Source of the DNA: Deltaproteobacteria bacterium RIFCSPLOWO2_12_FULL_60_19
Lineage (GTDB): Bacteria; Desulfobacterota; Binatia; UBA9968
NCBI GenBank assembly: GCA_001798595.1
Contig: MGSS01000014.1
Coordinates: 20,910-84,909 of the forward strand
DNA length: 64,000 nucleotides
Reading direction: 5' to 3'
This document shows, one piece after another, positions 1 to 64,000 of the stretch. The position numbers were made by a program, and so were the translations under genes. Positions within the stretch are counted from its first letter, which is position 1, and the number at the start of each line of letters is the position of its first letter. The notes under the pieces were generated by a model. It ran no database searches and had not been told where the DNA came from. It saw only the letters and a program-made list of their open reading frames with translations.

Positions 1-719
1 TCCTCCAGGTCGCGCGCCAGCGGAATCGGGTAACTCTCGCCGGCGATGCAGAGCCCCTTGAGGTTCGGCAAGTCGCGCTGCGGCACGAACCCCGTCTGTT
101 GGGCGAGAAGCGTGAGACGCAGCGCGTAGGCCGTGGTGAGAGTGAGAAAGTGGGGACGGAACCGCTTCATCAGTTGGAGCTTGGTTTCGCTGTCGACGCC
201 GAAGGTTTGAAACGGAACCAGCCCCATTTTGTTCATGCCGTGGAAGGAGGAGAGACCGGCGGCGAGGTTGGTTACCGGCTGGACCGAGAGGGCGATGTCG
301 CCTTTTGTGAGGCCGATCCAATGCCAGTGGTTCATCCAGGTGAGCCCCGCCCCCTCGACGTCTCTTCGCGTGAGGCCGTAAATCTCCCGGCCGACGCCGG
401 AAGTGCCCGAGGTGAGATGGATCTGGCTGAGCTTCTCCGGCGGGATGCCGAGGCGCTCGCCGTAAGGCGGCGTCTCGTCCTGGTCCTTGAGAAAGTCCTC
501 TTTCTGGACGAACGGAACCTTTTCGCTGAACTCTTGCAGGCTGCGGAGCTTTTCCGGCTCGAACTTGGCCGCTTCGAACAGCCGCCGGTAAAATCGGTTT
601 TTCTGATACAGATAGCCAAGCTGGTACCTGAGCTTGTCGAGCTGCAGGCCGAGTATCTCCTTGCGCGAGGCCCGTTCGAGCTTGGGGTTGAAGTACCGGA
701 GGGTGGTCGGCTCGATCAT
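1..719 (-). CDS. Adenylate-forming acyl-CoA ligase, phenylacetate-CoA ligase / coenzyme F390 synthetase-like (N-terminal part only; C-terminus lies beyond the window edge)
   Basis: My own reverse-strand translation from ATG 719-717 stays open to position 1 (checked codon by codon, no in-frame stop). It reads MIEPTTLRYFNPKLERASRKEILGLQLDKLRYQL...IHLTSGTSGVGREIYGLT... The N-terminal layout and the T-S-G-T-S-G loop resemble COG1541 ligases. It is absent from the ORF track because it runs off the edge. Confidence 0.6.
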   Translation of the reverse strand, partial: MIEPTTLRYFNPKLERASRKEILGLQLDKLRYQLGYLYQKNRFYRRLFEAAKFEPEKLRSLQEFSEKVPFVQKEDFLKDQDETPPYGERLGIPPEKLSQIHLTSGTSGVGREIYGLTRRDVEGAGLTWMNHWHWIGLTKGDIALSVQPVTNLAAGLSSFHGMNKMGLVPFQTFGVDSETKLQLMKRFRPHFLTLTTAYALRLTLLAQQTGFVPQRDLPNLKGLCIAGESYPIPLARDLE

Positions 720-721
720 GT

Positions 722-1507
722 TCAAATCCTCTGGAGTATCCCTTGCGTGTCGATCTCTTCCCGGATGAGTCTCAGCTCATTGTCGGTCGGCGGCTGCGTA
801 ACCCGAACGCTCTCGGCGCGGAGCAGCTCGAAGCCGGTGTTCTCGATGAGACTCGCTTGCGAAACGCCGGGATGGAGGCTTTGGAGTCTCATCCGCTTGC
901 TCGCGCCGTCGAAGTCCATTACCGCCAAATTGGTAACGACGAGGCTGGGGCCGTCGTCTTCCTTCAAGCCCGCGCGCGCCCGGCTTCCCGGCCCGTCGAG
1001 GTGGCCGACGCCGGAGATGAAATCGACCTTGTTCACGAAAACACGCGGGTTGTGCATCCGGGTGAAGATGAAAACCTTCTTGACCCGGCTGAGAAAAGGG
1101 AGACCGACGGAGCCGGGGCCGCGAAAGCGCGGCTTGGCGTAGTCGCCGACGCAGACGAGATTCAAATTGCCGTAGCGGTCGATCTGAATGCCACCGGCAA
1201 AAAAGAGGTCCACCTTTCCCGCCAATTCGTAGTCGTCCACTTCGTCGATCCCGATCACCGCCTCCGCCCCGCGTATGCCGCGGAAATCCGCCGTCGAAGG
1301 CGGCATGGGCTTCAGATGGGGATTGGCGGCGCCGATGCCGCCGAACAGCCAGGTGAAGTTGGGAGCGTGCGTCATCTGCGCCAGACGGCAGGCGATGGCC
1401 GCCTCGTAGGAGGCCGTGCCCACGACCGCCAGCCAGCCGTCCTCGATGTGGCGCGCCAACGTGACGGCGATCAGCTCAGGAATCGTGTAGGCTGCCGCTT
1501 TTTCCAT
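722..1507 (-). CDS. Family-I CoA-transferase, subunit B-like (glutaconate/3-oxoacid CoA-transferase beta)
   Basis: 261-aa ORF. Segments FFAGGIQIDRYGNLNL and VVTNLAVMDFD are typical of subunit B. It overlaps the upstream subunit A gene by 32 nt. Confidence 0.75.
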   Translation of the reverse strand: MEKAAAYTIPELIAVTLARHIEDGWLAVVGTASYEAAIACRLAQMTHAPNFTWLFGGIGAANPHLKPMPPSTADFRGIRGAEAVIGIDEVDDYELAGKVDLFFAGGIQIDRYGNLNLVCVGDYAKPRFRGPGSVGLPFLSRVKKVFIFTRMHNPRVFVNKVDFISGVGHLDGPGSRARAGLKEDDGPSLVVTNLAVMDFDGASKRMRLQSLHPGVSQASLIENTGFELLRAESVRVTQPPTDNELRLIREEIDTQGILQRI

Positions 1508-2399
1508 GGTCGATCCCTTGCGCGGGCAGGCCGCTTATTTTTCCCCGGCCGACCCTTTCGATGTACTGAGGGAAGTTCAGGCGCAGCACGAACTCTTCCA
1601 GATACCGGCGGAACCCTTCCTCGGTTGCGCTCTGCTTTAAATAGGCGCGCAGGTGCTCCTCGTCCCGCTCGTAGAGCGACGGGCTGCAGGTCGGATGGCA
1701 GCCGTAAGGGAGATGGACCACCGCGTCGACGATGAAGCCGGGGACGGATGTGAGTTGCGGCTCTTGCTGCGTGGCTTCGAGAGAGATCAGCTCGTCGCAA
1801 CTGACGATCACGCGCCGGCGCGCCGCCTTGGCCATCAGGCAATCGGTAAAACGGCTGCCGAGATGTCTCACGTTGCCGTAGGGGTCGCATTGGCCGGCGT
1901 GGATCACGGTCACGTCGGGATTGATCGCGGGCACGCAGAGGTGGCTCTTGCCGGTGCGCGGATCCTGGACGCGAAAATATTTGGGATTCAACCTTGCGCC
2001 GTCGAAGCCCTCCATTCCTTCCGCCAGCGGAAAAAACGGGCTGCCGGCGGCGCCGGCTTTAAGGCCGAAGACCACGTAGGCTTCGTCCGCGTCGAAAACT
2101 TCGATCTTCGCCGACTCCACGGCGCGGCGAAAGGCGGGCGCGAGGCCCAGATCTTCGAAGCCGATGTAAGAGCAGAGCACCTCGCGCGCGCAGCCCGCGC
2201 CGATCAGCAGGTCGGCTTGCAGGCCGGCGCCGGGCGAAAGAATCAAAGAGAGCTCTTTTTTCCCCTGGCGGACGATCTCGCGCGCCACTCCCATCGGCGC
2301 GCCGTAAAGTCCCAGACCGCCCAACGCGACGCTCGAGCCGGAGGCGATCAGCGCCACGGCCTGCTCGACGCTCAGAAGTTTCTCTTTTCGTTCAGCCAC
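1476..2399 (-). CDS. Family-I CoA-transferase, subunit A-like
   Basis: The track ORF 1476..2510 runs into the AT-rich repeat. I trimmed it to GTG at 2399, which is preceded by GGAG. The sequence VAERKEKLLSVEQAVALIASGSSVALGG...GAPMGVAREIVRQG is typical of alpha subunits. Confidence 0.75.
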   Translation of the reverse strand: MAERKEKLLSVEQAVALIASGSSVALGGLGLYGAPMGVAREIVRQGKKELSLILSPGAGLQADLLIGAGCAREVLCSYIGFEDLGLAPAFRRAVESAKIEVFDADEAYVVFGLKAGAAGSPFFPLAEGMEGFDGARLNPKYFRVQDPRTGKSHLCVPAINPDVTVIHAGQCDPYGNVRHLGSRFTDCLMAKAARRRVIVSCDELISLEATQQEPQLTSVPGFIVDAVVHLPYGCHPTCSPSLYERDEEHLRAYLKQSATEEGFRRYLEEFVLRLNFPQYIERVGRGKISGLPAQGIDHGKSGSLHDS

Positions 2400-2413
2400 G
2401 ATCAAGGAACTCC

Positions 2414-2525
2414 AATGCAAAATGCAAAATGAAAAATGAAAAATGAAAAATGAAAAAAAACAGGGAGGGCCGCGCTCTCTGTCCATTATTTTGACTTTTG
2501 CAATTTGCAATTTTCATTTTGCAAT
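2414..2525. repeat. AT-rich word-repeat palindrome, family 1 (TGCAAAATGAAAA type), copy a
   Basis: The left arm caatgcaaaatgcaaaatgaaaaatgaaaaatgaaaaatgaaaaaaaa is complementary to the right arm ttttgacttttgcaatttgcaattttcattttgcaatg. A GC-rich loop, cagggagggccgcgctctctgtcc, lies between them. Confidence 0.85.
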
Positions 2526-2539
2526 GTCTTCCCAGACGC

Positions 2540-3307
2540 TCAACAGGCGAGCTCGCCACCGTCCACCACCAGCACGTGGCCGGTGACGAAGCGCGCCGCC
2601 TCGGAGCAAAGAAAAACCAGCGCGCCTTTGATATCGTCGGGCTCGCCGAAGCGTCCCATCGGAATCGCGCCGAGCAGCTCCTCCCGCTTGTGCTCCACGA
2701 CCCAACTCGTCATTCTGGTCGGAAACCAGCCCGGAGCGATGGCGTTGACGTTGATTCGATATTTGGCCCACTTCACGGCCAGGTCTCGGGTGAGGGCGAT
2801 GAGCCCGCCTTTGCTCGCGCTGTATGAGACCGCGTCGATTTCCCTTGAGCCGGCAAGGCCGGCGATCGACACGACGTTGACGATTTTTCCTCCGCCTTGC
2901 CGGATCATCGCTTTGCCGGCTTGCTGGGCGAATAGAAACGCGCCGGTGAGATTCACTTCGATCACCTTGCGCCAGTCTTCCAGCGAGAGCTCCTCCGCCT
3001 TCGCGCCCCAGGTCTGGCCCGCGTTGTTGATGAGAATGTCAATGCGGCCGCTGATCTTTTTTGCTTCATCGACCACCCCTTCCACCTCGGCGGCGGAAGT
3101 AACGTCGCAGCGCCTGGCGTAAGTCTTCACGCCCAACCGCTCGATTTCCGCGGCCACCTGTTCGCACGCTTCCAGCTTGCGCGAGCAGAGCAACAGCGAA
3201 GCTCCGGCTTCAGCCAAGCCTCGCGCCATCTCTTCTCCCAGCCCGCGCGAGGCGCCGGTGACGACGGCGAACTTTCCCTTCAAGGAAAAAAGCTCCGGGA
3301 CGTTCAT
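2540..3307 (-). CDS. Short-chain dehydrogenase/reductase (SDR)
   Basis: 255 aa. It has the TGASRGLG cofactor motif, NNAG, and a YSASK catalytic Tyr-x3-Lys. A 4-nt overlap links it to the downstream gene. Confidence 0.85.
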   Translation of the reverse strand: MNVPELFSLKGKFAVVTGASRGLGEEMARGLAEAGASLLLCSRKLEACEQVAAEIERLGVKTYARRCDVTSAAEVEGVVDEAKKISGRIDILINNAGQTWGAKAEELSLEDWRKVIEVNLTGAFLFAQQAGKAMIRQGGGKIVNVVSIAGLAGSREIDAVSYSASKGGLIALTRDLAVKWAKYRINVNAIAPGWFPTRMTSWVVEHKREELLGAIPMGRFGEPDDIKGALVFLCSEAARFVTGHVLVVDGGELAC

Positions 3308-4176
3308 AGAGCTGGCTTTTTCTCTTTGCCCGAATAGTCGTAAAAGCCTCTGCCGGTTTTTCTTCCCAGATGGCCCGCCACGACCATCTGCCGCAGCAGG
3401 GGGCAGGGAAAATATTTCGGGTCGCCGTGGCCTTCGTAGAGAATCTCCAGGACGTTGACGATGGTGTCGATGCCCACCAGGTCGGCGAGCTCAAGCGGCC
3501 CCATCGGGTGGTTGAGCCCCAGGCGGTTCGCTTTGTCGATATCCTCGACGCTCCCGAGTCCCTGGTAGAGCGCGTAAACCCCCTCGTTGATCACCGGCAT
3601 ACCGATCCGGGTCGAAAGAAATCCCGGATAGTCCTTCGCCAGAATGGTTTCCTTGCCCATCGCTTGCGCAAGCTGCCGGATCGTCTCCACGGTTTCCTGC
3701 GAGGTGAGGTAGCCCTTGACGATCTCCACGAGCCGCATCACCGGCGCCGGGTTGAAGAAGTGCATGCCGACGACCTTTTCGGGCCGCTGCGTCGCGGATG
3801 CGATCTTGGTGATGGAGATGGAGGAGGTGTTGGAGGCGAAGATGGTGTGAGGAGGGCAGATCCCATCCAGCTTTTTAAAAGTGTCCTTTTTAATCTGCTC
3901 TTTCTCGACGACCGCCTCGATCACCGCGTCGGCGCTTGCGCCGGCGGAAAGATCGAGCGCCGGACGAATCCGCTCCAGGACCGCTCCCACCGTTTCTTGC
4001 AGCTTGCCTTTCTCTTGGGCTCGTTCGAGCTGTTTGGCGATGTTCTCCCGGCCCGCGGCGATGATCTTTTCCGATACGTCGCTCAACAAAACCTGAAAAC
4101 CGGCTTGGGCGGCGACCTGGGCGATGCCCGATCCCATTTGGCCCGCGCCGACGACGAAAATAGTTTTTACTTCCAT
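3304..4176 (-). CDS. 3-hydroxyacyl-CoA (3-hydroxybutyryl-CoA) dehydrogenase, NAD-binding
   Basis: MEVKTIFVVGAGQMGSGIAQVAAQAG Rossmann start. The length and C-terminal domain match the Hbd/PaaH type. I chose the start at the second Met (4176) because GGAGGGGG sits 5 nt upstream. The track ORF extends to 4194. Confidence 0.85.
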   Translation of the reverse strand: MEVKTIFVVGAGQMGSGIAQVAAQAGFQVLLSDVSEKIIAAGRENIAKQLERAQEKGKLQETVGAVLERIRPALDLSAGASADAVIEAVVEKEQIKKDTFKKLDGICPPHTIFASNTSSISITKIASATQRPEKVVGMHFFNPAPVMRLVEIVKGYLTSQETVETIRQLAQAMGKETILAKDYPGFLSTRIGMPVINEGVYALYQGLGSVEDIDKANRLGLNHPMGPLELADLVGIDTIVNVLEILYEGHGDPKYFPCPLLRQMVVAGHLGRKTGRGFYDYSGKEKKPAL

Positions 4177-4198
4177 TGCCCCCTCCAAAGTCATGAGT

Positions 4199-4272
4199 CA
4201 ATGCAAAGTGAAAAGTGCAAAGTGAAAAATGCAAAATTTTACACTTTGCACTTTGCAATTTTCATTTTGCAT
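4199..4272. repeat. AT-rich word-repeat palindrome, family 1, copy b
   Basis: caatgcaaagtgaaaagtgcaaagtgaaaaatgcaaaattttacactttgcactttgcaattttcattttgcattcg. The two arms are nearly perfectly complementary and the loop is small. Confidence 0.85.
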
Positions 4273-4281
4273 TCGTCACCG

Positions 4282-5421
4282 TCAGTCTTTCGGAAAAAGC
4301 ACCTCACGGCCGATGACCAGCCGCTGGATCTGATTGGTTCCCTCCACGATCTGCGTCACCTTGGCGTCGCGAAACATCCGCTCGAGGGGAAAGTCTTTGA
4401 GATAGCCGTAGCCGCCCAACACTTGCAGCGCGTTGGTGGCGACGGTCATGGCCGAGTCCGTCGCCAGGAGCTTGGCCATCGAAGAGAGCCGGTTCGCGTC
4501 CGGACTCTGTCGATCCGTTGCGTCGCACGCGTGGTAGAGCAGCTGCCGGCTCGCTTCCACCGCCGTGGCCATGTCGGCGAACATGAATTGCATCCCCTGG
4601 AACTCCGCGATCGCTTTGCCGAACTGTTTTCTTTCGCGCGCGTAGCGGGCGGCCACGTCGATGGCGCCCTGGGCCAAGCCGACGGCCATCGCGGCCACGC
4701 CGACCCTTCCTCTTTCGAGACACTTCATGGCGATCTTGAAACCGCTGTTCAGCTCGCCGAGGAGGCTCTCTTTGGGCACGCGGCAATCGTCGAACAGCAG
4801 TTGGGCCGTCGGCGAGCCGCTCATGCCGAGCTTTTTTTCCAGCCGGCCCACCGAGAGGCCGGGAGTCCCTTTTTCCACAAGAATGGCGCTGATGCCCTTG
4901 CGGCCGGCGGCCGGATCGGTTTTGCAGAGGACCGTGATCACGTCCGCCATGTGGCCCCAGGTGATAAACTGTTTCGAGCCGTTGATGACGTAGGTGTTGT
5001 CCCTAAGCTCCGCCCGGGTCTCTATGGACGAGACATCCGAGCCGGCGTTAGGCTCGGTCAACGCAAACGCCGCCAGCTTGTCGCCGCGCGCCAACGGGGG
5101 AAGATACTTTTGTTTTTGGGCCGGGCTGCCGCCGAGCAAAATGGGAGATGCCGCGAAATCCTGTTGGCTCAAAATGTTAGCGGAGTTGGCGCACTTGCGC
5201 GCGACCTCTTCCAGAATGCGGCAGAAAACCAGCGACCGAAGACCACCGCCGCCGTAATCTCCCGGCAGGTGGCAGCCGATCAGCCCGAGCTCTTTGAAGA
5301 GGCGGAACGATTCTTCGGGAAAGCGCTCCTCCCGGTCGACGGCCGCGGCGTTGGGCTCAATCTTCTCGCTTGCCACGCGCCGCACCAGATCGACGATGGC
5401 TTGCTCCTCGGATGTCAACAT
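4282..5421 (-). CDS. Acyl-CoA dehydrogenase (FAD)
   Basis: 379 aa. It shows typical ACAD architecture, including ALTEPNAGSD and the C-terminal QIVEGTNQIQRLVIGR motif. Confidence 0.9.
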   Translation of the reverse strand: MLTSEEQAIVDLVRRVASEKIEPNAAAVDREERFPEESFRLFKELGLIGCHLPGDYGGGGLRSLVFCRILEEVARKCANSANILSQQDFAASPILLGGSPAQKQKYLPPLARGDKLAAFALTEPNAGSDVSSIETRAELRDNTYVINGSKQFITWGHMADVITVLCKTDPAAGRKGISAILVEKGTPGLSVGRLEKKLGMSGSPTAQLLFDDCRVPKESLLGELNSGFKIAMKCLERGRVGVAAMAVGLAQGAIDVAARYARERKQFGKAIAEFQGMQFMFADMATAVEASRQLLYHACDATDRQSPDANRLSSMAKLLATDSAMTVATNALQVLGGYGYLKDFPLERMFRDAKVTQIVEGTNQIQRLVIGREVLFPKD

Positions 5422-5457
5422 CTCACCAGTCCTTTAAAAAAGACTCATCTGCGGCAA

Positions 5458-5609
5458 GCCCGCCTGGAAATCTCTCTCCGGGTCGCTGCAAGCCCTTCGG
5501 GATCTCAGATTTCAAAACCCAAATTTCAGATTCAATTTGAGATCTGAGATTTGAGATTCCTCGCAAAGCGAGGATATGTCGGCCCTCCGAGAGATCCCCA
5601 GGCAGGCGG
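5458..5609. repeat. Nested palindromic element, family 2, copy a
   Basis: The outer arms are gcccgcctggaaatctctctccggg and ccctccgagagatccccaggcaggcgg. The inner hairpin is atctcagatttcaaa...tttgagatctgagatttgagat. It is about 96% identical to the copy at 7811-7964. Confidence 0.85.
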
Positions 5610-5615
5610 TTGTGA

Positions 5616-6458
5616 TCACAACCTGCTCGAAAACATCTCCCTTTCCCTTGCCGCGAGCTGATCGAGAAATGCGGCCGCTTCCGGCCGGGGCATCCGGTCC
5701 AGAAATCTCAATCCGAGCGGATCGATCCGGTCGCGGATCAACGCAATTTCCGTTTGGGTGGGCGCGTCGGTCTGAGGGACGGTAGAGGGAAGGAGCAGAT
5801 CGAAGCCGGTGTTCTCTTTGACCTGATCGAGCGTGACGCCGGCGTTGAGCGACTGAAGGCGCATTCTTCCCGACTGCTCGTCGAAGTCGAAAACTCCAAG
5901 GTTGCTGATGACCACTCCGGGCCTTCCCGACTTCACTTCTCCGCTCTCTCGCGCCGGGCCGAATCCTACGGCGCAGACAAAGTCCACCCGCGGCACAAAC
6001 GTCCGCTTCGAATGGTCGATCACGTGGTAGTTCATGGAGCTTAAATGGACGGAATCGTCGGGCAAGCCGCGCGCGCCGACGAGGGCCGCTTTGGGGCGCG
6101 CCCAGGGGCCGATGGCGGATATGTTGGCGTTGCCGTTCTGGTCGATCTGCGCGGGTCCGATCCAGACGAAAAACTTTTCCCGAAAAACCATGAGAAATAG
6201 CTCTCCCCAGCTCACGCGCGCCTTGGCGCTCTGTTTGCCCAGGAATTCGGTGTGAAACAGCGTCAGCGGGGCGCGGCTGTCGAAGTGATGAAGCCCGCCG
6301 CTCATGTCTATGAGATCCGGATTGTGCAGCAGCTGCGCCAGTTTCACGGCGGCCATCGAGCAGAAGGTGGCGGCGCCGCCCACAATTTCGCCCTTCAGCT
6401 CCCTGGCCATGCGGGAGATCAGCAGGTCTTCCAAGCTATACCGGCGTTCTTCGCTCAT
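5616..6458 (-). CDS. CoA-transferase subunit B-like protein (stand-alone)
   Basis: 280 aa. IGPAQIDQNGNANIS and VISNLGVFDFDE parallel the motifs of the 722..1507 paralog. Confidence 0.65.
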   Translation of the reverse strand: MSEERRYSLEDLLISRMARELKGEIVGGAATFCSMAAVKLAQLLHNPDLIDMSGGLHHFDSRAPLTLFHTEFLGKQSAKARVSWGELFLMVFREKFFVWIGPAQIDQNGNANISAIGPWARPKAALVGARGLPDDSVHLSSMNYHVIDHSKRTFVPRVDFVCAVGFGPARESGEVKSGRPGVVISNLGVFDFDEQSGRMRLQSLNAGVTLDQVKENTGFDLLLPSTVPQTDAPTQTEIALIRDRIDPLGLRFLDRMPRPEAAAFLDQLAAREREMFSSRL

Positions 6459-6469
6459 CAGTTGAACCT

Positions 6470-7765
6470 CTAGGCTTCGGTGATCGCCTGCGCCTTGCCG
6501 GCGATATATTTTTTATGTTCGAGCACTTCAAAAAAGGCATCCACGCGGTTTTTCATCTGCGCCTCGGAGAAATAACGCGGGTCCTCCAGGTCGGATTCGA
6601 GCATCAGCGTCGGGATGCCGAGGTTCTTGGAAAAATATTCCCGCATGTCGCCGTGACCGACCGAGAAGAGCCGGCAGCTTTTCACCGAGTGAATGATCAG
6701 CGCGTCCGCCGAGCGCTCCGTGACGTAGCGCCGCAACAGATCGTATCTCTGGTCGAGGCCGCGGTTGGTGAAGATGCGGATCGGGTACTCCGCCAGGCTC
6801 TCGAGCGGCCGCTCGGGATCGTGGAGAAAATCCGGCGGCTGAGGCGTCGTGTAGGTGGCGCCCACGGCGCAGGCGCCCCATTTGCTGAAAAGATCGCGAA
6901 AGGTGCGGAAGTAGGGATAAGGTGGGGCCGATTCCACGACGATGCGAAATTTTTCCTCGGGAAGAGGACCGATCTTAAGCCGCACCCGCTCCTCGAATTC
7001 TTTCTTGGCGGTCTGGAAAAACTCGACCCCCTCGCGAGTGCCGCGAAACGCGACCATCGGCCCCATCAGCGTGATGCAGTCGAAGTAGTCGTCGTAGGGA
7101 GAGGGGATGTTTTTAGTCAGTTCTTTGATCTCGAGCCAGAGCCGCTCCACTTCGCGCGCGTAGGCGAGCCGCTCGCGCAGCTCATCGTAGTCCAATTTTC
7201 TGCCGGTCATCTTCTCGCAGATCCCGATCACCTCTTTGAGCTGGCTTACCACGTAGTCGATGTCCTCCGGGCAGGGATCGTTGCCGCTGCGGATAAAGGG
7301 GACATCGATGACGTAGAGCGGAGCGCCGGTATAGGCGGCGATGTGCTCGAACCACTTGATGTAGACGTTGCAGCCCGAAAAGCAGCTGAGCACCAGCGTC
7401 GGCTGGGGGAGCTTGGTTCCGAGAGAGCTGACGTTGCCGGCGAAGAAGGCCCCGACGTCGGCCTTCACGTAGCTGCAGACGTCGGTGGAATAACCCCGCT
7501 CTTCCGCGATCTGAATGTACGGGAGAGACTGCTTGCGAATGGCGAGCTGCAGCGCGTTCAGCTCGGGATAGACCTGATGAATGCCGAGGCAGCGGAGCAG
7601 CATGGAGAGATTGCTTCCCGCCACCAGCAGGCAGGCCGTGGGCTCATGGTTCTCCGCCGCCTGCTCCAGCTCCGCCATCCAGCGGGCCATGAGCGCCTTT
7701 TGCATCTGGTGAATTTTACCCTGGTACTGAGAGTGGACTTTTTTCTCGGTCGATTGTGTATCCAT
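6470..7765 (-). CDS. 2-hydroxyacyl-CoA dehydratase / benzoyl-CoA reductase subunit B-type (HgdA/BcrB family)
   Basis: 431 aa. Its Cys-containing segments (VCSYVKAD, LSCFSGCNVYIKW, HSVKSCRLFS) are typical of the BcrB/BadE/HgdA/HgdB family. Confidence 0.7.
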   Translation of the reverse strand: MDTQSTEKKVHSQYQGKIHQMQKALMARWMAELEQAAENHEPTACLLVAGSNLSMLLRCLGIHQVYPELNALQLAIRKQSLPYIQIAEERGYSTDVCSYVKADVGAFFAGNVSSLGTKLPQPTLVLSCFSGCNVYIKWFEHIAAYTGAPLYVIDVPFIRSGNDPCPEDIDYVVSQLKEVIGICEKMTGRKLDYDELRERLAYAREVERLWLEIKELTKNIPSPYDDYFDCITLMGPMVAFRGTREGVEFFQTAKKEFEERVRLKIGPLPEEKFRIVVESAPPYPYFRTFRDLFSKWGACAVGATYTTPQPPDFLHDPERPLESLAEYPIRIFTNRGLDQRYDLLRRYVTERSADALIIHSVKSCRLFSVGHGDMREYFSKNLGIPTLMLESDLEDPRYFSEAQMKNRVDAFFEVLEHKKYIAGKAQAITEA

Positions 7766-7810
7766 AAGAGGCGTCTCTCTAATACGCTGTTGAAAAAGAG
7801 GCGATTTGCC

Positions 7811-7964
7811 GTCCGCCTGCCTGCGAATCTCTCTCCGGGTCGATACAAGCCCTTCGGGATCTCAGATTTCAAATCCCAAATTTCAGATTCAATTTGAGAT
7901 CTGAGATTTGAGATTCCTCGCAAAGCGAGGATATGTCGCCCCTCCGAGAGACCCCCAGGGAGGC
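7811..7964. repeat. Nested palindromic element, family 2, copy b
   Basis: Direct-orientation copy of 5458-5609, with 5 mismatches over about 135 nt of core. Confidence 0.85.
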
Positions 7965-7987
7965 AACATATCTTGCTTAACCCTCCG

Positions 7988-9142
7988 TTAATCGAACAGG
8001 ATCGATTCCGCGAAGGTTTCGATCTCGGTCCTGAGTTTATCGAAGGTCCACATCTTTTCCTCGAACTCCAACATGACGTGCGGGATGCCTTCTCTCTCCA
8101 AGGCGTCCTTGAACAGGGGATAGTCCAGCAGCGCCGGCTCGCAGAACTTGGCGATGCAGAAAACCACGGCGGTCGCCTGAGCTTGCCTGGCCCGCTCCAC
8201 CAACCGTTCGGACCGCGGCCTGCGCCAGTCGTGGCTGACGGAGGAATATCGCGATCGGTCGATGTAACTTTCCGCCAGGGCGCGGATCGGGTCGCCGTCG
8301 AGCGGGACTTCCCGCTCGAACCAGCGCCTTCCCAGCAGCAGGTCATCGTCGATGATGTAGCAGCCCGCCTCGTCCAGGGCCTCCAGCAGCTCGACGGGCG
8401 GCTGCTCGCAGAACGAGCCTTCGAGGATGACGCGGATCTTGTCCCGTGGCCTGACGCGTCGCTTCGGGATCTCTTCCAGCGCCGTTCGCAGCATCGACGA
8501 ATGTTCCTCGGGCGGGAGCGCGCTGCCCACTCGGATCAGCTGGTACGCCTCCGCCGTCGAGAGCAGATGAGGAGATTCGGCCTTGATCTTGTAGAGGCGC
8601 TGGATCAAGGCCCGGTTTTCGTTGTAGGCGTGGATGCTCTGCTTGAAACTCTCCTCGCTCATGCGCCGGCCGTTGGCCTCTTCGAGCACGTGGCGGATGC
8701 GCTTCAACTCGCTGATCAAATAATCGACCGCCGACGGAGAGCTCGGGTTCTGCGGAAAGTGGATGTATTCGATGAACCGGTCGGAGGAAAAATTGCGCTT
8801 GAAGACGTAGCAGAGATTTCTCGCCGCGTCGCAGATCGAGTGGAAGAAGATCCCGTCGAGCAACTGAAGCTCCCCCCGAAGGGCCAACTCCGTGGTGCTT
8901 TTGACGATCGAGCAGACGAAGGAACCGAAGTACGAGTCGGCGCGCTCGATCTCGGTTTTGTTGCCGCCGCCCATGAGGCCGACGGGCAGCATGCCGTTGC
9001 CGTAGATCAACTCCAGCGGGCTGTACACCGGGAAGTAGCCCGCGGCCTTTCCCCCGGTCTTTTCCTTCCACCGCTGAATTTCCTGCCAAGGATGCTCTTC
9101 AAGAATCTCCCGGCACTGGGCAACGAGACCGTCAAAATCCAT
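7988..9142 (-). CDS. 2-hydroxyacyl-CoA dehydratase / benzoyl-CoA reductase subunit C-type (HgdB/BcrC family)
   Basis: 384 aa. GYFPVYSPLELIYGNGMLPVGL, SFVCSIVK, SICDAARN and IAKFCEPALLDYP are typical of this family. Confidence 0.7.
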   Translation of the reverse strand: MDFDGLVAQCREILEEHPWQEIQRWKEKTGGKAAGYFPVYSPLELIYGNGMLPVGLMGGGNKTEIERADSYFGSFVCSIVKSTTELALRGELQLLDGIFFHSICDAARNLCYVFKRNFSSDRFIEYIHFPQNPSSPSAVDYLISELKRIRHVLEEANGRRMSEESFKQSIHAYNENRALIQRLYKIKAESPHLLSTAEAYQLIRVGSALPPEEHSSMLRTALEEIPKRRVRPRDKIRVILEGSFCEQPPVELLEALDEAGCYIIDDDLLLGRRWFEREVPLDGDPIRALAESYIDRSRYSSVSHDWRRPRSERLVERARQAQATAVVFCIAKFCEPALLDYPLFKDALEREGIPHVMLEFEEKMWTFDKLRTEIETFAESILFD

Positions 9143-9296
9143 CTTCTGCGCCTTCCTTAAAGCCCGGTTGGGAATCGACTATGCTGACTGATCAAAAAAT
9201 TGTACTTCAGCAATATGCATGCCATCCCGCATCGCGCATCCTGTCGAACCAGGGGACAGGCAGCTTTTTACAAGACAAAAAAGCAGCCAGTCCCCG

Positions 9297-10040
9297 TCAT
9301 ATGTACTGCCCGCCATCGACTTTGATCACTTCTCCGGTAATGTACGCGGCCCGTTCGCTGCACAGGAAAGCGACCAGATGAGCTACGTCTTCCGGAGTCC
9401 CGAGCCGCCCCAAGACGGTTTCCTTAAGCGCGTCGTCTTTTGCCTGTCGTGGGAGGGCGTCGGTCATTTTGGTGCGGATATAGCCGGGAGCTACCGCGTT
9501 GACGTTCACGTGGGAGCTTCCCAGCTCTCGCGCCAGCGTCTTCGTCAGGCCGATGAGTCCCGCTTTCGCCGCCGCATAGTTGGCGAGGCCCCACTGGCCT
9601 CTCAGTCCGTTGACAGAGGAGATGTTGACGATCTTGCCGCCCTGTTGCCCCCTGAAAATCAGCGCTGCGGCGCGCGCGTAGTTGAACGCCCCTTTGAGAT
9701 TGACGCCGAGGACCCGGTCCCACTCCTCTTCGCTCATCTTCCAGCTCACCCGGTCTAAATTGATGCCGGCGTTGTTGACCAGGATGTCGAGCCGCCCGAG
9801 GGCGGCGACGACTTCAGCGACGACTTTCTGGGCGCGCTGGAAGTCGGAAACATCCGCCGGGAAAAAGGAGGCCCTTCCGCCAAGTCCCGTAACGGCTTTG
9901 AGAATCCCTTCCGCGTCCGGCGTCGGTTGAAGATCGCAGATCGCGATGTCGGCGCCGCTGCGCGCCAGCGCCAACGCGATGGCCGCTCCGATGCCGCGCG
10001 AGCCTCCCGTTACGAGAGCGACTTTTCCTTGAAGCTCCAT
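9297..10040 (-). CDS. SDR, 3-oxoacyl-(ACP/CoA) reductase FabG-like
   Basis: MELQGKVALVTGGSRGIG, NNAG and YAAAKAG motifs. I chose the start at 10040. The track ORF extends to 10091, into the tandem repeat. Confidence 0.85.
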   Translation of the reverse strand: MELQGKVALVTGGSRGIGAAIALALARSGADIAICDLQPTPDAEGILKAVTGLGGRASFFPADVSDFQRAQKVVAEVVAALGRLDILVNNAGINLDRVSWKMSEEEWDRVLGVNLKGAFNYARAAALIFRGQQGGKIVNISSVNGLRGQWGLANYAAAKAGLIGLTKTLARELGSSHVNVNAVAPGYIRTKMTDALPRQAKDDALKETVLGRLGTPEDVAHLVAFLCSERAAYITGEVIKVDGGQYI

Positions 10041-10089
10041 CCAGACTTTCCCGGTTTCAGCAGTCCGGTTTCGACTCTTGAGTTGGTTC

Positions 10090-10187
10090 AAAACTCAACG
10101 AACCCAACCAACTCAACTAACTCAACGAACCCAACCAACTCAACCAACTCAACCAACTCAACTAACTCAACTAACTCAACTAACTCT
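10090..10187. repeat. Tandem 9-nt repeat (consensus ACTCAACYA, about 10 units) with a short complementary left arm
   Basis: actcaacga acccaacca actcaacta actcaacga acccaacca actcaacca actcaacca actcaacta actcaacta actcaacta. The upstream ttgagttggtt (10077-10087) is complementary to aaccaactcaa. Confidence 0.85.
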
Positions 10188-10994
10188 TCTCTCCTGCCCG
10201 GCGGCATTTTTCTCGACGTAGGCGTTAAATGTCTCCGCCGATCTCGCGTGGCCGAGATATTCTTTGAGACGAACGAAATCCGCAGGGTAGTCGGGATAGC
10301 AAGAGGTGAACCCCGCTCCTCCCGGCGCTTCGACGACCTTGGAGGTCCAGAGTTTAACAATCGCGGTGTCGGCGAAGCGTTGCTCGATCGTCTCCGTGTC
10401 GACGATTTTTTCCGCCGACATGATGGTTTTCTTCGCAGCCTGGGCGCAGAGCGGATCGAGAAACCAGTCGCCCAGGATCTGGCCGTAGCCGGTCGGATCG
10501 GCTGAGTTGACGTGGAGCAGAGCTACATCCGGCCGGATCGCTTTCACCGCGACAAGCTTTTCCCCGCCGAAAGGAGAGACGAATTTCTGGAGATTGGAAT
10601 TGACGCGGAGGAGATCGCTGCCGAGACCGGAACGCACGGGCATAAAGGATATGCCCCGCGCTCCCGCCTCTAACGCGGAGATCAGGATAAACTCGGAGCC
10701 CTCGATAAACTCCGCTTTGTTTTCTTCCCGGGCCCGGCGGAAATTCGGCCCCGGCCCGCCGAAGTCAAAACCGACATAGGCGTAAAACAATTTTTTCACC
10801 CGCCCCGCGCCGAGAAGCAGATCGACGTCCGGCCCGCCGAGCACGCTGACCACGGTGAGGTCGCGGATGCCGGCTCTGATCACCTCCTCAACCAACGCCA
10901 TCGGCTTGCGCACCAGGCCGCCGCCGCCGATGACGATGGTGTCGCCGCTGCGGATCTCTTCGCGGACATCTCTGAGCCCTATGACTTTGTTCAT
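10176..10994 (-). CDS. CoA-transferase subunit A-like protein
   Basis: 272 aa. SGDTIVIGGGGLVRKPMALVEEVIRAG and the EGSEFILISALEAGARG pattern match family-I alpha subunits. Confidence 0.7.
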   Translation of the reverse strand: MNKVIGLRDVREEIRSGDTIVIGGGGLVRKPMALVEEVIRAGIRDLTVVSVLGGPDVDLLLGAGRVKKLFYAYVGFDFGGPGPNFRRAREENKAEFIEGSEFILISALEAGARGISFMPVRSGLGSDLLRVNSNLQKFVSPFGGEKLVAVKAIRPDVALLHVNSADPTGYGQILGDWFLDPLCAQAAKKTIMSAEKIVDTETIEQRFADTAIVKLWTSKVVEAPGGAGFTSCYPDYPADFVRLKEYLGHARSAETFNAYVEKNAAGQERRVS

Positions 10995-11211
10995 TCTGGT
11001 TAGGAACTATCAATTTCCATGCCACGCGGCCGGGTCGAGATGCCTACAGAGTCGCGCTTTCGAGATCGTCCGCATTCCCAAGGGCAATAAAAAGCGCGCC
11101 GTTTTTCCAAGCCGTAAGAAAAAAAGCTTTCCGCTCTTTCGTCTTTCGATGAGAAGCTTGCGCGTCGGCGCGGGGTTCGCTGGCATAGATTATGCAGCCT
11201 TCCCACCGAAT

Positions 11212-13281
11212 ATGTTTAAGGCGTGCGTTGACGTCGGCGGGACGTTTACCGACTGTCTCATCCTGGACGAGCGAGGCAATTTCACCGAGTTCAAAGTCTC
11301 GACGACGCCGCAAGATCCATCCCTCGGGCTGGTCAATTCTCTGGAGAAAGCGGCCAGGTTTTACGGCCGGCGGGTAGAGAAATTCTCCTCCGAGATCGAG
11401 ATGCTGGTTCACGGCACGACGCTCGCCACCAACGCGCTTTTGACCGGCAACATCGCCAAGGTCGGAATGCTCACCACCAAAGGCTTTCGCGACGTCATCC
11501 ACATCCGGCGCGGCTTTAAGAACATACGCACCTCGATGTTCAACGTCTTTATCCCGCCCTATCGCCCGTTGGTGCCGCGCCGCTTGCGGCTGCCGGTCGA
11601 GGAGAGAACCCTGCACACGGGAGAGATCCGCGCTCCGCTAAACGAAGCCGAGACCCGCGCGGCCGTCGAGACTCTGGCCGCCGAGGGGGTGGAGGCGGTG
11701 GCCGTCTGTTTTTTACATTCGTACGCCAATCCGCAAAACGAGAGCCGGGCCGCCGCCATCTGCCGCGAGCGGCTCGGCGGCGCCTACGTCACCGCGTCGC
11801 ACGAGGTCCTTCCCGTCTGGCGCGAGCACGAGCGGTTCAGCACCGCCGTGGTCAGCGCGGCCATCGGGCCGATCACGTCAAAATATCTGAACGTCCTGGA
11901 GGAGCGGCTCAGCGCGGCCGGTTTCAGCGGAACGCTGCTCATCGTGCAGACCGACGGCTTGGTCCAGTCGGTGGAGCAGGCACGGAAAAGGGCCGTCTCC
12001 CTTATCGCCTCGGGCCCCGCCGCGGCGCCGCAAGCCGCGATTTTTTGCGGCAAATTGGCCGAGCGTCCGAACCTCATCTCGATCGACATGGGGGGGACGA
12101 GTTTGGACGTCGCGCTCGTGCTCAACGGCGAAGTGCATCACACCACGGAAGGTTGGGTGGGAGACGAAAGAGTCGCGATCAAGATGGTGGACGTGCAGAG
12201 CGTCGGCGCCGGCGGCGGGAGCAAGGCCTGGATCGATTCCCTGGGTCTGCTCCGCGTCGGGCCCGAGAGCGCTGGCGCCGAGCCGGGGCCGGCCTGTTAC
12301 GGCAGGGGAGGCGAAGAGCCGACGGTCACAGACGCCGATCTCATTTTAGGCTACGTCCCGCGCGACTATTTTCTGGGCGGCGAGCTTCAGCTCGATGTCC
12401 CGCTGGCCGAGAAAGCTATCGGAAAAGTCGCCCGCCCGTTGGGCATGCAGGTGGGCGAGGCGGCGCAAGCCATCTTCACCACGGTCAATTCGCTGATGGC
12501 CGATCGCATCAGCGAGATCTCCACCAAAAGGGGGAAGGACGTGCGCGATTTCGCTCTCGTCGTCGGCGGGGGCGCGGGGCCGGTGCACGGGGCGCATCTG
12601 GCCGAGCTGTTGGGCATCCCCGCCGTCATCGTGCCGCGCTTCGCTTCGCTCTACAGCGCTTTCGGCATGTTCGCGATGGACATCGGACGCGACTACGTGC
12701 GCTCCTACGTTACGCCCGCGGAGGCGCTCGATGTCGCCGCGGTCAATCGGTTGTACCAGGAGATGGAAACGCAAGCGGCGGCGGACCGCGCGGCGATGGG
12801 GCTTGCGGCCGACCAAACGACTCTAATCAGGACCGCCGACATGAGATACGCGGGACAGTTTCACGAAGTGGAAGTGCGCGGATCTTCCAACGGCCGGTTT
12901 ACCGCGGGAGATATTCAGGCTTTGCAGCAGGCGTTTCATAAGCGCCACGACGAGCTTTACACCTTCTCGATGGCGTTTCGTCCGGTGGAATTTCTCAACT
13001 TCCGGCTGAAGGCGGTCTTCCGCAAGGCGGAGCTGGCCTTGCGCCACATCGGCCGGGGGACGGGAGATCCTGCCTCCGCTTTCAAGCGAAAGCGGCAATG
13101 CTTTTTCAAAGAGCTGGGGGGCTACGTGGAGACGCCGTGTTACACCGGCGAGAAGCTGCGGGCGGGCGACGCGATTCCCGGGCCGGCCTTGATCGAGGAG
13201 AAGGCCACGACGGTGGTGGTTCCCAAGGCGTTTACCTGCCACGTGGACCCATTCCAAAACTACATCCTGACTCGGGGCTAA
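11212..13281 (+). CDS. Hydantoinase A / oxoprolinase / acetone-acetophenone carboxylase beta-type ATPase subunit
   Basis: MFKACVDVGGTFTDCLILDE is the start typical of HyuA, with a second ASKHA motif IDMGGTSLDV. The ORF track extends upstream to 10855 across the divergent intergenic region. I trimmed it to ATG 11212. Confidence 0.85.
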   Translation: MFKACVDVGGTFTDCLILDERGNFTEFKVSTTPQDPSLGLVNSLEKAARFYGRRVEKFSSEIEMLVHGTTLATNALLTGNIAKVGMLTTKGFRDVIHIRRGFKNIRTSMFNVFIPPYRPLVPRRLRLPVEERTLHTGEIRAPLNEAETRAAVETLAAEGVEAVAVCFLHSYANPQNESRAAAICRERLGGAYVTASHEVLPVWREHERFSTAVVSAAIGPITSKYLNVLEERLSAAGFSGTLLIVQTDGLVQSVEQARKRAVSLIASGPAAAPQAAIFCGKLAERPNLISIDMGGTSLDVALVLNGEVHHTTEGWVGDERVAIKMVDVQSVGAGGGSKAWIDSLGLLRVGPESAGAEPGPACYGRGGEEPTVTDADLILGYVPRDYFLGGELQLDVPLAEKAIGKVARPLGMQVGEAAQAIFTTVNSLMADRISEISTKRGKDVRDFALVVGGGAGPVHGAHLAELLGIPAVIVPRFASLYSAFGMFAMDIGRDYVRSYVTPAEALDVAAVNRLYQEMETQAAADRAAMGLAADQTTLIRTADMRYAGQFHEVEVRGSSNGRFTAGDIQALQQAFHKRHDELYTFSMAFRPVEFLNFRLKAVFRKAELALRHIGRGTGDPASAFKRKRQCFFKELGGYVETPCYTGEKLRAGDAIPGPALIEEKATTVVVPKAFTCHVDPFQNYILTRG

Positions 13282-13282
13282 A

Positions 13283-15049
13283 ATGGACCACGCCATCGAT
13301 CCGATCACGCTGTCTACGGTCTGGCATTCGATGCAGAGCGCCTGCCGCGAGGTGCGGCACGTCATCGACCGGACCTCGCAGAACTTTTTAATCGCGCAGC
13401 TCCACGACGTCTCCGCCGGAATCTGGGACGCCAGGGCCAGGACCATCTCGATTCCCGCCGGCCTGCCGGTGCAATTTATGGCCGCCAAATTTTCCATCAA
13501 GGCGATCCTCGACAAATTCGCCGGCCGCATCTATCCCGGCGACGTTTTTCTCACCAACGATCCCTACAAGGGCCACTGCTGCCATCTGCCCGACTGGGGA
13601 TTCTACCGTCCGGTGTTCTACGGCGACGAGCTACTTTTTTTCACCCTCGCGCGCGCGCACCAGATGGACACCGGCGGTTCCTACCCCGGCGGCTACTTCC
13701 CCAACGGCTATGACATTCACGCCGAGGGGCTCATTATCCCGCCGATTAAAGTTTTCGAGCGCGGCGTCGAGCGCGAAGACATCTTCGATCTTATCTGGAA
13801 CAACGTCCGCTGGCCGGAAGGAGTGCGGGTGGACAACTACGCGCTGATCGCGGCGACCAAGATCTGCGAGCAGAGAATTCTGGGCTTGATCGAAAAATAC
13901 GGCAAAGAGACGGTGCTCGGCTGCGTCGAGGAGATGCTCGCCAGAACGGAAAAGGCGGTGAGGGAGGAGATCCGCAAGATGCCCGACGGCGTCTATACCG
14001 GCGAGTCGGCGACCGACGACGACGGCTCGGAGCTGGGCGTGCCCGTCTGGGTGAAGTGCAAGCTCACGATCAGCGGCGATCGGATGTCGGTCGATTTTTC
14101 AGAGAGCGACAAGCAGAGAAAAGGCTTTGTGAACGCCGTCTTCGCTTCCACCTACAGCAACACGCTGGCCTCGGTATTTCTGTTTCTCGATCCGGCGCTG
14201 TCGGACTACCACAACGAGGGCAGCATGACTCCGATCCAGCTTGTCACGCAGGAAGGCTCGGTGGTCCATGCGCGCTACCCCGCTACGGTCGGCGCCTCGC
14301 CGGTGAACGTCGGCACGCAGATCATGGAGTCGGTCGTCATGGCGATGTCGAAGGCGATGCCGAAGCGGGCCGTCGCCGCGTGGGGACGGCACTATTCTCA
14401 TTTCATTTACGGCTTCGATCCCAGGGTCAACCAACCTTACGTCCAAGTGCTCTTCGAGCCGGACGGCGGATCGGGCGCGGTGTACGGCTACGACGGCTAC
14501 GAGGGTGTCACGATGTTGGTGACGTTGGGCGAGGCGGTCAAAGGGGACGTGGAGACGATCGAGGTCCGCTTTCCCTGGACGGTGGAGAAGTACGAGTTCG
14601 CGCCCGACTCCGCGGGAGCGGGCCGGTGGCGCGGCGCCGCGGGAATTCATTGGGAGATGGTGAACCACGGCAGCCCCGCCGGCATGAGCACGGGCAACGC
14701 CGAAGGGGAGACCGTGCACGGGCTCGGCGCTTTGGGCGGCCTGCCCGCGCCGTTCAACCAGGCCCATATCCGCCGCAACGGCGAGACGCTGCCGCTTCGC
14801 GCGCATCGGATCTATTCGCTCTCTCCGGAAGACCGGGTGGTCAAAGTCACCGGCGGAGGAGGCGGCGTCGGACCGCCCCTGGAACGAGAGCCGGAAAAAG
14901 TGCGGGAAGACGTGCTGGACGGTTTTATCACGATTGGGAGCGCGCGGGAGATCTACGGTGTCGTGATCGACGCGCAGACACGCGAGTTGGATCTCAAGGC
15001 CACGGCAACGCTGCGCCGCGAAATGAAAAAAGCTACGGCCGCAGCCTGA
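13283..15049 (+). CDS. Hydantoinase B / oxoprolinase subunit
   Basis: 588 aa. DPITLSTVWHSMQSACREV is the start typical of HyuB. It is tightly coupled to the A subunit (2-nt gap). Confidence 0.85.
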   Translation: MDHAIDPITLSTVWHSMQSACREVRHVIDRTSQNFLIAQLHDVSAGIWDARARTISIPAGLPVQFMAAKFSIKAILDKFAGRIYPGDVFLTNDPYKGHCCHLPDWGFYRPVFYGDELLFFTLARAHQMDTGGSYPGGYFPNGYDIHAEGLIIPPIKVFERGVEREDIFDLIWNNVRWPEGVRVDNYALIAATKICEQRILGLIEKYGKETVLGCVEEMLARTEKAVREEIRKMPDGVYTGESATDDDGSELGVPVWVKCKLTISGDRMSVDFSESDKQRKGFVNAVFASTYSNTLASVFLFLDPALSDYHNEGSMTPIQLVTQEGSVVHARYPATVGASPVNVGTQIMESVVMAMSKAMPKRAVAAWGRHYSHFIYGFDPRVNQPYVQVLFEPDGGSGAVYGYDGYEGVTMLVTLGEAVKGDVETIEVRFPWTVEKYEFAPDSAGAGRWRGAAGIHWEMVNHGSPAGMSTGNAEGETVHGLGALGGLPAPFNQAHIRRNGETLPLRAHRIYSLSPEDRVVKVTGGGGGVGPPLEREPEKVREDVLDGFITIGSAREIYGVVIDAQTRELDLKATATLRREMKKATAAA

Positions 15050-15063
15050 TTCCCGCTGCAAAT

Positions 15064-16773
15064 ATGCTGGCCGCGTATAGGGCAAAGTTCACTTGGAGCG
15101 GCATCCTCTTGACGGGGATCACCGTCTTCGTGATCTATCTCACTTTGGTCCCGATCGGGATGGCGGTCTACGGCAGCCTCCAGGACGGCCCGCCGGGGAC
15201 CGGCAGCTCTTTCACGCTGCACAACTACGTCAGAGCCTTCAACCATCCGATCCTCTACAAGTCGATCGTCAACTCTCTCATCTTCGCTCTGGGCGCCGGC
15301 ACGCTGGCCTTCACCATCGGTTGTCTGCTGGCCTGGGTGACCGAGCGGACCAACGCGCCGCTCAAAGGCGTGATCTACACCGCGGTCTTCATCCAGGTCA
15401 TGACGCCGGGAATTCTCGAAAGCATCTCCTGGGTGCTGCTCCTCAGTCCCCAGATCGGCCTCATCAATGTTTACGCCAAGTCGCTGTTCAATCTGAGCGA
15501 GGCGCCGTTCAATGTCTACAGCATGACCGGAATGATCTGGGCCTTCGGCGTAAGCTCCTACACCGTCCCGTTTCTTCTCATGGCCGCCGCGTTTCGCTCC
15601 ATGGATCCGTCGCTCGAGGAGGCGGCTTTCGTCGCCGGCTCCGGCAACCTGCAGACGGTGCGCCGGATCACGCTGAGGCTCATGCTGCCGTCGATGCTCG
15701 CCGCCTGGCTGATGCTCTTTATCCGCGGGATCGAGACCTTTGAAGTCCCCGCCATCCTCGGATTGCCCGCCGGCGTGATCCTGCTGGCGACCGAGGTCTA
15801 TCTGATGACCCGGGAAGTTCCGACGGACTTCAACCTGGCTGCGACATTCTCGATGGTCTATCTGGTCGTCGCTTTGGCCGGGCTTTACATCTATTTTCGC
15901 GCCACCCGCTACGCCGAGAGGTTTGCGGTCATTACGGGAAAGGCATTCAGACCCAGGCTCATGAACCTCGGCCCCTGGCGCTTTCCCGTGGGCGGGGCCT
16001 GTCTGGCGCTGTTGACTCTGGTCGCCTTCCTGCCTCTGATGGTGATCGTCTACACTTCGTTCCTCCCGTTTTACGCGCCGCCTTCGACCAAGATGTTCAA
16101 CCTGATGTCGCTGGATAACTACCGCCAGCTCACGCAGCACGGAGGCGTCTACAAGGCTTTCCAGAATAATCTGCTGGTGGGGACAGCGAGCGCCAGCCTG
16201 GCGGTCTTTTTTACCGCCGTAATCGCCTGGATCGTTCATCGCACGCCGGTGCGCGGGCGAAAGTTGCTGGATGTTTTAACCTTCTCCCCGATCGCCTTTC
16301 CCGGCGTGGTCTTCGGCCTCGCCCTGATGTGGCTTTACCTGACCATTCCCGTTCCGGTGTACGGCACGCTCTGGATCCTGCTCATCGCCTACGTGAGCAA
16401 GTACATGCCGGTCAGCATGCGCGCGTGCAGCGCCGCGGTGATGCAGGTCAACAAAGAGCTCGAAGAGGCCTCCAACGCAAGCGGCGCTTCGTGGTGGGCG
16501 ACGTTCAGAAGAATTCTCGTCCCGTTGATTCTTCCCGGGATGTTCGTCGGCTGGGCCTATATTTTGTCGCTCACGTTTAAAGTCCTGTCGCTTCCCGTCC
16601 TTCTCGCCCACGCGGGGACGGAGGTGGTGCCGGTCTTGATCTTCGACCTCTACGAAGGAGGGCAGTACACGGTTCTCAACGCGCTGGGAGTCGGGGTGAT
16701 TATCGTCGTGACCGCGATCAGTTTGACGGCGCGAGCGATCAGCCGCCGCTACGGCCTGGAACAGTTTGAATAA
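15064..16773 (+). CDS. ABC transporter permease, fused double-domain (iron(III)/thiamine/polyamine FbpB-ThiP type)
   Basis: 569 aa from ATG 15064, hydrophobic throughout. It has two permease halves, each with an EAA-like loop (DPSLEEAAFVAGSG and NKELEEASNASGAS). It is a paralog of 26936..28630. Confidence 0.8.
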   Translation: MLAAYRAKFTWSGILLTGITVFVIYLTLVPIGMAVYGSLQDGPPGTGSSFTLHNYVRAFNHPILYKSIVNSLIFALGAGTLAFTIGCLLAWVTERTNAPLKGVIYTAVFIQVMTPGILESISWVLLLSPQIGLINVYAKSLFNLSEAPFNVYSMTGMIWAFGVSSYTVPFLLMAAAFRSMDPSLEEAAFVAGSGNLQTVRRITLRLMLPSMLAAWLMLFIRGIETFEVPAILGLPAGVILLATEVYLMTREVPTDFNLAATFSMVYLVVALAGLYIYFRATRYAERFAVITGKAFRPRLMNLGPWRFPVGGACLALLTLVAFLPLMVIVYTSFLPFYAPPSTKMFNLMSLDNYRQLTQHGGVYKAFQNNLLVGTASASLAVFFTAVIAWIVHRTPVRGRKLLDVLTFSPIAFPGVVFGLALMWLYLTIPVPVYGTLWILLIAYVSKYMPVSMRACSAAVMQVNKELEEASNASGASWWATFRRILVPLILPGMFVGWAYILSLTFKVLSLPVLLAHAGTEVVPVLIFDLYEGGQYTVLNALGVGVIIVVTAISLTARAISRRYGLEQFE

Positions 16774-16792
16774 CGTCCGCTCGGGAGGATTT

Positions 16793-18247
16793 ATGGCGAT
16801 TAAAGATCTCAGAAGCTTCATTTCCGTTTTAGAAGAGCACGGCGAGCTGGTCCGCGTAAAGGCGGAGGTCGATTGGAACCTCGAACTGGGAGGCATCCTC
16901 AGGCGGATCTACGATAAGGGCGCGCCGGCCGCGCTGTTCGAAAAGATCAAGGACTACCCCAAAGGGATGCGCATCCTCGGCGCTCCGATGGGACGGGGCC
17001 ACACCACCATCTATTCGCGCCATGCCCTCGCTCTGGGTCTCAAGCCCGACGCGGGCTACGGCGAGATCTTGAAGACCTACGTCGAGCGGAAGAACAAACC
17101 GTTCAAGCCCGTCGTGGTGAAAAATGCTCCCTGCAAGGAAGTGATTCTCAAAGGGGACGACGTGGACCTCTTGAAATTTCCAGTTCCCTTTATCCACGAG
17201 GGCGACGGCGGGCGCTTTATCGGAACGTGGCACGCGGTGGTTTCGCGCGACCCGGAGGAAGGGTGGACCAACTGGGGGATGTACCGGATGATGGTTCACG
17301 ACCGCAACACGACCGGCATGCTCATCCCGCCCATCCAGCACATGGGGCGCATGTACCAAAAAGCCGAGGCGATGGGCAAACCGCTCGAAGCCGCCGTGGC
17401 GCTCGGGACCGATCCAGCCACCACCATCGTCAGTTGCGCCATGCTGCCCGACCGGATCGAGGAGCAGGACGTGGCCGGAGGCCTCCTGCGCGAGCCTATG
17501 GAGCTGGTCAAGTGCGAGACGGTGGATCTCTCAGTTCCGGCCAACGCGGAGATCATTCTAGAAGGCTATATTCCTCCGGGAGAGAGACGGACGGAAGGAC
17601 CGTTCGGCGAGTACATGGGGTTCGAGGCGGGCAGGTCCGGGCCGCGGCCGGTTTTTCACGTAACCTGCATCACGCATCGCAAAGATCCGATCCTGGCCGT
17701 CTCCAACATGGGGATGCCGATCCACGAGAGCCAGGTGGTGATGGGCATCACCATGGCGGGCGACATCTACGATGAGCTGACCAAACAGGGGCTACCCATC
17801 AGAATGGCCTACATGCCGCCGTACGGTGTCACGCACATGATCGCCGTCTCGACGCAGACGCCCTATATGAATTTCGCCAAGCGAGTGGCCCACTCGATCT
17901 GGGGGACCAAGGCGGGAAGCATGGTCTACTACGTCATCGTCTGCGACGCGGATGTGGATGTGACCGACTTCAACCAGGTAATCCACTCCATCGCCACCAA
18001 ATGCCACCCGTCGCGCGGCATCTACCAAGTGCCCCACGCGCCGAGTTACGCCTATATGGTTCCCTTCTTGAACGACAAGGAACGTCCGATCGGCGACGGC
18101 GCCTACGCGCTGCTCGATTGCACCTGGCCCAAGGACTGGCCCAAGGAGACGATCCCGGTCAAGTCTTCCTTCGATGTCCTCTGGCCCAAGGAAATTCAGG
18201 ATAAGGTCATCAGAAGGTGGGAGGACTACGGCTTTGCAAAGGACTGA
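16793..18247 (+). CDS. UbiD-family (prFMN-dependent) decarboxylase/carboxylase, paralog U1 (subfamily A)
   Basis: MAIKDLRSFISVLEEHGELVRV..., GGRFIGTWH, NWGMYR, QHMG and TEGPFGEYMGF. I placed the start at 16793, after GGGAGGA. Confidence 0.9.
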   Translation: MAIKDLRSFISVLEEHGELVRVKAEVDWNLELGGILRRIYDKGAPAALFEKIKDYPKGMRILGAPMGRGHTTIYSRHALALGLKPDAGYGEILKTYVERKNKPFKPVVVKNAPCKEVILKGDDVDLLKFPVPFIHEGDGGRFIGTWHAVVSRDPEEGWTNWGMYRMMVHDRNTTGMLIPPIQHMGRMYQKAEAMGKPLEAAVALGTDPATTIVSCAMLPDRIEEQDVAGGLLREPMELVKCETVDLSVPANAEIILEGYIPPGERRTEGPFGEYMGFEAGRSGPRPVFHVTCITHRKDPILAVSNMGMPIHESQVVMGITMAGDIYDELTKQGLPIRMAYMPPYGVTHMIAVSTQTPYMNFAKRVAHSIWGTKAGSMVYYVIVCDADVDVTDFNQVIHSIATKCHPSRGIYQVPHAPSYAYMVPFLNDKERPIGDGAYALLDCTWPKDWPKETIPVKSSFDVLWPKEIQDKVIRRWEDYGFAKD

Positions 18248-18250
18248 GGC

Positions 18251-19129
18251 ATGAAGCCCGCTCAATTTGATTATTTCGCTCCCGCGAAAATTCGGGACGC
18301 CCTCGCGCTGCTTGAGGAGTACAAGGACGAGGCCAAGATTTTGGCCGGCGGCCAAAGCCTCATGCCTCTGCTCAACATGCGTCTCGCCCGCCCGCGGGCG
18401 CTGATCGATATCAACCGCATCACGAGCCATTCCTACATCCGCCGGGAGAACAGCGTCCTCGCCATCGGCGCTCTAACCCGCCACCGGGAGATCGAGACAT
18501 CGCCGCTCGTGCGGCAGAAGTGCCCAGTGCTAGCCGAGGCGGTCCGGTGGATCGGCTATCCGCAGATTCGCAATCGGGGCACGATGGGAGGCTCCCTGGC
18601 GCATGCCCATCCCGCGGCCGAGCTGCCGGCGGTGGTGACCGCGCTTAGAGGAGAACTCAGGGTCATCGGCCCGGCGGGGGAGCGGACGGTAAAAGCGGAA
18701 GAGTTCTTTCAAGGATTTTTCACCGTGGCGCTTGAGCCGAACGAGATCTTGAGCGAAGTGCGTCTAGCGCTCTGGCCGAAGAACGCGGGATTCTCGTTTA
18801 AAGAAATCAACCGGCGCCACGGCGACTTCGCCATCGCCGGCGTCGCCGCTCTGATCTCGCTCAACGAGAGGAAAGAGTGCGCCGAGAGCAGCATCGTTCT
18901 GGCGGGAGTGAATCCGACGCCGCTGCGCGCGAAGCGATCGGAGAAGTTGCTCAAGGGGCGGAAAATCACTCGGGACATCATTGAAACAGCGGCGGCGCTG
19001 GCCGCGGAGGACTCCGATCCGCCGTCGGACGTGCACGGCTCGGCCGACTACCGGCGCGAGCTGGTCAAGGTCATCGTCCGAAGGGCGCTGGAAGAGGCGG
19101 GAGCAAGAGCAATGCAAAATGAAAAGTGA
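18251..19129 (+). CDS. Molybdenum hydroxylase (xanthine dehydrogenase/CoxM family) FAD-binding medium subunit
   Basis: 292 aa with the ILAGGQSLMPLLNMRL and RNRGTMGGSLAHA motifs. The last 5 codons (MQNEK) and the stop lie inside a family-1 repeat. Confidence 0.85.
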   Translation: MKPAQFDYFAPAKIRDALALLEEYKDEAKILAGGQSLMPLLNMRLARPRALIDINRITSHSYIRRENSVLAIGALTRHREIETSPLVRQKCPVLAEAVRWIGYPQIRNRGTMGGSLAHAHPAAELPAVVTALRGELRVIGPAGERTVKAEEFFQGFFTVALEPNEILSEVRLALWPKNAGFSFKEINRRHGDFAIAGVAALISLNERKECAESSIVLAGVNPTPLRAKRSEKLLKGRKITRDIIETAAALAAEDSDPPSDVHGSADYRRELVKVIVRRALEEAGARAMQNEK

Positions 19130-19189
19130 AAAATGCAAAATGAAGACTAAAAATTTACGCTTTGCCTTTTGCAATCTGCAATTTGCATT
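19110..19189. repeat. AT-rich word-repeat palindrome, family 1, copy c
   Basis: caatgcaaaatgaaaagtgaaaaatgcaaaatgaag...cgctttgccttttgcaatctgcaatttgcattg. Confidence 0.85.
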
Positions 19190-19207
19190 GGTGGGGGGTT
19201 TGTAGCC

Positions 19208-19702
19208 ATGGCGCGCATGTATCCGATCAAGCTGACGGTGAATGGGATCGAGTATGAGAGAACCGTCGAGGCGCGCAAGCTTTTAGCGGATTTTCTGCGC
19301 GACGACTTGGAGCTTACCGGCACGCACGTCGGGTGCGAGCATGGAGCCTGCGGCGCCTGCACGGTCATCATGAACGGCCAAACGGCGCAGTCTTGTCTCA
19401 TGCTCGCCGTTCAAGCGGACGGCGCGGAGATTCTGACCGTCGAGGGGCTGGCCGACGGCGCGGGGCTCCATCCGATCCAGCAGGCTTTTCTCGACTGCCA
19501 CGCCCTCCAGTGCGGCTTCTGCACGCCCGGCGTCCTGCTCTCCGCCCACGCGCTGTTGCAGGAAAACTCCCATCCGACGGAAGAGGAGATTCGTCAAGGG
19601 ATATCCGGCCATATCTGCCGCTGCACCGGGTATGTGAATATCGTGAAGGCGATCCAGGCCGCGGCGGAGAAGACGGCGGTGGCGCCGCTCAATGCAAAAT
19701 GA
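19208..19702 (+). CDS. Molybdenum hydroxylase small subunit, two [2Fe-2S] clusters (CoxS type)
   Basis: GCEHGACGACTV, CGFCTPG and CRCTGY motifs. I chose the start at ATG 19208 (MARMYPIKLTVNG). The last 3 codons and the stop lie inside a family-1 repeat. Confidence 0.9.
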   Translation: MARMYPIKLTVNGIEYERTVEARKLLADFLRDDLELTGTHVGCEHGACGACTVIMNGQTAQSCLMLAVQADGAEILTVEGLADGAGLHPIQQAFLDCHALQCGFCTPGVLLSAHALLQENSHPTEEEIRQGISGHICRCTGYVNIVKAIQAAAEKTAVAPLNAK

Positions 19703-19795
19703 AAAATGAAAGGTTCAAAGTGAAAAGTGAAGACGCCATGCATCCGAGGAGCTTGAGAATTTTGCAATTTGCACTTTGCAATTTTCATTTTGCAA
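19690..19795. repeat. AT-rich word-repeat palindrome, family 1, copy d
   Basis: caatgcaaaatgaaaaatgaaaggttcaaagtgaaaagtgaag ... gagaattttgcaatttgcactttgcaattttcattttgcaat. Confidence 0.85.
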
Positions 19796-20847
19796 TACGG
19801 ATTACTTTGTGGGCGCTTCTCCTGATTCCCGCGCCGGCACGGGCTCAACAGAACGCCGAGGAGCTGCTGTCCCAGCTTAACAAACTGCCTGCGGCCGAGC
19901 GCCGGCAGAAGCTGCTCGACGGCGCGAAGCAGGATCGGGAGGTCTCGGTCTACGCGAGCTTCACCGAAGCCAACACTCTCGGCAACGCCTTCCGCAAGCA
20001 GCATCCTTCCGTAGCGGTAAATATCCGGCGGCTCGGCGGGGGACGCTTGCTGGACATCACGGTCACGGAGTTCCGGGCGGGAAAGCATCTGGTGGACGTT
20101 TTTATCGGCGGCTCGACCTCGGGCCGGCCGCTCGTCGAGGCGGGAGTGATCGGCCGCTATGTTTCGCCCGAGCGGGCGTTCTTGGATGCGCATCTCAAAG
20201 ACGAAAAGGGCTACTGGACCGCCTTCTTTTCGCGCCACCTGGTTTTTGCCTACAACACGACGCTGGTCCCGGCGGCCAGGCTGCCGAAAACCTACTTCGA
20301 TCTCCTCGATCCCTACTGGAAAGGAAAGCTCGCCATCGACGATCATCCGGGCAACTGGCTGGCCGGCATGGTGAAGGCGTACGGCAAAGAAAAGGCCACG
20401 GAGCTGCTGCAAGGGGTGGTTAGACAGGCGCCCAAGATCATTCGCGGCCGCACGCTCAAGGGGCAACTGCTCGCCGCCGGCGAATTTCACGCAGCCGTGG
20501 ACCAGACCGAGGAGAGCGTGATCGAGATCAAGAAGAAGGGCGCGCCGGTGGACTATGCCCTGCTGGAAAATACGCCGGTGCTGACCAATCCGGTGCTGCT
20601 GGCGAAGAATGCGCCGCATCCGTATGCGGCGGCGCTGTTCGTGGATTACCTCCTTTCGAGCGCGGGCCAGCAGGCGGTCGTGGATATCGACTACGTGCCG
20701 ACGCGCCAGGGGTTCAAGCCCAAAAACCAGGAGCTGGCCGCGCGGGCCGCCAAGGCCAAACTGGTCTTCTTCGACCTCGACTGGTTCGGCGAGCGGCAGA
20801 AGGAGATCAACGATTTGATCAAGGAGAATCTCAGGCCGCATCGGTAA
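19738..20847 (+). CDS. Exported ABC solute-binding protein, family-1 / Fe(III)-polyamine type (S1)
   Basis: The mature part, AQQNAEELLSQLNKLPAAERRQKLLDGAKQDREVSVYAS, is a paralog of four other SBPs in the window. The start is uncertain. ATG 19738 would make part of the signal peptide (LRILQFALCNFHFAI) repeat-encoded. Confidence 0.75.
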   Translation: MHPRSLRILQFALCNFHFAIRITLWALLLIPAPARAQQNAEELLSQLNKLPAAERRQKLLDGAKQDREVSVYASFTEANTLGNAFRKQHPSVAVNIRRLGGGRLLDITVTEFRAGKHLVDVFIGGSTSGRPLVEAGVIGRYVSPERAFLDAHLKDEKGYWTAFFSRHLVFAYNTTLVPAARLPKTYFDLLDPYWKGKLAIDDHPGNWLAGMVKAYGKEKATELLQGVVRQAPKIIRGRTLKGQLLAAGEFHAAVDQTEESVIEIKKKGAPVDYALLENTPVLTNPVLLAKNAPHPYAAALFVDYLLSSAGQQAVVDIDYVPTRQGFKPKNQELAARAAKAKLVFFDLDWFGERQKEINDLIKENLRPHR

Positions 20848-20915
20848 GTCATTTGTTCAAGTTGTTCAAAAGGTTCAAGTGGTTCAAAAACACTGTGAAC
20901 TCGAACAGTGAAAGG
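20848..20915. repeat. Word-repeat element (GTTCAA words) with a short palindrome
   Basis: gtcatttgttcaagttgttcaaaaggttcaagtggttcaaaaacactgtgaactcgaacagtg. Confidence 0.6.
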
Positions 20916-20923
20916 ATCACGCC

Positions 20924-22006
20924 ATGCCGCGACTAAAAAGCTGTGTCCTGCTGACCTTAGCTCTGTCCTTTTTCTCCCAGGGACTGAGCTTCGCCCAGCA
21001 AGGCGTCGAGAATCTGTTGGAAAGCCTGAACAAGCTTGCTCCCGCGGAGCGGCAGCAGAGGCTTGTCGAAGGATCGAAAAAAGAAAAAGAGCTGATGGTC
21101 TACACGGTCTTGACCCTCACCGACTTCGACCATCTCCAGCGAGCGTTCAACGCCAGGTATCCCCACATCCAGGTGAAGCGCTTGCGCCAGGGCGGGGGCA
21201 AGCTGTTCGACTTCCTTATGAACGAGTACCGGGCGGGAAAAAATCTCGTCGATGTCCTGACCGCCGGCGAGACCATCACCTATCCGCTCATCAAAGAGGG
21301 ACTGATCGGCCGCTACGCTTCCCCGGAACGGCAAGCCTTCGCTCCGGAGTATAAAGACAAGGACGGTTACTGGACCGCATACTTCGCTTACCGCTGGGTC
21401 TTCGGCTACAACGTCGACCTGATTCCCGCCAACAGGATTCCCAAGAGCTACTTCGATCTCCTCGATCCCTACTGGAAAGGCAAGCTCGCCATCGACACCG
21501 ATCCTCATTCGTGGATGATCGGCATCATCAAGGCCTACGGCAAGGAAAAGGCCGTCGATTACTTCAGGAGGCTGGCCGGCCAGGGATTGCGCGCGCACAA
21601 AGGACGAACGCTCCGTGCGCAGCTCATGGCGGCGGGCGAGTTTCCGGCTTCCGTCGAGCAGGAGGTGAGCAAGATAGTTCAGATGAAGCGTCAGGGCGCG
21701 CCCTTGGACTACCGCTATCTTGAGAACACTCCCTCGACGTTGACGCCCGTGGCGCTTGCGCGGCTCGCTTCGCATCCCCACGCGGCGGCGCTCTACATCG
21801 ACTTCGTACTCTCCGAAGAAGGACAGAAGATACTGGCCGAGCTGGCTTATGTGCCCGCCCGCGGCGGTCTGCGCCCGAAGGATACGGAACTGGCCGAGCG
21901 CGACCGGCAAGCGAAGATCGTGGCGATGGACACGGAATCGACGTTTGCCTGGCGGAAAGAAGTCCTCGCCCTGGCGGATCAGATATTCACACCGGGGCGA
22001 AGGTGA
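20924..22006 (+). CDS. Exported ABC solute-binding protein, family-1 / Fe(III)-polyamine type (S2)
   Basis: 360 aa. The signal peptide is MPRLKSCVLLTLALSFFSQGLSFA. The LNKLAPAERQQRLVEGSKKEKE helix is shared with S1 and S3-S5. Confidence 0.85.
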   Translation: MPRLKSCVLLTLALSFFSQGLSFAQQGVENLLESLNKLAPAERQQRLVEGSKKEKELMVYTVLTLTDFDHLQRAFNARYPHIQVKRLRQGGGKLFDFLMNEYRAGKNLVDVLTAGETITYPLIKEGLIGRYASPERQAFAPEYKDKDGYWTAYFAYRWVFGYNVDLIPANRIPKSYFDLLDPYWKGKLAIDTDPHSWMIGIIKAYGKEKAVDYFRRLAGQGLRAHKGRTLRAQLMAAGEFPASVEQEVSKIVQMKRQGAPLDYRYLENTPSTLTPVALARLASHPHAAALYIDFVLSEEGQKILAELAYVPARGGLRPKDTELAERDRQAKIVAMDTESTFAWRKEVLALADQIFTPGRR

Positions 22007-22078
22007 GGAATAACGTGAGAGCGTAAGGCGTGAGGCGTTAGGCGATCCCCTCACCCCTCACGCCTGACCCCTTACGGC
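22003..22078. repeat. GC-rich word-repeat hairpin (GTGAGGCG words)
   Basis: gtgaggaataacgtgagagcgtaaggcgtgaggcgttaggcgatcccctcacccctcacgcctgaccccttacggc. Confidence 0.75.
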
Positions 22079-22092
22079 TTATAGGAGAAATA

Positions 22093-24537
22093 ATGGCTGT
22101 CGCAGAAACTGACGTTCGCGCTCATGCCCGGTGGTTCGGCACGCCGGTTAAGCGCAAGGAAGATCCGAGGCTGCTGACCGGCCGGGGGCATTACGTGGCT
22201 GATATCAGTCTGCCGCGCACGGTTCACTGCGCCTTGCTCCGCAGCCCTCACGCCCACGCGCGAATTCACCGCATCGACGTGAGCAAGGCCCAAGCGCTCC
22301 CCGGCGTCGTCCTGACGCTCACGGGAGAAGAGCTGGCTCAAGCGACCAACCCGCTCCCTTCGGTTTTCAGTCTCGGCAACAAGCCGGCGCCCTTTCTCGA
22401 CTATCCGATGGCGGTTAAGAAAGTCCGCTACGCCGGCGAGCCGGTGGCGGCGGTCGTGGCGACGGATCGTTACTTGGCCGAAGACGCGCTCGAATTGATC
22501 GACGTCGAGTATGAGCCTCTCCCGGCGGTGACCGATGTCGAGGAGGCGACTCGCCCCGGCGCGCCGCTGCTGTTCGAAGAGATGGGCACGAACGTCACCT
22601 GGCATGGAACTTTTCCCTATGGCGAGGTGGAGCGCGCCTTTCGAGAGGCCGACCGGATCGTCAAGCGACGGCTCTACTTTCACCGCTACAGCTCGACGCC
22701 GATGGAGACCTTCGGCGGGATCGCGAGCTACGACCCGCCGAGTCAGTTACTCACGATCTATTCCAACCTCCAGATTCCCGCCATGCTGCATCCTTTCATG
22801 AGCTACAGCTTGAAGATTCCCGGCAACCGGTTGCGGCAGGTGACCGGCGACATCGGCGGGGGATTCGGCATCAAGTGCGCCGTCTATGCCAACATGATCA
22901 TTCTGGGCGTGCTCTCGATGCGTCTCGGCCGGCCGGTCAAGTGGATCGAGGACCGGCACGAGCACCTGTTGGGCAGCGCGCACGGCACGGAGCGCGCCGC
23001 TTACGTGGAAGCCGCGGTCAAGAACGACGGCACGTTCCTCGGCGTGAAGATCAAGAGCTACGACAACGACGGCGGATACATGAGATTTCCCGAGCCGGTC
23101 GGCGTGATCCTCTGGTCCCACGTGGTCCAGGGCTGCTACCGATTCCGCGACATCCTGATGGACTGTTACGCGGTGGTGACGAACAAATGCCCGGTGACGC
23201 CCAATCGCGGCTACGGCCGCATGCAGCACCAGTTCTTTCTCGAAAGAATGATGAACATCGTCGCGCGCGAGCTGGGGCAGGATCCGGTGGAGATCCGGCT
23301 CAAGAATTTCATCCGGCCCGGCGAGTTTCCCTACGAGGCGACCAACGGGAGCGTTTACGACAGCGGCGATTATGCCGAGGCGCTCAAGCAGGCGCTCGAG
23401 CGGATCGGCGGCTATGAGCATTGGCGGGCGGAGCAGAAGAAGGCGAGAGCGGAGGGGCGCTACATCGGGATCGGCGTCGCGACGATCATGGATCCGGGCG
23501 CGTCGAATTTGGGCGAGATGAGCATGATCGACCCCGACATCCGCTCCTCAACGGCGGGCGAGGCGGCGACGATCAAGATCGACGCCACGGGCGCGGTGAC
23601 GGTGGCGCTCGGTTCGGTGCCGCAGGGGCAGGGGCATGAAACCACGAGCGCGCAGATCGTCGCCGACGAGTTGGGAGTGAGCGTCGATGAGGTCGTGGTC
23701 TTGACCGGCTTCGACACGGCGACGCATCCCTACTGCGGCAGCTCGGGAACCTATGCCAGCCGCTACGCCGGCACGGCCACCGGCGCGCTCAAAGGGGCGG
23801 CGCAGAAACTGAGAGAGAGAATATTCAAGATCGCCGCTCAATTCTTGGAAGCAAGACAGGAGGATTTGGAGCTGGCGGAAGGAAAAGTATTTGTCCGCGG
23901 GGCGCCGCAGCGGGGGATGGCCTTGCGCGATATCGCCGGGATCGCGCTCTACAATCCGGCGGCGCTGCCCGAAGGGGTGGAGCCGGGCCTGGAGGCGACT
24001 TGCAATTACAACTTTCCCCTGGCGAACCAGATGGACGCAAAGTTCCGCGCCAACTACGCCTCGACCTACGCCAACGCGGCGCACGCCGTCGCCATCGAGG
24101 TCGATGTGGAAACGGGAGAGGTCAAGATCCTCAAGTACGCCGTGGTCCACGACGCGGGGAATTTAATCAATCCGAGCATCGCCGACGGCCAGATCCACGG
24201 CGGCGTGGCCCACAGCCTCGGCGCCGCGCTTTACGAAGAGTTCGCTTACGACGAAAACGGCCAGCTCCTGACCTCCAGCTTCATGGACTACCTTTGCCCC
24301 AAGGCGACCGACGTGCCGCCGATGTCGGTCGGCCATCTGTGCAGCCCCTCGCCGTTCACCCCGTACGGCGTCAAAGGGATGGGCGAAGGGAGCGGGCCGA
24401 TTCCTGCGCTGCTCGGCAACGCGATCGAAGATGCTCTGGCGCCGTTGGGCGTCGAAGTGGACGGGTCGCACTTCAGCCCGCAGAACGTGATGGCGATGAT
24501 TTGGAAGGCTAAAGGAAAGCGTGTCGACACGCAGTAG
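22093..24537 (+). CDS. Molybdenum hydroxylase large (molybdopterin-binding) subunit, xanthine dehydrogenase/aldehyde oxidase/CoxL family
   Basis: 814 aa with a typical N-terminus, GTPVKRKEDPRLLTGRGHYVADI...LRSPHAHARI. No AYxCSFR motif of true CO dehydrogenases is seen. Confidence 0.9.
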   Translation: MAVAETDVRAHARWFGTPVKRKEDPRLLTGRGHYVADISLPRTVHCALLRSPHAHARIHRIDVSKAQALPGVVLTLTGEELAQATNPLPSVFSLGNKPAPFLDYPMAVKKVRYAGEPVAAVVATDRYLAEDALELIDVEYEPLPAVTDVEEATRPGAPLLFEEMGTNVTWHGTFPYGEVERAFREADRIVKRRLYFHRYSSTPMETFGGIASYDPPSQLLTIYSNLQIPAMLHPFMSYSLKIPGNRLRQVTGDIGGGFGIKCAVYANMIILGVLSMRLGRPVKWIEDRHEHLLGSAHGTERAAYVEAAVKNDGTFLGVKIKSYDNDGGYMRFPEPVGVILWSHVVQGCYRFRDILMDCYAVVTNKCPVTPNRGYGRMQHQFFLERMMNIVARELGQDPVEIRLKNFIRPGEFPYEATNGSVYDSGDYAEALKQALERIGGYEHWRAEQKKARAEGRYIGIGVATIMDPGASNLGEMSMIDPDIRSSTAGEAATIKIDATGAVTVALGSVPQGQGHETTSAQIVADELGVSVDEVVVLTGFDTATHPYCGSSGTYASRYAGTATGALKGAAQKLRERIFKIAAQFLEARQEDLELAEGKVFVRGAPQRGMALRDIAGIALYNPAALPEGVEPGLEATCNYNFPLANQMDAKFRANYASTYANAAHAVAIEVDVETGEVKILKYAVVHDAGNLINPSIADGQIHGGVAHSLGAALYEEFAYDENGQLLTSSFMDYLCPKATDVPPMSVGHLCSPSPFTPYGVKGMGEGSGPIPALLGNAIEDALAPLGVEVDGSHFSPQNVMAMIWKAKGKRVDTQ

Positions 24538-24580
24538 CTTAGAAGAAGAGACGTAGAGTCTCTGGAAAGTTGGAGGTGAT

Positions 24581-25675
24581 ATGATGAGCCCATTTCTTTG
24601 CCGAATTCTCTTCAGCCTGCTTATTTTCTTTGCTTGCTCGGGGACCCTCTGGGCGCAGGCCGACAAAGCGCCGGTCGTGGGCCTTTCCACGCAGCCGTGG
24701 ATCTCGTCCGAAGGCAAGCTTCTCTCAACCAAAGGAGGCGGTGTCCAGGGCAAGTTCACAAGTTATCCGATGCCCGTGCCGGCGGCGATTCCTCACTGCA
24801 TAGCGATCGACCAGAAGGGAATTATCTGGGCCGGTCTCGTGGGGAGCAACCGGATCGGAAAGTTCGATCCCAAAACGGGTCTCTTCAAACATTACCTGGT
24901 CCCGACGCCGGACAGCCGGCCGCACGGCATTACGGTCGCCGGAGATGGCAAGATCTGGTTCACCTCCGAGCAGGATCTCCGCCGCAAGGTAGGACGGTTC
25001 GATCCGGATACCGAGTTGTTCATCGAAATCCAAGTCCCAGGCGTAGGCGACGCAGACGTCAGGCCCCACACTCCTATTTTCGGCCCGGGCGGGTACGTCT
25101 GGTTTACAATGGAGGACGGCATCGGCAGGATCGATCCGAAGAGCCTCGAGGCCAAAGCCTTTCCTGTCCCTACTAAAAACTCGCGGCCCTATGGAATCAC
25201 CGTCGGGCTTGACGGGATGATCTACTTTGCCGAGTGGCGGGGTCACAAAATCGGCAGGCTCAATCCCAAAACGGGTGAAGTGAGGGAGTACGATCCTCCC
25301 ACACCCAAATCGGGAACGCGCCGGATCACCACCGCTCCCGACGGCATCATCTGGGTCAGCGAATACATCGCCCACAATCTCGCTCGCCTGGATCCAAAAA
25401 GCGGAGAGATCAAAGAATATAAAATGCCTTCTGCGCCCAACTCTGCTCCTTACGGGATCGTGGCTACCCCGGATGGGATGATCTGGGTTTCCGAACAGTT
25501 CTCCAACCTGATTACGAAGTTCGATCCTAAGACCGAAAAGTTTACTTCTTACCCGGTTCCCTGGGACGAGTCGGGGCTACGCATCCCCTCCAGCGTGCGC
25601 AACATGCTCACGGATCGTGAGGGCAAAATTTGGTACGGGGACAATCGCAACAGCCGAATTACCAAAGTAGAGTGA
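24581..25675 (+). CDS. Secreted beta-propeller protein, streptogramin (virginiamycin B) lyase Vgb-like repeats
   Basis: The signal peptide is MMSPFLCRILFSLLIFFACSGTLWA. It has about 7 repeats of the pattern P.GI....DG.IWF.E....IGR.DPKTGE...Y (COG4257-like). Confidence 0.7.
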   Translation: MMSPFLCRILFSLLIFFACSGTLWAQADKAPVVGLSTQPWISSEGKLLSTKGGGVQGKFTSYPMPVPAAIPHCIAIDQKGIIWAGLVGSNRIGKFDPKTGLFKHYLVPTPDSRPHGITVAGDGKIWFTSEQDLRRKVGRFDPDTELFIEIQVPGVGDADVRPHTPIFGPGGYVWFTMEDGIGRIDPKSLEAKAFPVPTKNSRPYGITVGLDGMIYFAEWRGHKIGRLNPKTGEVREYDPPTPKSGTRRITTAPDGIIWVSEYIAHNLARLDPKSGEIKEYKMPSAPNSAPYGIVATPDGMIWVSEQFSNLITKFDPKTEKFTSYPVPWDESGLRIPSSVRNMLTDREGKIWYGDNRNSRITKVE

Positions 25676-25688
25676 AGGAGGGCCGATC

Positions 25689-26339
25689 ATGAAGACGTCC
25701 GGCAAAGAATACGCGCAGCCGCGAAGGTTCTTCTTGCGCATCCTGCTGTCTATTCCCATCGCAGCTTTTTTCCGGGATACGATTTTTGCCGTCTTAAAAG
25801 TATTGGGAGTGCCGGCGCCGGAGAGCGGGATCGCCTACGGCGCGCCTCAGCCGGTAGCCAGGCTCTCGCAGCTCTCTAAACCCTGGTCGGCGGTCCATTT
25901 TTCGTATCCCATCGTGATGAAAGACCTGGAAGGGGAACGAGAGGCCAAGGTGCCCGGTGTCGTCATTCGCTTGCCCGACGAGCAGGCGAAGGCCGCCGCG
26001 CAACAGGGAGTGAGCGGGATCAAAGGGAATTTCTATGCTCCCGTGCTCCTCTGCCCGCACGAAAAGTGCGTCATCTTCTATCGGGAGGACCGGAGAGAAT
26101 TGGAAAGGGAGTTGGGAGTCGAAGCGCGCACGCCGATGATCTCCTGCCCCTGCCACCAGTCCGTCTTCGATCTTTCCCAGAACGGGAGACCGGTCAAGGG
26201 CCCGGTCAGGCGCCGGCCCTGGTTCTTCGAGTTTGACATCGCGGGAGACGAAGTCGTGGTGAGCGGAGTAGAGAAAGGCTCCCTTACCTGGGGCAGGGCT
26301 ACGCGCGTTGGAGGAGAGGAAGAGCGACGGGCGCGATGA
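25689..26339 (+). CDS. Rieske [2Fe-2S] protein with a twin-arginine signal
   Basis: The Rieske boxes are CPHEKC and CPCHQSVF. The N-terminal QPRRFFLRILLSIPIAAFF resembles a Tat motif. Confidence 0.8.
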   Translation: MKTSGKEYAQPRRFFLRILLSIPIAAFFRDTIFAVLKVLGVPAPESGIAYGAPQPVARLSQLSKPWSAVHFSYPIVMKDLEGEREAKVPGVVIRLPDEQAKAAAQQGVSGIKGNFYAPVLLCPHEKCVIFYREDRRELERELGVEARTPMISCPCHQSVFDLSQNGRPVKGPVRRRPWFFEFDIAGDEVVVSGVEKGSLTWGRATRVGGEEERRAR

Positions 26340-26851
26340 GACAGCAAAAGTTCGAGGGGATCGTCTCTATGCCAGGCCCTGTAGAGCTTGGCCGCCGTCT
26401 TTTTTGTAAATGGTTGGCCTGGTTCTCTTTTGCCGGGGCGACTGTGCCTTTCTTTGCCCGAGCTGCTTCTGGAGCCGGAGCGGATCGCGTGGTGGTCGCT
26501 ACCACTGAGGAGTTGGCCTCAGCTTGGTCCTTTAGGGAGTTTACGTTCACCAAGGAGATTGAGAGCCGCGGTTTGCGCGCCGCAAGCGAGTTCCCTGGAA
26601 TAGCTATTCGCTTGCCCGACGGCTCATTCTATGTGGCCAGTCTGGTGTGTCCTCACGAGGGTTGCCTGATTGAGTTTGAAGAGCCGTTGCTCACTTGCCC
26701 ATGCCATCGGAGCGCTTTTGATCCCGTTCAAGACGGGAAGGTGCTTTCCGGCTCTGCGCCGCGTCCCCCTTGGAAGTTCAACTTCATCATCGAAAAAGGA
26801 AAGATCGTAGTGCATGGCTTAGAACCCGGGGCTGAGATGCGGGTGAGGTGA
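26336..26851 (+). CDS. Rieske [2Fe-2S] protein with a twin-arginine-like signal (second copy)
   Basis: CPHEGC and CPCHRSAF boxes, with LGRRLFCKWLAWFSFAGATVPFFARA near the N-terminus. ATG 26336 overlaps the previous stop (ATGA). ATG 26369 is an alternative start. Confidence 0.8.
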   Translation: MRQQKFEGIVSMPGPVELGRRLFCKWLAWFSFAGATVPFFARAASGAGADRVVVATTEELASAWSFREFTFTKEIESRGLRAASEFPGIAIRLPDGSFYVASLVCPHEGCLIEFEEPLLTCPCHRSAFDPVQDGKVLSGSAPRPPWKFNFIIEKGKIVVHGLEPGAEMRVR

Positions 26852-26935
26852 GGCGCTCTTTTGGCGTGAAATGGATCTGATCTGGAAAGCCAGGGGTAAG
26901 CACGTCAATCGATGAACGAGTAACGATTAACGAAG

Positions 26936-28630
26936 ATGATCCGTTGGGACGCCAAAAATATCATCCTGTGGCTGGTGGTTCTGGTGCTGGCCTATCTCAC
27001 CTTGGTTCCACTCGTCATGCTCATCTATGGAAGCCTAAAGAGCAGCCCGCCAGGTGTGTCTGGGGCTTTCACTCTGGAGCATTACGCCGCTCTTTTTAAA
27101 GGCAGAGAGATGGCCACAGCCTTGAAGAACTCTCTCGTCTTCAGTCTCGGGACAAGTTTGGTGGCCTTTTTCGGCGGGCTCTACCTTGCCTGGATCACCG
27201 AAAGGACGAACGTACCGCTAAAGGCGGCCATTTACGCGACCTTGCTGGTGCCGCTGATTGTTCCCGGACTCCTCACCACCATTGGCTGGATGCTGCTCTT
27301 TGGCCGGCGCTCAGGCATGCTCAACCTGGTCGCCATGCGATACTTCGGCCTGGAGCAGCCGATCGATATCTACAACATGGCGGGCATGATCTGGATCCTT
27401 GGCACCGACCAGATCCCTCTGACCTTCCTTCTCCTCACGGCTGCTTTCCGCTCCATGGACCCTTCTCTCGAAGAGGCGGCCATGGTCTCCGGCGCGACCA
27501 TGGCGCAGACCGCGCGCAGCATCACTTTGAGAATTCTTCTTCCTGCCATTCTTTCGGTCTGGATCATCAACTTTATCCGGGCCGTGGAAAATTTCGAAGT
27601 TCCCGCGCTGGTCGGCATCCCGGGACAAATTCTGGTTTTTTCCACAGAAGTCTATCTCGCGACGCGCCAGGTCCCGACCGACTTCGGTCTCGCCAGCACC
27701 TTTGCCGTGGTCTATTTGGTGATCGCCGCCGTGGGAATCTATATTTATCTCAAGGCCACCAAAGCGGCGGAGCGCTTCACGACCATATCAGGAAAAGGAT
27801 ATCGGCCTACCACCATCCATCTGGGCGGGTTACGCTACCCCGTGGCGTTGCTGACTTTGCTGCTCTCCTTCGCCATTTTCATCCTGCCGGTGTTGCAGAT
27901 CGTGTGGTCCTCTTTTCTCCCCTACTTCATGCCGCCGTCTGTGGCAGCGCTGGAGAGTCTGACCTTGGATAGCTATCGAGAGCTTTTCCGCTTTCCGCTG
28001 ATCCAGCGCGCTTTCTGGAACAGTTTTCTGTTGGGGCTATCCAGCTCGACGCTGGTGATGGTCTTCACCGCCGTGATTGCCTGGATTGTCGTGCGCACCC
28101 ATTGGCGGGGGAAGGGAGTTCTAGACTTCTTGGCCTTTAGCCCTATCGCTGTGCCTGGACTCGTGCTCGGGATCGCCATCCTTTGGGTTTATCTCACGCT
28201 ACCCATTCCAATCTACGGGACACTATGGATCCTGCTTGTCGCTTACGTGATCAAATATCTCCCCTATGGGATGCGGGCCTGCTCCTCCTCGATGCACCAG
28301 ATCCAAAAAGAGCTGGAAGAGGCCTCGGCTGCCTGCGGCGCCTCCTGGGGAAGGACATTTGTTCGCGTCGTTCTTCCCCTCTTGTTGCCGGGATTTGTCG
28401 CCGGCTGGATCTATGTGATCACTCACTCCTTCCGCGAGCTTTCGACCTCTATCCTTCTCTATCGAAATGGCACGGAGGTTCTCTCAGTCGTTATCTTCGA
28501 GCTATGGGACGGCGGACAGTATCCGGAGCTCTGCGCCTTGGGGGTAACGCTCGTGGTTATTTTGTCAACCATCAGTCTTTTAGCGCGCCGGATTGGGGCC
28601 CAGTTCGGTCTCGAGCGGGCCATGGCGTAA
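26936..28630 (+). CDS. ABC transporter permease, fused double-domain (paralog of 15064..16773)
   Basis: 564 aa. It is colinear with the first permease, for example DPSLEEAAMVSGAT and QKELEEASAACGAS. Confidence 0.85.
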   Translation: MIRWDAKNIILWLVVLVLAYLTLVPLVMLIYGSLKSSPPGVSGAFTLEHYAALFKGREMATALKNSLVFSLGTSLVAFFGGLYLAWITERTNVPLKAAIYATLLVPLIVPGLLTTIGWMLLFGRRSGMLNLVAMRYFGLEQPIDIYNMAGMIWILGTDQIPLTFLLLTAAFRSMDPSLEEAAMVSGATMAQTARSITLRILLPAILSVWIINFIRAVENFEVPALVGIPGQILVFSTEVYLATRQVPTDFGLASTFAVVYLVIAAVGIYIYLKATKAAERFTTISGKGYRPTTIHLGGLRYPVALLTLLLSFAIFILPVLQIVWSSFLPYFMPPSVAALESLTLDSYRELFRFPLIQRAFWNSFLLGLSSSTLVMVFTAVIAWIVVRTHWRGKGVLDFLAFSPIAVPGLVLGIAILWVYLTLPIPIYGTLWILLVAYVIKYLPYGMRACSSSMHQIQKELEEASAACGASWGRTFVRVVLPLLLPGFVAGWIYVITHSFRELSTSILLYRNGTEVLSVVIFELWDGGQYPELCALGVTLVVILSTISLLARRIGAQFGLERAMA

Positions 28631-28647
28631 TTAAAGGAGGTTTTCTT

Positions 28648-29742
28648 ATGACGCGAATGAAAGCCCGACGCATGGTCGGCGGTTGGTTCCTGTTCCTGCT
28701 TCTCCCGGCAATGCTGGCAGCCAAGACCGTTGAAGAATCCCTTGCTGAGTTGGAGCGGCTTCCCGCTCCACAGCGGCAGAGGCTGCTTGTGGAGCGGGCT
28801 CGAAGCGAGGGAAGGATCGGCTGGTATGGCAACTATAACCTGGACCAGGCGACGACGCTCAAGGATGCCTTCGAAAAAAAGTATCCTCCGATTCAGATCG
28901 ACTATTGGCGCGGAAGCGGCAATAAGGTGGTCGATCGAATCCTTAACGAGACGCGAGCGGGGCGGTGGGATGTCGATGTGATCTTTGCCGGAGATGTGGG
29001 GACCTATATCCTCATGCAGGCGGGGGTTGTGGGTAGATACCGCTCACCGGAAAGGATGGGTTACTCTGCCCGTTCCGTTGATAAGGAAGGGTACTGGAGC
29101 GGGCTTACCTTCGGGCCGAGCATTCTGGCTTACAACACGAAACTGGTCAAAGAAGCGGAGGTGCCGAAGTCTTACGAGGATTTCTTGCATCCGCGCTGGC
29201 GTGGGGAGATGGCGATCGATATGGAGGCAGACCGGGTGGTGTCAGCCTGGCTTATCCTGTGGGGAGAGCAGAAAACGGTCGAATATCTCAAAGCCCTGAT
29301 GGCCAATAAGCCCATCGTTCGCAAAGGCCACACCTTGCTCACCCAGCTTCTGTGCGGCGGCGAGTTCAAGGTTGCCCCAGAACTTTACGCCTATCAGGTC
29401 ACCCGCATGAAGCGAGAGAAGGGGTGCCCCATCGATTTTCGCTATCCCGACCCCACGCCTGCTTCCATCACTCCCGTGGCGGTCGCGAAAAATCCTCCGC
29501 ATCCCTTTGCTGCGGCGCTCTTCGTCGACTTTCTCCTCTCGGCCGAAGGACAGAATATCTTTGCAGCCGTGGGTCGCATCCCCGCCCGCAGGGGAATCAA
29601 GGCGCAGTATCCCGATATCTCGAACATCGAGGAGAGGGGAATAAAGCTCCTCCTCATGACGCCCGAGGAGGAAGGGAAGTGGCAGGAGAAGAGCTTCAAG
29701 CTGGTCGAGGAGTATATCGTGCGGAAGCGGGCAACGGAGTAA
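28648..29742 (+). CDS. Exported ABC solute-binding protein, family-1 type (S3)
   Basis: ATG 28648 follows AAAGGAGG. The signal peptide is MTRMKARRMVGGWFLFLLLPAMLAA. It carries the LERLPAPQRQRLLVERARSEG helix. Confidence 0.85.
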   Translation: MTRMKARRMVGGWFLFLLLPAMLAAKTVEESLAELERLPAPQRQRLLVERARSEGRIGWYGNYNLDQATTLKDAFEKKYPPIQIDYWRGSGNKVVDRILNETRAGRWDVDVIFAGDVGTYILMQAGVVGRYRSPERMGYSARSVDKEGYWSGLTFGPSILAYNTKLVKEAEVPKSYEDFLHPRWRGEMAIDMEADRVVSAWLILWGEQKTVEYLKALMANKPIVRKGHTLLTQLLCGGEFKVAPELYAYQVTRMKREKGCPIDFRYPDPTPASITPVAVAKNPPHPFAAALFVDFLLSAEGQNIFAAVGRIPARRGIKAQYPDISNIEERGIKLLLMTPEEEGKWQEKSFKLVEEYIVRKRATE

Positions 29743-29761
29743 AACATTGGTGGAGGACAAA

Positions 29762-30838
29762 ATGAAAAAGGCCACGACTCTCGTCTTTCTGATGCTGCTT
29801 TCATCCTCGGGTTTTTTATCCATCAGCGGCGCGGCAACTGAGGATGTTCTGGAGAAGATCGAATCGCTCCCCAAGGCCGAGCGGCAGAAGGCGCTGGAGG
29901 ACGGAGCGCGCAAGGAAGGCTCGGTCACCGTCTACGGCGTGCTCAACACCGACGAGCACGGGCCGATCAACACGGGCTTCCAGAAAAAATATCCTTTTCT
30001 CAAAGTCGATTTTCTGCGTGCCGCCGCGGCCAAGAACTTCGAGCGGGCGCTCATGGAAAAGCGCGCAGGCAAGGTGCGGGGCGATCTCTTCATCGGCGCC
30101 ACTTTAGAGATGGTCGCGGGTAAAAAGGAGGGCACCTTTGCCTCCTACCGCTCGCCGGAGGCCGAGGTTTACCCTGAGGCTCTCAGGGATCCGGACGGCT
30201 ATTGGGTGTCGTTGGCGATGCTCATCAATGTAATGGCTTACAACTCCGATCTCGTCCCGGAGCAAGATGCCCCAAGGGGGTATATGGATCTATTGCATCC
30301 GAAATGGAAGAGGAAGATTGGCGTGGATCTGGAGATTGAAAAGACCGCAACTGCCCTGGTGCAGGCCTGGGGCTGGGAGAAGGCGCGCGATTACTTTATC
30401 AGGCTTGCTGCTCAGGAGCCGCATTTTCGCAAAGGCCATACGCTTCTCGTTCAGCTCCTCTGCGCAGGAGAGTTCCCCGTTATCTTTGAAGCCTATGGCT
30501 ACCGCACAGCGGATATGGCCAAGCGGGGTTGCCCAGTAAGGCTCGTCTTTGGCGACCCGATTCCTGTGGGTGCCCTTCCTGTCGCGATGATGGCCCAGGC
30601 GCCTCACCCCCATGTGGCCGCGCTTTATTATGACTTTCTCCTGAGCGCGCCCGGCGTCGAATTCGTTCGCGCCCGCGGTCGGACGCCGAGTCGTCCTGGG
30701 CTGGAGTCGATCTACCCTGAGCTCAAAGGCGTCAAGGAAAGAAAAAACCTCTTGGTGCTCAACCCCAATGCGTTCGGCCGGATTTACCCTCAGGTGAGTA
30801 GCTTGTTGGATGAGACGCTGTTTAAAGGAAGAAGATAG
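29762..30838 (+). CDS. Exported ABC solute-binding protein, family-1 type (S4)
   Basis: The signal peptide is MKKATTLVFLMLLSSSGFLSISGA. It carries the IESLPKAERQKALEDGARKEG helix. Confidence 0.85.
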   Translation: MKKATTLVFLMLLSSSGFLSISGAATEDVLEKIESLPKAERQKALEDGARKEGSVTVYGVLNTDEHGPINTGFQKKYPFLKVDFLRAAAAKNFERALMEKRAGKVRGDLFIGATLEMVAGKKEGTFASYRSPEAEVYPEALRDPDGYWVSLAMLINVMAYNSDLVPEQDAPRGYMDLLHPKWKRKIGVDLEIEKTATALVQAWGWEKARDYFIRLAAQEPHFRKGHTLLVQLLCAGEFPVIFEAYGYRTADMAKRGCPVRLVFGDPIPVGALPVAMMAQAPHPHVAALYYDFLLSAPGVEFVRARGRTPSRPGLESIYPELKGVKERKNLLVLNPNAFGRIYPQVSSLLDETLFKGRR

Positions 30839-30880
30839 GGGGAAAAGAAAGCGAGAATAGAGGATCGAGGATTGCGAGCG

Positions 30881-30979
30881 GCAAGCCGCCGCCCGCTCTC
30901 CGAGCCTGCGCAATGGGTAGCTACTTAATCCCACCGGCAGTATCGGATGCGCAGGCTCTACGACCGGGCAGCGGCTTGC
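30881..30979. repeat. 99-nt structured palindromic element, family 3, copy a (candidate cis-acting RNA or REP)
   Basis: gcaagccgccgcccgctctccgagcctgcgcaatgggtagctacttaatcccaccggcagtatcggatgcgcaggctctacgaccgggcagcggcttgc. It is colinear with 42871-42969. Confidence 0.8.
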
Positions 30980-31072
30980 CGAGCGAGGCGAGGGGCGCGG
31001 CTTCTCGCCGGAATGACGAAAACGGGTTGGCGAAGCTGTCCACGAGTTCTTGATACGGACTGAAGGAAAGTC

Positions 31073-32527
31073 ATGCCGTTTGCCGATTTGAGAGAATGGA
31101 TTTCGGCTCTGGAAAAAGCCGGGGAGCTTCAGCGCGTCTCCACGGAGGTGGACTGGAGGCTGGAGGTGGGGGCGATCGTACGGCGCGTGTGCGAGACCAA
31201 CGGTCCGGCGGTCCTGTTCGAAAAGCTCAAGGACTATCCCAAAGGCTTCCGCATCCTCGGCGCGCCGATGGCGCGGAGCCGCAACCACCCCCATGCGCGT
31301 CTCGCGATCGCGCTCGGCTTTCCGCCGGACACCGGAGTCCGCGAGCTGACCGAGTCCTATCTCGCCAGGCGAAAAAACTCGATCCCGCCGCGCGTTATCG
31401 ATTTTCCCGGCCCATGCCAGGAAAACATTCTCACCGGCGACGCGGTCGATCTTTTGAAATTTCCCGTGCCGCTGATCCACGGCGGCGACGGCGGCCGCTA
31501 TATCGGCACCTGGCACACGATCATTACCAGGCATCCGGAAAAGCCGTGGGTCAACTACGGCATGTATCGCCTGATGGTGCACGACAAAAAACGGATGGGC
31601 GCCTTTCTCGGCCCGATCCAGGATATTCGCCGCCATCTGGCGGCCTATCAAAGGCTCGGCCGCCAGATGGAGTTTGCCGTGGCGATCGGCGCCGAGCCGG
31701 TGACGGCCGCGCTCTCCTGCGTATCGCTCCAGGGAGAGAGAAGCGAAGTGGACGTCATCGGCGGCCTGCGGCGAGAGCCGCTGGAGCTGGTGCGCTGCAA
31801 GACGGTTGACCTCGAAGTCCCGGCGACGGCGGAGATCGTGATCGAGGGATTCGTCAACCCCGACGAGTCGGAGGACGAGGGGCCGTTCGGCGAGTACACG
31901 GGCTATGTCGCGGGGGGCAGACAGCCGCGCCCCGTATTCAACGTCACCGCCGTCACTCACAGGAACGATCCGATCCTCACGATGACCTCGATCGGGATTC
32001 CCGTGGACGAAGATCACGTCGTCATGCCGATCGCCAACGCCGCCGAGGTTTTGGAGGAGCTGCGCGACCACAAAGGCTATCCCGTCAACTTTGTCCACAT
32101 TCTCCCGGAGTCGGCGAACCACTTCTGGGCCGTTTCGACGAAGGTGCCGGACAACACCTACGCGCGCCGGCTGGCGATGGCGATTTGGGGCACCAAGGCG
32201 GGGCGCTACGCCAACTATCTCCTGCTCGTCAACGAAGACGTGGACATCACGGATTTGAAAAGCGTCGTCTGGGCGATGGCGACGCGAGTCCATCCCGTGC
32301 GGGATGTCTGGCAGGTGCCTCACGGATACACGTCGGTCTTGATCCCGTTTCTCTCCGCAGAGGAGCGGAAGAGCGGCGACGGCGCTTACATGCTGCTGGA
32401 CGGTACCTGGCCGGCGGACTTGCCCGCGAGCGAGATCCCGAAGGTCTCCTCCTTCGCCCGCCTCTGGCCCGAGGAAATTCAAAGTCGGGTGCTGGCGAGG
32501 TGGAACGAGTATGGGTTTAAGGCCTGA
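31073..32527 (+). CDS. UbiD-family decarboxylase/carboxylase, paralog U2 (subfamily A)
   Basis: 484 aa with GGRYIGTWH, NYGMYR and DEGPFGEYTGY. It is colinear with U1 and U6. Confidence 0.9.
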   Translation: MPFADLREWISALEKAGELQRVSTEVDWRLEVGAIVRRVCETNGPAVLFEKLKDYPKGFRILGAPMARSRNHPHARLAIALGFPPDTGVRELTESYLARRKNSIPPRVIDFPGPCQENILTGDAVDLLKFPVPLIHGGDGGRYIGTWHTIITRHPEKPWVNYGMYRLMVHDKKRMGAFLGPIQDIRRHLAAYQRLGRQMEFAVAIGAEPVTAALSCVSLQGERSEVDVIGGLRREPLELVRCKTVDLEVPATAEIVIEGFVNPDESEDEGPFGEYTGYVAGGRQPRPVFNVTAVTHRNDPILTMTSIGIPVDEDHVVMPIANAAEVLEELRDHKGYPVNFVHILPESANHFWAVSTKVPDNTYARRLAMAIWGTKAGRYANYLLLVNEDVDITDLKSVVWAMATRVHPVRDVWQVPHGYTSVLIPFLSAEERKSGDGAYMLLDGTWPADLPASEIPKVSSFARLWPEEIQSRVLARWNEYGFKA

Positions 32528-32537
32528 GGGGATTACG

Positions 32538-34016
32538 ATGGGCCGTGAAGATCTCCGTGAATGGCTCTCCGCTTTAGAGGAAACGGGTGAACTGAAGCGT
32601 GTCAGGACCGAGGTTCACTGGGACCTGGAGCTGGCGGCCATCGTGAGGAAGGTGGGCAACGAGAACGGGCCGGGACTTTTGTTCGACAACATCACCGGCT
32701 GCCGGACCACGCACTGCCGGAAGCTCACCGCCAATAGTCTGGGCTCGCGGAAAAGAGTGGCTCTCGCCCTGGGGCTTTCGCCGGAAACCGGCTACTTCGA
32801 GATGACCCGGTTTTTGAAAAAGAAGTTCGGGGAGAAGATCGCTCCCGTGGCGCTTCGTACAGGCCCGGTCAAAAGAAACGTGATTCGCGACGATGTGGAC
32901 CTTTTCCAGTTTCCGGTTCCCAAATGGCATGCCGAAGACGGCGGCCGTTACATCCTTACGGCCGCCGGCATAGTCACTGCGGATCGTGAAACGAAGGTCA
33001 TGAATGTCGGCGTTTACCGCGGCATGCTGTCGAGTCAAAAAACGATACCGGTTTTGATGCCGGCGACCCAGCACGGGGGAAGACATTTCTCGCAGTATCA
33101 GGCGCGCGGAGAGGAGATGCCGGTTGCCGTGGTCATCGGCTGGGATCCGATATTTTTTATCACCGCGGCCACGCCGGTGCGCCATCCCGGATATTCGGAG
33201 TACGAGATCATGGGCGCATTGAGAGGCTCTCCCGTGGAGCTGGTCAAGTGCGAGACCTCCGACTTGATGGTTCCGGCCAACGCCGAGATCGTCATCGAGG
33301 GGAAAATCTCTCCCGACCCGGCGACTTTCGAGATGGAGGGACCGTTCGGCGAATATCCGGGTTATTTCGGCGGCGCCGCCTCCCGCAAGCCGGTCATTCG
33401 AGTGGAGTGTGTTACCTTCCGCGACGACCCCATCTTTATGGGAACTCTGGAAGGCCAGAGTCCCGGGAAGCTCGACGAGGGCTCCCACTTTACCTGCGCG
33501 GCCATGTCCGCAGTTGCCTGGAACCTGCTGGATGACATCGGCGTGCCGAACGTCACCGGAGCTTGGTGCAAGCCTGTGGTGGCGGGGACGAACCTACGGG
33601 TGCAGATCAAAAAAATCTACCGTGGACAGGCGAAGCAAGTCGCCAACGCGTTGTGGGGAGCAGGCTATTATCTCGCCAAAAACCTGATCGTCGTCGATGA
33701 CGACATCGACATCTATGACGACGATGCCGTGGAGTGGGCCATCGCGTGGAGGACCAATGCGGCCATGGGAGATTTCGCCTTTTTCCCCGGCACCTTCGGC
33801 TCTCTCTATGACCCCAGCGTGCCGCTGAAAGAGCGCGACGCCCTCAAATACGGCCAGGGAAAATGGACACGCATCCTCACGGACGCGACGATCAATTGGG
33901 ATCTGGAGCTGGAGGAGCAGTTCGGGGGGAAACGCTATCCTCCGCTATCCACGGCGATCGACCCCGATACGGAACAAAAAATTCTGGCGCGGTGGAAGGA
34001 GTACGAGATCGACTAA
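32538..34016 (+). CDS. UbiD-family decarboxylase/carboxylase, paralog U3 (subfamily B)
   Basis: MGREDLREWLSALEETGELKRV, NVGVYR, QHGG, MEGPFGEYPGY and KIYRGQAKQVANALWG. I chose the start at 32538 to avoid overlapping U2. Confidence 0.9.
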   Translation: MGREDLREWLSALEETGELKRVRTEVHWDLELAAIVRKVGNENGPGLLFDNITGCRTTHCRKLTANSLGSRKRVALALGLSPETGYFEMTRFLKKKFGEKIAPVALRTGPVKRNVIRDDVDLFQFPVPKWHAEDGGRYILTAAGIVTADRETKVMNVGVYRGMLSSQKTIPVLMPATQHGGRHFSQYQARGEEMPVAVVIGWDPIFFITAATPVRHPGYSEYEIMGALRGSPVELVKCETSDLMVPANAEIVIEGKISPDPATFEMEGPFGEYPGYFGGAASRKPVIRVECVTFRDDPIFMGTLEGQSPGKLDEGSHFTCAAMSAVAWNLLDDIGVPNVTGAWCKPVVAGTNLRVQIKKIYRGQAKQVANALWGAGYYLAKNLIVVDDDIDIYDDDAVEWAIAWRTNAAMGDFAFFPGTFGSLYDPSVPLKERDALKYGQGKWTRILTDATINWDLELEEQFGGKRYPPLSTAIDPDTEQKILARWKEYEID

Positions 34017-34048
34017 TCGGCCACCACGGCCGGAGACCCGGAGGGAGC

Positions 34049-35191
34049 ATGAAAAACATAAGCCTGTTTGTTGTAGTTCTCGTCGGCGCCTTTCTCTTTT
34101 CCCCCGGCAGCTCTCTCTCCGCCGAAGCGCCCGGTGACGCGGAGGGATTGCTCCAACAGCTAAACAGCCTCTCTCCCGCCGAGAGGGACAAGCGGCTTAT
34201 TGAGGGAGCCAAGAAAGAGGGGAGCCTGCTCTGGTACGCCCATTGGGATTTGGACGAGCTGAACAAGCTCAAAGCCGGCTTCGAAAAAAAATATCCATTC
34301 GTCAAGGTCAACACGTTGAGGATGGCCGGCGGCAGAGGCCTCGACCGCATTCTCACGGAGGCCCGCGCCGGACGGTATCTCGCCGATCTCTACTACGACG
34401 GTCCGCGGGAGGCCTACGTTTTTTATGCCAAGGAAAAGATGGCGGCAAGAAACCTGACGCCCCATCGACGCGAGCTCTACGAGTCTCAGAGGGATACGGA
34501 AGGCTACTGGGTTTCTCTTTCTCTGACGCTTAACACGATTGCGTATAACAGCGAGCTGGTCTCGGGCGCGGAGGCGCCCAAGAACTGGGACGATCTTCTC
34601 CATCCCAGGTGGAGGGGAAAGATCGCCATGGACACGGAGCCGGATGTCATGATCGAGGGGCTGATAAGCGTCTGGGGAATGCAAAAGACGGAAGAATATC
34701 TTAAGAAGCTCGCGCGCCAGAATATCCTCTTAAGAAGAGGGCACACGCTCATCACGCAGCTTCTCGCGGCGGGAGATTTTCCGGTGGCGGCCGAGCTTTA
34801 CGACTATCGAGTGCTGGAGCTGAAACGGCGAGGGGCGCCGCTGGAGCTGGTCCTGCAATCTCCCATGCCGGCGGCGACCAACGCGCTCATGATTCCCAGG
34901 CAGGCGTCCCGTCCCCATGCAGCGGCGCTGCTGTACGATTTTCTCGTCTCCGAGGAGGGGCAGAGGATTATATCTTTGGAGATCGGCAGAACACCGAGCC
35001 GCAAAGGGGTCCCCAGCCTCTATCGAGAGCTCGACGGGGTCGCCGACCGGTATCAGGTGGCGGTCAATCATCCCGATCTGGTCGGCCCGCACGGCGACTC
35101 CGTGACGAAGCTGATCGAGGAAATCTTCCTGAGCCAGCGCTTCCGACAAAAGGAGCTGCAAGACAAACTGAAAAAATACGAAAGGAAGTAG
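34049..35191 (+). CDS. Exported ABC solute-binding protein, family-1 type (S5)
   Basis: ATG 34049 follows GGAGGGAG. The signal peptide is MKNISLFVVVLVGAFLFSPGSSLSA. It carries the LNSLSPAERDKRLIEGAKKEG helix. Confidence 0.85.
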   Translation: MKNISLFVVVLVGAFLFSPGSSLSAEAPGDAEGLLQQLNSLSPAERDKRLIEGAKKEGSLLWYAHWDLDELNKLKAGFEKKYPFVKVNTLRMAGGRGLDRILTEARAGRYLADLYYDGPREAYVFYAKEKMAARNLTPHRRELYESQRDTEGYWVSLSLTLNTIAYNSELVSGAEAPKNWDDLLHPRWRGKIAMDTEPDVMIEGLISVWGMQKTEEYLKKLARQNILLRRGHTLITQLLAAGDFPVAAELYDYRVLELKRRGAPLELVLQSPMPAATNALMIPRQASRPHAAALLYDFLVSEEGQRIISLEIGRTPSRKGVPSLYRELDGVADRYQVAVNHPDLVGPHGDSVTKLIEEIFLSQRFRQKELQDKLKKYERK

Positions 35192-35193
35192 TC

Positions 35194-36672
35194 ATGGCCT
35201 TTCAAGATTTGCGCGCTTGGATCTCTCTCCTCGACGGGGAAGGAGAGATCCAACGAATCAAAGCCAAAGTCGATTGGAATTTGGAGCTGGGCGCCGTCTT
35301 CCGCAAGGTCCTTAACGCGCACGGTCCCGCGCTTCTGTTTGAAAACATCAAGGACCATGAGACCACATGGTGCCGAAAATTCTTTTGCAACGGGCTGGGC
35401 TCGCGCAAGAGGGTAAACCTCGCCTTGGGACTTGCTCCCGACACCGGCTACCGCGAGATCGTCCAATACATCAAAAGATGCCTTGCCAAGCCGATCCCGT
35501 CGGCAATCATCCCGACGGGGCCGGTGAAAGAAAATATCGTCCGCGGCAAGGAGGTGGACCTCTTCCAGTTTCCCGTCCCCAAGTGGCACCACCTCGACGG
35601 CGGCCGCTATATCAACACCGCCGCCAGCATCGTCACGCGCGATCCCGAGACGGCCCAGCTCAACGCTGGAACCTACCGTGGGATGATCGGCAAGAAAGAT
35701 ACTATCCCTTCCCTTATCGTCCCCGGCCAGCACGGCGGCATCCACCTGAGCAAGTACAAGGCTCGGGGAGAGCCTGCGCCGGTGGCCGTGGTGTATGGCT
35801 GGGACCCGGCGCTTTTCATGGTCGCCTCCACGCCGGTCAGACACAAGGGCTGCTCGGAGTATGAGATCGCCGGCAGCCTGCGCGGCAAGCCCGTGGAGCT
35901 GGTCAAGTGCGAAACTTCCGATCTTCTCGTCCCGGCGACGGCGGAAATCGTCGTCGAGGGAAAAATTTCTCCGAACCCGGAAGAGTACGAGATGGAGGGG
36001 CCCTTCGGCGAATACACGGGATACTACGGCGGCATGAAATCGCCCAAGCCGACCATCAAAGTCGAGTGCATCACCTTCAGAAACGACCCGATCTTTCGCG
36101 GCACGCTGGAGGGAACGAGTCCAGGGCGGTGGGCGGAAGATGTTTACTTTGTCTGCGCCTCTTTTTCGGCGGTCTGCTGGCAGTTGCTTGACGATATCGG
36201 CGTCCCCAATGTGACGGGGGTTTGGATCCCGCCGGTCACCAACTCCACGAACATGCGCGTGCAGATCAAGAAGATTTACCGCGGCCATGCCAAGCAGGTG
36301 GCCAACGCGCTGTGGGGAACGAACTTCTACTTTGCCAAGAACGTCATTGTCGTGGACGAAGACATCGACATCTACGACGACGAGGCCGTCGAGTGGGCGC
36401 TCGCCTATCGGACCAACGCGGCGATGGGCGACTTCGCGTTTTTCCCCGGCACCATCGGCGCCAATCTCGATCCTTCGCTCCCGCTTGCGGACCGGGACGT
36501 TTACAAGTACGGCGCGGCCAAGTGGACGCGCGTCCTGATGGACGCCACGATCAATTGGGAGTTGGAGCCCGAGCCGCAGTTCGGCGGCAAGCGCTACCCG
36601 CCGCTCTCCACTGATGTGGACCCCGAAGTCGCCGGTCTCGTTGAGAAGAGGTGGAAGGAATATGGCTTTTAG
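35194..36672 (+). CDS. UbiD-family decarboxylase/carboxylase, paralog U4 (subfamily B)
   Basis: 492 aa with NAGTYR, QHGG, MEGPFGEYTGY and KIYRGHAKQVANALWG. It is colinear with U3. Confidence 0.9.
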   Translation: MAFQDLRAWISLLDGEGEIQRIKAKVDWNLELGAVFRKVLNAHGPALLFENIKDHETTWCRKFFCNGLGSRKRVNLALGLAPDTGYREIVQYIKRCLAKPIPSAIIPTGPVKENIVRGKEVDLFQFPVPKWHHLDGGRYINTAASIVTRDPETAQLNAGTYRGMIGKKDTIPSLIVPGQHGGIHLSKYKARGEPAPVAVVYGWDPALFMVASTPVRHKGCSEYEIAGSLRGKPVELVKCETSDLLVPATAEIVVEGKISPNPEEYEMEGPFGEYTGYYGGMKSPKPTIKVECITFRNDPIFRGTLEGTSPGRWAEDVYFVCASFSAVCWQLLDDIGVPNVTGVWIPPVTNSTNMRVQIKKIYRGHAKQVANALWGTNFYFAKNVIVVDEDIDIYDDEAVEWALAYRTNAAMGDFAFFPGTIGANLDPSLPLADRDVYKYGAAKWTRVLMDATINWELEPEPQFGGKRYPPLSTDVDPEVAGLVEKRWKEYGF

Positions 36673-36694
36673 AGAAGAGGTCAGTAGAATTCAG

Positions 36695-37669
36695 ATGAAG
36701 ACGGGCATACCTTTTATCCTACTTTCCCTCCTCATCCTTTTTCAGCAGGCTCAGGCTGAGTCTCTCCGCGTGGCTTACGTTTCCATCGGCGGAGCTCATA
36801 CGCCCCTTTGGGTGGCGCGCGAGGCGGGCATTTTCGATAAGCACGGGCTTGACGTGAATCCTGTGCTCATCGGGAGCGACTCCGGGGCCACCCCGGCCTT
36901 GATCGCTGGAGACATCGACGTCCTCCTGGCCGGCGCCGCCGCCCCCTTAAGGGCGGTTGTTTCTGGAGCGGATATCGTCTTTATCGGCGGCCAGCTTCCT
37001 TATCTCGTCTTTAAACTGATGGTCGATAGCTCTATCCAGAAACCGGGCGACCTCAAAGGTAAGCAGCTCGGCATCCAGCGATTTGGCGACACGGCCCATT
37101 ATGGGTTGTTGCGGGCTTTGGAGAGACTGGGTCTGGATCCTGCCAGGGACGTGAAAATCGTTATGAGCGGCAACCAGACCGGTCGCTTGGCCGCCATGAA
37201 GCAGGGCATTATCCACGGCACCATGGTCAACCCTCCTACCAAGTTGGTCTACGAAAAAGAGGGATTCAAAGAGCTTCTGGACCTTGCCCAACTCAAGATC
37301 CCTTTTGCCGGAAATGTCTACTCCGTGCGTCGCCCTTTGATCGAGCGGAGCCGTGAGGTCCTCGAAAGGTTCATGACGGCCATCGTTGAAGGCATTCACC
37401 GGTACAAAACCGACAAAGAGTTTGCCCTTAAGGTAATCCGGAAATACATTCGCACTCAGGATCCTGCGGTCCTGGAGGTAGCCTATAGCGGCTATGTGCA
37501 GGTTATGCCTGCTTTGCCTTATCCTTCGGAGGAGAGTTTCAAGGCGGCCCTGGAAGTCTTCGCACAGGAGGTTCCCAAGGCAAAAGAGCTCGATCTGAAG
37601 CGCGTGCTGGATCGGTCCTTTGTGCAAAAGATCGAGACCGGCGGGTTGATGCAGAGACTTTATCGATAG
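36695..37669 (+). CDS. Exported NMT1/THI5-like (nitrate/sulfonate/bicarbonate-type) solute-binding protein (N1)
   Basis: The signal peptide is MKTGIPFILLSLLILFQQAQA. LRVAYVSIGGAHTPLWVAREAGIFDKHGLD is the start typical of SsuA/NMT1-like SBPs. Confidence 0.8.
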   Translation: MKTGIPFILLSLLILFQQAQAESLRVAYVSIGGAHTPLWVAREAGIFDKHGLDVNPVLIGSDSGATPALIAGDIDVLLAGAAAPLRAVVSGADIVFIGGQLPYLVFKLMVDSSIQKPGDLKGKQLGIQRFGDTAHYGLLRALERLGLDPARDVKIVMSGNQTGRLAAMKQGIIHGTMVNPPTKLVYEKEGFKELLDLAQLKIPFAGNVYSVRRPLIERSREVLERFMTAIVEGIHRYKTDKEFALKVIRKYIRTQDPAVLEVAYSGYVQVMPALPYPSEESFKAALEVFAQEVPKAKELDLKRVLDRSFVQKIETGGLMQRLYR

Positions 37670-37678
37670 ACGACGAAG

Positions 37679-39271
37679 ATGGCCTATTACCGCGATCTAA
37701 GAGAGTTCATCTCGGCGCTGGAGCAGGCCGGAAAGCTCGTGCGAATCCCCCGGCCGGTGGTCAAAGAGAGCGAGCTGTTCCCGCTGTTTCGACTTCAGTT
37801 CCGCGGTCTCTCCGAGGAGGAGCGCAAGGTTTTTCTCTTCGAGCGCGTCGTCGATGTCAAAGGGAAAACTTACAGCGGCAGCGTGGCTGCCGGGATTTAC
37901 GGCGCGTCCCGTGAAGTCTGCGCTCTCGGCGTGATGTGCCGGGAGGGAGAGATACTGGAACGGTGGCATGAGGCTTTGGCCTGCCCGCTCGCTCCCGAAA
38001 CGGTCTCCTCGGGGGTCGTTCAGGAAGAGATCCACGAGGGAGAGGAGCTTTCCGTCCTCGGGCTGGACGAGTTTCCCGCGCCCGTGGAAGAGCCGGGCTA
38101 CAGCGGCTCGCTTCGCGCCACCACTCAGTTCGTTACGCGGGACCCGGAAACCGGAGTCCGCAACGTGGGGCTGTACTCCGGCCATTTTCGCTCGTCCCAT
38201 CGCCTCCTCTTGGGCATCGCCCCAACGCATCACGCCTACCTTCACTGGCTCAAATACGAGAAAAGGAAAGAGCCGATGCCCGCCGCCATCGTCATCGGCG
38301 CCACGCCCAACATCGTCCAGGTCTCGGCCGCCAACATCCCTTACGGCGTCGATGAGTTTTCGGTCGCCGGGGGACTTGCGCGCGAGCCCGTAAGGCTCGT
38401 CAAGTGCAGAACCGTGGACCTCGAGGTTCCCGCCGATGCGGAGATTTGCATCGAAGGCCTGATCTCCACCGATCGTTTTGAGCCGCACAGCTCCTTCGGC
38501 GAATATCCCGGCTACATGTATCAGGGAAGCGGCGACGTGCGGCCGGTGATGGAGGTTACCTGCATCACCCATCGGCGGAGTCCCATCTTCACTCCGTTCC
38601 TCGTCGGCCTCCCGCCAAGCGACACCCACAAGCTCATGCAGATCGCCGCCGAGGCGCTCTATTACAGCTTTCTCAAGTACGGCTCGAATAATCCGTATAT
38701 CGTTGACGTCGCCTTTCCCGAGGCGGGCGGGAGCTGGAACTATTGCGTGGTGTCGATCCGCAAGAGCCATCCCACGCAGCCCTGGCAGGTTTTGAATGCG
38801 ATTGCGGGTTTCGACCCGGTCATAGGGAAGATCGCTATCGTGGTGGACGAGGACGTGAACCCGCATGACGCGGATGCCGTCAACTGGGCGCTGAGCTTTT
38901 CGATGCAGCCGCACTCGGACGCGCGCATTATCACCGACCGCGCGCCGGCCCTCGATCCTTCGGCTTATGCTCCGGGATCCCCCCACGAAGAGCGGAGCTT
39001 TCCTTCTCCGCACGGCTCGTCGGCGATTTTGATCGATGCAACCCGCAAATGGCCCTATCCTCCGGTGGGGTTGCCGCAGAAGGAATACATGGAAAACGCG
39101 CTCCGCTTGTGGAAAGAGCTTGGATTCCCGCCGCTCAAACTGAAGGAGCCGTGGCACGGCTATTCCTTGGGCAATTGGACGAAGGAAGACGAAGAGAATG
39201 CGGCGCTGATTCTCAGGGGCGATTATCACAAGATCGGCGAGAAGATGCGACGGAGACAGACAAAGGGCTGA
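37679..39271 (+). CDS. UbiD-family protein, paralog U5 (divergent subfamily C)
   Basis: 530 aa. It has the UbiD N-terminus MAYYRDLREFISALEQAGKLVRI, but the catalytic-motif positions differ: NVGLYS instead of N.G.YR, and HSSFGEYPGY. Confidence 0.85.
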   Translation: MAYYRDLREFISALEQAGKLVRIPRPVVKESELFPLFRLQFRGLSEEERKVFLFERVVDVKGKTYSGSVAAGIYGASREVCALGVMCREGEILERWHEALACPLAPETVSSGVVQEEIHEGEELSVLGLDEFPAPVEEPGYSGSLRATTQFVTRDPETGVRNVGLYSGHFRSSHRLLLGIAPTHHAYLHWLKYEKRKEPMPAAIVIGATPNIVQVSAANIPYGVDEFSVAGGLAREPVRLVKCRTVDLEVPADAEICIEGLISTDRFEPHSSFGEYPGYMYQGSGDVRPVMEVTCITHRRSPIFTPFLVGLPPSDTHKLMQIAAEALYYSFLKYGSNNPYIVDVAFPEAGGSWNYCVVSIRKSHPTQPWQVLNAIAGFDPVIGKIAIVVDEDVNPHDADAVNWALSFSMQPHSDARIITDRAPALDPSAYAPGSPHEERSFPSPHGSSAILIDATRKWPYPPVGLPQKEYMENALRLWKELGFPPLKLKEPWHGYSLGNWTKEDEENAALILRGDYHKIGEKMRRRQTKG

Positions 39272-39305
39272 GCGCCGCACTAGGATTGCGCCCTCAGGAG
39301 AAAAA

Positions 39306-40760
39306 ATGGCCTATCCAGATTTGCGCGCTTGGATAGCAGAGCTTGAGAGGCACGGCGAGCTGGCGCGCGTGCGCCGCGAGGTGGATTGGAATCTCGAGAT
39401 TGGGGCGATCACGCGCAGGATCTGTGAGACCCAGGGGCCGGCGCCGCTGTTTGAGACGGTCAAAGGTTATCCAGGCTGCCGTATCCTCGGCGCTCCTGTT
39501 GCCATGAGTAAAAAACACCGCTATGGCCGCTTGGCGTTGAGCCTGGGGCTTCCCGTGGATTCCTCCTTCAGGGAGATTTTTGAATTTTACCTCGCAAGAA
39601 GGAAAAACCGCATTGCTCCGATAGAGGTCTCCGCGGGTAGCTGCCAGGAAAACGTTATCCTGGGCGCCGACGACGTCGACCTTTTCAAACTCCCCGCTCC
39701 TTATATTCATGACGGGGATGGTGGGCGCTATCTGGGGACGTGGCATGTGGTCATCTCTCGAAACCTGCGGGGCGACTGGACCAACTACGGCATGTATCGG
39801 CTCATGATCCATGATCGTCGCCATCTGGGAATCAATCTGGGCCTCCTTCAGCACCTCTACTTGCAATACCAAGAATACGCGGAGCAGAACCGCCCCATGG
39901 AGTTCGCCGCGGCCATCGGCGTCGAGCCTGTAACGGCATTGATCGGGGCGACTTCCGTCGGAGAAGGGGTGAACGAAGCAGAAGTTATCGGCGGCGTGCG
40001 GGGCGAGCCTTTGGAAGTGGTGCGCTGTAAGACCGTTGACCTGTGCGTGCCGGCGACGGCGGAAATCGTGATCGAGGGAACTATCGATCCCAGAGAGCGT
40101 AAGGACGAGGGGCCTTTCGGCGAGTACGTGGGCTATCGCGCCGGCGGCAAGAATCCCCGGCCCGTCCTGAAGGTCCAGGCTATTACCCATCGGAACAACC
40201 CCATCCTTCCGATGTGCGCGCTCGGCACGCCGATCGACGACGTTCACACTCTTCACTCTGTCCTTGAAGCGGCAGAGGTTTTTGAGGAGCTTCGTGACTC
40301 CAAAGGTTTCCCGGTCGAGTGCGTCTATCCCGTGCCGGAGGCCGCCGGCCACCTTTGGGCGGTCTCTACCGATGTCCCCGACAAGACTTATCCCCGCCGT
40401 CTGGCGATGGCGCTCTGGGCGATGAAGGGAGGGCGCTACGCGGATTATCTTGTGCTGGTCAATAAAGACGTGGATGTGACCGATCTAAGAGAGCTTCTAT
40501 GGGCGATGGCCACGCGGGCCCACCCGGTGCGCGATCTCTGGCCGGTGGAGCATCTCTACAGCACGCTGCTTGTCCCTTGGCTCACGCCCGAGGAGCGAAA
40601 GACGGGAGACGGGGCCCACGTTCTCATCGATGCCACCTGGCCGGCGGACTGGCCGAAAGATTGGATCCCGGAGGTTTCCTCTTTCAAGACGATGTGGCCC
40701 GAAGAAGTTCAGCGGAAGGTGCTTCAAAACTGGCGGGAAGATGGCCTTGGAAACCCTTGA
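39306..40760 (+). CDS. UbiD-family decarboxylase/carboxylase, paralog U6 (subfamily A)
   Basis: 484 aa with GGRYLGTWH, NYGMYR, QHLY and DEGPFGEYVGY. Confidence 0.9.
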   Translation: MAYPDLRAWIAELERHGELARVRREVDWNLEIGAITRRICETQGPAPLFETVKGYPGCRILGAPVAMSKKHRYGRLALSLGLPVDSSFREIFEFYLARRKNRIAPIEVSAGSCQENVILGADDVDLFKLPAPYIHDGDGGRYLGTWHVVISRNLRGDWTNYGMYRLMIHDRRHLGINLGLLQHLYLQYQEYAEQNRPMEFAAAIGVEPVTALIGATSVGEGVNEAEVIGGVRGEPLEVVRCKTVDLCVPATAEIVIEGTIDPRERKDEGPFGEYVGYRAGGKNPRPVLKVQAITHRNNPILPMCALGTPIDDVHTLHSVLEAAEVFEELRDSKGFPVECVYPVPEAAGHLWAVSTDVPDKTYPRRLAMALWAMKGGRYADYLVLVNKDVDVTDLRELLWAMATRAHPVRDLWPVEHLYSTLLVPWLTPEERKTGDGAHVLIDATWPADWPKDWIPEVSSFKTMWPEEVQRKVLQNWREDGLGNP

Positions 40761-40762
40761 GA

Positions 40763-40894
40763 CAATGCAAAATGAAAATTGCAAAATGCAAAAGTCGAAA
40801 TAACAGACAGAGATCGGAGACAACCCCCGGGCGGCTGTTTTTATCGCGGTCTTCCTCGATTTTTCATTTTTCAATTTGCATTTTGCATTTTGCA
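40763..40894. repeat. AT-rich word-repeat palindrome, family 1, copy e (large GC-rich loop)
   Basis: caatgcaaaatgaaaattgcaaaatgcaaaagtcgaaa ... ttttcatttttcaatttgcattttgcattttgca. It starts 2 nt after the U6 stop and ends at the GTG start of the next gene. Confidence 0.85.
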
Positions 40895-41869
40895 GTGAGA
40901 GCTGTTTTGCCGCTTTTGTTGATCTTGCTCTGTTTTTCCTCTGCTCTCGCTCAGGAGAAGAAGCTCAGAAAGATGACGGTGGGTTATGTCCTCGCATCCT
41001 CCGCCTATGCGTCGCTCTTCGTCGCCAAGGAGGCGCGGATTCTTGAGAAGCATGGGCTCGATGCGAGCCTCATCTTCCTCGGCACGGGTTCGCTCGCCGT
41101 GTCCGCGCTGCTCGCCGGAGATGTGAATGTGCTGCGCGGCACTCCCGCTGCCGTGGTGCAGGCCCAAGCCCAAGGCGCCCCTCTCGTCATCCTGGGCTCG
41201 GAGTATGATGTCCTGACTTTCAAGCTCATCGTTCGGCCTGAGATTCGTGAAGCGAAGGATCTCAAGGGGAGGAAACTGGGCATCGCCCGTTTCGGCGACA
41301 CCGGGGACTACGCGACGAGGCGCGCGCTTCAATATCTGGGACTTGATCCTCAGCGGGATGTGACGATTCTTCAGGCGGGCGGGCAGACCGCTCGCCTTGC
41401 CGCGCTTCAGGCCAAAGCGCTTGACGGCACGGTGGTCAATCCTCCCAACGATCTGATTATGAAAGAGGTTGGTTTTCACGAGTTGGTGGACATCAGCAGG
41501 CTGGCGCTGCCCTATCTGGGCAACACCTACGCGGTCACGCAGGCCACGCTTAAGTCCCAACCTGATGCGGTGGAGGGTTTTGCCCGTGCGATGGTGGAGG
41601 GGATTGCTCATTTCAAGACTCATAAGGAAGAGACGCTTAAGGTTTTGCGGAAGTATCTGCGGGTTACCGACCAGAAAATGCTCGAAGCGACGTACGAATT
41701 TATTAAACAGTTTACGGTGGACGTTCCGATCCCTAGAGCCGACGGACTCGCTGTGATGCTGGATATCATGGCGCGGGAGACGGGAACAAAGCCAAAAGTA
41801 GACCCTGCCTCGTTTATCGACGCCACGTTGGTAAAAAAAATCATCAGCAAGAGGGAAATCGCGCCATGA
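40895..41869 (+). CDS. Exported NMT1/THI5-like solute-binding protein (N2)
   Basis: The GTG start gives VRAVLPLLLILLCFSSALA as the signal peptide. The protein is colinear with N1 (GRKLGIARFGDTGDYATRRALQYLGLDPQRDV). Confidence 0.8.
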   Translation: MRAVLPLLLILLCFSSALAQEKKLRKMTVGYVLASSAYASLFVAKEARILEKHGLDASLIFLGTGSLAVSALLAGDVNVLRGTPAAVVQAQAQGAPLVILGSEYDVLTFKLIVRPEIREAKDLKGRKLGIARFGDTGDYATRRALQYLGLDPQRDVTILQAGGQTARLAALQAKALDGTVVNPPNDLIMKEVGFHELVDISRLALPYLGNTYAVTQATLKSQPDAVEGFARAMVEGIAHFKTHKEETLKVLRKYLRVTDQKMLEATYEFIKQFTVDVPIPRADGLAVMLDIMARETGTKPKVDPASFIDATLVKKIISKREIAP

Positions 41870-42846
41870 TAATCGATGTTTTCTGTCACATCTATCCGAA
41901 GAATTTTCTGGCGGCGTTGGCGCAAATGAAAAGCTCCCTGCCTCACGTCCGCTTCTCCGCCGAGATCAAGGAAGGCTGGGAAGATTTTGTCGACCTGGAC
42001 CTCCGGCTCCGTCACATGGATCAGTACGGCGTGGATGTTCAGGTGTTGAGCCTGGCGACGCCGGCGTTCGAAGCGGAAAACCCGCAGGAGCAGATCCAGC
42101 TCGCCAAAATCGCCAATGACGGCATCGCCGAAATCGTCGCCAAAAACCCCAAACGCTTCATCGGCGCCGCCACGCTGCCGATGCTCACGATCGATACGGC
42201 GCTGGCGGAGCTGGATCGATCGGTCCGAGACTTGGGATTGAGAGGCGTCCAGCTGTTTTCCAACATCGGCGGAAAGCCGCTGGACACGCCGGAGCTGGTT
42301 CCGTTCTATGAGAAAGTCGCGCGCTACGATGTGCCGATCATCCTCCATCCGACTTCCTGGAACTATTACGAATGGAGCAGGGAGTACGGGATGTGGAACA
42401 TTTTCGGCTGGCCGTTCGACACGAGCCTGGCGATGGGAAGGATCGTGTTCGGCGGTATTTTAGAAAAATTTCCGACTCTCAAGATCGTCACCCACCACCT
42501 CGGCGCGATGGCGCCGTACTTCGTCGAGAGGATTCGCGGCTTCTACGACCAGGGCGAGCAGTATCCCAACTTATCGACCCGCGCGAAATTCACCAGGGCG
42601 CCGCTCGATTATTTCAGACTCTTCTACGCCGACACGGCGGTCTACGGCTGGAAGCCGGCTTTGGATTGCGGCCTGGCTTTTTTCGGCGCGGATCACGTTC
42701 TCTTTGCCACGGATTATCCGTTCGGGCCTGACGCGGGAGAGAGGTACGTGCGCAACACGATTCAGTCGATCAACGAGCTGGAGCTTTCCCGGGAGGACAA
42801 AGAGAAGATCTTCTCCGGCAACGCCAGGCGTCTGTTCCGGATTTAA
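41866..42846 (+). CDS. Amidohydrolase-2 family protein (ACMSD / LigW / gamma-resorcylate decarboxylase-type non-oxidative decarboxylase fold)
   Basis: 326 aa with MIIDVFCHIYP at the start, VQLFSNIGG, ILHPTS and FATDYPFG at the end. The start overlaps the N2 stop (ATGA). Confidence 0.75.
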   Translation: MIIDVFCHIYPKNFLAALAQMKSSLPHVRFSAEIKEGWEDFVDLDLRLRHMDQYGVDVQVLSLATPAFEAENPQEQIQLAKIANDGIAEIVAKNPKRFIGAATLPMLTIDTALAELDRSVRDLGLRGVQLFSNIGGKPLDTPELVPFYEKVARYDVPIILHPTSWNYYEWSREYGMWNIFGWPFDTSLAMGRIVFGGILEKFPTLKIVTHHLGAMAPYFVERIRGFYDQGEQYPNLSTRAKFTRAPLDYFRLFYADTAVYGWKPALDCGLAFFGADHVLFATDYPFGPDAGERYVRNTIQSINELELSREDKEKIFSGNARRLFRI

Positions 42847-42870
42847 TATTGGAGTTTACCCTTTGACGAT

Positions 42871-42969
42871 GAAAGCCGCCACCCGCTCTCCGAGCCCGCG
42901 CAATGGGTAGCTGCTTAATCCCACCGGGGGTATCGGATGCGCGGGCTCTCCGACCGGGCGGCGGCTTTC
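42871..42969. repeat. 99-nt structured palindromic element, family 3, copy b
   Basis: gaaagccgccacccgctctccgagcccgcgcaatgggtagctgcttaatcccaccgggggtatcggatgcgcgggctctccgaccgggcggcggctttc. Confidence 0.8.
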
Positions 42970-43036
42970 ACTTCGAAGACTCACGCCCCGAGGAATCGCT
43001 TGCGGGAAAGATCGCTGAAGAAAGAAAGGAAAAGCT

Positions 43037-44689
43037 ATGAGCTACCACAAAGACCTGCGCGACTATCTGGATCATCTGGACCGCGCGGGCAAGCTGCGGC
43101 GCGTCGGCCGGCGGATCGACAAGGATACGGAGCTTCATCCTCTGGTGCGCTGGCAGTTTCGCGGACTGGACGAAGACGAGAGAACCGGTTTCCTGTTCGA
43201 CAATCTTACTGGCCTCAAAGGGCTCAACTACCCCTCGCGGGTCGCCACCGCCATCATGGCGCCATCGCGCGAGGTTTACGCGATGGGGATGATGTGCTCT
43301 CCCGCGGAGATCTCCCAAAAGTGGAGCGCGGCCTATGCGCGCCCCATCGAGCCGAGATTGGTGACGACGGGGCCGGTCAAAGAAGAGATTCACCTGGGCA
43401 AGAATCTGCTGGAGCACGGCGGGCTGGATGAGTTTGCGATCCCGATGGCGACCAACGGCTGGGAGTGTCTCCCGCGGTTGACGGCGGTCTCGTGGCATTC
43501 CAAAGACCCGGACACCGGCGTCGTCAACGTCGGGACTTACAACGGGCTTCAGCTCGGTCCGGACCGGACCAATCTCCGCTGTGGTCCCGGAACGCATCTG
43601 GTGGTCCACTGGCAGAAATGCAGGAAGCGCGGCGTTCCGCTCCAGGCCGCGGCGGTGATCGGCGCGGTGCCCGCGATCTCGATGGTCAGCGTGGCCAAAG
43701 TTCCCTACAGCGTAAGCGAGCTGGCCGTGGCGGGAGGCATCGCCGGAGAGCCGATCGACGTCGTGCGCTGCGAGACGATCGATCTTGTCGTCCCGGCGAC
43801 CGCTGAGATCGTGATCGAGGGCGAGGTGCCCACGGATTACATGGAGCCGGACGGCGCGAGCGGCGAGCACACCGGCTACACCATCGTCGGCCGGCGGGTC
43901 TTCGCTTTCAAAGTGAAGGCGATCACGCACCGAAAAAATCCCATCTGGCACGACTTCATCAGCCAGATGCCGCCGTCGGAGTCGAGCACGATTCGCGGTC
44001 TCGCGGGCGAGGGGAGGATGACGAGTTTCTTGCGCGACGGCTGCGGGATCAATCAGGTGAAAGACGTGGCGTTTCATCACTGTGCTGGCGCCTGGAGAAT
44101 CTGCGTGATTCGTTTTCAGGACATCGCCGGCGTGAGAACGCACGAGAGCGTCGTTTGGCAGGCGCTTTTGGCCTCTCAATCGATCGCCACCGATTGGCCC
44201 AAGATGGTGATCGCGGTGGACGACGATATCGACCCGACCGATCTGGAGTCGGTCTTCTGGGCCGTCACGTTCCGCTATCAGCCGCACCGGGACACGAGGA
44301 TCATTCAAGGCCGGGGCGCGAGCCTGGATCAGTCGTCGGGCTCCTATAGCGCGTCGTACGAAGAGAGGCGTTTCCCGACCGGCACGACGTCGCCTCAAGG
44401 CGCTTCGTCGATCCTGATGGATGCGACGAGGAAGTGGGACTACACGCCGGTCTCTCTGCCGAAGAAAGAATACATGGAGAATGCGAAGCGGATCTGGGAG
44501 GAGTTGGGATTTCCCCGGCTCAAGCCGAAAGCGCCCTGGTACGGCTACGACCTCGGTATCTGGGCAGAGGAAGACGAGAGACTGGCGCGGCTGGCCGAGA
44601 AAGGGGAGTTCGATAAAGTGGCGGAGGCTTTGATGAGCAAGGGCAGGAAATTGACGCCAACAGACAAAGTCTCGGGAGGAATGGAGTAA
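43037..44689 (+). CDS. UbiD-family protein, paralog U7 (divergent subfamily C)
   Basis: 550 aa with MSYHKDLRDYLDHLDRAGKLRRV. It is colinear with U5. The motif positions read NVGTYN and DGASGEHTGY. Confidence 0.85.
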   Translation: MSYHKDLRDYLDHLDRAGKLRRVGRRIDKDTELHPLVRWQFRGLDEDERTGFLFDNLTGLKGLNYPSRVATAIMAPSREVYAMGMMCSPAEISQKWSAAYARPIEPRLVTTGPVKEEIHLGKNLLEHGGLDEFAIPMATNGWECLPRLTAVSWHSKDPDTGVVNVGTYNGLQLGPDRTNLRCGPGTHLVVHWQKCRKRGVPLQAAAVIGAVPAISMVSVAKVPYSVSELAVAGGIAGEPIDVVRCETIDLVVPATAEIVIEGEVPTDYMEPDGASGEHTGYTIVGRRVFAFKVKAITHRKNPIWHDFISQMPPSESSTIRGLAGEGRMTSFLRDGCGINQVKDVAFHHCAGAWRICVIRFQDIAGVRTHESVVWQALLASQSIATDWPKMVIAVDDDIDPTDLESVFWAVTFRYQPHRDTRIIQGRGASLDQSSGSYSASYEERRFPTGTTSPQGASSILMDATRKWDYTPVSLPKKEYMENAKRIWEELGFPRLKPKAPWYGYDLGIWAEEDERLARLAEKGEFDKVAEALMSKGRKLTPTDKVSGGME

Positions 44690-44692
44690 GCC

Positions 44693-45679
44693 ATGAGCCG
44701 CTATTCCGCAATACTCGCGCGCGGAGTTTTTCTGGCCGCGCTCCTCGCGCTGCCCGGGATAGGGAAAAGCGCAGACGAGCGGCTCGAACATGTGGTTATC
44801 GGCGTGCCGGCCAAGGTCGTCCAGTTCGCGCCGTTTTACCTGGGCGCAAAGAAAGGGATCTACGCCGCCGAGGGACTGAAGGTCGAGGTCGTCCAAATCC
44901 GCACCGCCGCAACCCTCGCCGCGCTGCTTTCGGGCGACATGGACTACTCGGGCGCAATCGGCTCCGCCGTCCGCTCAATCGGCGCCGGCGCGCCTTTAAA
45001 GGTCGTTCTATCGATTCGCGACAAGTCGAATTTTTATCTCATTGCGCGCCCCGAGATTCGCAGCTTCGCCGATCTCAAGGGAAAAAAGATCGGCGTGCAG
45101 CAGATCGGGAGCGGGCAGTCGATCAGCACGCGCATGCTGGTCGCAAAGAAAGGGCTCAATCCCGACCGGGACGTGATTTTTGTCTCGGGCAATCCGACGC
45201 CGATCGCCTTCCAGGGAGTGAAGACGGGGGTGATCGATGCGGGAACGGTCTCCTCGCCGTATCAATTTCTCGCGCGCCGCAGTGGGCTGAACGTTTTGTC
45301 TTTTTTGGGAGACGACGTGCCCGAGGCGCCGTCGGGCACCGGGATTGCGACGACGGAGAAAACAATCCGGAGCCGGCCGGATCAGGTGCGGAAGATGATC
45401 CGGGCGACGCTCAAGGCGCTGCGCTATTTCAAGGAGAATCCCGCGGAGGTCCAGTCCATTCTAGTGCAGGAATTCGGCGTTCAGGCCGATCTGGTGAAAG
45501 ACCTTTACGACGAGGCCATCGAGATGTTCGTTTTTCAAGGCAGTCTCGACCCGGCGAAAATCCAGGCCCAGATCAACATGGCCAAAGAGGGCGGGCAAAA
45601 ACTGCCGCCCGACTTCAGCCCGGAGAAGTGCATCGACGCGAGTTTTCTGAGAGAGATTCATAAAGAGATGGGGCTATAG
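44693..45679 (+). CDS. Exported NMT1/THI5-like solute-binding protein (N3)
   Basis: 328 aa. The signal peptide is MSRYSAILARGVFLAALLALPGIGKSA. GKKIGVQQIGSGQSISTRMLVAKKGLNPDRDV parallels N1 and N2. Confidence 0.8.
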   Translation: MSRYSAILARGVFLAALLALPGIGKSADERLEHVVIGVPAKVVQFAPFYLGAKKGIYAAEGLKVEVVQIRTAATLAALLSGDMDYSGAIGSAVRSIGAGAPLKVVLSIRDKSNFYLIARPEIRSFADLKGKKIGVQQIGSGQSISTRMLVAKKGLNPDRDVIFVSGNPTPIAFQGVKTGVIDAGTVSSPYQFLARRSGLNVLSFLGDDVPEAPSGTGIATTEKTIRSRPDQVRKMIRATLKALRYFKENPAEVQSILVQEFGVQADLVKDLYDEAIEMFVFQGSLDPAKIQAQINMAKEGGQKLPPDFSPEKCIDASFLREIHKEMGL

Positions 45680-45707
45680 CGGCCAGCGTCTTCCGCGACC
45701 ATCGGCT

Positions 45708-45797
45708 TTATATTCTCCTATCCAGACTCCGATACTGGATCGCCTCGGAGACGTGGGCGGGATGGATATTTTCGGTGCCGGCCAAGTCGGCGATGGC
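45708..45797 (-). pseudogene. C-terminal remnant of a comM/yifB-type Mg-chelatase-like gene
   Basis: My own translation gives AIADLAGTENIHPAHVSEAIQYRSLDRRI-stop. This matches the conserved C-terminal tail pattern (IADL.G...I...H..EA.QYR.LDR) of YifB/ComM. No upstream part of the gene is present. Confidence 0.55.
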
Positions 45798-45911
45798 TCA
45801 ACGATACTTACCGCTTCTGAGGAGCGATCTGACTTCGTCGTGGTTGCCTAGGAAGGAGACGAAAAGATCGGTCGGCCGGTCCTGGAAGATAAAACGCAGC
45901 GTCAGGTTGCC
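45798..45911 (-). pseudogene. 3' remnant of a RelE/ParE-like toxin gene (copy of 47859..48149)
   Basis: It translates to GNLTLRFIFQDRPTDLFVSFLGNHDEVRSLLRSGKYR-stop. This is nearly identical to the C-terminus of the intact toxin. The N-terminal two-thirds are missing. Confidence 0.7.
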
Positions 45912-46160
45912 GGGACTTTAGGGTCGGATCTTGGACTATGTAATTGCAAGAAATCGTGGACGATCTTGAAGCCGCCCTGGAACAATTCCGCGAAATAGCG
46001 AATGACCTTGGCGGAGTAGAGACGAAGAAGGAATGTCCAAAAACCCGTTTGGCATCCCCGTGATCTCACCGTCTGCCCGTCGCCCGGTGCTCCGATAGTC
46101 TCTCCATTCGATTGGTTTTGGCCTGCTATCCCTGTTATATTCGGGGCGAAGGAGGCGCTT

Positions 46161-46403
46161 ATGACCGCAAAGCCGGCGATATTGCGAGCGCTCGAAGGCT
46201 TGCCGCAAGAGTCCTTAAAAGAGGTCAAGGCGTTCATCGACTCCCTGAAAAAACATAACGGGAGGAAGCGCGCGCCTGGCCGCAACGGGGATGCGCTCGC
46301 AAAGAGACAACTTTCCGCGATTAAAAAATGGTCGGGGAAGACACTCAAGGCGGGATTTTCAGGCCGAGAACACGACGCCGTCTTATATAGGAAAGATTCG
46401 TGA
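46161..46403 (+). CDS. Putative antitoxin (small, upstream of and overlapping a PIN remnant)
   Basis: 80 aa, with AAGGAGG 6 nt upstream. It overlaps a VapC-like N-terminus by 4 nt. I do not recognise the family with confidence. Confidence 0.45.
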   Translation: MTAKPAILRALEGLPQESLKEVKAFIDSLKKHNGRKRAPGRNGDALAKRQLSAIKKWSGKTLKAGFSGREHDAVLYRKDS

Positions 46404-46591
46404 TCTTCGTCGACACCGGCGCGTGGTTTGCCGTGGCCGTACGGGATGATCCGCCGCGGTTTGGTATCTGCGAGGCACGGCGCCGTTTAGCTTGGACCGC
46501 AAAGGGTATCACGTATCCTGGGATTCCGTCCCGGCGTGGGTCTGTACCCAATGCGGCGAACCTTTTTTTGAATCGCGGGAGGTCGAGCTGA
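46400..46591 (+). pseudogene. Truncated/fused VapC (PIN) toxin remnant
   Basis: The first about 17 aa (IFVDTGAWFAVAVRDDP) look like a PIN N-terminus with the catalytic Asp. After that the frame carries no PIN-like sequence and ends at 63 aa. Confidence 0.5.
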
Positions 46592-46668
46592 TCCAAAAAG
46601 CGTTAACCGGGCTTGATCGGGACAGCGTCGCGCTCGCCTCAAGCGGCTCCTTGGCATCCAAGCCATAA
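46492..46668 (+). pseudogene. YgiT/MqsA-type zinc-ribbon fragment (second CxxC half only)
   Basis: The alternate frame reads ...YHVSWDSVPAWVCTQCGEPFFESREVELIQKALTGLDR... The first Cys pair is absent. Confidence 0.4.
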
Positions 46669-46673
46669 CTGCC

Positions 46674-46991
46674 ATGAATCCACAAATTCGAAAGCGGCTT
46701 CGGAAAATAGGCGAACGACTGAAGAAGGAATACCGCGCGGAGAAGGTCATTCTTTTTGGCTCCTATGCGCGAGGAGCGCCGACGCAAGATAGCGACGTCG
46801 ATCTCTTCATCATCGCTCCTACAAAAGAGCGGTTCTTTCACCGCATGGCGACCGTCAGACGGCTCATTCGCGACCTGAGACAGGGGCTTCCCGTAGCGCC
46901 GATCGTGTTGACCGCCAAAGAGCTGGCGAAAAGGCGGGCGGCGCAGGACCCGTTCATAGAGGAGGTCTTGGAAACGGGCATTCCTTTATGA
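46674..46991 (+). CDS. Minimal nucleotidyltransferase (MNT) antitoxin of an MNT-HEPN module
   Basis: The nucleotidyltransferase signature is LFGSYARGAPTQDSDVDLFI. A 4-nt overlap links it to the HEPN gene. Confidence 0.85.
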   Translation: MNPQIRKRLRKIGERLKKEYRAEKVILFGSYARGAPTQDSDVDLFIIAPTKERFFHRMATVRRLIRDLRQGLPVAPIVLTAKELAKRRAAQDPFIEEVLETGIPL

Positions 46992-47392
46992 ACAAGAAAG
47001 TCGAACCCTCCGTAGCCGAGGAGTGGTTGAAGATTGCCCGCAAGGACTGGCAGCGGATCGGCAGAAACCTGAGAGCCCACGATCTTGAAGCGGGTGCCTT
47101 TTTTCTCCAGCAGTCTCTGGAAAAATATCTCAAGGCGTTTCTGTTGAGCCAAGAATGGAAGCTGAGGAAAATCCACGAGCTGGATGCATTGCTGGACGAA
47201 GCCCTCCGACACGATCCTGCTCTGGAAGTATTTCGGGATTTATGCGAGCGCGTATCGGGATATTATTTCGCCGAGCGTTATCCGCCTCTCGGCGCCTTCG
47301 ACCTCGATCCTGAGGATCTCAGAGAAGACTTAAAAGCAGCGCGCAGCTTCGTAAAGACGATGTTCCCCGACGAGAAGCTGGGCCGCTCCTGA
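46988..47392 (+). CDS. HEPN-domain toxin of an MNT-HEPN module
   Basis: 134 aa, helical. QQSLEKYLKAFL and YYFAERYP are typical of HEPN (PF05168-like) proteins. Confidence 0.8.
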   Translation: MNKKVEPSVAEEWLKIARKDWQRIGRNLRAHDLEAGAFFLQQSLEKYLKAFLLSQEWKLRKIHELDALLDEALRHDPALEVFRDLCERVSGYYFAERYPPLGAFDLDPEDLREDLKAARSFVKTMFPDEKLGRS

Positions 47393-47690
47393 TCCGTCCC
47401 GCGCACAAAACATGACTTTTCCCGCGATCGTTCAGAAGGGCTTCGTTCGGAAACATTAGGTTCTGCAGCTTCCGATCCGGGCCACGGTCGGCGATGCTGC
47501 GGGGCGGGAGACGGTTGCGGGCATCCTTGTATTTCCGTACCCCGACTTCAGAAATGCAAGGAAGTAAGGAAACTGATTCGTCGCGTGCGCTATCCGGGCT
47601 CGCTTCGCCTTCATGGACGGATCCCGCAAGGTGTGGAAGCGGGCCTCTAAAAGGTGAAGGAAGGCACTCGATCGTTGATCGCCGCCGGCG

Positions 47691-47793
47691 TTATCTTTTT
47701 AGAATTTCCCTCTGGGCTTCGCGGATGAAGCGCGGCTCGATAAGCTGAGCGATGGGGATGGTTTTGGGAATCTGGGCGTCCTGTTCCTGGGCC
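47691..47793 (-). pseudogene. Duplicated 3' end of an NMT1-like SBP gene (copy of the end of 48498..49520)
   Basis: It translates to EQDAQIPKTIPIAQLIEPRFIREAQREILKR-stop. The intact gene ends EEQDAQIPKTIPIAQLIEPRFIREARKEILKR. Confidence 0.75.
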
Positions 47794-47858
47794 AGGCGCG
47801 AGAAGACCGGCAAGCAGCAACTATGGCTATCTTCGGCGCCGGCCAGGTCGGCGATGGC

Positions 47859-48149
47859 TCAACGATACTTACCGCTTCTGAGAAGCGCTTTGATTTCATC
47901 GTGGTTGCCTAAGAAGGAGACGAAAAGATCGGTCGGCCGGTCCTGGAAGATAAAACGCAACGTCAGGTTGCCGCGACACTCGAATAGTTTGCCGCCAAAT
48001 TTGCGAATCCCCAGACCGCTGTGGAGGTGCGGTCGGCCGAAGCCTTCAGTCAGCTCGCACAAAGCCAGCAGGCACTCTACTCTTTCATTCTTGGGCAAGT
48101 CCCGGAGCCGTCGGAATACGGCGGGGTCGATGGACAGAGATTTACTCAA
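47859..48149 (-). CDS. RelE/ParE-superfamily-like toxin
   Basis: 96 aa with ...GIRKFGGKLFECRGNLTLRFIFQD...FLGNHDEIKALLRSGKYR. It overlaps the upstream antitoxin gene by 8 nt. Confidence 0.55.
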   Translation of the reverse strand: MSKSLSIDPAVFRRLRDLPKNERVECLLALCELTEGFGRPHLHSGLGIRKFGGKLFECRGNLTLRFIFQDRPTDLFVSFLGNHDEIKALLRSGKYR

Positions 48150-48420
48150 CCATCTTCCTCAGTTGTTCGGCGGTGACGGTGACCAGTTTCCCGGCGCGCC
48201 TGAGTTCCCGGTAACGGTTGTCCGTCGCTTGCTCCAAAGCCGCTACCTGCTCGGGTGTCGCCGCGTATTCGCGCTGGGCATAGTCTGTGGACTCCACGTC
48301 GACTTTGCGCAGGGCGATGATGTCCGCTCCGCAGATAATCCCGATGTCTTCGCCGCGAGAGGCGAGGCCCAGCCACCGGCCGAGGTTCTTCTTGGCGTCC
48401 GTGATAGTGAGAGTCTTCAT
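48142..48420 (-). CDS. Phd/YefM-like antitoxin
   Basis: 92 aa from ATG 48420: MKTLTITDAKKNLGRWLGLASRGEDIGIICGADIIALRKV. The track ORF extends further upstream into the SBP gene on another frame. Confidence 0.55.
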   Translation of the reverse strand: MKTLTITDAKKNLGRWLGLASRGEDIGIICGADIIALRKVDVESTDYAQREYAATPEQVAALEQATDNRYRELRRAGKLVTVTAEQLRKMVE

Positions 48421-48497
48421 ATCGTTTTTATATAGACCCAAATAAGCCGTGTCAAGAAGGGCTTCGTCCGGAAATGGATCGTTGATCGCCGCCGGCC

Positions 48498-49520
48498 TTA
48501 TCTCTTTAGAATCTCTTTCCGCGCTTCGCGGATGAAGCGCGGCTCGATGAGCTGAGCGATGGGGATGGTTTTGGGAATCTGCGCGTCCTGTTCCTCGGCC
48601 AAACGAATCGTCGCTTCCAACGCCTTCTCGTTCAAACTGCCGTCCAAACTGTAGGAGGGGAGCGTTAGATCGTAAGCGCTCTCGGCTGTCTCCCGATCCA
48701 TCGCAAGCCAATCCTGGATCGTCGCGATGGTTCCTTGCCGGTTCCCGTGAATGTAGCGCAACGCTCTCAAAGTAGCCCGCACCACGCGCTTAACGACCTC
48801 CGGTTTTTCACGGATGATCTGTAGTGTCGCTCCCAGTCCGGCGTTGGGAGTCTCGACGTAATCCGCCGCCTTGGCGAGAAGATGGTAGCCGAGCTTTTGC
48901 GCTCTCACGTTAAATGGGGCGGAGAGGAGGCCGGCCTGGATGTTATTGCTCGCCATGGCTTGGAGCTTGGCCAGGCTGTCGCCTACGACGATAATGCTCA
49001 CGTCCTTCGCGAGCTGCAGGCCGTGATGCTTGAGGATTTCGCGGACGTAAAAATATTCGCTGCCGCCGAAGCTTTGGCTGCCGATCAACTTTCCTTTGAG
49101 AGAGGCGACGGTGGCGTATTCGGGGCGGGCGACGAGGATCTGGGGCGGGCGGGATTGGGTCGACATGAGGAGGCGAAAGGGCAATCCCTTTGATGCGCCC
49201 CTCAAGATCGTTCCGCTGGAGGTGCTGAAGTGGACGTCGCCGGCGGCGAAGGCCGCGATGGTCAGGTTCGCCCGAATCTGGATCAACTCCACCTCCACGC
49301 CCTCTTCCTTGAAGTAGCCCTTTTTTAGCGCGATCCACTCCGGCAAGAAGTTAAGGCTGCGGCTGGGGTAGGCCCAGCGCACCTTCGGTCGATCTGGGGT
49401 AGAGGCTGGCGCGGCGAAGGCGGAAGGGTTGACGAAAAGCGCCGCGAGCATGACGACAGCGAAACTGGAGAGTCGAATTTGTGTTTTGATCTTCACGCCA
49501 AGCATCCAACTCCATTGCAC
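48498..49520 (-). CDS. Exported NMT1/THI5-like solute-binding protein (N4)
   Basis: 340 aa. It has a signal peptide ...LSSFAVVMLAALFVNPSAFA and WIALKKGYFKEEGVEVELIQIR. Confidence 0.8.
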   Translation of the reverse strand: MQWSWMLGVKIKTQIRLSSFAVVMLAALFVNPSAFAAPASTPDRPKVRWAYPSRSLNFLPEWIALKKGYFKEEGVEVELIQIRANLTIAAFAAGDVHFSTSSGTILRGASKGLPFRLLMSTQSRPPQILVARPEYATVASLKGKLIGSQSFGGSEYFYVREILKHHGLQLAKDVSIIVVGDSLAKLQAMASNNIQAGLLSAPFNVRAQKLGYHLLAKAADYVETPNAGLGATLQIIREKPEVVKRVVRATLRALRYIHGNRQGTIATIQDWLAMDRETAESAYDLTLPSYSLDGSLNEKALEATIRLAEEQDAQIPKTIPIAQLIEPRFIREARKEILKR

Positions 49521-49554
49521 AGTCCGGCGGACCCGTTTTTACGGCCTGCCGGGG

Positions 49555-50145
49555 CTACTCGATCTTCCAGAGATAAATCGTATGGCGGTGGACGAGGCCG
49601 CCGGGGCGAATTTCGACTTTGTCGTGAATTTCAGTTCGGGCCGGCGGCCAGCCTTCGATGCCGTAGTCGTGAGCCACGATGCGAGAGCCGGGCTTCAGCA
49701 GCTTCTGAAAGCGCGGCCGCATCGCCTCGTTGAACCAGGGAAGCATGTAGAGAGTCACCACGGTGGCGGCGGAGATGTCAGTCTTGAGACCGTCTTCGAT
49801 CCGAAACTCGGCCAGGTGCTCGACGCCTTCTTCCTTCGCCTTTGCGCGCGCTTCCGCCACCAACCAAGAGTCCATCTCGATGCCGACGGCTTTGACGCCG
49901 TATTTCTTCGCCGCGCGGATCACAATGCGCCCGTCGCCGCTGCCGAGATCGTAGACCACGTCGCCCTTTTTAACTTCCGCAAGCTCCAGCATCCGATCGA
50001 CGACTTCGATCGGCGTGGGGACGAAGGGAATCTCGTCGATGGGCGAGGCGGCCCAAGCGCGGCCGGTCGTGAAGACGATCAGCAGACTCAGTGCGAACCA
50101 GCGACTGCGTTGGAATACTTTCCGACGTTTCTTTGTAGTATTCAT
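49555..50145 (-). CDS. Class I SAM-dependent methyltransferase with an N-terminal signal/anchor
   Basis: From ATG 50145: MNTTKKRRKVFQRSRWFALSLLIVFTTGRAWA, followed by motif I VVYDLGSGDGRIV. Confidence 0.75.
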   Translation of the reverse strand: MNTTKKRRKVFQRSRWFALSLLIVFTTGRAWAASPIDEIPFVPTPIEVVDRMLELAEVKKGDVVYDLGSGDGRIVIRAAKKYGVKAVGIEMDSWLVAEARAKAKEEGVEHLAEFRIEDGLKTDISAATVVTLYMLPWFNEAMRPRFQKLLKPGSRIVAHDYGIEGWPPARTEIHDKVEIRPGGLVHRHTIYLWKIE

Positions 50146-50258
50146 AGAAAGCGACTTCCGTTCGGGCAAGATATCAACGTAATCCCTTCCCGTCAATTTT
50201 AGCGTATTGTTTTTTCCGGCCGACAGGACTATACACAAATGGACAGCCTGGAAATTAC

Positions 50259-51569
50259 ATGAGTCAATCATCGCGCCCGCCGCTCTCTCTCCCTTTCTAT
50301 TACGGCTGGTTGGTCGTAGCGCTTAGCTTCCTCACCACGCTCACGGGCGCCGGCATCCGCTCTTCACCCGGCGTGCTGATCCATCCCTTCGAAATGGAGT
50401 TCGGCTGGAGCCGGACGGCCATCGCGTTTGCCGTGAGTATCAATTTGCTTCTCTTTGGCGTCGCGGCGCCGATCAGCGGGTGGCTGCTCGACCGCTTCGG
50501 GCCGCGCCGCGTGATGATGGGCAGCCTGTCATTCCTGGTTATTGGTGTCAGCGGGACCACGTTCATGACGGAATACTGGCAGCTGGTCCTTCTGTGGGGC
50601 GTCGTCGTCGGGCTGAGCGCCGGCGGGGTCGGATCGGTGCTTTCCGCCACCGTTGCGACCCGCTGGTTCGTGCAGCGCCGCGGGCTGATCTTGGGGATTC
50701 TCAACAGCGCCAGCTCCACCGGTCAGCTCATCTTCATTCCGCTCTTCATGCTGATGATCGTCACCCGCGGCTGGCGCGTCGGCTCATGGATTCTGGTCGC
50801 TGTCGCGCTCACGCTGATTCCGGTTATCTACCTATGGATGCGCGATGACCCGGCGGAGCTGGGGCTGGAACCCTACGGCATAAAGGAAGGGAGCGCTGCG
50901 GGCTCGCAGACGCTCGGCTCGCTGCGGGCGGCGGGCGGTGGGTCGGGCTCCGTGCCGCTCTCCGAAGTTTTTCGCTCATCCACTTTTTGGCTCCTGGCCG
51001 GCAGCTTTTTTGTCTGCGGGGGAACCGCGAACGGACTCGTCGGCACCCATCTCATTCCCCATTCCATCGATCACGGCATTCCGCAAGTTACCGCCGCCGC
51101 CACCGTCGGCGTCATGGGCGGGCTCAACTTCGTCGGGACGGTGCTCTCCGGCTGGATGACCGACCGGGTCGATCCGCGCAAGTGGCTTTCTATGGTTTAC
51201 GCGCTGCGCGGCCTGTCGCTATTCATCCTTCCCTTTGTCACGGACTTCTCGGGCCTGTTCATCTTCGCGGTCATCTACGGACTCGACTGGTTTGCCACCG
51301 TGCCGCCGACTATTGCTTTGACCGCGGACACCTTCGGCAGGCAATCGGTGGGAAAAATTTTCGGCTGGATTTTCCTCTCACACCAGGTCGGCGCGGCGCT
51401 TATGGCTGCCGGCGGAGGAGTCATTCGCGACTGGCTCGGCGACTACCAGATGGCCTTCCTCGCGGGCGGGAGCATCGCGCTGATCGCCGCGGGCCTGGCC
51501 TTGAAAATTCCCTCGCGGCGCGCCGCAGTTCCGGCGACGGCGGTGGCCACGGAAGTCACAAGCGCCTAG
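50259..51569 (+). CDS. MFS transporter (oxalate/formate antiporter-like)
   Basis: 436 aa with about 12 hydrophobic segments. It starts YYGWLVVALSFLTTLTGAGIRSS, which is typical of the OFA subfamily. Confidence 0.8.
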   Translation: MSQSSRPPLSLPFYYGWLVVALSFLTTLTGAGIRSSPGVLIHPFEMEFGWSRTAIAFAVSINLLLFGVAAPISGWLLDRFGPRRVMMGSLSFLVIGVSGTTFMTEYWQLVLLWGVVVGLSAGGVGSVLSATVATRWFVQRRGLILGILNSASSTGQLIFIPLFMLMIVTRGWRVGSWILVAVALTLIPVIYLWMRDDPAELGLEPYGIKEGSAAGSQTLGSLRAAGGGSGSVPLSEVFRSSTFWLLAGSFFVCGGTANGLVGTHLIPHSIDHGIPQVTAAATVGVMGGLNFVGTVLSGWMTDRVDPRKWLSMVYALRGLSLFILPFVTDFSGLFIFAVIYGLDWFATVPPTIALTADTFGRQSVGKIFGWIFLSHQVGAALMAAGGGVIRDWLGDYQMAFLAGGSIALIAAGLALKIPSRRAAVPATAVATEVTSA

Positions 51570-51575
51570 CAGGCC

Positions 51576-52259
51576 ATGGGGTCGGTCTCTATGGAGAATC
51601 AGGCGTTTGTCGATTCGGTCGTTCGTGAGATTGTTCAGCCCGGCGTGCAATCGCTCATGAATACCCGTTACTTCTCCGAGCTGAGGGAAGGCAAGCTGTC
51701 AAAGCGCAGGCTTCAGGGCTTCGCCATCCAGCACTACCTCCACAACGTCGCGCTCTGCAAAGGCCTGGTTCTCTGCATGGCGAAGAACGTCGCCAATCCC
51801 GATCTCTACGAGCATTTTCGCGAGCAGTTCAACGAAGAGCAGTACCATCCCGACCTGGCCAAGAACTTCGGCCTGGCCCTCGGCCTGAGTGAATCGGACT
51901 TTGAAAATGCGACGCCGGTCTTCGAGTGCCTCGCGCACACGAGCGCGGTGATCCGCGGCATGTTTCTGGGCTCTCCGGCGGAGACGCGCACCGGCGCGCT
52001 GGTCAACGAGAGCATGGTGTGCCGCTACTCGGAAGAGTTCGACGCCTCTCTCAGGAAACACTACGGGCTGGGCGACAAAGAGTGCCAGTTTTTCACCGTC
52101 CACAAGGCCGCCGACGTGGAGCACACCAAGGCGGCAGGCGAAGTCGTCGCACGCTACGCGACATCGCCCGAGCAGCAGCGGGCTGTGCGCGTGGCGGCGC
52201 ACAACATGGTGCGGTTTAAGATCGCCAAGTTCGAAGGGATTTACCAGGCCTACAGTTAG
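51576..52259 (+). CDS. TenA/PqqC-like heme-oxygenase-fold (iron-containing redox enzyme family) protein
   Basis: 227 aa, all-helical. The FAIQHYLH, NEEQYH and VHKAADVEH pattern is typical of the TenA_C/PqqC-like fold. Confidence 0.55.
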   Translation: MGSVSMENQAFVDSVVREIVQPGVQSLMNTRYFSELREGKLSKRRLQGFAIQHYLHNVALCKGLVLCMAKNVANPDLYEHFREQFNEEQYHPDLAKNFGLALGLSESDFENATPVFECLAHTSAVIRGMFLGSPAETRTGALVNESMVCRYSEEFDASLRKHYGLGDKECQFFTVHKAADVEHTKAAGEVVARYATSPEQQRAVRVAAHNMVRFKIAKFEGIYQAYS

Positions 52260-52268
52260 GTTCTGCAG

Positions 52269-52676
52269 TTAATCGGATTCCGTGAAATTGGACACGCGCC
52301 ACTGCCCGCCGTCTTTGCGCGTGACGATCAGCCAGCGCCGGCTGAATTCCGGCGCATCCTCAACGCGAATCGTCCCTTCGTAGAGAAAAGAGACCCGGCC
52401 TTCGCCTTCCTTTTTTTCCACCAGCCGGTAGCTCACCGACGGCTTGCGCGTCGAGGCGTCGATGACTTGTCCGGTAGTCAAGCGAATCTCTTCGTCGATC
52501 TTTTCCAGCGCGATGCTCACGGCGAACTCTTTCGCTTTTCTGAGATTGATGTGCACGTAGTGCTGATCGACGAATTCCTCCGCGACGCCCTGCGCGGTTT
52601 TCAGGTCCTTACCGCAACCGCCGAGCAGGAGAGTGACCACCGATGACAACAGCGCTACGACTCGAAAGCGTCTCAT
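52269..52676 (-). CDS. Lipoprotein, unknown function
   Basis: 135 aa with the signal and lipobox LLLGGC. Confidence 0.6.
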   Translation of the reverse strand: MRRFRVVALLSSVVTLLLGGCGKDLKTAQGVAEEFVDQHYVHINLRKAKEFAVSIALEKIDEEIRLTTGQVIDASTRKPSVSYRLVEKKEGEGRVSFLYEGTIRVEDAPEFSRRWLIVTRKDGGQWRVSNFTESD

Positions 52677-52683
52677 GGTTGTC

Positions 52684-53442
52684 TTATTTCAGGTTTTGCG
52701 TCAGCCAGCTGACGGATTCGTCCATCGCTTTTTGCAGGTGAGCCGGCTGCGACAGGCGGTGATCCGCGCCCCGTAGGATACCCAGCTTCTTCGGCTCTTT
52801 TAGCTCAGCATAAAGCTCATGCCCTTCCTCGACAGACACAGTGTCGTCCTGATCGCCGTGGATCACCAATGCCGGACAGGAGATCTTCCGCGCCGCTCCG
52901 GGCACATCGAGTTTCTCCAGGTCCTCGAGCAACGTCACGTTGAGCCGCCGGTCGTGATAGAGAATAAAGCCCGTCTCGCGCCACTGTCGCGCCTGTTCCG
53001 GTGTCAGCAGCCGCTCGGTGAATCTCTGAGGGTGCAAGGGCGCTGCGATCGTGACCAGGGCGTCCACGTTCATCTCTTGAGCGGCGAACAGCAGGGCGAC
53101 GGTGCCTCCCATGCTCGAGCCCAGAACGCCGATCTTCTTCGGTCGGCGCTTCGTTATGAAATCGAACGCCGCCCGCAAGTCCTCCGCCTCGCCGCTGTAA
53201 GTGATGTCTTCAAACCTGCCCTCCGACTCGCCCGAGCAGGCAAAATCGAACCGCAGCGCCACGAGTCCTCTGTCGGCTAGTTCCCGGCTCATCGCCACCA
53301 GCTTCTCGCTCTCCTTGTTCGACTCCATCCCGTGACAGAGAATCACCGCCGAGGCCACTTCGCTTCCGTCGGGATGATGCAGAACCCCCACGAGCCTCTG
53401 CCCGCGGGGGTTGGGGAAGGTGGTTCGCTCTTCACGTGGCAT
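52684..53442 (-). CDS. Alpha/beta hydrolase
   Basis: 252 aa with a GSSMGG nucleophile elbow and HG..D...D/H in the C-terminal part. Confidence 0.8.
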   Translation of the reverse strand: MPREERTTFPNPRGQRLVGVLHHPDGSEVASAVILCHGMESNKESEKLVAMSRELADRGLVALRFDFACSGESEGRFEDITYSGEAEDLRAAFDFITKRRPKKIGVLGSSMGGTVALLFAAQEMNVDALVTIAAPLHPQRFTERLLTPEQARQWRETGFILYHDRRLNVTLLEDLEKLDVPGAARKISCPALVIHGDQDDTVSVEEGHELYAELKEPKKLGILRGADHRLSQPAHLQKAMDESVSWLTQNLK

Positions 53443-53589
53443 AACTGAGCAAAAAAACTCCTAAACCGACCCTACCGGCGGTTTTTATTTTTTTCTGAGC
53501 GCGTTTTATCGAGGAAAGCGATGGCGCGAGGTTTGTACCCTGTCACAATGCAACACATCATAGTGGCATTTTGACAGATTGAAAAGGGG

Positions 53590-53875
53590 CCTCTTGAATC
53601 TGTTCGGGTCAATTTCCCGCAGCTTGCTGCGCCGCGATTCAGGCGTAGGATGGGTTGAGCGTTAGCGAAACCCATCGTTGTCGGTGGTGGGTTTCGGCGC
53701 GATGCGACTCTACCCACCCTACGAGATCGCCAGGTCTGTCCTTCCCGCATGCTTTTAGCGGGAATCCAGGCGAGGTCGGGACTGGACCCCCGATAAAAAC
53801 ATTCGGGGGTGATGGCTCTGGGATAAATTCTCATCAACGTTTTTTGATACCCCGCAGCTTGCTGCGGGGTAGTTC
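53590..53875. repeat. Cluster of short unrelated palindromic units (BIME-like mosaic)
   Basis: The units are: cgtaggatgggtt...aacccatcg; ggtgggtt...tacccaccctacg; tcccgcatgcttttagcggga; cccccgataaaaacattcggggg; accccgcagcttgctgcggggt. There is also a degenerate copy, cccgcagcttgctgcg, at 53616. Confidence 0.75.
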
Positions 53876-53876
53876 A

Positions 53877-53905
53877 TTGACATCTTGATGCCACGCTGAT
53901 ACATT
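53877..53905 (+). promoter_or_regulatory. Candidate sigma70-type promoter of vapBC (TTGACA-17-TACATT)
   Basis: ttgaca (53877-53882), a 17-nt spacer, then tacatt (53900-53905). The vapB ATG is at 53913, which implies a near-leaderless transcript. Confidence 0.35.
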
Positions 53906-53912
53906 TTGATGC

Positions 53913-54146
53913 ATGAGTAGAACCACGCTGGCGATAGACGATGACCTTCTGCGCGAACTGAAGAAAAGGGCTGCAGAGGAGGGCCGCACAGTCCAGGCAG
54001 TGACGAACGATCTCATCAAGCAAGCCTTGAGGGTTCCGGAGCGGAAGGCCTTTACGCTTCGACTCGGGGGTTGGGAGGCGACGGAGCAGCCGGGCGTCGA
54101 CCTACTGGATCGCGACAAACTCTTCGACCTCATGAACGGGCGCTAG
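53913..54146 (+). CDS. vapB: Ribbon-helix-helix antitoxin, VapB type
   Basis: MSRTTLAIDDDLLRELKKRAAEEGRTVQAV is an RHH N-terminus. The gene lies directly upstream of a PIN gene. Confidence 0.75.
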   Translation: MSRTTLAIDDDLLRELKKRAAEEGRTVQAVTNDLIKQALRVPERKAFTLRLGGWEATEQPGVDLLDRDKLFDLMNGR

Positions 54147-54150
54147 CGAA

Positions 54151-54606
54151 TTGCGGGCCGTAGATACCAATATCTTGGTTTACGCCGAGATCGCATCGAG
54201 CCGCCACAACCAGAGGGCGCGCGAGCTTCTGCGGGAACTCGCGGAGGGGAGTTTGCCTTGGGCCATTCCCTGGCCCTGTATCTATGAGTTCTTGCGGGTC
54301 GTCACGCATCCCCGCGTCTTCCATCCGCCGGCTCCCCTCGAGATTGCGCTTGGCGACCTCAAAGCCGTTCTGGACTCGCCGTCGCTCCTTTTGCTTACCG
54401 AGACGCCCCGCCACTTCAAGATCATGGAAACTATCCTTCGAGATTCAGGCGTAACCGGAAATCTGATTCACGATGCCCACATCGCCGCCCTCTGTGTCGA
54501 ACATGGCGTAACCGAACTCCTGACCGGAGACCGCGATTTCTCCCGCTTCCGCGGACTAAAAATTATCGATCCTTTTGGCGCACCTGAAGGGCGCAAGCGG
54601 GACTAG
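54151..54606 (+). CDS. vapC: PIN-domain ribonuclease toxin VapC
   Basis: VDTNILVY, DAHIAALC and TGDRDF carry the acidic residues. The start is TTG. Confidence 0.8.
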   Translation: MRAVDTNILVYAEIASSRHNQRARELLRELAEGSLPWAIPWPCIYEFLRVVTHPRVFHPPAPLEIALGDLKAVLDSPSLLLLTETPRHFKIMETILRDSGVTGNLIHDAHIAALCVEHGVTELLTGDRDFSRFRGLKIIDPFGAPEGRKRD

Positions 54607-54663
54607 ATTCACAGCAGCCGGCGTAATGTGCTAGACTAAAACCGTATTCGGGAGTCGGGAAAC

Positions 54664-55572
54664 GTGGAGGATTTGGTTGACCAGTATGCGAGTTATCTCA
54701 AGTTGGAGCGGAACGTCTCGCCTCACACGCTCAGAAATTATCTAAGCGATCTCAGGCAGTTTGAGGGGTTTCTCCGCGACAAGGGGCTTTGTGTCGATTA
54801 CGACAAGAAGATCAAGTTCGAGGAAGTCGACGTCCATGTGGTGCGGGCCTATCTGGCGTTGCTGTCGAAGCGCAACCGGAAGAGTTCCATCGGGAGAAAG
54901 CTTGCGGCGCTTAAAGGCTTGTTCCGCTATCTCGTAAGAGAGAAGCAGCTCTCGCGCGATCCGTTGTCGTTCATCTCCACGCCGAAGCAGGAAAAGCCGC
55001 TGCCGAAGTTTCTCACGGTGGACGATGTCTTCCGGCTGCTCGGAGGTGTCCAGGGGAAGGGGACGTTGGACATTCGTGACCGCGCGGTTTTGGAAGTGCT
55101 CTACTCCACAGGCGTTCGGGTAAGCGAATTGGTCGGCCTCAACTGGGGCGACGTCGATTTTCGCCTGGGCATCATCCGTGTATTCGGTAAAGGATCGAAG
55201 GAACGAATTGTCCCGATCGGTGAAATCGCGCTTAAGACTCTTCGGGATTACGGTGACGAGCAGACGCGGCAATGGAAGCCGGCCGCCAAGGGAGAAGCGC
55301 CGGTCTTCTTGAATCATCGCGGAAAACGCATTACAACCCGTAGCGTTGCGCGGATCGTGGAGAAGCATTTGAAAATCGTGGGCATCCCGGTGCGCATGGG
55401 GCCGCACGGCCTGCGCCACACGTTCGCCACGCATCTCTTGAACGGCGGAGCGGATCTCCGTGCGATCCAGGAGCTGTTGGGCCACGCGAGCCTCTCGACG
55501 ACCCAGCGCTACACGCACGTGAATCTGGATCAGCTCACGGCGGTGTACGACCGCGCGCATCCGAGAGCGTGA
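54664..55572 (+). CDS. xerC: Tyrosine site-specific recombinase XerC/XerD type
   Basis: LERNVSPHTLRNYLSDL in the core-binding domain, plus HGLRHTFATHLL...GHASLSTTQRYTH. It sits in the conserved xerC-hslV-hslU context. Confidence 0.8.
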   Translation: MEDLVDQYASYLKLERNVSPHTLRNYLSDLRQFEGFLRDKGLCVDYDKKIKFEEVDVHVVRAYLALLSKRNRKSSIGRKLAALKGLFRYLVREKQLSRDPLSFISTPKQEKPLPKFLTVDDVFRLLGGVQGKGTLDIRDRAVLEVLYSTGVRVSELVGLNWGDVDFRLGIIRVFGKGSKERIVPIGEIALKTLRDYGDEQTRQWKPAAKGEAPVFLNHRGKRITTRSVARIVEKHLKIVGIPVRMGPHGLRHTFATHLLNGGADLRAIQELLGHASLSTTQRYTHVNLDQLTAVYDRAHPRA

Positions 55573-55637
55573 AGGAAGGCAAGAGGCAACAGTAAGGGCG
55601 ACCGGCCGGTCGCCCCTACATTTCGCCTAAAAGGATT

Positions 55638-56171
55638 ATGATGTTTCACGGTACAACCATATTGGCCGTCCGGCACAACGGGAAAGTCGTTGTCGTCGGC
55701 GACGGACAGGTGAGCCTGGGGCAGACGGTGATGAAGCACACCGCGCGCAAGGTGCGGAAGCTCTTCCACGACAAGGTCATCGCGGGCTTTGCCGGCGCGA
55801 CGGCGGACGCGTTCACGCTGTTCGAGAAGTTCGAGGCGAAGCTCGAACAGTTCAACGGCAACCTCAAGCGCGCCGCGGTGGAGCTGGCCAAAGACTGGCG
55901 CACGGATCGGGTGCTGCGCCGGCTCGACGCGCTGTTGATTATTGCGGACCTGGAGAATGCATTGGTAGTCTCCGGGAGCGGAGACGTGATAGAGCCGGAC
56001 GACGGCGCGATAGCAATCGGCTCCGGCGGAAATTACGCGCTCGCCGCGGCACGGGTGTTGATGAAGCACACTCAGCTCGACGCGCGCGCGATCGCCGAAG
56101 AGGCGATGCGGACGGCGGCGGCGATCTGCGTGTATACCAACGATCAACTAACGTTCGAGGAGCTTCCTTAG
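55638..56171 (+). CDS. hslV: ATP-dependent protease subunit HslV
   Basis: The start is [28 protein letters not shown], with a Thr nucleophile after the propeptide. Confidence 0.95.
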
Positions 56172-56297
56172 TGCTGGACCAACAAGCTTCGCCTAACTGC
56201 GTTAATCGCCCCACGGTCTCCCTGCGGCGTACTAGAGAAAGTACGCCTCAGTCGCCGCGGGGCTCGCGCCTTGTTATGCTCGCTTCTTGGCCCAGCA
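56172..56297. repeat. Nested palindrome inserted between hslV and hslU
   Basis: The outer arms are tgctggaccaacaag and cttcttggcccagca (13 of 15 complementary). The inner hairpin is ggcgtactagagaaagtacgcc. Confidence 0.6.
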
Positions 56298-56324
56298 GGT
56301 AGGCCGGAAGAGTTTAGACACACG

Positions 56325-57719
56325 ATGAAATACCTTAAGACAGAGCGGATACTGGAAACTGTGCCGGGGGATTCGCCGGCGCCGGTGATGACGCCGCGGG
56401 AGATCGTCTCGGAGCTGGACCGCTACATCGTGGGGCAGAAAGATGCGAAGCGGGCCGTGGCGATCGCGCTGCGCAACCGCTGGCGGCGCCAGCTCGTGCC
56501 GGAGGATTTGCGGGAGGAGATCGCGCCGAAAAATATCATCATGATCGGGCCGACCGGCGTGGGCAAGACCGAAATTTCGCGCCGGCTTGCCAAGCTCTCC
56601 CAGGCGCCGTTCATCAAAGTGGAAGCGTCCAAGTTTACCGAGGTGGGCTACGTTGGGCGCGACGTCGAGTCGATCATCCGCGATCTCACGGAGCTCGCGA
56701 TGAATATGGTCAAAGAGGAGGAAAAGCAGAAGGTCGAGCTGCGCGCGCGCGATCTGGCCGAAGAAAAGGTACTGGACCTCCTGCTGCCCCCGCTCCAGAT
56801 CGGCAAGCCGGAGTCGGATGCCGCCGAGATCGCGCGAGCCATGGGAACCAGGGAGAAGCTCAAGCGGATGCTGCGCGAGGGAAAGCTCGACGAGCGCTTC
56901 GTGGACATCGAGATGACACAGACGATCATGCCGATGATCGAGGTCATGACGCCGCAGGGCATGGAGGGAATGGAGTTCAACATCAAAGAGATGTTCTCCA
57001 ATCTCATGCCCAAAAGGACGAAGAAAAGAACCGTGAAAGTTCCGGAGGCGCTGGAGATCCTCACCCAGGAGGAGGCGAGCAAGCTGATCGACATGGACAA
57101 AGTCGTCTCCGAGGCGGTGCGCCGCGTAGAGCAATCCGGTATCGTCTTCATCGACGAGATCGACAAGATCGCGGGGCGGGAGTCCACGCACGGCCCCGAC
57201 GTTTCCCGCGAGGGAGTCCAACGCGACCTGCTGCCGATCGTGGAAGGCTCGACCGTCAACACGAAGTACGGGATGGTGAAAACCGATCACATCTTGTTCA
57301 TCGCTTCGGGCGCCTTTCACAGCACGAAGCCCTCGGACTTGATCCCCGAATTCCAGGGGCGCTTTCCGATCCGCGTGGAGCTCAACTCGCTCGGCAAGGA
57401 GGAATTCGTCCGCATCCTGACGGAGCCGAAGAACGCGTTGATCAAGCAATATATCGCCCTGTTGGAAACGGAGGGGATTCATCTGACGTTCGGCGACGAC
57501 GCCATTCTGGAAATCTCCCGCATCGCCGCGGACGTGAACGAGAGAATGGAAAACATCGGCGCGCGGCGCCTCCATACGGTGATGGAGAGATTGCTGGACG
57601 AGATTTCCTACTCCGCGCCGGAGATGAGCGGCAAGGAAGTGGCGATCGACGCCCAGTATGTCCGCGACCGGCTGAATCCGATTCTGAAGGACGAAGATCT
57701 GTCGCGGTATATTTTATAG
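56325..57719 (+). CDS. hslU: ATP-dependent protease ATPase subunit HslU
   Basis: [34 protein letters not shown] and the Walker A motif [10 protein letters not shown]. The start is uncertain: ATG 56325, or the internal Met of VMTPREIV. Confidence 0.9.
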
Positions 57720-57731
57720 CCGGCGGGTTGA

Positions 57732-58622
<891 letters not shown>

Positions 58623-58656
58623 CCGATGGCCGCTGAAAAAGGCCCATCTACCGTCA

Positions 58657-58794
58657 GCCCGCCTGGGAATCTCTCTCCGGGCCGATGCGATACGTCGATA
58701 TTACGCTGCTCCTAAGAGATGCGAGCAGCCAGGAGGTACGCTTGGTACACCTCGTCCCACGCATCGGCCCTTCGAGAGACCCCCAGGCGGGCGG
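58657..58794. repeat. Nested palindromic element, family 2, copy c (shared outer arms, different inner module)
   Basis: The outer arms are gcccgcctgggaatctctctccggg and cccttcgagagacccccaggcgggcgg. The inner hairpin is ccgatgcg...cgcatcgg. Confidence 0.8.
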
Positions 58795-58935
58795 TAGTGA
58801 TGGTTGCGCTTCGAAACGCCTCGCTCGACGCACTGCAAAGAGTACGCCTGCGCTCGTAGGTTTCTCGCGCGCCTTGTGGCTATCTCAACTTGGACCTTTT
58901 TGACCGGCCTAAAAAGAATTTGCTAAGTTGATTCT

Positions 58936-60126
58936 ATGAACAATCGACAGATCGTCAAACTCACCGAGCGTTACGTCGCCAACACCTACGCGCGCTATCC
59001 GATCGCGCTGGTGCGGGGCAAGGGGGCGCGGGTGTGGGACGCCGACGGCAAGGAGTATCTCGACTTCGTCGGCGGCATCGCGGTCAACGCCCTCGGCCAC
59101 GGCCATCCAGCCGTGATGCGCGCGATCCGCCAGCAGGCCGCCCGGCTGCTTCACGTCTCGAACCTGTATCACATCGCGCCGCAGTCCGAGCTGGCGCGTG
59201 AGTTGTGCCGCCGTTCCTTCGCCGAACGAGTTTTTTTTTGCAACAGCGGCGCGGAGGCGAATGAGGCGGCGATCAAGCTCACGCGGCGCTACGGCGCGGA
59301 ATGGCTCGGCGGCAAGTACGAGATTCTTTCGACCTACAATTCTTTCCACGGACGGACTTTAGCGACGCTCACCGCCACCGGGCAGGAAAAGGTGCGCGCG
59401 GGCTATGACCCGCTGCCCGCCGGATTTCGCCAGGCGCCGTACGGCGACCTCAAGGCGATGGAGGCGGCGATCGACGAAGAAAAGACGGCCGCTATCCTCG
59501 TCGAGCCGATCCAAGGGGAAGGAGGGGTCGTCGTTCCCGACAAGAGTTATTTGCAGGGGCTGAGAGAGCTGTGCGATCAAAAAGGGCTGTTGCTGATCTT
59601 CGATGAAGTCCAGGTGGGAATGGGGCGGACGGGCAAGCTTTTTGCCTACGAGCATTTCGGCGTCGAGCCCGACATCATGACTCTGGCCAAGGCGATGGGA
59701 GGCGGATTGCCGTTGGGGGCGATGCTGGCGAAGGAAAAGGTCGCGCGAAGTTTCGTTCCCGGCGCTCATGCCTCCACCTTCGGCGGCAACCCACTCGCAT
59801 GTAACGTCGGCCTGGCCGTGTTAAAAACCCTGGTTCAAGGCGGCGCGCTAAAGAACTGCGTGAAGATGGGAAAAGTTCTCTTCCAAGCGCTTCTCGGGAT
59901 GAAGAGCCGCTTTTCATCGATCCGCGACGTTCGCGGCAAGGGGCTGATCGTCGGCATGGAGCTGGATCTGGATGGGACCAGGATCGTGGAGGAGTGCATG
60001 AAGGCCGGTCTCCTGATCAACTGCACGGCGCATAAAGTTCTCCGCTTTATTCCACCGCTGATCATCGGCGAGAAAGAGATCGAGCGCGGGCTGGGAATTT
60101 TAGAGAAAGTTCTCGCGCGCCGATAA
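58936..60126 (+). CDS. argD: Acetylornithine aminotransferase (class III PLP)
   Basis: [40 protein letters not shown] and the arg-cluster context. Confidence 0.9.
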
Positions 60127-60147
60127 CCCGAAGCTTTTTTTGCCCCA

Positions 60148-61071
60148 ATGAAAAAGAGAGATCTGCTGAGCTGGAAAGAGCTCAGCCGCAAAGATATCGA
60201 AGGGCTCTTGTCGCTCGCCCGCAAGCTCAAGCGGGAGCTTAAGCGCGGGGTGTCGCATCGGCGTCTCGCCGGAAAGACGCTCGCGCTGGTCTTCGAGAAG
60301 CCGAGCTTGAGGACGCGGGTCAGCTTCGAGACCGGGATGATGCAGCTCGGGGGCCATACGGTGTTTCTCGGTCCCGATGAGATTCGCCTCGGCGTCCGGG
60401 AGAGCGTCGCCGATTGCGCCAGGGTCCTCAGCCGCTGGGTGGATCTGATCGTGGTGCGGACCTTCTCCCAGGCGACGCTCGAAGAGATGGCTTCCCACGC
60501 GACGGCGCCGATCATCAACGGGCTGACGGACCTTTATCATCCCTGTCAGGTGTTGGCCGACTGCCTGACGCTGTTGGAGCACAAGGGAAAGCTCGACGGC
60601 TTGAAGATCGCGTTCATCGGCGACGGCAACAACATGGCCCATAGCTGGATGGAGGCGGCGGAAAAGCTTCCGCTCACGGTTGTGGCGGCTTGCCCGAAAG
60701 GCTACGAGCCCAACGCCGATGTCGTTCGCGCGGTCAAGGCGAACGGCGGTCGGGTCGTGGTCACGCGGGACGTAGCCGAAGCTGCGCGGGGAGCGGACGT
60801 GCTCTACACGGACGTTTGGGCGAGCATGGGCCAGGAGAGCGAGGCGGAGAGCCGCCGGCGGGTGTTTCAGGGCTATCAGATCAATCGCGACGTGCTCGCG
60901 CTCGCGAAAAAGGACGCCGTGGTGATGCACTGTCTGCCGGCTCATCGGGGCGAGGAGATCACCGACGAGGCGTTGGAGGGTCCGCAGTCCGTCGTCTTCG
61001 ATCAGGCGGAGAATCGGCTGCATGCGCAGAAGGCGATCATGTTATGGTTGGTGAAAGGGTTTAAGGGTTAA
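60148..61071 (+). CDS. argF: Ornithine carbamoyltransferase
   Basis: FEKPSLRTRVSFE, HPCQVLAD and HCLPAHRGEE motifs. Confidence 0.9.
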   Translation: MKKRDLLSWKELSRKDIEGLLSLARKLKRELKRGVSHRRLAGKTLALVFEKPSLRTRVSFETGMMQLGGHTVFLGPDEIRLGVRESVADCARVLSRWVDLIVVRTFSQATLEEMASHATAPIINGLTDLYHPCQVLADCLTLLEHKGKLDGLKIAFIGDGNNMAHSWMEAAEKLPLTVVAACPKGYEPNADVVRAVKANGGRVVVTRDVAEAARGADVLYTDVWASMGQESEAESRRRVFQGYQINRDVLALAKKDAVVMHCLPAHRGEEITDEALEGPQSVVFDQAENRLHAQKAIMLWLVKGFKG

Positions 61072-61083
61072 AGAGTTGAAGGG

Positions 61084-62289
61084 ATGAAAGTTAACAAGGT
61101 TGTTCTGGCATATTCGGGGGGACTCGATACCTCCGTGATTTTGCGTTGGCTGATTGAGACCTACGATTGCGAGGTCGTCGCCTACTGCGCCGATCTCGGC
61201 CAGGGCGAGGATCTCCAGGCGGTCCGGCGCAAGGCGTTCAAGACCGGCGCGAGCAAGGTCGTCGTCGACGATGTGCGGGAGGAGTTTGTCCGCCACTATA
61301 TCTTTCCCATGCTGCGGGCGAACGCGGTCTACGAAGGCTCCTATCTCCTCGGCACTTCGATCGCGCGGCCGCTGATCGCCAAACGACAGATCGACACGGC
61401 CCTCAAGGAGAAGGCGGATGCGGTCTCCCACGGCGCGACCGGCAAGGGCAACGATCAGGTGCGGTTCGAGCTGACCTACTACGCGCTCAAGCCCGACGTC
61501 AAAGTCATCGCGCCGTGGAGAATCTGGGATCTCAACTCGCGGCGCGCGCTGGTGGCCTACGCCAAGCGCCACGGCATCCCCGTGCCCGTGACGGGCAAGC
61601 GCCCCTACAGCACCGACCGTAATCTCTTCCACATCAGCTACGAAGGCGGGATTTTGGAAGACCCCTGGAAAGAGCCGCCGGCGGACATGTTTGTCTGGAC
61701 ACGGCCGGTCGAGAAGACGCCGGGGCGGCCCGAATACATCGAGATTGATTTTTCCCGCGGCGACCCCGTGGCGCTTAACGGCAAGCGGCTCTCGCCGGCG
61801 ACGTTGTTGGCCGCGCTCAATGCGTTGGGCGCCAGGCACGGCATCGGCAGAGTGGACCTGGTGGAGAACCGCTACGTCGGCATGAAGTCGCGCGGGGTGT
61901 ATGAGACGCCGGGCGGGACGGTCCTGCACGTCGCTCATCGGGCCATCGAGTCGATTACCATGGACCGCGAGGTGATGCGCATCCGCGACTCGCTGATTTC
62001 AAAGTATGCCGAGCTGATTTATTATGGCTACTGGTTCTCGCCGGAGCGGGAGGTTTTGCAGCAGACGATCGACGCCGCTCAACGGAACGTGAGCGGGCGG
62101 GTGCGGCTCAAGCTTTGCAAGGGCAATGCCGCCGTGGCGGGCCGAAGATCGAGCCGGTCGCTCTACGATCCCCGTGTGGCGAGCTTCGAGGAGGGCGGGG
62201 GATACGATCAGGCGGACGCCGAAGGCTTCATCCGGCTGAATTCGCTGCGACTAAGACTGCGGCGGCTGCGGCAAGAGAAAAAAAACTAA
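61084..62289 (+). CDS. argG: Argininosuccinate synthase
   Basis: [25 protein letters not shown] and [19 protein letters not shown]. Confidence 0.95.
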
Positions 62290-62296
62290 AAAGCAA

Positions 62297-62407
62297 TTTT
62301 AGATTTTCGATTGCCGATTTTCGATTGAAGAAAGGAACGGATCAGGAATCTTTCGATTTTAATCTTGGATGGCTTTCCGACAATCGAAAATCTAAAATCG
62401 AAAATTA
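62297..62407. repeat. AT-rich word-repeat palindrome (TTCGATTTTC words) between argG and argH
   Basis: ttttagattttcgattgccgattttcgattg ... caatcgaaaatctaaaatcgaaaatta. Confidence 0.8.
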
Positions 62408-62421
62408 GGAGAGGGAAGCGG

Positions 62422-63798
62422 GTGGTAAAGGAGAAGAAACTGTGGGGTGGGCGATTCGCGGGGCGAACGGCCGGGTCGGTCGAGGCTTTCACCGCCTCGA
62501 TTGACGTGGACGCGCGGCTTTATCGCCATGACATCGCCGGAAGCATCGCGCATGCCCGGATGCTGGCGAAGCAGCGGATCGTCTCATCGCGGGAGGCGCG
62601 GCGAATCGTGCGCGGCTTGCTGGCGATTCAGAGAGAGATCGAAGAGGGGAAATTTCGCTTCTCCACGGCCGACGAAGACATTCACATGAACATCGAGCGG
62701 CGGCTGATCGCCAAAATCGGCAAGGCGGGCGAGAAGCTCCACACGGCGCGGAGCCGCAACGACCAGGTGACTCTGGACATGCGGCTTTACCTGCGCGAGG
62801 AGATGGGAATCATCGGGGAAGCTCTTGGCAATCTCAGACAGGAGCTTGCACGGGCGGCCAGGCGGCATCTCAAGGTCATCATGCCGGGCTATACCCATCT
62901 CCAGCGCGCCCAGCCGGTGCTGTTCTCGCACCATCTGCTCGCGTATGCCGAGATGTTCGAGCGCGACGGCGAGCGAATGGCCGACTGCCTGAAGCGGGTG
63001 AACGTTCTGCCGCTCGGCGCCGGCGCGCTGGCCGGAACTACGCTGCCCATCGACCGGTCCTACGTCGCCCGGCTGCTCGGCTTCCCGCGAATCTCGAAGA
63101 ACAGCATCGACGCCGTGAGCGACCGGGACTTCGCGCTGGAATTCCTCGCCGCCTCGGCGATCGTCTTCGTTCATCTGAGCCGGTTGGCGGAAGAGCTGGT
63201 CTTGTGGTCGAGCTGGGAATTTGGTTTTATTGAGCTTCCCGACGGTTATTGCACGGGCAGCTCGATGATGCCGCAGAAGAAGAATCCGGACGTGCCGGAG
63301 CTGATCCGCGGCAAGAGCGGCCGGATTTTCGGCCACCTCCAGGCGCTGCTGACGTTGATGAAGGGGCTGCCGCTGGCCTACAATCGCGACCTCCAGGAGG
63401 ATAAACGCCCCGTGTTCGACGCGGTCGATACGGTCAAGGCAAGCCTACAGATGGCGACGGAGATCTTGCCGGGCATTAAAGTCAAAACGGAAAGAATGGC
63501 GGCGGCCGCTCTGGATGGATTGATGAACGCGACCGACCTCGCGGATTATCTTGTGTCCAGGGGCGTGCCGTTTAGATCGGCGCACGGTGTCGTGGGCGCC
63601 ATTGTGCGGCTCTGCCTCGATCGAGGCCGGAGGATCGAGGAGCTGTCGCTTAAGGAATTGAAACGATTTTCTCCCAAGATCGAGAAGGATGTCTATTCCT
63701 ATCTGACACCGCAGGCGGCGGTCGAGCGGCGCCGCTCTGCGGGCGGAACGGCGCCGGGCAACGTGCGGCAGCGGCTGAGAGAAATGGGGGTTTTATGA
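62422..63798 (+). CDS. argH: Argininosuccinate lyase
   Basis: KLWGGRFAG and the GSSMMPQKKNPD signature. I chose the start at GTG 62422, after GGAGAGGGAAG. The track ORF start at 62365 lies inside the repeat. Confidence 0.9.
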   Translation: MVKEKKLWGGRFAGRTAGSVEAFTASIDVDARLYRHDIAGSIAHARMLAKQRIVSSREARRIVRGLLAIQREIEEGKFRFSTADEDIHMNIERRLIAKIGKAGEKLHTARSRNDQVTLDMRLYLREEMGIIGEALGNLRQELARAARRHLKVIMPGYTHLQRAQPVLFSHHLLAYAEMFERDGERMADCLKRVNVLPLGAGALAGTTLPIDRSYVARLLGFPRISKNSIDAVSDRDFALEFLAASAIVFVHLSRLAEELVLWSSWEFGFIELPDGYCTGSSMMPQKKNPDVPELIRGKSGRIFGHLQALLTLMKGLPLAYNRDLQEDKRPVFDAVDTVKASLQMATEILPGIKVKTERMAAAALDGLMNATDLADYLVSRGVPFRSAHGVVGAIVRLCLDRGRRIEELSLKELKRFSPKIEKDVYSYLTPQAAVERRRSAGGTAPGNVRQRLREMGVL

Positions 63799-64000
63799 AA
63801 ATACGATTGAGGATGGAAGATAGAGGATGGAGGCTCGCAAGTAACCTGCTGGCTGCGAGCTTCCTCGTCAGTGTCGTTGTGGTGGGGATCGGTGGCTGCG
63901 GCAAGAAGGGGGACCCGCGCGCGCCGGAGCTGGCGACGCCGGAGACGATCAAAGATCTCAGGGGGCGGCCCGACAAGGGAGGCATCTCGCTCACCTGGAC
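63795..64000 (+). CDS. Lipoprotein (N-terminal part; continues beyond the window)
   Basis: My own translation gives MKIRLRMEDRGWRLASNLLAASFLVSVVVVGIGGCGKKGDPRAPELATPETIKDLRGRPDKGGISLTW. It has the lipobox IGGC, and the start overlaps the argH stop. Confidence 0.6.
   Translation, partial: MKIRLRMEDRGWRLASNLLAASFLVSVVVVGIGGCGKKGDPRAPELATPETIKDLRGRPDKGGISLTW

Follow-up and report, generated by a model that had tools for sequence, protein, structure and literature searches.

The characterized or solved proteins closest to the UbiDs described here are all heteroaromatic-acid decarboxylases of the UbiD family: HudA (PA0254), in one clade with the Bacillus megaterium pyrrole-2-carboxylate decarboxylase; PhdA, a phenazine-1-carboxylate decarboxylase (7PDA); and HmfF, a furan-2,5-dicarboxylate decarboxylase. 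HudA is encoded by a single gene. The phd operon has its own UbiX (PhdB) and maturase (PhdC). In hmf furan degradation, as at the present locus, a UbiD enzyme is accompanied by a Mo hydroxylase, in that case furoyl-CoA dehydrogenase.

Loci with more than one UbiD gene are also known. PpcABCD has two different UbiD paralogues side by side. The naphthalene and phenanthrene carboxylase clusters of N47, NaphS2 and Desulfatiglans TRIP_1 contain several divergent UbiDs, one of which is PpcA-like, near genes for CoA ligation and aryl-CoA reduction, together with ParA/MRP ATPases, a Ppc-gamma-like protein, HAD hydrolases and small conserved proteins; they contain no solute-binding proteins (SBPs) (PMC6849830). 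An earlier note on the DNA described here put the number of UbiD genes at characterized loci at one or two, which is incomplete, as five are listed for the N47/NaphS2 naphthalene carboxylase cluster (PMC6849830).

The window, a stretch of 64,000 nucleotides from the uncultured subsurface bacterium Deltaproteobacteria bacterium RIFCSPLOWO2_12_FULL_60_19 (GCA_001798595.1 MGSS01000014.1:20910-84909), has seven full-length UbiD genes, U1 to U7, all on the plus strand and spread over 28 kb. If 40 UbiD paralogues per 5 Mb are assumed, simple arithmetic gives about 0.2 such genes per 28 kb, and seven is far beyond chance. They belong to a run of 26 plus-strand genes (11149–45679) spaced by −4 to 234 nt, a bigger array than earlier described. 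The features are as follows; residue positions here and below use Fdc1 numbering.

1476–10994, minus strand: divergent operon that runs on beyond the window (Pfam, NCBIfam, gene calls)
11149–13281, plus strand: hydantoinase A-type, caprolactamase CapA-like, opens the run (Pfam Hydant_A_N/Hydantoinase_A/Hydant_A_C; start from the gene call)
13283–15049, plus strand: hydantoinase B-type, CapB-like (Pfam Hydantoinase_B, E 3e-137; NCBIfam CapB 348 bits, below cut-off)
15100–16773, plus strand: fused two-domain ABC permease, FbpB-like, start approximate (Pfam BPD_transp_1, two stretches)
16793–18247, plus strand: U1, UbiD subfamily A, canonical active site (Pfam, identity matrix, residue alignment)
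18251–19129, plus strand: Mo-hydroxylase FAD subunit, CoxM-like (Pfam FAD_binding_5 and CO_deh_flav_C)
19205–19702, plus strand: Mo-hydroxylase [2Fe-2S] subunit, CoxS-like (Pfam Fer2 and Fer2_2; Cys motifs visible)
19738–20847, plus strand: SBPa, exported SBP_bac_6 protein, between Mo-hydroxylase subunit genes (Pfam, N-terminus); 5′ end overlapped by a repeat element, which makes the start uncertain
20924–22006, plus strand: SBPb, exported SBP_bac_6 protein (Pfam, N-terminus)
22093–24537, plus strand: Mo-hydroxylase large subunit, CoxL-like (Pfam Ald_Xan_dh_C, MoCoBD_1, MoCoBD_2)
24581–25675, plus strand: exported Vgb-lyase-like beta-propeller (Pfam Vgb_lyase, E 2.5e-54; signal-peptide-like N-terminus)
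25689–26339 and 26336–26851, plus strand: two small Rieske-domain proteins (Pfam; RR-containing, Tat-like N-termini)
26936–28630, plus strand: second fused ABC permease (Pfam BPD_transp_1, two stretches)
28648–29742 and 29762–30838, plus strand: two exported SBP_bac_6 proteins (Pfam, N-terminus)
30883–30977, no strand assigned: 95-nt palindromic repeat, copy 1, within the 234-nt gap preceding U2
31073–32527, plus strand: U2, UbiD subfamily A, Asp at the His191-equivalent metal ligand (Pfam, alignment)
32538–34016, plus strand: U3, UbiD subfamily B, canonical active site, 10 nt past U2 (Pfam, alignment)
34049–35191, plus strand: SBP1, exported SBP_bac_6 protein (Pfam, N-terminus)
35194–36672, plus strand: U4, UbiD subfamily B, canonical active site (Pfam; 36% identity to PhdA)
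36695–37669, plus strand: SBP2, exported NMT1/SsuA-type protein (Pfam, N-terminus)
37679–39271, plus strand: U5, UbiD subfamily C, Arg-less (Ser 173, His 277), C-terminal extension (Pfam, alignment)
39306–40760, plus strand: U6, UbiD subfamily A, canonical active site, 34 nt past U5 (Pfam, alignment)
40895–41869, plus strand: SBP3, exported NMT1-type protein, GTG 40895 proposed as start (Pfam)
41866–42846, plus strand: amidohydrolase-2 of the ACMSD/LigW/gamma-resorcylate decarboxylase branch (Pfam, PDB matches)
42873–42967, no strand assigned: 95-nt palindromic repeat, copy 2, precedes U7
43037–44689, plus strand: U7, UbiD subfamily C, Arg-less (Asn 173, Asp 277) (Pfam, alignment)
44693–45679, plus strand: SBP4, exported NMT1-type protein, closes the run (Pfam, N-terminus)
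48498–49520, minus strand: exported NMT1-type protein, the fifth of its class, not part of the run (Pfam, N-terminus)

The number, strand and positions of the UbiD genes given in the earlier note are borne out, as all seven match Pfam UbiD (PF01977; E 1e-43 to 1e-75) and UbiD_C (PF20696). UbiD_N (PF20695) is matched by U1–U6, and the N-terminal domain of U7 falls under the reporting threshold. The order the note described from 31 kb onward, U2-U3-SBP, U4-SBP, U5-U6-SBP-amidohydrolase, U7-SBP, is reproduced, with tight enzyme-to-SBP gaps of 2–134 nt, and Pfam domains confirm the Mo hydroxylase, the hydantoinase A/B pair and the amidohydrolase-2 that it had placed in the cluster. It overlooked four further SBP_bac_6 genes, the CoxS gene, the two fused ABC permeases, the exported propeller, the two Rieske proteins and the minus-strand NMT1 SBP. 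Besides the UbiDs, the window thus encodes nine exported SBPs that belong to two ABC classes, two fused permeases, all three subunits of a xanthine-oxidase-family Mo hydroxylase (CoxL-, CoxM- and CoxS-like), a pair resembling caprolactamase and a decarboxylase of the ACMSD/LigW type; the Rieske and propeller proteins are exported as well. A consensus scan listed no terminator-like sites in the intergenic gaps of the run; its matches all lie within coding sequence and total 28, about two standard deviations above the 19.5 found in shuffled sequence (sd 4.5). Same-strand gaps of 2–34 nt in the window imply that the genes are probably co-expressed.

The three subfamilies proposed by eye hold up: identities are 45–59% within A (U1, U2, U6), 65% within B (U3, U4) and 44% within C (U5, U7), and 28–39% in pairwise comparisons across subfamilies. 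The motifs quoted for them are found in U1–U4; U6 has GYPGC for DYPKG and WREDGL at the C-terminus. With the generic NCBIfam model TIGR00148 (cut-off 244.85 bits), U1–U4 and U6 score above the threshold, at 304–364 bits, and U5 (242.3 bits) and U7 (203.3 bits) slightly under it. None of the seven UbiDs reaches an NCBIfam equivalog cut-off, nor does any Mo-hydroxylase subunit, and the CapA-like protein scores 618 bits against a CapA cut-off of 1000.

HudA is the closest solved relative of subfamily A, which resembles it in full-length alignment (E 6e-93), in a C-terminal W-x-x-YGF tail and in the canonical Arg and Glu. Identity to HudA is only ~35% (35% for U1), however, and U2 has Asp for a His metal ligand; the residue aligned with what we take to be HudA position 318, as numbered from the alignment, is also not conserved in U2. 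Moreover, there is an array here rather than a lone gene. Subfamily B is closest to PhdA (E 1e-72) and has a canonical site, but shares only ~36% identity with it, and neither PhdB- nor PhdC-type genes were seen at the present locus. Subfamily C is closest to HmfF (E 2e-51; 32–34% identity). It differs from it in having Ser/His (U5) or Asn/Asp (U7) in place of the HmfF Arg/Glu and in a C-terminal extension of ~90 residues. Identity to any characterized UbiD is thus only 32–36%, which at the sequence level is too low for the substrate to be inferred; indeed, the HudA paper points out that position in the tree is not always a guide to specificity.

Residue alignment shows N168, R173, E277 and E282 intact in U1–U4 and U6. 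The R173/E277/E282 network and the metal ligands N168/H191/E233 are complete in U1, U3, U4 and U6, and in U2 all are canonical except for the Asp that replaces H191. U5 and U7 belong to a coherent clade in which, judged from the alignment, the catalytic Arg173 is gone and Glu277 is altered; both proteins retain N168, H191, E233 and E282. The two replacements are always coupled (12 of 88 homologues, and also the nearest cluster representatives), and conservation of the Arg-less clade extends from bacteria to Thermoplasmatales. One Desulfobacterales metagenome-assembled genome (MAG) contains an orthologue of U5 and one of U7, at 67–72% identity, while U5 and U7 share only 44% identity with each other; the paralogues are therefore old and separately maintained.

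In Fdc1, R173A and R173K are almost inactive and position 277 requires an acid, so that to speak of seven decarboxylases may overstate the count. This raises the question of whether the independent enzymes number fewer than seven, with U2-U3 and U5-U6 forming hetero-oligomers like PpcA/PpcB, and U5 and U7 being non-catalytic, regulatory or cofactor-handling. The short U2-U3 and U5-U6 gaps and the coupled replacements fit such an arrangement, as does the finding that an Arg-less member adjoins a canonical one in related loci L009, L061/L062 and L074. U7, however, and several Arg-less homologues (L007, L018, L021 and L083) have no adjoining UbiD gene. The wide conservation of the clade also speaks against it, and the retention of the Mn/K and prFMN-site residues N168, H191 and E233 and of the acid E282 fits better with an active site that still functions but whose chemistry has changed. 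This reading is doubtful, though it has more in its favour than the other alternatives considered below. From the alignment, U5 and U7 keep the metal and cofactor ligands around a remodelled acid-base network; they might act on a different type of substrate or be partners of the canonical paralogues.

The region is perhaps best looked at as a large catabolic cluster for carboxylated aromatic, most likely heteroaromatic, compounds that combines uptake with decarboxylation, a reading to which we give a probability of roughly 0.55. This is close to the uptake-and-decarboxylation island proposed in the earlier note. The idea is favoured by family membership, co-orientation, kinship to HudA, PhdA and HmfF, and enzyme–SBP adjacency; the missing NMT1 translocator and UbiX in the sequence examined, the U5/U7 residues, the low identity to characterized UbiDs and the remoteness of the SBPs from liganded structures count against it, and it is plausible but unproven. 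Outside the cell, the divergent exported SBPs would each bind a different acid. In the cytoplasm, the five canonical prFMN-dependent UbiDs (U1–U4, U6) and the metal-dependent amidohydrolase-2 would strip ring carboxyls. The amidohydrolase-2 (PF04909) has as its top PDB match an uncharacterized metal-dependent hydrolase (3ij6), and among named matches the ACMSD, LigW, gamma-resorcylate and uracil-5-carboxylate decarboxylases (E 1e-38 to 1e-25) match better than hydratase or hydrolase members. The three-subunit Mo hydroxylase and the ATP-dependent caprolactamase-like lactamase may then process N-heterocyclic rings. Products might be degraded further by the divergent operon, which encodes CoA-transferases, SDRs, acyl-CoA and 3-hydroxyacyl-CoA dehydrogenases, a BcrB/BcrC-like pair, a PaaK-like ligase and a thiolase. 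From ~7 kb before the window to ~8 kb past its end, neither UbiX (PF02441) nor any further prFMN helper was found among the genes examined, and prFMN would be supplied by a UbiX encoded elsewhere.

The opposite direction has also to be considered, in which phenolics, heteroaromatics or unsubstituted aromatics would be activated anoxically by the UbiDs, in the manner of phenylphosphate, benzene and naphthalene carboxylases, and the acids formed would enter the neighbouring operon with its CoA ligase, BcrBC-like reductase and beta-oxidation genes. Ppc alpha is the best NCBIfam model for subfamily A (331–376 bits, the highest being U1) and Ppc beta that for subfamily B (231–278 bits); yet all of these scores are far under the equivalog cut-offs of 565 and 469. 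The divergent operon would suit such a pathway, and clusters with several UbiDs are known for naphthalene and phenanthrene carboxylases (PMC6849830). The window, however, has no genes for Ppc gamma or delta (HAD-type) subunits or phenylphosphate synthase, and Pfam matches, compared by gene lists, show no ParA/MRP ATPase, Ppc-gamma-like protein or small conserved partners; in place of the accessory genes of the naphthalene clusters there are the nine exported SBPs, which suit charged acids rather than hydrocarbons. BcrA/D ATPase subunits were not seen either. Carboxylation thus seems rather unlikely.

Uptake with decarboxylation depends on the binding proteins. Every one has an N-terminal signal-peptide-like stretch, as judged by eye, and the UbiDs have none; in SBP3 the stretch is present only with the GTG start at 40895, and not with the ATG at 40973 chosen by the gene caller. 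In PDB comparison the binding proteins are remote from every liganded structure, and SBP1 comes closest to proteins that bind iron and PLP (E 1e-12). The sequence immediately upstream of the window adds one ABC ATPase (~8 kb away), one fused permease and two SBP_bac_6 genes, which brings the SBP_bac_6 class in the ~80 kb examined, flanks included, to seven SBPs with three fused permeases and one ATPase. These binding proteins might pass their ligands to the fused permeases of the cluster, driven by the single upstream ATPase. No permease or ATPase to serve the five NMT1-type SBPs was found in the same ~80 kb; on the transport side the cluster is therefore incomplete in cis, and the NMT1 class would be an orphan with a translocator encoded elsewhere.

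Divergent exported SBPs that far outnumber translocators and are scattered among metabolic genes are a property of the Bug/TctC family in Bordetella and Cupriavidus. The families here are NMT1/SsuA-like and SBP_bac_6/FbpA-like, of ABC rather than tripartite tricarboxylate type, and we know of no description of systematic pairing with UbiD enzymes as a trait of Bug proteins. It might nevertheless be asked whether the interleaving is incidental, with expanded orphan SBP families scattered among catabolic genes and no specific enzyme–SBP pairing. The modules are not duplicated units, as the SBPs that come after the close paralogues U3 and U4 differ in class, and two SBP genes lie even between Mo-hydroxylase subunit genes. 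The short same-strand gaps argue against this, as does the housekeeping flank (~50–72 kb), which has no binding proteins.

The comparison with other genomes also bears on this point, and shows that UbiD–SBP adjacency recurs across phyla above local background. Within 1 kb of a UbiD gene, SBP density is 2.2 per 10 kb, a two- to three-fold enrichment over the 0.6–1.1 found further out (binomial p=3.7e-5). The background is already about one SBP per 10 kb out to 10 kb from UbiD, and in such SBP-rich genomes part of the interleaving could be incidental; that all of it is so appears quite improbable. Homologous binding proteins are found in 40 of 80 related loci from MAGs, with direct same-strand adjacency to UbiD in 22, and at least two UbiD genes are present in 32. 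Permease homologues near UbiD genes number only 0.05–0.09 per 10 kb. No published description of such UbiD/SBP arrays was found, and similar unstudied clusters occur in many soil and groundwater bacteria.

The seven open reading frames that the earlier note assigned to the UbiD family (U1–U7; plus strand, starting at 16793, 31073, 32538, 35194, 37679, 39306 and 43037) encode UbiD proteins of full length. In Pfam, the Rift-related UbiD domain (E 1e-43 to 1e-75) and UbiD_C are matched by all of them, and UbiD_N by six of the seven. Pairwise BLASTP reproduces the three subfamilies recognized there by eye, with identities of 45–59% within subfamily A (U1, U2, U6), 65% between U3 and U4 (B), 44% between U5 and U7 (C), and only 28–39% across subfamilies. 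The gene order described from 31 kb onward is confirmed, with gaps of 2–134 nt, and every binding protein has a signal-peptide-like N-terminus, the UbiDs having none (judged by eye). Chance cannot account for a set of seven UbiD genes within 28 kb.

The array belongs to a 26-gene run with intergenic gaps of −4 to 234 nt, in a window whose G+C content is ~60% throughout; the source is an environmental scaffold of 104.7 kb, and the locus has also been assembled from several samples. The exported binding proteins (SBPs) are of the SBP_bac_6 and NMT1 classes. The run and its surroundings read as follows.

Upstream of the run, minus strand: divergent operon with CoA-transferases, SDRs, acyl-CoA and 3-hydroxyacyl-CoA dehydrogenases and a BcrB/BcrC-like pair
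Same operon, continued outside the window: PaaK-like CoA ligase, thiolase, two more SBP_bac_6 genes, one ABC ATPase, third fused permease
Start of the run (11149–45679 in all), plus strand: caprolactamase-like hydantoinase A, hydantoinase B, fused ABC permease, U1
Next, plus strand: CoxM-like and CoxS-like Mo-hydroxylase subunits, two SBP_bac_6 proteins, CoxL-like subunit
Next, plus strand: exported Vgb-lyase-like beta-propeller, two small Rieske proteins with twin-arginine-like N-termini
Next, plus strand: second fused permease, two more SBP_bac_6 proteins
End of the run, plus strand: U2, U3, SBP_bac_6, U4, NMT1-SBP, U5, U6, NMT1-SBP, amidohydrolase-2, U7, NMT1-SBP
48498–49520, minus strand: fifth NMT1 protein
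Downstream of the array: toxin–antitoxin genes, then housekeeping genes (xerC-hslVU, arginine and lysine biosynthesis)

The Mo-hydroxylase genes are split (18251–24537), two SBP genes parting the FAD and [2Fe-2S] subunits from the MoCo subunit. The propeller and Rieske genes (24581–26851) look like a periplasmic or membrane redox module. In the divergent operon, the BcrB/BcrC-like pair (6470–9142, minus strand) scores 295 and 313 bits, under the equivalog cut-offs, and a gene for a BcrA/D-type ATPase was not found as far as the operon was read. Among the genes examined, which span the window plus ~7 kb upstream and ~8 kb downstream of it, none encodes a UbiX-type flavoprotein.

The nearest solved relatives of the three subfamilies, with identities computed on reference sequences rebuilt from printed alignments, are:

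Subfamily A: HudA/PA0254, pyrrole-2-carboxylate decarboxylase (E 6e-93, ~35% identity)
Subfamily B: 7PDA, which is PhdA, phenazine-1-carboxylate decarboxylase (E 1e-72, ~36% identity)
Subfamily C: HmfF, furandicarboxylate decarboxylase (E 2e-51, 32–34% identity)

All three references act on heteroaromatic acids, which fits the presence of the Mo hydroxylase, the lactamase-like pair and the amidohydrolase-2 in the cluster. The best named PDB matches of the latter are ACMSD, LigW, and the gamma-resorcylate and uracil-5-carboxylate decarboxylases. According to the HudA paper, where an enzyme falls in the UbiD tree is not always a guide to its specificity, and at 32–36% identity to characterized enzymes the sequences cannot name the substrates. 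None of U1–U7 reaches the cut-off of an NCBIfam equivalog model.

The best-supported reading, to which we give a probability of about 0.55, is that the cluster is catabolic and serves carboxylated, probably heteroaromatic, compounds. Different acids would be captured outside the cell by the exported binding proteins, those of the SBP_bac_6 class delivering to the fused permeases and a shared ATPase, and those of the NMT1 class to a translocator encoded elsewhere. Decarboxylation would then be the task of the UbiD paralogues together with the amidohydrolase-2, and further degradation may fall to the Mo hydroxylase, the lactamase-like enzyme and the genes of the CoA operon.

Active-site residues were placed in Fdc1 numbering, anchored on the motifs N-x-G-x-Y-R and E-G-P-F-G-E. 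U1, U3, U4 and U6 have a fully canonical site, and in U2 the ligand His191 is replaced by Asp. U5 carries N-V-G-L-Y-S and H-S-S-F-G-E, and U7 carries N-V-G-T-Y-N and D-G-A-S-G-E, so that Arg173 is replaced and Glu277 changed in both; HmfF, in an HMMER alignment, keeps Arg and Glu at these positions. In Fdc1, the R173A and R173K variants have almost no activity, and positions 277 and 282 must both be acidic (PMC5818171). Always paired, the double change is shown by 12 of 88 subfamily-C homologues, which come from bacteria and Thermoplasmatales. Eight of the nearest representatives of clusters at 50% identity have it too, and among those further off, the Arg is retained in all but two. On this distribution the change is no accident of this one genome. 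As N168, H191, E233 and E282 are retained in U5 and U7, cofactor and metal binding probably survive. The two proteins are read as members of an Arg-less clade of putatively altered or partner function, neither option being preferred.

A scan with a U5 and U7 profile, one genome per species, gave 312 relatives, and the ORFs of the best 80 loci were compared with the proteins of the window. These 80 loci are all from MAGs: Desulfobacterales, Binatia, Chloroflexota/Dehalococcoidia, Tectomicrobia, Rokubacteria, soil ‘delta proteobacteria’ and Thermoleophilia, with a few archaea; several MAGs have three to seven separate loci each. At least two UbiD genes, with a maximum of four per 21 kb, are present in 32 of the 80 loci, and same-strand direct UbiD–SBP adjacency in 22; the window is the densest array seen. 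NMT1 or SBP_bac_6 homologues occur in half of the loci (40/80), CoxL/M homologues in 14, amidohydrolase-2 homologues in five and hydantoinase homologues in four. Permease homologues are ~15 times rarer than binding-protein genes, and most binding proteins at related loci are therefore orphans. The nearest genome is a Desulfobacterales MAG (72% identity for U5, 67% for U7). As each of the two is nearer to its orthologue there than to the other, these paralogues are old and separately maintained. Across the related loci the UbiD/SBP pattern is general.

Other readings have to be weighed against catabolism. The enzymes might run in the carboxylating direction, as for anaerobic phenol or PAH activation. 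Phenylphosphate carboxylase alpha is the NCBIfam model that fits subfamily A best, with 331–376 bits against a cut-off of 565 bits. The N47/NaphS2 naphthalene carboxylase cluster lists five UbiD-family genes, which makes the earlier statement that characterized loci carry one or two incomplete; that cluster, however, includes ParA/MRP, Ppc-gamma-like and HAD partners (PMC6849830), whereas the present one is without these and has binding proteins instead. We regard carboxylation as improbable. Slightly less so, and compatible with the catabolic reading, is the formation of UbiD hetero-oligomers in which U5 and U7 are non-catalytic; loss of Arg173 speaks for it, retention of the cofactor and metal residues against it. 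Finally, the interleaving could be incidental in genomes rich in binding proteins, but SBP gene density is two to three times higher within 1 kb of a UbiD gene than at 1–10 kb (binomial p=3.7e-5), and we consider this the least probable of the three.

As a catabolic cluster around a familiar enzyme family, the locus is of a known kind. Two of its features are genuinely under-described, namely the Arg-less clade and the repeated association with orphan binding proteins, and searches of the open literature turned up no account of UbiD/binding-protein arrays. That such arrays represent a widespread undescribed scavenging strategy, with the Arg-less clade as a new prFMN class, is offered only tentatively. 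If true, uncultured soil and groundwater Binatia, Chloroflexota, Desulfobacterota, Tectomicrobia and others would scavenge and decarboxylate the many carboxylated (hetero)aromatics of natural organic matter, and U5 and U7 would represent either another kind of reaction chemistry or a partner subunit dedicated to that role. An ecological pointer is that abundant uncultured lineages of soil and subsurface may have, as a major trait so far overlooked, the ability to decarboxylate carboxyl-rich aromatic matter. A natural clade without the supposedly essential Arg173 tests current mechanistic models. UbiD enzymes are wanted as reversible biocatalysts for (de)carboxylation at aromatic C–H positions; to our knowledge, only a handful have been characterized. 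The locus and its relatives offer a compact panel of seven divergent paralogues, 32–36% identical to anything characterized, and since most adjoin a binding protein, the SBP ligand, from a thermal-shift screen, could reveal the enzyme substrate.

A UbiD–SBP fusion was considered and rejected. In another assembly of the locus (L001 7532–9991, equal to window 35194–37669), U4 and the NMT1 protein SBP2 are called as a single 819-aa product. L001 is 16 nt longer than a further assembly, L002, somewhere between the U4 start and ~36558. Because its stop/start junction is identical to that of the window and other assemblies keep two genes, the fused call probably reflects an indel, or an artefact of assembly, at some other point in U4. 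Four HmfF-like representatives (P0093, P0142, P0111, P0114; 610–826 aa) have long C-terminal regions, three of them with a second UbiD_C stretch, and Pfam matches no other domain; a binding-protein domain is absent from the long UbiD representatives (600–826 aa; Pfam).

A mobile island was also rejected. The ‘integrase’ at 54664, directly upstream of hslV-hslU with the arginine biosynthesis genes beyond, is most readily interpreted as a housekeeping recombinase of the XerC type; the GC content of the array, equal to that of its flanks, likewise counts against an island. Two toxin–antitoxin-type pairs, nucleotidyltransferase plus HEPN and RHH plus PIN, are situated in the stretch that separates the array from the housekeeping genes (46674–47392, 53913–54606).

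A 95-nt palindrome is found upstream of U2 (30883–30977) and U7 (42873–42967). The copies are 92% identical, and the RNA fold (−68 kcal/mol, z −6.7) shows a compensatory change in the inner stem. The reading as a riboswitch or attenuator common to both genes was rejected, as Rfam has no match and the palindrome is mostly away from UbiD genes. It is present on 11 JGI metagenome contigs, one of which merely overlaps the window; on just two of the other ten is a UbiD gene no more than a few kb away. Because these ten share with the window only the palindrome and its immediate surroundings (~100–150 nt), the element is read as a REP/MITE-like repeat dispersed in this lineage and not a UbiD-specific signal. 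Consensus sigma-70 and sigma-54 scans gave matches at or below chance, and a terminator consensus scan gave sites ~two sd above shuffles; all hits lie inside coding sequence, and none of the three scans yielded anything interpretable.

Intergenic gaps of both operons contain A/T-rich elements of heptamer repeats (TGCAAAA/TGAAAAA) in inverted-repeat layout:

2399–2529
4185–4273
19096–19187
19690–19803, overlapping the 5′ end of the SBPa frame (19738–20847)
40749–40897, overlapping the 5′ end of the SBP3 frame (40895–41869)

The start codons of SBPa and SBP3 are uncertain because of these overlaps. The element at 40755–40900 folds with z −3.1, and that at 19090–19190 no better than shuffled sequence. 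Between two minus-strand genes, SDR and CoA-transferase, a 9-nt unit (AACTCAACC, with variants) is repeated about 13 times in tandem at 10083–10199. A 161-nt intergenic repeat occurs at 5447–5607 and 7804–7964 (91% identical), with a 53-nt partial third copy at 58636–58688. Two direct-repeat pairs of 132–155 nt, 45762–45916/47823–47977 and 47663–47794/48470–48601, are 90–92% identical and both lie in a gene-poor stretch just downstream of the array.

Follow-up and report, generated by a model that had tools for sequence, protein, structure and literature searches.

Five palindromes (E1–E5) in the window, the whole stretch of 64,000 nucleotides analysed here, are interpreted, with a probability of roughly 45%, as members of a REPIN/MITE-type family of palindromic DNA repeats, dispersed and non-autonomous, which would form RNA hairpins between cistrons. 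The family has a conserved sequence at many unrelated loci in several lineages, and its copies are found in transcribed spacers right after stop codons, in either orientation. Copies can be gained, lost or replaced at given gene junctions, and those that are retained evolve at a lower rate than the coding DNA beside them. The family is apparently undescribed so far, matching nothing in Rfam or the literature, and a role of the elements in RNA stability or processing is possible.

Architecture of the palindromes

The first-pass annotation had described five AT-rich palindromes with a common opening motif, and these proved to be real. They are 76–135 nt long, each opens with CAATGCAAA(A/G)TG, and their GC content of 0.32–0.37 (around 0.33), against 0.56–0.64 (about 0.60) in the window, makes them AT-rich islands. 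Allowing up to one mismatch, 12 matches to CAATGCAAARTG were detected in the window, all of them inside E1–E5, where 0.35 ± 0.61 were expected and 0 of 100 shuffles reached 12. The inverted arms are 30–39 nt long and 74–90% complementary, with 0–73 nt in between (Table 1).

Table 1. Palindromic elements in the window and the gene junctions of E1–E5
Element	Position	Strand	Arms and centre	Junction	Remarks
E1	2413–2526	minus (sense to own operon)	arms ~2413–2460 and ~2486–2526; GC-rich centre of 25–36 nt	SDR (2540–3307, minus) / CoA-transferase (1476–2399, minus)	family consensus match; GGAG of the downstream gene adjoins the element
E2	4199–4274	unassigned	near-perfect loopless palindrome, 37+37 nt, 86% complementary	acyl-CoA dehydrogenase / 3-hydroxyacyl-CoA dehydrogenase, both minus	
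E3	19110–19190	unassigned	arms 19110–19139 and 19161–19190, 80% complementary	coxM / coxS, plus	followed by GTGGGGGGTTTGTAGCC, then coxS ATG at 19208
E4	19690–19798	minus (antisense to own operon)	arms ~19690–19731 and ~19761–19798	coxS / SBP, plus	family consensus match; ATG 19738 in the centre
E5	40763–40897	plus	arms 40763–40801 and 40859–40897; GC-rich centre of 50–66 nt	UbiD / NMT1-like SBP, plus	UbiD-family stop at 40758–40760, 2 nt ahead of E5
Second family, copy 1	5499–5562				
Second family, copy 2	7856–7919				

Every arm of E1–E5 consists of tandem heptamers (TRF: period 7, 3.0–6.3 copies, 75–97% matches), that is, about five degenerate units of the form xTGyAAA in a fixed asymmetric order. 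The left-arm consensus reads CAATGCAAAATGAAAATTGCAAA(A/G)TG(T/C)AAAAGTCAAAAT and the right-arm consensus ATTTTGCATTTTTCAATTTGCACTTTGCATTTTGCATTG; arms are about 39 nt long, and the centres are variable (0–66 nt) and ordinary in composition. A single arm is a heptamer run and is not self-complementary; only the element as a whole is palindromic. The order of the variant units is constant across loci and taxa, the head (CAATG) and the inner end are both defined, and a heptamer run nearly always has as its partner a particular inverted arm that is not identical to it. Both in E1–E5 and in an alignment of 21 copies, the elements start with CAATG or GAATG and end with CATTG or CATTC.

E5 is the closest of the five to the family consensus, and both E5 and the reverse complement of E1 depart from its 39 nt at 2 positions. 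About 20 nt of the centre is common to these two elements, and GACAGAGA-type starts recur in both and in a few metagenome copies, although the centres of most copies are unrelated to one another. Nested palindromes in the centres were considered and rejected, the mean fold z being about 0 for 23 centres. The units of the form TGAAAAA put TGA every 7 nt, although a three-frame stop cassette as a general property was dropped because one frame of the consensus left arm has no stop. Since E1–E5 diverge from each other by about 20%, none of them is demonstrably recent. The second family in the window has the same architecture, and its two copies are 63/64 identical, which fits recent copying.

Gene junctions and repeat-encoded gene ends

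All five elements lie between co-directional genes (E1 and E2 on the minus strand, E3–E5 on the plus strand), in agreement with the earlier description of a location inside operons on both strands, and the 10 proteins encoded next to them are metabolic enzymes and binding proteins. Based on crude gene calls from frame and GC3, 27 complete copies of the family divide into 24 with co-directional neighbours (9 sense and 15 antisense), 3 with convergent neighbours and none with divergent neighbours. Of 34 cases, 27 have the stop codon of the incoming gene 1–33 nt ahead of the element, and approximately 5–7 have it inside. At E2, the element starts 7 nt past the acyl-CoA dehydrogenase stop (4282–4284), and the 3-hydroxyacyl-CoA dehydrogenase ATG (4176–4174) follows some 22 nt beyond. 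A link between orientation and transcription (RNA polarity) was rejected, given the 9 sense and 15 antisense copies and the antisense placement of E4.

The coxM product ends in ...ARA-MQNEK, with the M-Q-N-E-K codons (19112–19126) and the TGA stop (19127–19129) located within E3, while coxM orthologues lacking the element are 4 residues shorter, ending in ARAK or ARAE before the stop. Similarly, the LNAK-TGA end of coxS takes its N-A-K codons (19691–19699) and its stop (TGA, 19700–19702) from E4, and coxS orthologues end in ...GAENR, ...MARE or ...GTVENV. The proposal that the repeat supplies the last codons and stops of both genes is thus borne out by orthologues that end differently, and the comparison suggested at the outset, with orthologous loci lacking the element, showed the shorter coxM ends. 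Gene starts may be affected too. The last 3 bases of E5 (GTG, 40895–40897) are probably the start codon of the NMT1-like binding protein (MRAVLPLLLILLCFSSALA followed by QEK). The right arm of E4 shares its reading frame with the SBP gene (LRILQFALCNFHFAI), and ATG 19738 is a plausible start for that gene, with a signal-peptide segment encoded by the repeat; one public gene call places the start of the binding-protein gene inside E4. Copies are incorporated in gene ends, where they provide two stops, each with a C-terminal tail, and probably a start codon; the ends of at least three genes have been altered. Gene callers can be misled by the element, considering that C-terminal tails, stops and starts, and possibly parts of signal peptides, derive from it. 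If our reading is correct, the element also breaks metagenome assemblies and marks operon junctions at which differential expression can be tested directly.

Occupancy of a given junction differs among relatives. The coxM tail is patchily distributed on the orthologue tree; the coxM–coxS junction is occupied by a different heptamer palindrome in a close relative and is empty in a more distant one. The MAG locus L083 has kept an orthologous copy of E2, and its E1 site holds a different array. Identity of E2 between lineages is 85%, compared with 72–77% in the flanking coding DNA, and E3 retains 59 of 68 aligned bases, compared with 71–73% for its flanks. The copies at the coxM–coxS and E2 junctions are old and orthologous, which indicates persistence rather than movement, and the better conservation of copies relative to coding DNA is explained by host function or by concerted evolution no less well than by selfish spread. 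Both points count against the REPIN/MITE reading.

The heptamer structure admits a different account, in which simple repeats grew in place by replication slippage from chance seeds at gene ends and were made into inverted pairs by intramolecular template switching, with neither mobility nor function. Period-7 arrays do predominate in 819 kb of MAG loci (412, in 139 different words; period 6 accounts for 42 and period 8 for 50), in agreement with the heptamer excess that two studies describe for long prokaryotic simple repeats (PMC4679880 and PMC4692102, citing Mrazek 2007). Heptamer palindromes of other words occupy the same junctions in relatives, a unit-number difference of 13 nt separates loci L129 and L130, and L131 differs from the window by a 13-nt indel, evidence that units do change to some extent; a period-9 array is polymorphic in copy number between strains. 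Moreover, a possible reading of the ancestral coxM end (A-K-stop) is GCAAAGTGA, similar to the repeat word. Slippage, however, cannot give the same ordered units, the same inner end AAAAGTCAAAAT and the same distinct right arm at dozens of loci, nor does growth in place agree with the centre sequence common to E1 and E5 or with the near-identity of the second-family copies at two loci. No length variation of E3 or E4 was detected among 11 strain-level contigs. We, therefore, consider growth in place improbable as an explanation of the elements. Within the dispersed-repeat reading, slippage and the heptamer bias of prokaryotic simple repeats would account for the duplication of 7-nt units inside the arms.

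Arm pairing and predicted folding

It had been claimed that the arms differ between copies yet stay complementary within each copy, pointing to selection for hairpin structure rather than for primary sequence. Complementarity within copies is confirmed, but it does not exceed complementarity across copies. In a 5 × 5 arm test, own-arm matches (trace 131) fell below the permutation mean of 134.8, with 89% of permutations equal or better, and the left arm of E1 pairs at 34 of 37 positions with the right arm of E5, compared with 28 of 37 with its own. Covariation was absent from the 21 aligned copies, in which 78.9% of cells are paired, a percentage reached by 494 of 500 shuffles. Six mismatched positions are kept in 15–20 of these 21 copies, and exact complementarity between left and right arms is consistently lacking. 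An own-arm versus cross-arm test on approximately 33 MAG copies found no covariation either; its permutation p of 0.0012 was discounted, being inflated by the choice of copies on their own-arm score. Given the lack of covariation and the six kept mismatches, it is the primary sequence that is conserved, mismatches included, and the claim of selection for structure is not supported.

The proposed folding check against shuffles separated the elements. Predicted RNA folding is clearly better than that of shuffles for E2 (z −6.5/−7.8) and E5 (−3.4/−4.1), marginal for E1 (−2.4/−1.9) and E4 (−1.6/−2.6) and not significant for E3 (−1.3/−1.6). Predicted hairpin energies of the five range from −18 to −42 kcal/mol, with −33 to −35 kcal/mol for E2 RNA. 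Rfam covariance models gave 0 matches at gathering thresholds over the whole window, and in E-value mode, nothing beyond sub-threshold matches to generic miRNA hairpins. Bidirectional intrinsic terminators were rejected, as terminator-like sites in the window are not above shuffles (24 versus 21.4; 13 versus 10.7) and the sole weak match among the elements is the centre of E1. Intrinsic terminators consist of a short GC-rich stem-loop and a T run, in contrast to the AT-rich stems of 30–39 bp predicted here.

These observations bear on the possibility that the elements are cis-regulatory hairpins selected by the host, with RNA or cruciform DNA doing a job between cistrons and dispersal being secondary. 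Candidate jobs would include an RNase III or degradosome site, a 3'-end stabilizer, a translational decoupler and a platform for a single-strand RNA binder. Such a function would agree with the predicted stable hairpins, the higher conservation of retained copies relative to coding flanks, the tight placement shortly past stop codons and just ahead of the Shine-Dalgarno sequence, and the absence of copies from divergent (promoter-only) spacers. Both orientations, besides, yield the same type of RNA, A-rich in its 5' arm and U-rich in its 3' arm. Against it stand the missing compensatory changes and conserved mismatches, the folding of E3 and E4, reckoned to be no better than that of shuffles, and the lack of an Rfam match, as well as close relatives that manage the same junction without the element or with a palindrome of unrelated words. 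As a primary explanation, host selection thus appears unlikely, although not negligible. The placement 1–33 nt past stops, together with the conservation above coding DNA, nonetheless makes a testable case for an RNA-level role.

Under the dispersed-repeat reading, an element in the operon transcript would fold into an imperfect A-U-rich hairpin of 30–39 bp, which might block 3' exonucleases or be processed, in the manner of a REP or RNase III site between cistrons, and so uncouple the expression of the adjoining cistrons. The early region of phage T7 has RNase III processing hairpins between cistrons that are long and imperfect, with internal mismatches. They provide a functional analogy only for a transcribed element in this position, being unrelated in sequence and not dispersed as repeats.

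Distribution and comparison with known repeats

The exact 23-mer head of the family occurs in 78 metagenome contigs, most of which continue alike and share the non-identical right arm. With up to 2 mismatches, the family was identified in MAGs labelled Syntrophobacteraceae, Binatia and Deltaproteobacteria, and looser (TGCAAAA)n palindromes were found in more than 20 phyla, archaea included. No plasmid or phage relatives were detected by blastn (low-complexity filter on), and the motif is present in only 2 viral contigs. In planctomycete copies, the arm order is reversed, with the heads pointing inward instead of outward as in the window family, and an outer CAATG as a fixed transposon terminus was rejected on this basis. 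The TGCAAAA repeat word has no report in the searchable literature, and a 2026 preprint on intergenic features does not mention the family. If the reading holds, a large class of little-studied environmental bacteria, together with some archaea, carries a conserved palindromic repeat that is missing from Rfam and from the searchable literature.

A mobile palindrome like REPs or MITEs was among the options of the first-pass annotation, and it provides the best fit to a conserved sequence that is dispersed in transcribed spacers, in both orientations, and patchy in orthologues. Copies would arise through transposition-like copying or gene conversion by some enzyme. REPs and REPINs are short palindromic repeats associated with RAYT proteins (PMC3116915, PMC3337134, PMC3733652). 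Like them, the elements are short and non-coding, number many per genome, and have halves inverted around a spacer to give a long hairpin; they also lie downstream of ORFs in unidirectional or convergent spacers and are transcribed within operons, now and then overlapping gene ends. On the other hand, one end of a REP palindrome bears an unpaired tag, GTAG or CGTC (Di Nocera 2013, PMC3733652), which neither end has in E1–E5 or the 21-copy alignment, and no RAYT (IS200/IS605-like Y1 transposase) is found among the 10 adjoining proteins. The REP unit is an imperfect palindrome of 20–40 bp, whereas each half here strings five heptamers together, and the elements are AT-rich within a genome of high GC content. 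Most REP families are confined to one species or genus, while related copies here are spread over many phyla and archaea; the range of the (TGCAAAA)n palindromes is far beyond that of any known REP or MITE family, which counts against our reading, as does the opposite arm order in planctomycetes.

The elements resemble MITEs (Correia, ERIC, Nezha-type) in their length of 76–135 nt, terminal inverted repeats and lack of an ORF, in their intergenic position with presence/absence differences at orthologous sites (the coxM–coxS junction and the E1 site in L083), and in that they may be co-transcribed, fold into hairpins and fuse with gene ends. They differ in their arms, which are internally repetitive with period 7, and in their interiors, normally shared by MITE copies and unrelated here in most. 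No consistent direct repeat, as expected of a target-site duplication, flanks E1–E5 and approximately 35 metagenome copies; TGAGA is present on both sides of E5 only. In about 1.4 Mb of loci, we found no arm pair enclosing an ORF, no transposase and no parent IS with matching ends. These absences and the unrelated centres also weigh against the REPIN/MITE reading. Integron attC sites were rejected, given that the flanks are syntenic metabolic operon genes and that RYYYAAC/GTTRRRY core sites are absent by inspection.

Heptanucleotide simple repeats are represented by the cyanobacterial STRR, the TAACTGA repeats of Beggiatoaceae (PMC4679880) and GGGAATC/GGGGATT in Xanthomonas and Nostoc (PMC4692102). 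They share with our family tandem 7-nt units in intergenic DNA near gene starts or ends, a scattered phylogeny and a place in the overall surplus of heptamers among long simple repeats, and some of the Xanthomonas/Nostoc arrays form inverted pairs (PMC4692102). In contrast to these free-running arrays, which evolve by changes in unit number and keep no fixed order of variant units from locus to locus, the family behaves as a sequence family, with a fixed unit order, the CAATG head, the inner end AAAAGTCAAAAT and a specific partner arm. If correct, our reading joins the unexplained excess of prokaryotic heptanucleotides with REP/MITE-type palindromes, subjects usually handled apart.

That heptamer-word palindromes are the footprint or working part of an undescribed system common to many phyla of bacteria and archaea, and not ordinary selfish repeats, strikes us as very improbable. 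Such a system could be an enzyme adding templated 7-nt arrays at DNA ends or hairpin apices, or a conserved binder of single-stranded RNA or DNA with a footprint of about 7 nt, for which the arrays might be an operon-internal control device directly after stop codons. Also very improbable, in our view, is that E1–E5 are themselves the product or target of a dedicated, widespread system, which would either extend both 3' ends at a break with templated heptamer arrays, leaving inverted arms around filler, or bind the arrays through a single-strand binder with a 6–7 nt footprint (cold-shock domain, S1, Sm/Hfq). Inverted arms that enclose unrelated, unstructured centres of normal GC content would be consistent with it, as would the existence of both arm orders, the 7-nt unit common to many word families and a distribution spanning both domains. 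U-rich heptamers are, moreover, similar to known Sm/Hfq and Csp ligands. For the TAACTGA heptamers, MacGregor proposed S1, Csp and CsrA (PMC4679880). However, the left and right arms are not the exact complements that a single template would give, the same protein cannot bind the GC-rich word families, no linked gene is known, and the proposal is inferential throughout. Among the heptamer-word palindromes, the TGCAAAA type is the commonest here.

Heptamer palindromes in operon spacers

All five AT-rich palindromic elements of the window (E1–E5) lie in short spacers of catabolic operons, between co-directional neighbours, and they nearly fill those spacers: E2 and E5 start 7 and 2 nt after a stop codon, respectively, the GGAG of the next gene adjoins the end of E1, and GTGGGGGGTTTGTAGCC separates E3 from an ATG. 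Their presence inside operons on both strands, as described in the first-pass annotation, was confirmed, as was their common head motif. With up to one mismatch, this motif, CAATGCAAARTG, matches 12 times in the window (0.35 expected; no shuffle attained 12), and all 12 matches belong to the five elements. With a GC content of 0.32–0.37 against 0.56–0.64 in the window, they are its most AT-rich islands. The inverted arms are 30–39 nt long, 74–90% complementary and 0–73 nt apart. They had been read as runs of degenerate words; the words do recur, but as tandem heptamers, since Tandem Repeats Finder gives period 7 in every arm (3.0–6.3 copies), in register xTGyAAA, five times.

Elements E1–E5 and other repeats of the window
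Feature	Position	Setting	Units
E1	2413-2526	SDR/CoA-transferase, minus-strand genes	
E2	4199-4274	acyl-CoA dehydrogenase/3-hydroxyacyl-CoA dehydrogenase, minus-strand genes	
E3	19110-19190	coxM/coxS, plus-strand genes	
E4	19690-19798	coxS/solute-binding protein (SBP), plus-strand genes	
E5	40763-40897	UbiD-family enzyme/NMT1-like binding protein, plus-strand genes	
Family 2	5499-5562	hypothetical/acyl-CoA DH, co-directional minus-strand genes	ATCTCAG/ATTTCAA ... TTGAGAT/CTGAGAT
Family 2	7856-7919	HGD-D/HGD-D, co-directional minus-strand genes	as above
Period-9 array	10092-10186	between two minus-strand genes	AACTCAACC x 10.6
Period-9 words	20855-20889	between the two SBP genes	GTTCAAG/GTTCAAAAC
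GC-rich heptamer palindrome	22014-22076	second SBP gene/coxL	GTAAGGC GTGAGGC GTTAGGC / CCCCTCA CCCCTCA CGCCTGA
Lone heptamer array	26910-26933	directly upstream of permease gene 26936	CGATTAA x 3.4
GC-rich inverted repeat	30879-30981, 42870-42970 (and 58657-58792)		…GCCGCC(R)CCCGCTCTCCGAGCCYGCGCA / TGCGCRGGCTCT…GGCRGCGGC…
Lone period-8 array	61050-61090	directly upstream of gene at 61084	GGTTAAAG
Heptamer palindrome	62296-62405	between two plus-strand genes	TTTTCGA/TTTTAGA type

Contigs of several metagenomes are at least 99.8% identical to the window, including ENA ERZ28563660 scaffold_276. Of the named relatives in the genome collection, the closest comes from groundwater: a MAG labelled 'Deltaproteobacteria bacterium' (JACPSE010000119), syntenic with window 725-5418 at 65–80% amino-acid identity.

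With genes called by a crude frame and GC3 criterion, both flanks could be assigned for 27 complete metagenome copies. Of these, 24 have co-directional neighbours (9 sense, 15 antisense), three have convergent neighbours and none has divergent ones. Assuming, as a typical value, that one spacer in five is divergent, the probability of finding none in 27 would be about 0.002. The gene reading in stops 1–33 nt before the element in 27 of 34 cases, and for roughly 5–7 of the 34 the stop is internal, at 13 or 27 nt, so that the two of five stop-supplying copies of the window are typical of the family.

Conservation of primary sequence rather than pairing

The predicted RNA hairpins of E1–E5 range from -18 to -42 kcal/mol. 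Folding each copy, as had been proposed, gave convincing results for E2 (z -6.5 to -7.8 against dinucleotide shuffles) and E5 (z -3.4 to -4.1) and marginal ones for E1 and E4, while E3 did not differ significantly from its shuffles. The first-pass annotation had inferred selection for hairpin structure over primary sequence, in which case pairing should be better between the two arms of one copy than between its left arm and the right arms of other copies. The summed own-arm matches of E1–E5 are 131, below the all-permutation mean of 134.8, and 89% of permutations are equal or better; the left arm of E1 pairs at 34 of 37 positions with the right arm of E5 and at 28 of 37 with its own. In an alignment of 21 copies from the window, MAGs and metagenomes, which vary little because they were picked by similarity to the consensus, 78.9% of cells are paired, a percentage attained by 494 of 500 shuffles, and covariation measures are at or below shuffled controls. 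Six positions are mismatched in 15–20 of the 21 copies. Even given the limited variation of this alignment, such conservation of mismatches is the opposite of what structural selection predicts, and the argument for it does not stand: primary sequence is what the family conserves. A regulatory hairpin selected by the host is a less likely account of the family than the reading favoured below.

E5 and the reverse complement of E1 each differ from the 39-nt consensus at two positions and share about 20 nt of centre, GTCrAAATAAyrGACAGAGA. The exact 23-mer CAATGCAAAATGAAAATTGCAAA is present in 78 metagenome contigs, usually continuing as (A/G)TG(T/C)AAAAGTCAAAAT, and after a variable centre comes the right arm ATTTTGCATTTTTCAATTTGCACTTTGCATTTTGCATTG, which is consistently no exact complement of the left. 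This fixed, non-identical right arm makes the element directional: E1 and E5 run in the sense of their transcripts and E4 runs antisense, with E2 and E3 ambiguous. The centres (0–64 nt) are of ordinary GC, mostly unrelated between copies, and show no RNA structure of their own above chance (mean fold z about 0).

Gene ends and orthologous junctions

Two gene ends had been placed inside the repeats, and both assignments held. The last five codons and TGA of coxM (...ARA-MQNEK-stop) lie within E3; ten orthologues have either 292 residues, ending A(R/K)AMQN(E/A)K, or 288 residues, ending ...ARAK, ...ARTK or ...ARAE, which indicates that the tail derives from the element. The coxS end (LNAK-stop) falls inside E4, and orthologues end differently; in two relatives, the tail GTV(Q/E)NV-stop comes from another repeat, a GTTCAAG/GTTCAAAAC-type palindrome (L129 6930-6990; L132 1625-1690). 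The final three bases of E5 are GTG 40895-40897; no other start would provide the NMT1-like protein with a normal signal peptide (MRAVLPLLLILLCFSSALA|QEK), and E5 probably supplied this start codon, a putative third gene end made by an element. For the SBP gene 3' of E4, the public call starts at ATG 19699, within the left arm, and the candidate ATG 19738 belongs to the centre; read in the frame of the gene, the right arm would specify LRILQFALCNFHFAI before a normal hydrophobic core, and SBP orthologues have unrelated signal peptides of 21–22 residues.

Comparison of orthologous loci, also proposed earlier, did reveal element-free coxM ends, with junctions holding the element, another repeat or nothing. 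At coxM-coxS, the element is present in the window, in a 91% relative (L013) and in a 66–67% clade (L131/L132), whereas a 70% relative (L012) has a bare 16-nt spacer. The sister of that clade (L129/L130; 89% to the L131 protein) has CGTGATT.../...ACGAGC, another heptamer palindrome, whose insertion point is directly behind TAA and whose unit number differs by 13 nt between the two contigs. The peculiar right end TTTTGCAATCTKCAATTTGCRTTG common to the window and L131 copies indicates that these are orthologous and old, which, together with the patchy occurrence of the coxM tail on the protein tree, implies repeated loss or replacement. The coxS-SBP junction holds three repeat types across three lineages; in L013, a GTAAGGC array (1623-1650), related to the GC-rich heptamer palindrome at window 22014-22076, stands in place of E4.

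The MAG locus L083 keeps a TGCAAAA palindrome at the E2 site. E2 is 85% identical between lineages against 72–77% for flanking coding DNA; in E3, 59 of 68 aligned bases agree (flanks 71–73%) and there is an indel of 13 nt. That kept copies are better conserved than adjacent coding DNA points to constraint or concerted evolution. At the E1-orthologous site, L083 has a non-palindromic, purine-rich array (AGTGAGC x 4.3, 3502-3532) that spans stop codon to next start and resembles repeated Shine-Dalgarno-like GGAG/GAGG motifs.

Distribution and relation to known repeats

Scanning species-representative genomes with the looser pattern CAATGCAAARTGMAAANTGMAA gave at least 115 stretches. The bacterial matches listed include Planctomycetota, Acidobacteriota, Chloroflexota, Nitrospirota, Nitrospinota, 'Deltaproteobacteria'/Desulfobacterota, Binatia, Zixibacteria, Bacteroidota, Clostridia, a cyanobacterium and candidate phyla, and the archaeal ones Methanophagales/ANME-1 and Methanomicrobia; many of those listed have the head-arms-centre-arms layout. 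Planctomycete, Nitrospirae and archaeal copies have the inner motif GCAAAAGTCAA in common, and several planctomycete copies have reversed arm order, with CAATG heads facing a 12–26 nt centre. The pattern occurred in only two viral contigs, and blastn, run with its low-complexity filter, gave no plasmid or phage match. The scan covered the TGCAAAA word alone. Since the same loci abound in arrays with a 7-nt period (412, built from 139 words, compared with 42 arrays of period 6 and 50 of period 8), some of the distant matches may be simple repeats that converged on the pattern and not members of the family. Matches to the strict consensus (up to 2 mismatches in 39) are confined to the window and to MAGs of Syntrophobacteraceae, Binatia and 'Deltaproteobacteria'. 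A low-GC (0.44–0.51) sub-family (L139, L143, L145, L147, L169, L170, L188, L192, L202, L206) follows the 23-nt head with other words, TTAGCAA/TTATCAA ... TTGCTAA/TTGATAA; always upstream of a ATGGAAGAGTTCGTGAAAGGGGG gene between the same conserved flanks, it looks like one orthologous locus in related organisms.

The family had no match in Rfam or, by its sequence, in a full-text literature search. Heptanucleotides are the most abundant long simple repeats of many prokaryotes and are ascribed to polymerase slippage (Mrazek 2007, summarised in PMC4679880 and PMC4692102), and GGGAATC/GGGGATT repeats at times form inverted pairs (PMC4692102). The TGCAAAA family shares their 7-nt unit but is not free-running, and slippage in place plus template switching seems improbable as its origin, for all the abundance of period-7 arrays. 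The TAACTGA repeats of Beggiatoaceae lie just upstream of start codons, with S1, Csp and CsrA as proposed binders (PMC4679880); for the present family, a dedicated generating or binding system is the least probable account. REP/REPIN elements are palindromic, carry GTAG or CGTC tags, follow ORFs with unidirectional or convergent neighbours and are thought to be moved by RAYTs (PMC3733652, PMC3116915, PMC3337134). The TGCAAAA family has their location and hairpin form but lacks the tags and, unlike MITEs, has neither target-site duplications nor a common interior. We favour, at a probability of roughly 45%, a REPIN/MITE-like dispersed palindromic repeat, so that the earlier interpretation is upheld in part, being in the right family of ideas but unsound in its structural argument.

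As a dispersed repeat of this kind, the element would have elaborated its arms by duplication of 7-nt units, its copies would have been spread or homogenised by some enzyme or by gene conversion, and no place other than transcribed spacers immediately 3' of stop codons would tolerate it; transcription there would yield an imperfect A-U hairpin of 30–39 bp. RNase III acts on double-stranded RNA as long as this, 3' hairpins block exonucleases, and hairpins no more than about 15 nt from a stop codon are reported (Liang, Rudd and Deutscher 2015) to interfere with termination, so the element would probably alter relative cistron expression. What distinguishes it is the combination of conserved asymmetric sequence, tight stop-codon coupling, gene-end remodelling and unusually wide distribution.

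Other repeats occur alongside. Family 2 is a second family of heptamer-word palindromes; its two copies are 63/64 identical, their identity reaching into the flanks (CCCTTCGGGATCTCAG...GATTCCTCGCAAAG), and the corresponding L083 site is empty. The GC-rich GTAAGGC palindrome indicates that the 7-nt architecture is independent of AT-rich words. In the TTTTCGA/TTTTAGA-type palindrome, the T-rich arm comes first, and the arms are 88–95% complementary and 53–61 nt apart. The dispersed GC-rich inverted repeat (arms 33–34 nt), which has no Rfam match, may represent either a structured RNA or a further repeat family; a centre of 35 nt, AATGGGTAGCTRCTTAATCCCACCGG..GTATCGGA, is common to the first two copies. 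Scaffold_276 (L001/L009), otherwise identical to the window, differs from it by about 30 nt in the copy number of the AACTCAACC array, which is strain-level slippage. Strains differ at other places too: missing from contig L002 are about 2.4 kb (window 24506-26871) with an SGL/Vgb-lyase-like gene, a hypothetical gene and a Rieske gene. At 25999-26036, scaffold_276 differs by an indel of 26 nt, and another contig stops exactly at 25999.

Follow-up and report, generated by a model that had tools for sequence, protein, structure and literature searches.

U5 and U7, two of the seven UbiD paralogs encoded in the 64,000-nt stretch of DNA analysed here (hereafter the window), have no arginine at the position where UbiD enzymes carry the catalytic one. 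We consider them to be intact, selected members of a long-form UbiD clade and likely active, stand-alone prFMN (de)carboxylases in which the catalytic arginine has moved; we would put the probability of this reading at about 0.55. The Glu-Arg-Glu network is treated as an invariant catalytic signature of UbiD enzymes and as an argument for a common mechanism, and its arginine has been implicated in substrate or CO2 binding and in the oxidative maturation of prFMN. An abundant clade without the canonical arginine, yet always with one on what is predicted to be the next strand, would be a natural test of which geometry of the network is essential.

The UbiD paralogs of the window

A scan of the whole window gave seven intact UbiD-family ORFs, all on the + strand and each with the Pfam UbiD and UbiD_C domains. 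They are listed below with the genes that flank U5 and U7 and with the active-site features of these two.

16766-18247, + strand: U1, canonical UbiD paralog (Pfam UbiD, UbiD_C)
31073-32527, + strand: U2, canonical UbiD paralog (Pfam UbiD, UbiD_C)
32511-34016, + strand: U3, canonical UbiD paralog (Pfam UbiD, UbiD_C)
35194-36672, + strand: U4, canonical UbiD paralog (Pfam UbiD, UbiD_C)
36614-37669, + strand: solute-binding protein of the NMT1/SsuA type, ending 9 nt before U5
37679-39271, + strand: U5, 530 aa, long-form, S-type (canonical Arg replaced by Ser; Pfam UbiD, UbiD_C, UbiD_N)
38087-38089, + strand: U5 Glu137 codon, S-type-specific acidic residue, candidate partner of Arg146
38114-38116, + strand: U5 Arg146 codon, candidate relocated catalytic Arg, in place of the DGGxY Tyr
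38162-38179, + strand: U5 N162-V-G-L-Y-S167, metal ligand Asn kept, Ser at the canonical Arg position
38486-38503, + strand: U5 H270-S-S-F-G-E275, E-X4-E with the first Glu replaced by His and the second kept
39128-39268, + strand: U5 C-terminal extension, residues 484-530, PWHGYSLGNW, mark of the long-form clade
39306-40760, + strand: U6, canonical UbiD paralog of the short form (NYGMYR, EGPFGE), starting 34 nt after U5
40895-41869, + strand: NMT1/SsuA-type periplasmic solute-binding protein (Pfam NMT1), start uncertain
41866-42846, + strand: Amidohydro_2 metal-dependent decarboxylase of the ACMSD/LigW/gamma-resorcylate decarboxylase type (Pfam PF04909), upstream of U7
43037-44689, + strand: U7, 550 aa, long-form, N-type (canonical Arg replaced by Asn; Pfam UbiD, UbiD_C)
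43475-43477, + strand: U7 Arg147 codon, candidate relocated catalytic Arg, invariant in the N-type
43526-43543, + strand: U7 N164-V-G-T-Y-N169, Asn ligand kept, Asn at the canonical Arg position
43850-43867, + strand: U7 D272-G-A-S-G-E277, D-X4-E, Ser instead of the usual Phe
44513-44686, + strand: U7 C-terminal extension, PWYGYDLGIW, mark of the long-form clade
44693-45679, + strand: solute-binding protein of the NMT1/SsuA type, starting 3 nt after U7

U5 and U7 share 44% identity, each is 28-32% identical to the other five paralogs, and they have in common a C-terminal extension of ~45-58 aa that is absent from U1-U4 and U6. The proposal of an earlier, sequence-only reading of this DNA that they form a subfamily of their own is borne out. 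Both match Pfam PF01977 (E = 2e-49 for U5 and 1.4e-43 for U7) and PF20696 (4.9e-23 and 3.3e-17). Their NCBIfam TIGR00148 scores (242.3 and 203.3 bits) fall under the curated cut-off of 244.85, the five canonical paralogs being at 304-364. The nearest named homologs come from Desulfobacterales and Chloroflexota MAGs.

Active-site motifs

The motifs of U1, U2, U3, U4 and U6 are N(W/Y/V/A)G(M/V/T)YR and EGPFGE, and U5 and U7 have NVGLYS/HSSFGE and NVGTYN/DGASGE, exactly as first described from the sequence. The Asn, the His at Asn+23 and the last Glu had been said to be kept in both, and they are (N162, H185 and E275 in U5; N164, H187 and E277 in U7); the exception among the paralogs is U2, with Asp at +23. 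The universal Glu is kept as well (E226 and E228). The Mn2+/phosphate ligands of Fdc1, N168, H191 and E233, have as counterparts N162/H185/E226 in U5 and N164/H187/E228 in U7. Among the homologs of the two Arg-less types, the ligand Asn and Glu are invariant, and the His is found in 95% of one sub-lineage and 71% of the other.

It is at the canonical positions of the network that the two proteins depart from the family: U5 has S167/H270/E275 and U7 has N169/D272/E277. The R-Xn-E-X4-(E/D) arrangement is described in the literature as highly conserved and essential, and Fdc1 R173A has trace activity and R173K none; within the Glu277-Arg173-Glu282 network of this enzyme, Glu-to-Asp variants stay active and are the sole changes tolerated (PMC5818171), and E(D)-R-E is a known variation of the UbiD network (PMC8988006). 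The earlier suggestion of two proteins that still bind the cofactor yet work by an altered chemistry holds in part: the cofactor and metal ligands are kept and the active site differs from the canonical one, but the Glu-to-Asp change of U7 lies within the known variation.

Pairwise HMMER alignment to HmfF (6h6x/6h6v; E = 1.6e-51 for U5 and 2.4e-44 for U7) places S167 and N169 opposite the Arg of NVSIHR, and H270 and D272 opposite the first Glu of EGPFGE, so that a shifted alignment does not restore the canonical Arg. MAFFT alignments of 127, 242, 358 and 161 sequences and an L-INS-i run likewise gave Ser or Asn at the Arg column, and an alignment artefact was rejected.

HmfF (2,5-furandicarboxylate decarboxylase of Pelotomaculum thermopropionicum, PDB 6H6V/6H6X) is the top PDB match in both sequence and structure, at ~30% identity. 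It shares with U5 and U7 the three-domain UbiD fold, the Asn/His/Glu ligand positions and the last Glu, but it has the canonical Arg and EGPFGE, a Tyr where they have Arg146/147 and no PW(H/Y)GYxLGxW C-terminal extension, and is ~100 aa shorter. Fdc1 (ferulic acid decarboxylase of A. niger and S. cerevisiae, the mechanistic model of the family) has the same fold (Foldseek E ~1e-35) and the same cofactor-ligand positions. The equivalent of its acid-base Glu282 is kept in both proteins, whereas its Arg and first Glu are replaced by Ser and His in U5 and by Asn and Asp in U7.

An arginine at position 146 whenever position 167 lacks one

More than 100 full-length homologs of U5 were found at 50-78% identity. 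The canonical Arg position is occupied in 117 U5-like homologs by S (103), G (7), Q (2) or R (5), and in 118 U7-like ones by N (114) or R (4). By this comparison of homologs, the substitutions in U5 and U7 are conserved features and not chance, which is taken as support for purifying selection on both proteins.

When positions 146 and 167 (U5 numbering) were considered together in 357 sequences, the pairs were R,N (117), R,S (111), R,G (8), R,Q (2) and Y/F/T/V/M,R (119); there was not a single R,R pair, nor a pair without Arg at both positions. All 238 proteins without Arg167 thus have Arg at the position of U5 146 and U7 147, which in the 119 canonical-Arg proteins is Y, F, T, V or M. In proteins without Arg167, S, G, Q, T or N can stand at 167 while 146 does not vary, which marks 146 as the constrained residue. 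Among the best 150 representatives (50% clustering), those without Arg167 (S, N, T and G variants) again all had Arg146, save two short-form proteins with Arg at 143 instead.

U7 Arg147 faces, in a gap-free alignment, the Tyr of P-Y in its closest Arg-keeping relatives (P0222, P0072 and L093). One MAFFT run put R146 one column past this Tyr; we assigned R146 to the Tyr column because of the upstream P-G-[FYW] anchor and of the gap-free comparison between N-type and Arg-keeping proteins.

Other positions characterize each type. Glu137 is present in 97% of S-type proteins and is Ser in 100% of Arg-keeping long-form ones; in the S-type E-X4-E, the first position varies (G, E, H, Y and others), and the second holds E or D without exception. 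In the N-type D-x-x-S-G-E, the D is found in 94%, the S in 89-92% and the E in 100% of the proteins. The lineage-specific conserved polar residues are H169, H184 and E137 for the S-type, and E143, R181, S275, H278 and W304-H305-D306 for the N-type.

Predicted structure and proposed mechanism

The AlphaFold2 models of U5 (pLDDT 93.2, pTM 0.90) and U7 (pLDDT 92.6, pTM 0.89) both display the three-domain UbiD fold. Foldseek with the U5 model retrieved HmfF, UbiD, HudA, Fdc1 and AroY (E from 1e-41 to 1e-35, probability 1.00, target TM-scores of 0.81-0.93), the best match being HmfF 6h6v (0.88). According to DSSP, residue 146/147 belongs in both models to a short strand directly before a hairpin, and residue 167/169 to the second strand of that hairpin: in U5, strand 145-146 is next to hairpin 149-154/161-172, and in U7, bridge 147-148 is beside strand 169-174. 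From these models we infer that Arg146/147 would contact the canonical Arg site in three dimensions, although in a simple hairpin register the two positions lie 1-3 residues out of register.

The claim that U5 and U7 lack the catalytic Arg is thus right for the linear motif but probably not for the proteins as a whole, given the invariant Arg on a predicted adjacent strand. The sequence-only reading had conceded that a conserved Arg supplied to the active site from a neighbouring position would tell against its claim; none comes from a shifted alignment, but Arg146/147, if placed as the models suggest, comes close to that case.

In the mechanism that we propose, U5 and U7 would bind prFMN with Mn2+/K+ and carry out, stand-alone, the reversible (de)carboxylation of aromatic acids. 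The catalytic Arg would have shifted from the canonical strand (position 167 in U5 and 169 in U7; R173 in Fdc1) to the adjacent antiparallel strand (R146 and R147), where it would take the place of the conserved DGGxY Tyr and from which its guanidinium could extend into the same pocket over the cofactor; the covarying Arg may in this way restore the ionic network in space. The rest of the network would be remodelled too, with Asp-X4-Glu and a loop Phe changed to Ser in the U7-type, and in the U5-type with nothing but the last acid (E or D) retained and Glu137 newly conserved next to the relocated Arg. The place of the relocated Arg within the active site is presumed, as are the activity and the type of substrate that we ascribe to U5 and U7. 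As a counterpoint, the inactivity of Fdc1 R173K shows that the Arg site is geometrically demanding.

The relocation would be a clean example of the migration of a catalytic residue inside one fold, and would caution that the linear motif alone is insufficient to call UbiD homologs inactive. It would also single out environmental enzymes by the hundreds (in Desulfobacterota, Chloroflexota, Binatia, Acidobacteriota and archaeal MAGs) as ones for which new (de)carboxylation substrates may be sought, with relevance to lignin valorisation and CO2 fixation.

The long-form clade

We define the long-form clade by a length of ~525-560 aa and a C-terminal PW(H/Y)GYxLGxW extension, both of which are found in U5 and U7. 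In a neighbour-joining (NJ) tree the long forms make up one clade (103/105 tips), apart from the short-form UbiDs. Most members retain the canonical Arg and Glu residues; the Arg is replaced in two sub-lineages, the U5-like (mostly by Ser) and the U7-like (by Asn, together with D-x-x-S-G-E). The Arg-keeping members resemble U5 and U7 in clade, length and extension, and are up to 50-55% identical to them, but have NxGxYR and E(G/A)PFGE, a Tyr at 146 and often a UbiX gene alongside; examples are found in Neorhizobium petrolearium (WP_227705719.1), on Sinorhizobium fredii megaplasmids, in many Alpha- and Betaproteobacteria and in Binatia. To our knowledge, no member of the clade has been characterised, and the full-text literature searched, which leaves aside most subscription journals, gave no description of the Arg-less or of the long-form clade. 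A candidate member is XCDC (xanthine-carboxylate decarboxylase of Cupriavidus LA-1, PMC12391406), since its cluster of XDH-family genes and UbiX resembles the Neorhizobium locus.

The number of Arg switches was estimated from an NJ tree with the motif columns left out and 100 bootstraps. The N-type was monophyletic in 100% and grouped with the Arg-keeping P0222 and P0229 in 99%; an exclusive S+N clade appeared in 0%, and the placement of the S-type was weak (26-28%). The tree indicates at least two coordinated switches, the second independent one being deduced mainly from the grouping of the N-type with P0222; the alternative is a reversal. As a tentative extension, which we regard as possible with the odds somewhat against it, the UbiD catalytic Arg may have jumped to the adjacent beta-strand on two or more independent occasions, the Glu partner of the Ser-type moving too. 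This would have produced two widespread, unrecognised prFMN active-site architectures, perhaps tuned to substrates that canonical UbiDs refuse. If so, possible substrates are dicarboxylated aromatics from lignin biphenyls, such as 5-carboxyvanillate-like acids.

Gene neighbourhoods and UbiX

Of the 17 Arg-less genes considered, which lie in 15 loci, just three have a canonical UbiD gene next to them and 14 stand alone; at some loci (L004, L007, L015 and L087) there is no canonical UbiD within 8-10 kb. U5, as initially noted, is directly followed by the canonical U6, with a gap of 34 nt; the pair recurs at the locus of a 78%-identical ortholog (L006), and L005 provides the third adjacent case. 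The neighbours of Arg-less genes include LigB, Rieske/LigXa_C, GFO_IDH_MocA, cupin, hydrolase, RraA-like, Amidohydro_2 (ACMSD/LigW-type) and solute-binding proteins, which suggest a role in the catabolism of aromatic acids.

UbiX lies directly beside Arg-keeping long-form genes in at least nine loci, and within 3 kb in Neorhizobium, which links the long-form clade as a whole to prFMN. A search with the E. coli UbiX sequence detected no UbiX in the window, nor any alongside the 15 S/N-type loci, while the same query gave clear matches (E from 1e-60 to 1e-76) beside the Arg-keeping relatives. The five canonical paralogs of the window depend on UbiX too, so its gene must lie in another part of the genome. 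The use of prFMN by the Arg-less types is presumed from the conserved ligands and from these relatives.

Alternative explanations

Arg146/147 could instead have arisen to bind the substrate, for example through a second carboxylate or some other anionic group, and not be a stand-in for R173; U5 and U7 would then bind the cofactor but have a different chemistry or substrate class, with acid-base catalysis by the retained Glu/Asp and by His169 (S-type) or His278, His305 and Asp306 (N-type). This is rather unlikely in our judgement, even if many lineage-specific conserved polar residues arise together with the Arg switch and the S-type has no fixed residue at the position of the first Glu. Also in its favour, HmfF, the closest solved structure, acts on a dicarboxylate, and the N-type neighbours (LigXa_C, LigB, hydrolase) resemble a biphenyl/dicarboxy-aromatic (DDVA-like) pathway. 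However, the strict 146-or-167 pattern is the one expected if a single function has swapped positions, whereas a function added at 146 predicts some double-Arg proteins, and none was seen.

It is improbable that U5 (and U7, perhaps) assembles with a canonical UbiD such as U6 and serves it as a non-catalytic or regulatory subunit. Heteromeric UbiD enzymes do exist (phenylphosphate carboxylase, VdcCD), and the closeness of U6 to U5 and the two similar cases speak for such a partnership, which had been put forward for the two proteins; but occasional adjacency is expected in islands dense in UbiD paralogs, and the stand-alone majority includes U7. Moreover, a scaffold subunit would have no need to conserve metal ligands, acid-base Glu and new Arg alike, as these proteins do. 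The two UbiD paralogs of phenylphosphate carboxylase, PpcA and PpcB, recall U5-U6 in that there are two UbiD-like genes per operon, but unlike U5 and U7 both subunits (alpha and beta) retain the Arg and the E-X4-E. An identity of U5 and U7 with these subunits was rejected (83-117 bits against cut-offs of 469-565), and no ppcD, ppcG or other small Ppc subunit gene flanks U5-U6. Least credible of all is a decay of the two paralogs into pseudo-enzymes that have lost catalysis. In its favour, neither has the canonical Arg, Arg variants of Fdc1 lose nearly all activity and the TIGR00148 scores are slightly low, but the ORFs are full-length, the fold predictions are of high confidence, and hundreds of homologs across phyla (50-98% identity) have invariant residues in the active-site region.

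Other genes near U7

The closest PDB sequences to the Amidohydro_2 protein encoded upstream of U7 were those of ACMSD (4.7e-38), 5-carboxyvanillate decarboxylase (5.8e-34) and gamma-resorcylate decarboxylase (2.5e-33). For the NMT1 gene that precedes it, the listed ORF start at 40499 is over-extended, judging from the in-frame starts and a signal-peptide-like sequence.

UbiD-family genes of the window and their motifs

The window carries seven intact UbiD-family genes (U1-U7), all on the + strand. Interspersed with them are genes for ABC permeases and for solute-binding proteins of the periplasm, of the SBP_bac_6 and NMT1 types, and the same island holds a hydantoinase A/B pair, a xanthine-dehydrogenase-family Mo enzyme, Rieske proteins and an ACMSD/LigW-type Amidohydro_2 decarboxylase. 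The stretch under study (37679-44689) contains the following genes:

37679-39271, + strand: U5
39306-40760, + strand: U6
between U6 and U7: an NMT1-type binding protein gene and the Amidohydro_2 gene
43037-44689, + strand: U7

The sequence-only reading had held that U5 and U7 lack the canonical Arg of NxGxYR (R173 of Fdc1) and the first Glu of EGPFGE, and this is exactly what is found: U5 reads N162-VGLY-S167 and H270-SSFG-E275, and U7 reads N164-VGTY-N169 and D272-GASG-E277. Equally as described, U1-U4 and U6 have NxGxYR and EGPFGE, and U5 and U7 keep the His at Asn+23; the sole correction to that motif account is U2, which has Asp, not His, at Asn+23. The universal Glu is also kept (U5 E226, U7 E228). 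U5 and U7 share 44% sequence identity, against 28-32% with the other five paralogs, and have a C-terminal extension in common. Their closest solved structure is HmfF, which carries NVSIHR and EGPFGE. In pairwise HMMER alignments with HmfF (6h6x/6h6v; E 1.6e-51 for U5, 2.4e-44 for U7), S167 and N169 fall in the column of the Arg of NVSIHR, and H270 and D272 in that of the first Glu of EGPFGE, so the lack of the canonical Arg at its column is genuine.

Conservation of the substitutions

More than 100 full-length homologs of each of U5 and U7, at 50-98% identity, were retrieved from a 5.8-billion-protein collection. Their sources are Desulfobacterales, Chloroflexota/Dehalococcoidia, Acidobacteriota, Binatia, Gammaproteobacteria and one archaeal MAG.

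Table. Residues at the motif positions in homologs of U5 and U7
Position; U5-like set (n = 117); U7-like set (n = 118)
Canonical Arg; S 103, G 7, Q 2, R 5; N 114, R 4
First Glu; variable; D 111
Last acid of EGPFGE; E or D always; E always

In the U7-like set, Ser also replaces the Phe of EGPFGE. Judged from these alignments, the U5 and U7 substitutions are conserved states, not lesions. The R-Xn-E-X4-(E/D) motif is termed highly conserved in the literature; in Fdc1, R173A leaves trace activity only, R173K abolishes activity, and tolerance is limited to Glu-to-Asp changes (PMC5818171; PMC8988006). The Asp of U7 thus falls within the ordinary range of variation, unlike the lack of the Arg.

A one-genome-per-species scan gave at least 589 relatives, and the UbiD genes were classified in 80 of the loci. 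There, the long form (525-560 aa, with PW(H/Y)GYxLGxW as a C-terminal motif) makes up a large clade, and NxGxYR and E(G/A)PFGE are retained by most of its members; cultured Sinorhizobium, Neorhizobium, Paraburkholderia and Amycolatopsis have such proteins too. The U5-like (S-type) and U7-like (N-type) proteins are two Arg-less sub-lineages within this clade. Several genes for long forms keeping the Arg (R-type) are directly adjoined by a UbiX gene, which ties the long-form clade as a whole to prFMN.

Another R-type gene, encoding WP_227705719.1 on a Neorhizobium petrolearium plasmid (locus L093, NZ_CP123001.1 653397-670956), has a xanthine-dehydrogenase-family Mo enzyme on each side and UbiX 3 kb off. 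A similar arrangement is seen in the lumazine-degradation cluster of Cupriavidus LA-1; the xanthine-carboxylate decarboxylase (XCDC) of that cluster, a UbiD-type enzyme, is reported to be 'not closely related' to the UbiDs already known (PMC12391406). Of the long-form members, XCDC might be the first to have been characterised.

Covariation with a second arginine

When long-form R-type, S-type and N-type and short canonical proteins were compared column by column, one column stood out, that of U5 R146 and U7 R147. It is Arg in every protein without the canonical Arg (117 with N in its place, 111 S, 8 G, 2 Q) and Y, F, T, V or M in 119/119 proteins with it; no protein of this compared set has both Args or neither. 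The column is that of the Tyr of the conserved DGGxY motif, as placed by the upstream P-G-[FYW] anchor and by the gap-free comparison of N-type with R-type proteins.

Searched with a profile, 1.84 billion 50%-identity representatives yielded 1969 UbiD clusters at E<=1e-30. In the best 150 of these, which were inspected, Arg146 is present wherever Arg167 is absent, T at 167 now included, with two short-form exceptions. The constraint thus falls on 146, which is always Arg in these proteins, whereas 167 accepts S, N, G, Q and T. The exceptions (P0305 and P0389, cluster representatives of about 477 aa with NVGTYA and DGPHVD) have no Arg at 167 or 146 and carry one three residues before the Tyr, in L-N-R-A-P-Y; this third type may represent another relocation of the Arg.

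The switch is accompanied by further changes. In place of the Asp of the DGG motif, the S-type has Ser and the N-type Glu. In 97% of the S-type, Glu has also replaced Ser137, and this Glu137 is a possible new partner for the new Arg. The S-type also gains His169, and the N-type W304-H305-D306.

Number of switches

In a neighbour-joining tree of 479 columns, from which the three motif segments were excluded, the long forms make one clade and so does the N-type, which is sister to the R-type proteins P0222 and P0229 and not to the S-type. The placement of the S-type is weakly resolved. Support in 100 bootstraps was:

N-type monophyletic: 100%
N-type with P0222/P0229: 99%
exclusive S-type and N-type clade: 0%

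On this topology the Arg switch would have occurred either twice, or once with a later reversal. Under either scenario, 146 and 167 must have changed in concert on two or more occasions, an argument that the two positions are directly coupled in function.

Structure models

AlphaFold2 gave models of high confidence scores for U5 (pLDDT 93.2, pTM 0.90) and U7 (pLDDT 92.6, pTM 0.89), and that of U5 matches HmfF, E. coli UbiD, HudA, AroY, VdcC and Fdc1 with target TM-scores of 0.81-0.93. According to DSSP on the models, U5 has a two-residue strand (145-146), then a hairpin (149-154/161-172), and U7 a bridge (147-148), then 152-156/163-174. The new Arg is therefore on a strand segment antiparallel to the strand carrying 167/169, from which it is 1-3 residues out of register. 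By homology, this end of the sheet would face the isoalloxazine ring, and we infer that the guanidinium could reach the R173 pocket.

Catalytic or partner role

The interpretation that we favour, at a probability of roughly 0.55, is that U5 and U7 are active prFMN (de)carboxylases. The catalytic Arg would have shifted from its canonical strand position to the neighbouring strand (R146 in U5, R147 in U7), and the ionic network would have been remodelled around it. The main rival, in which the enzyme's chemistry is altered and Arg146 has newly come to bind substrate, appears to us rather doubtful. The substitutions being conserved, it is also unlikely that the two proteins are pseudo-enzymes. 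No description of an Arg-less or relocated-Arg UbiD was found in the searchable literature, whose coverage is incomplete, so that an earlier one is possible.

The sequence-only reading, sound as to the motifs, was only partly right in their interpretation. Its alternative proposal was that of non-catalytic partner subunits. Canonical U6 does begin 34 nt downstream of U5, and the pair is kept in the locus of a 78%-identical ortholog. However, of 17 Arg-less genes at 15 separate loci, no more than three directly adjoin a canonical UbiD gene (14 do not), and several have none within 8-10 kb; moreover, phenylphosphate carboxylase (Ppc), the known heteromer built from UbiD paralogs, retains the Arg and E-X4-E in its annotated alpha as well as its annotated beta subunit. 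It is thus unlikely that the Arg-less proteins are obligate partners without catalysis of their own.

As a candidate for a heteromeric UbiD, U5-U6 is surpassed by the U2-U3 pair (31073-34016), whose 17-nt overlap suggests translational coupling. U2 scores highest against the Ppc alpha model; U3 and U4 score highest on the generic UbiD (TIGR00148) and VdcC models and, of the Ppc models, better on beta than on alpha. None of the three comes near the cut-offs of the specific Ppc and VdcC models.

Gene neighbourhoods

Elsewhere, N-type genes have as neighbours LigB-type extradiol dioxygenases, Rieske/LigXa_C oxygenases, GFO_IDH_MocA dehydrogenases, bicupins, alpha/beta-hydrolases and ABC uptake systems, and S-type genes have Rieske/LigXa_C, cupin, LigB, RraA-like, MFS and solute-binding protein genes. 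Together with the ACMSD/LigW-type decarboxylase gene that precedes U7, these neighbours point to catabolic decarboxylation of substituted aromatic acids, possibly lignin-derived and possibly dicarboxylated.

Between 16766 and 45679, at least nine solute-binding protein genes (SBP_bac_6, NMT1) lie amid the decarboxylase genes, with two permease genes only; no ATPase gene was seen in the examined stretch. The same 'one binding protein per enzyme' pattern is found in the homologous loci L001, L002 and L005. U1 is flanked by the hydantoinase A/B pair, of the oxoprolinase/acetone-carboxylase type, and by the xanthine-dehydrogenase-family enzyme with its FAD and Mo subunits (10855-15049, 18251-24537); hydantoinase A/B genes accompany long-form UbiDs in L001 and L092 too. 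A TENA/Haem_oxygenase_2 protein (51576-52259), whose top PDB sequence matches are CADD/CT610-type 4-aminobenzoate synthases (E 2.9e-13), recurs near S-type genes, directly upstream in L007 (7133-7873) and after the U6-like gene in L006 (13102-13857).

Finally, an AT-rich intergenic palindromic element, made of inverted arrays of 7-nt units (TTGCAWT/TTTTCAT), is present in five copies (about 2416-2523, 4202-4271, 19113-19187, 19693-19794 and 40766-40894), with 27 pattern matches against 0.03 expected in this window of 60% GC. One copy lies between the U6 stop codon and the following solute-binding protein gene, whose listed ORF start (40499) it inflates. Possible identities are a REP-like sequence, a site of regulation and a miniature mobile element.
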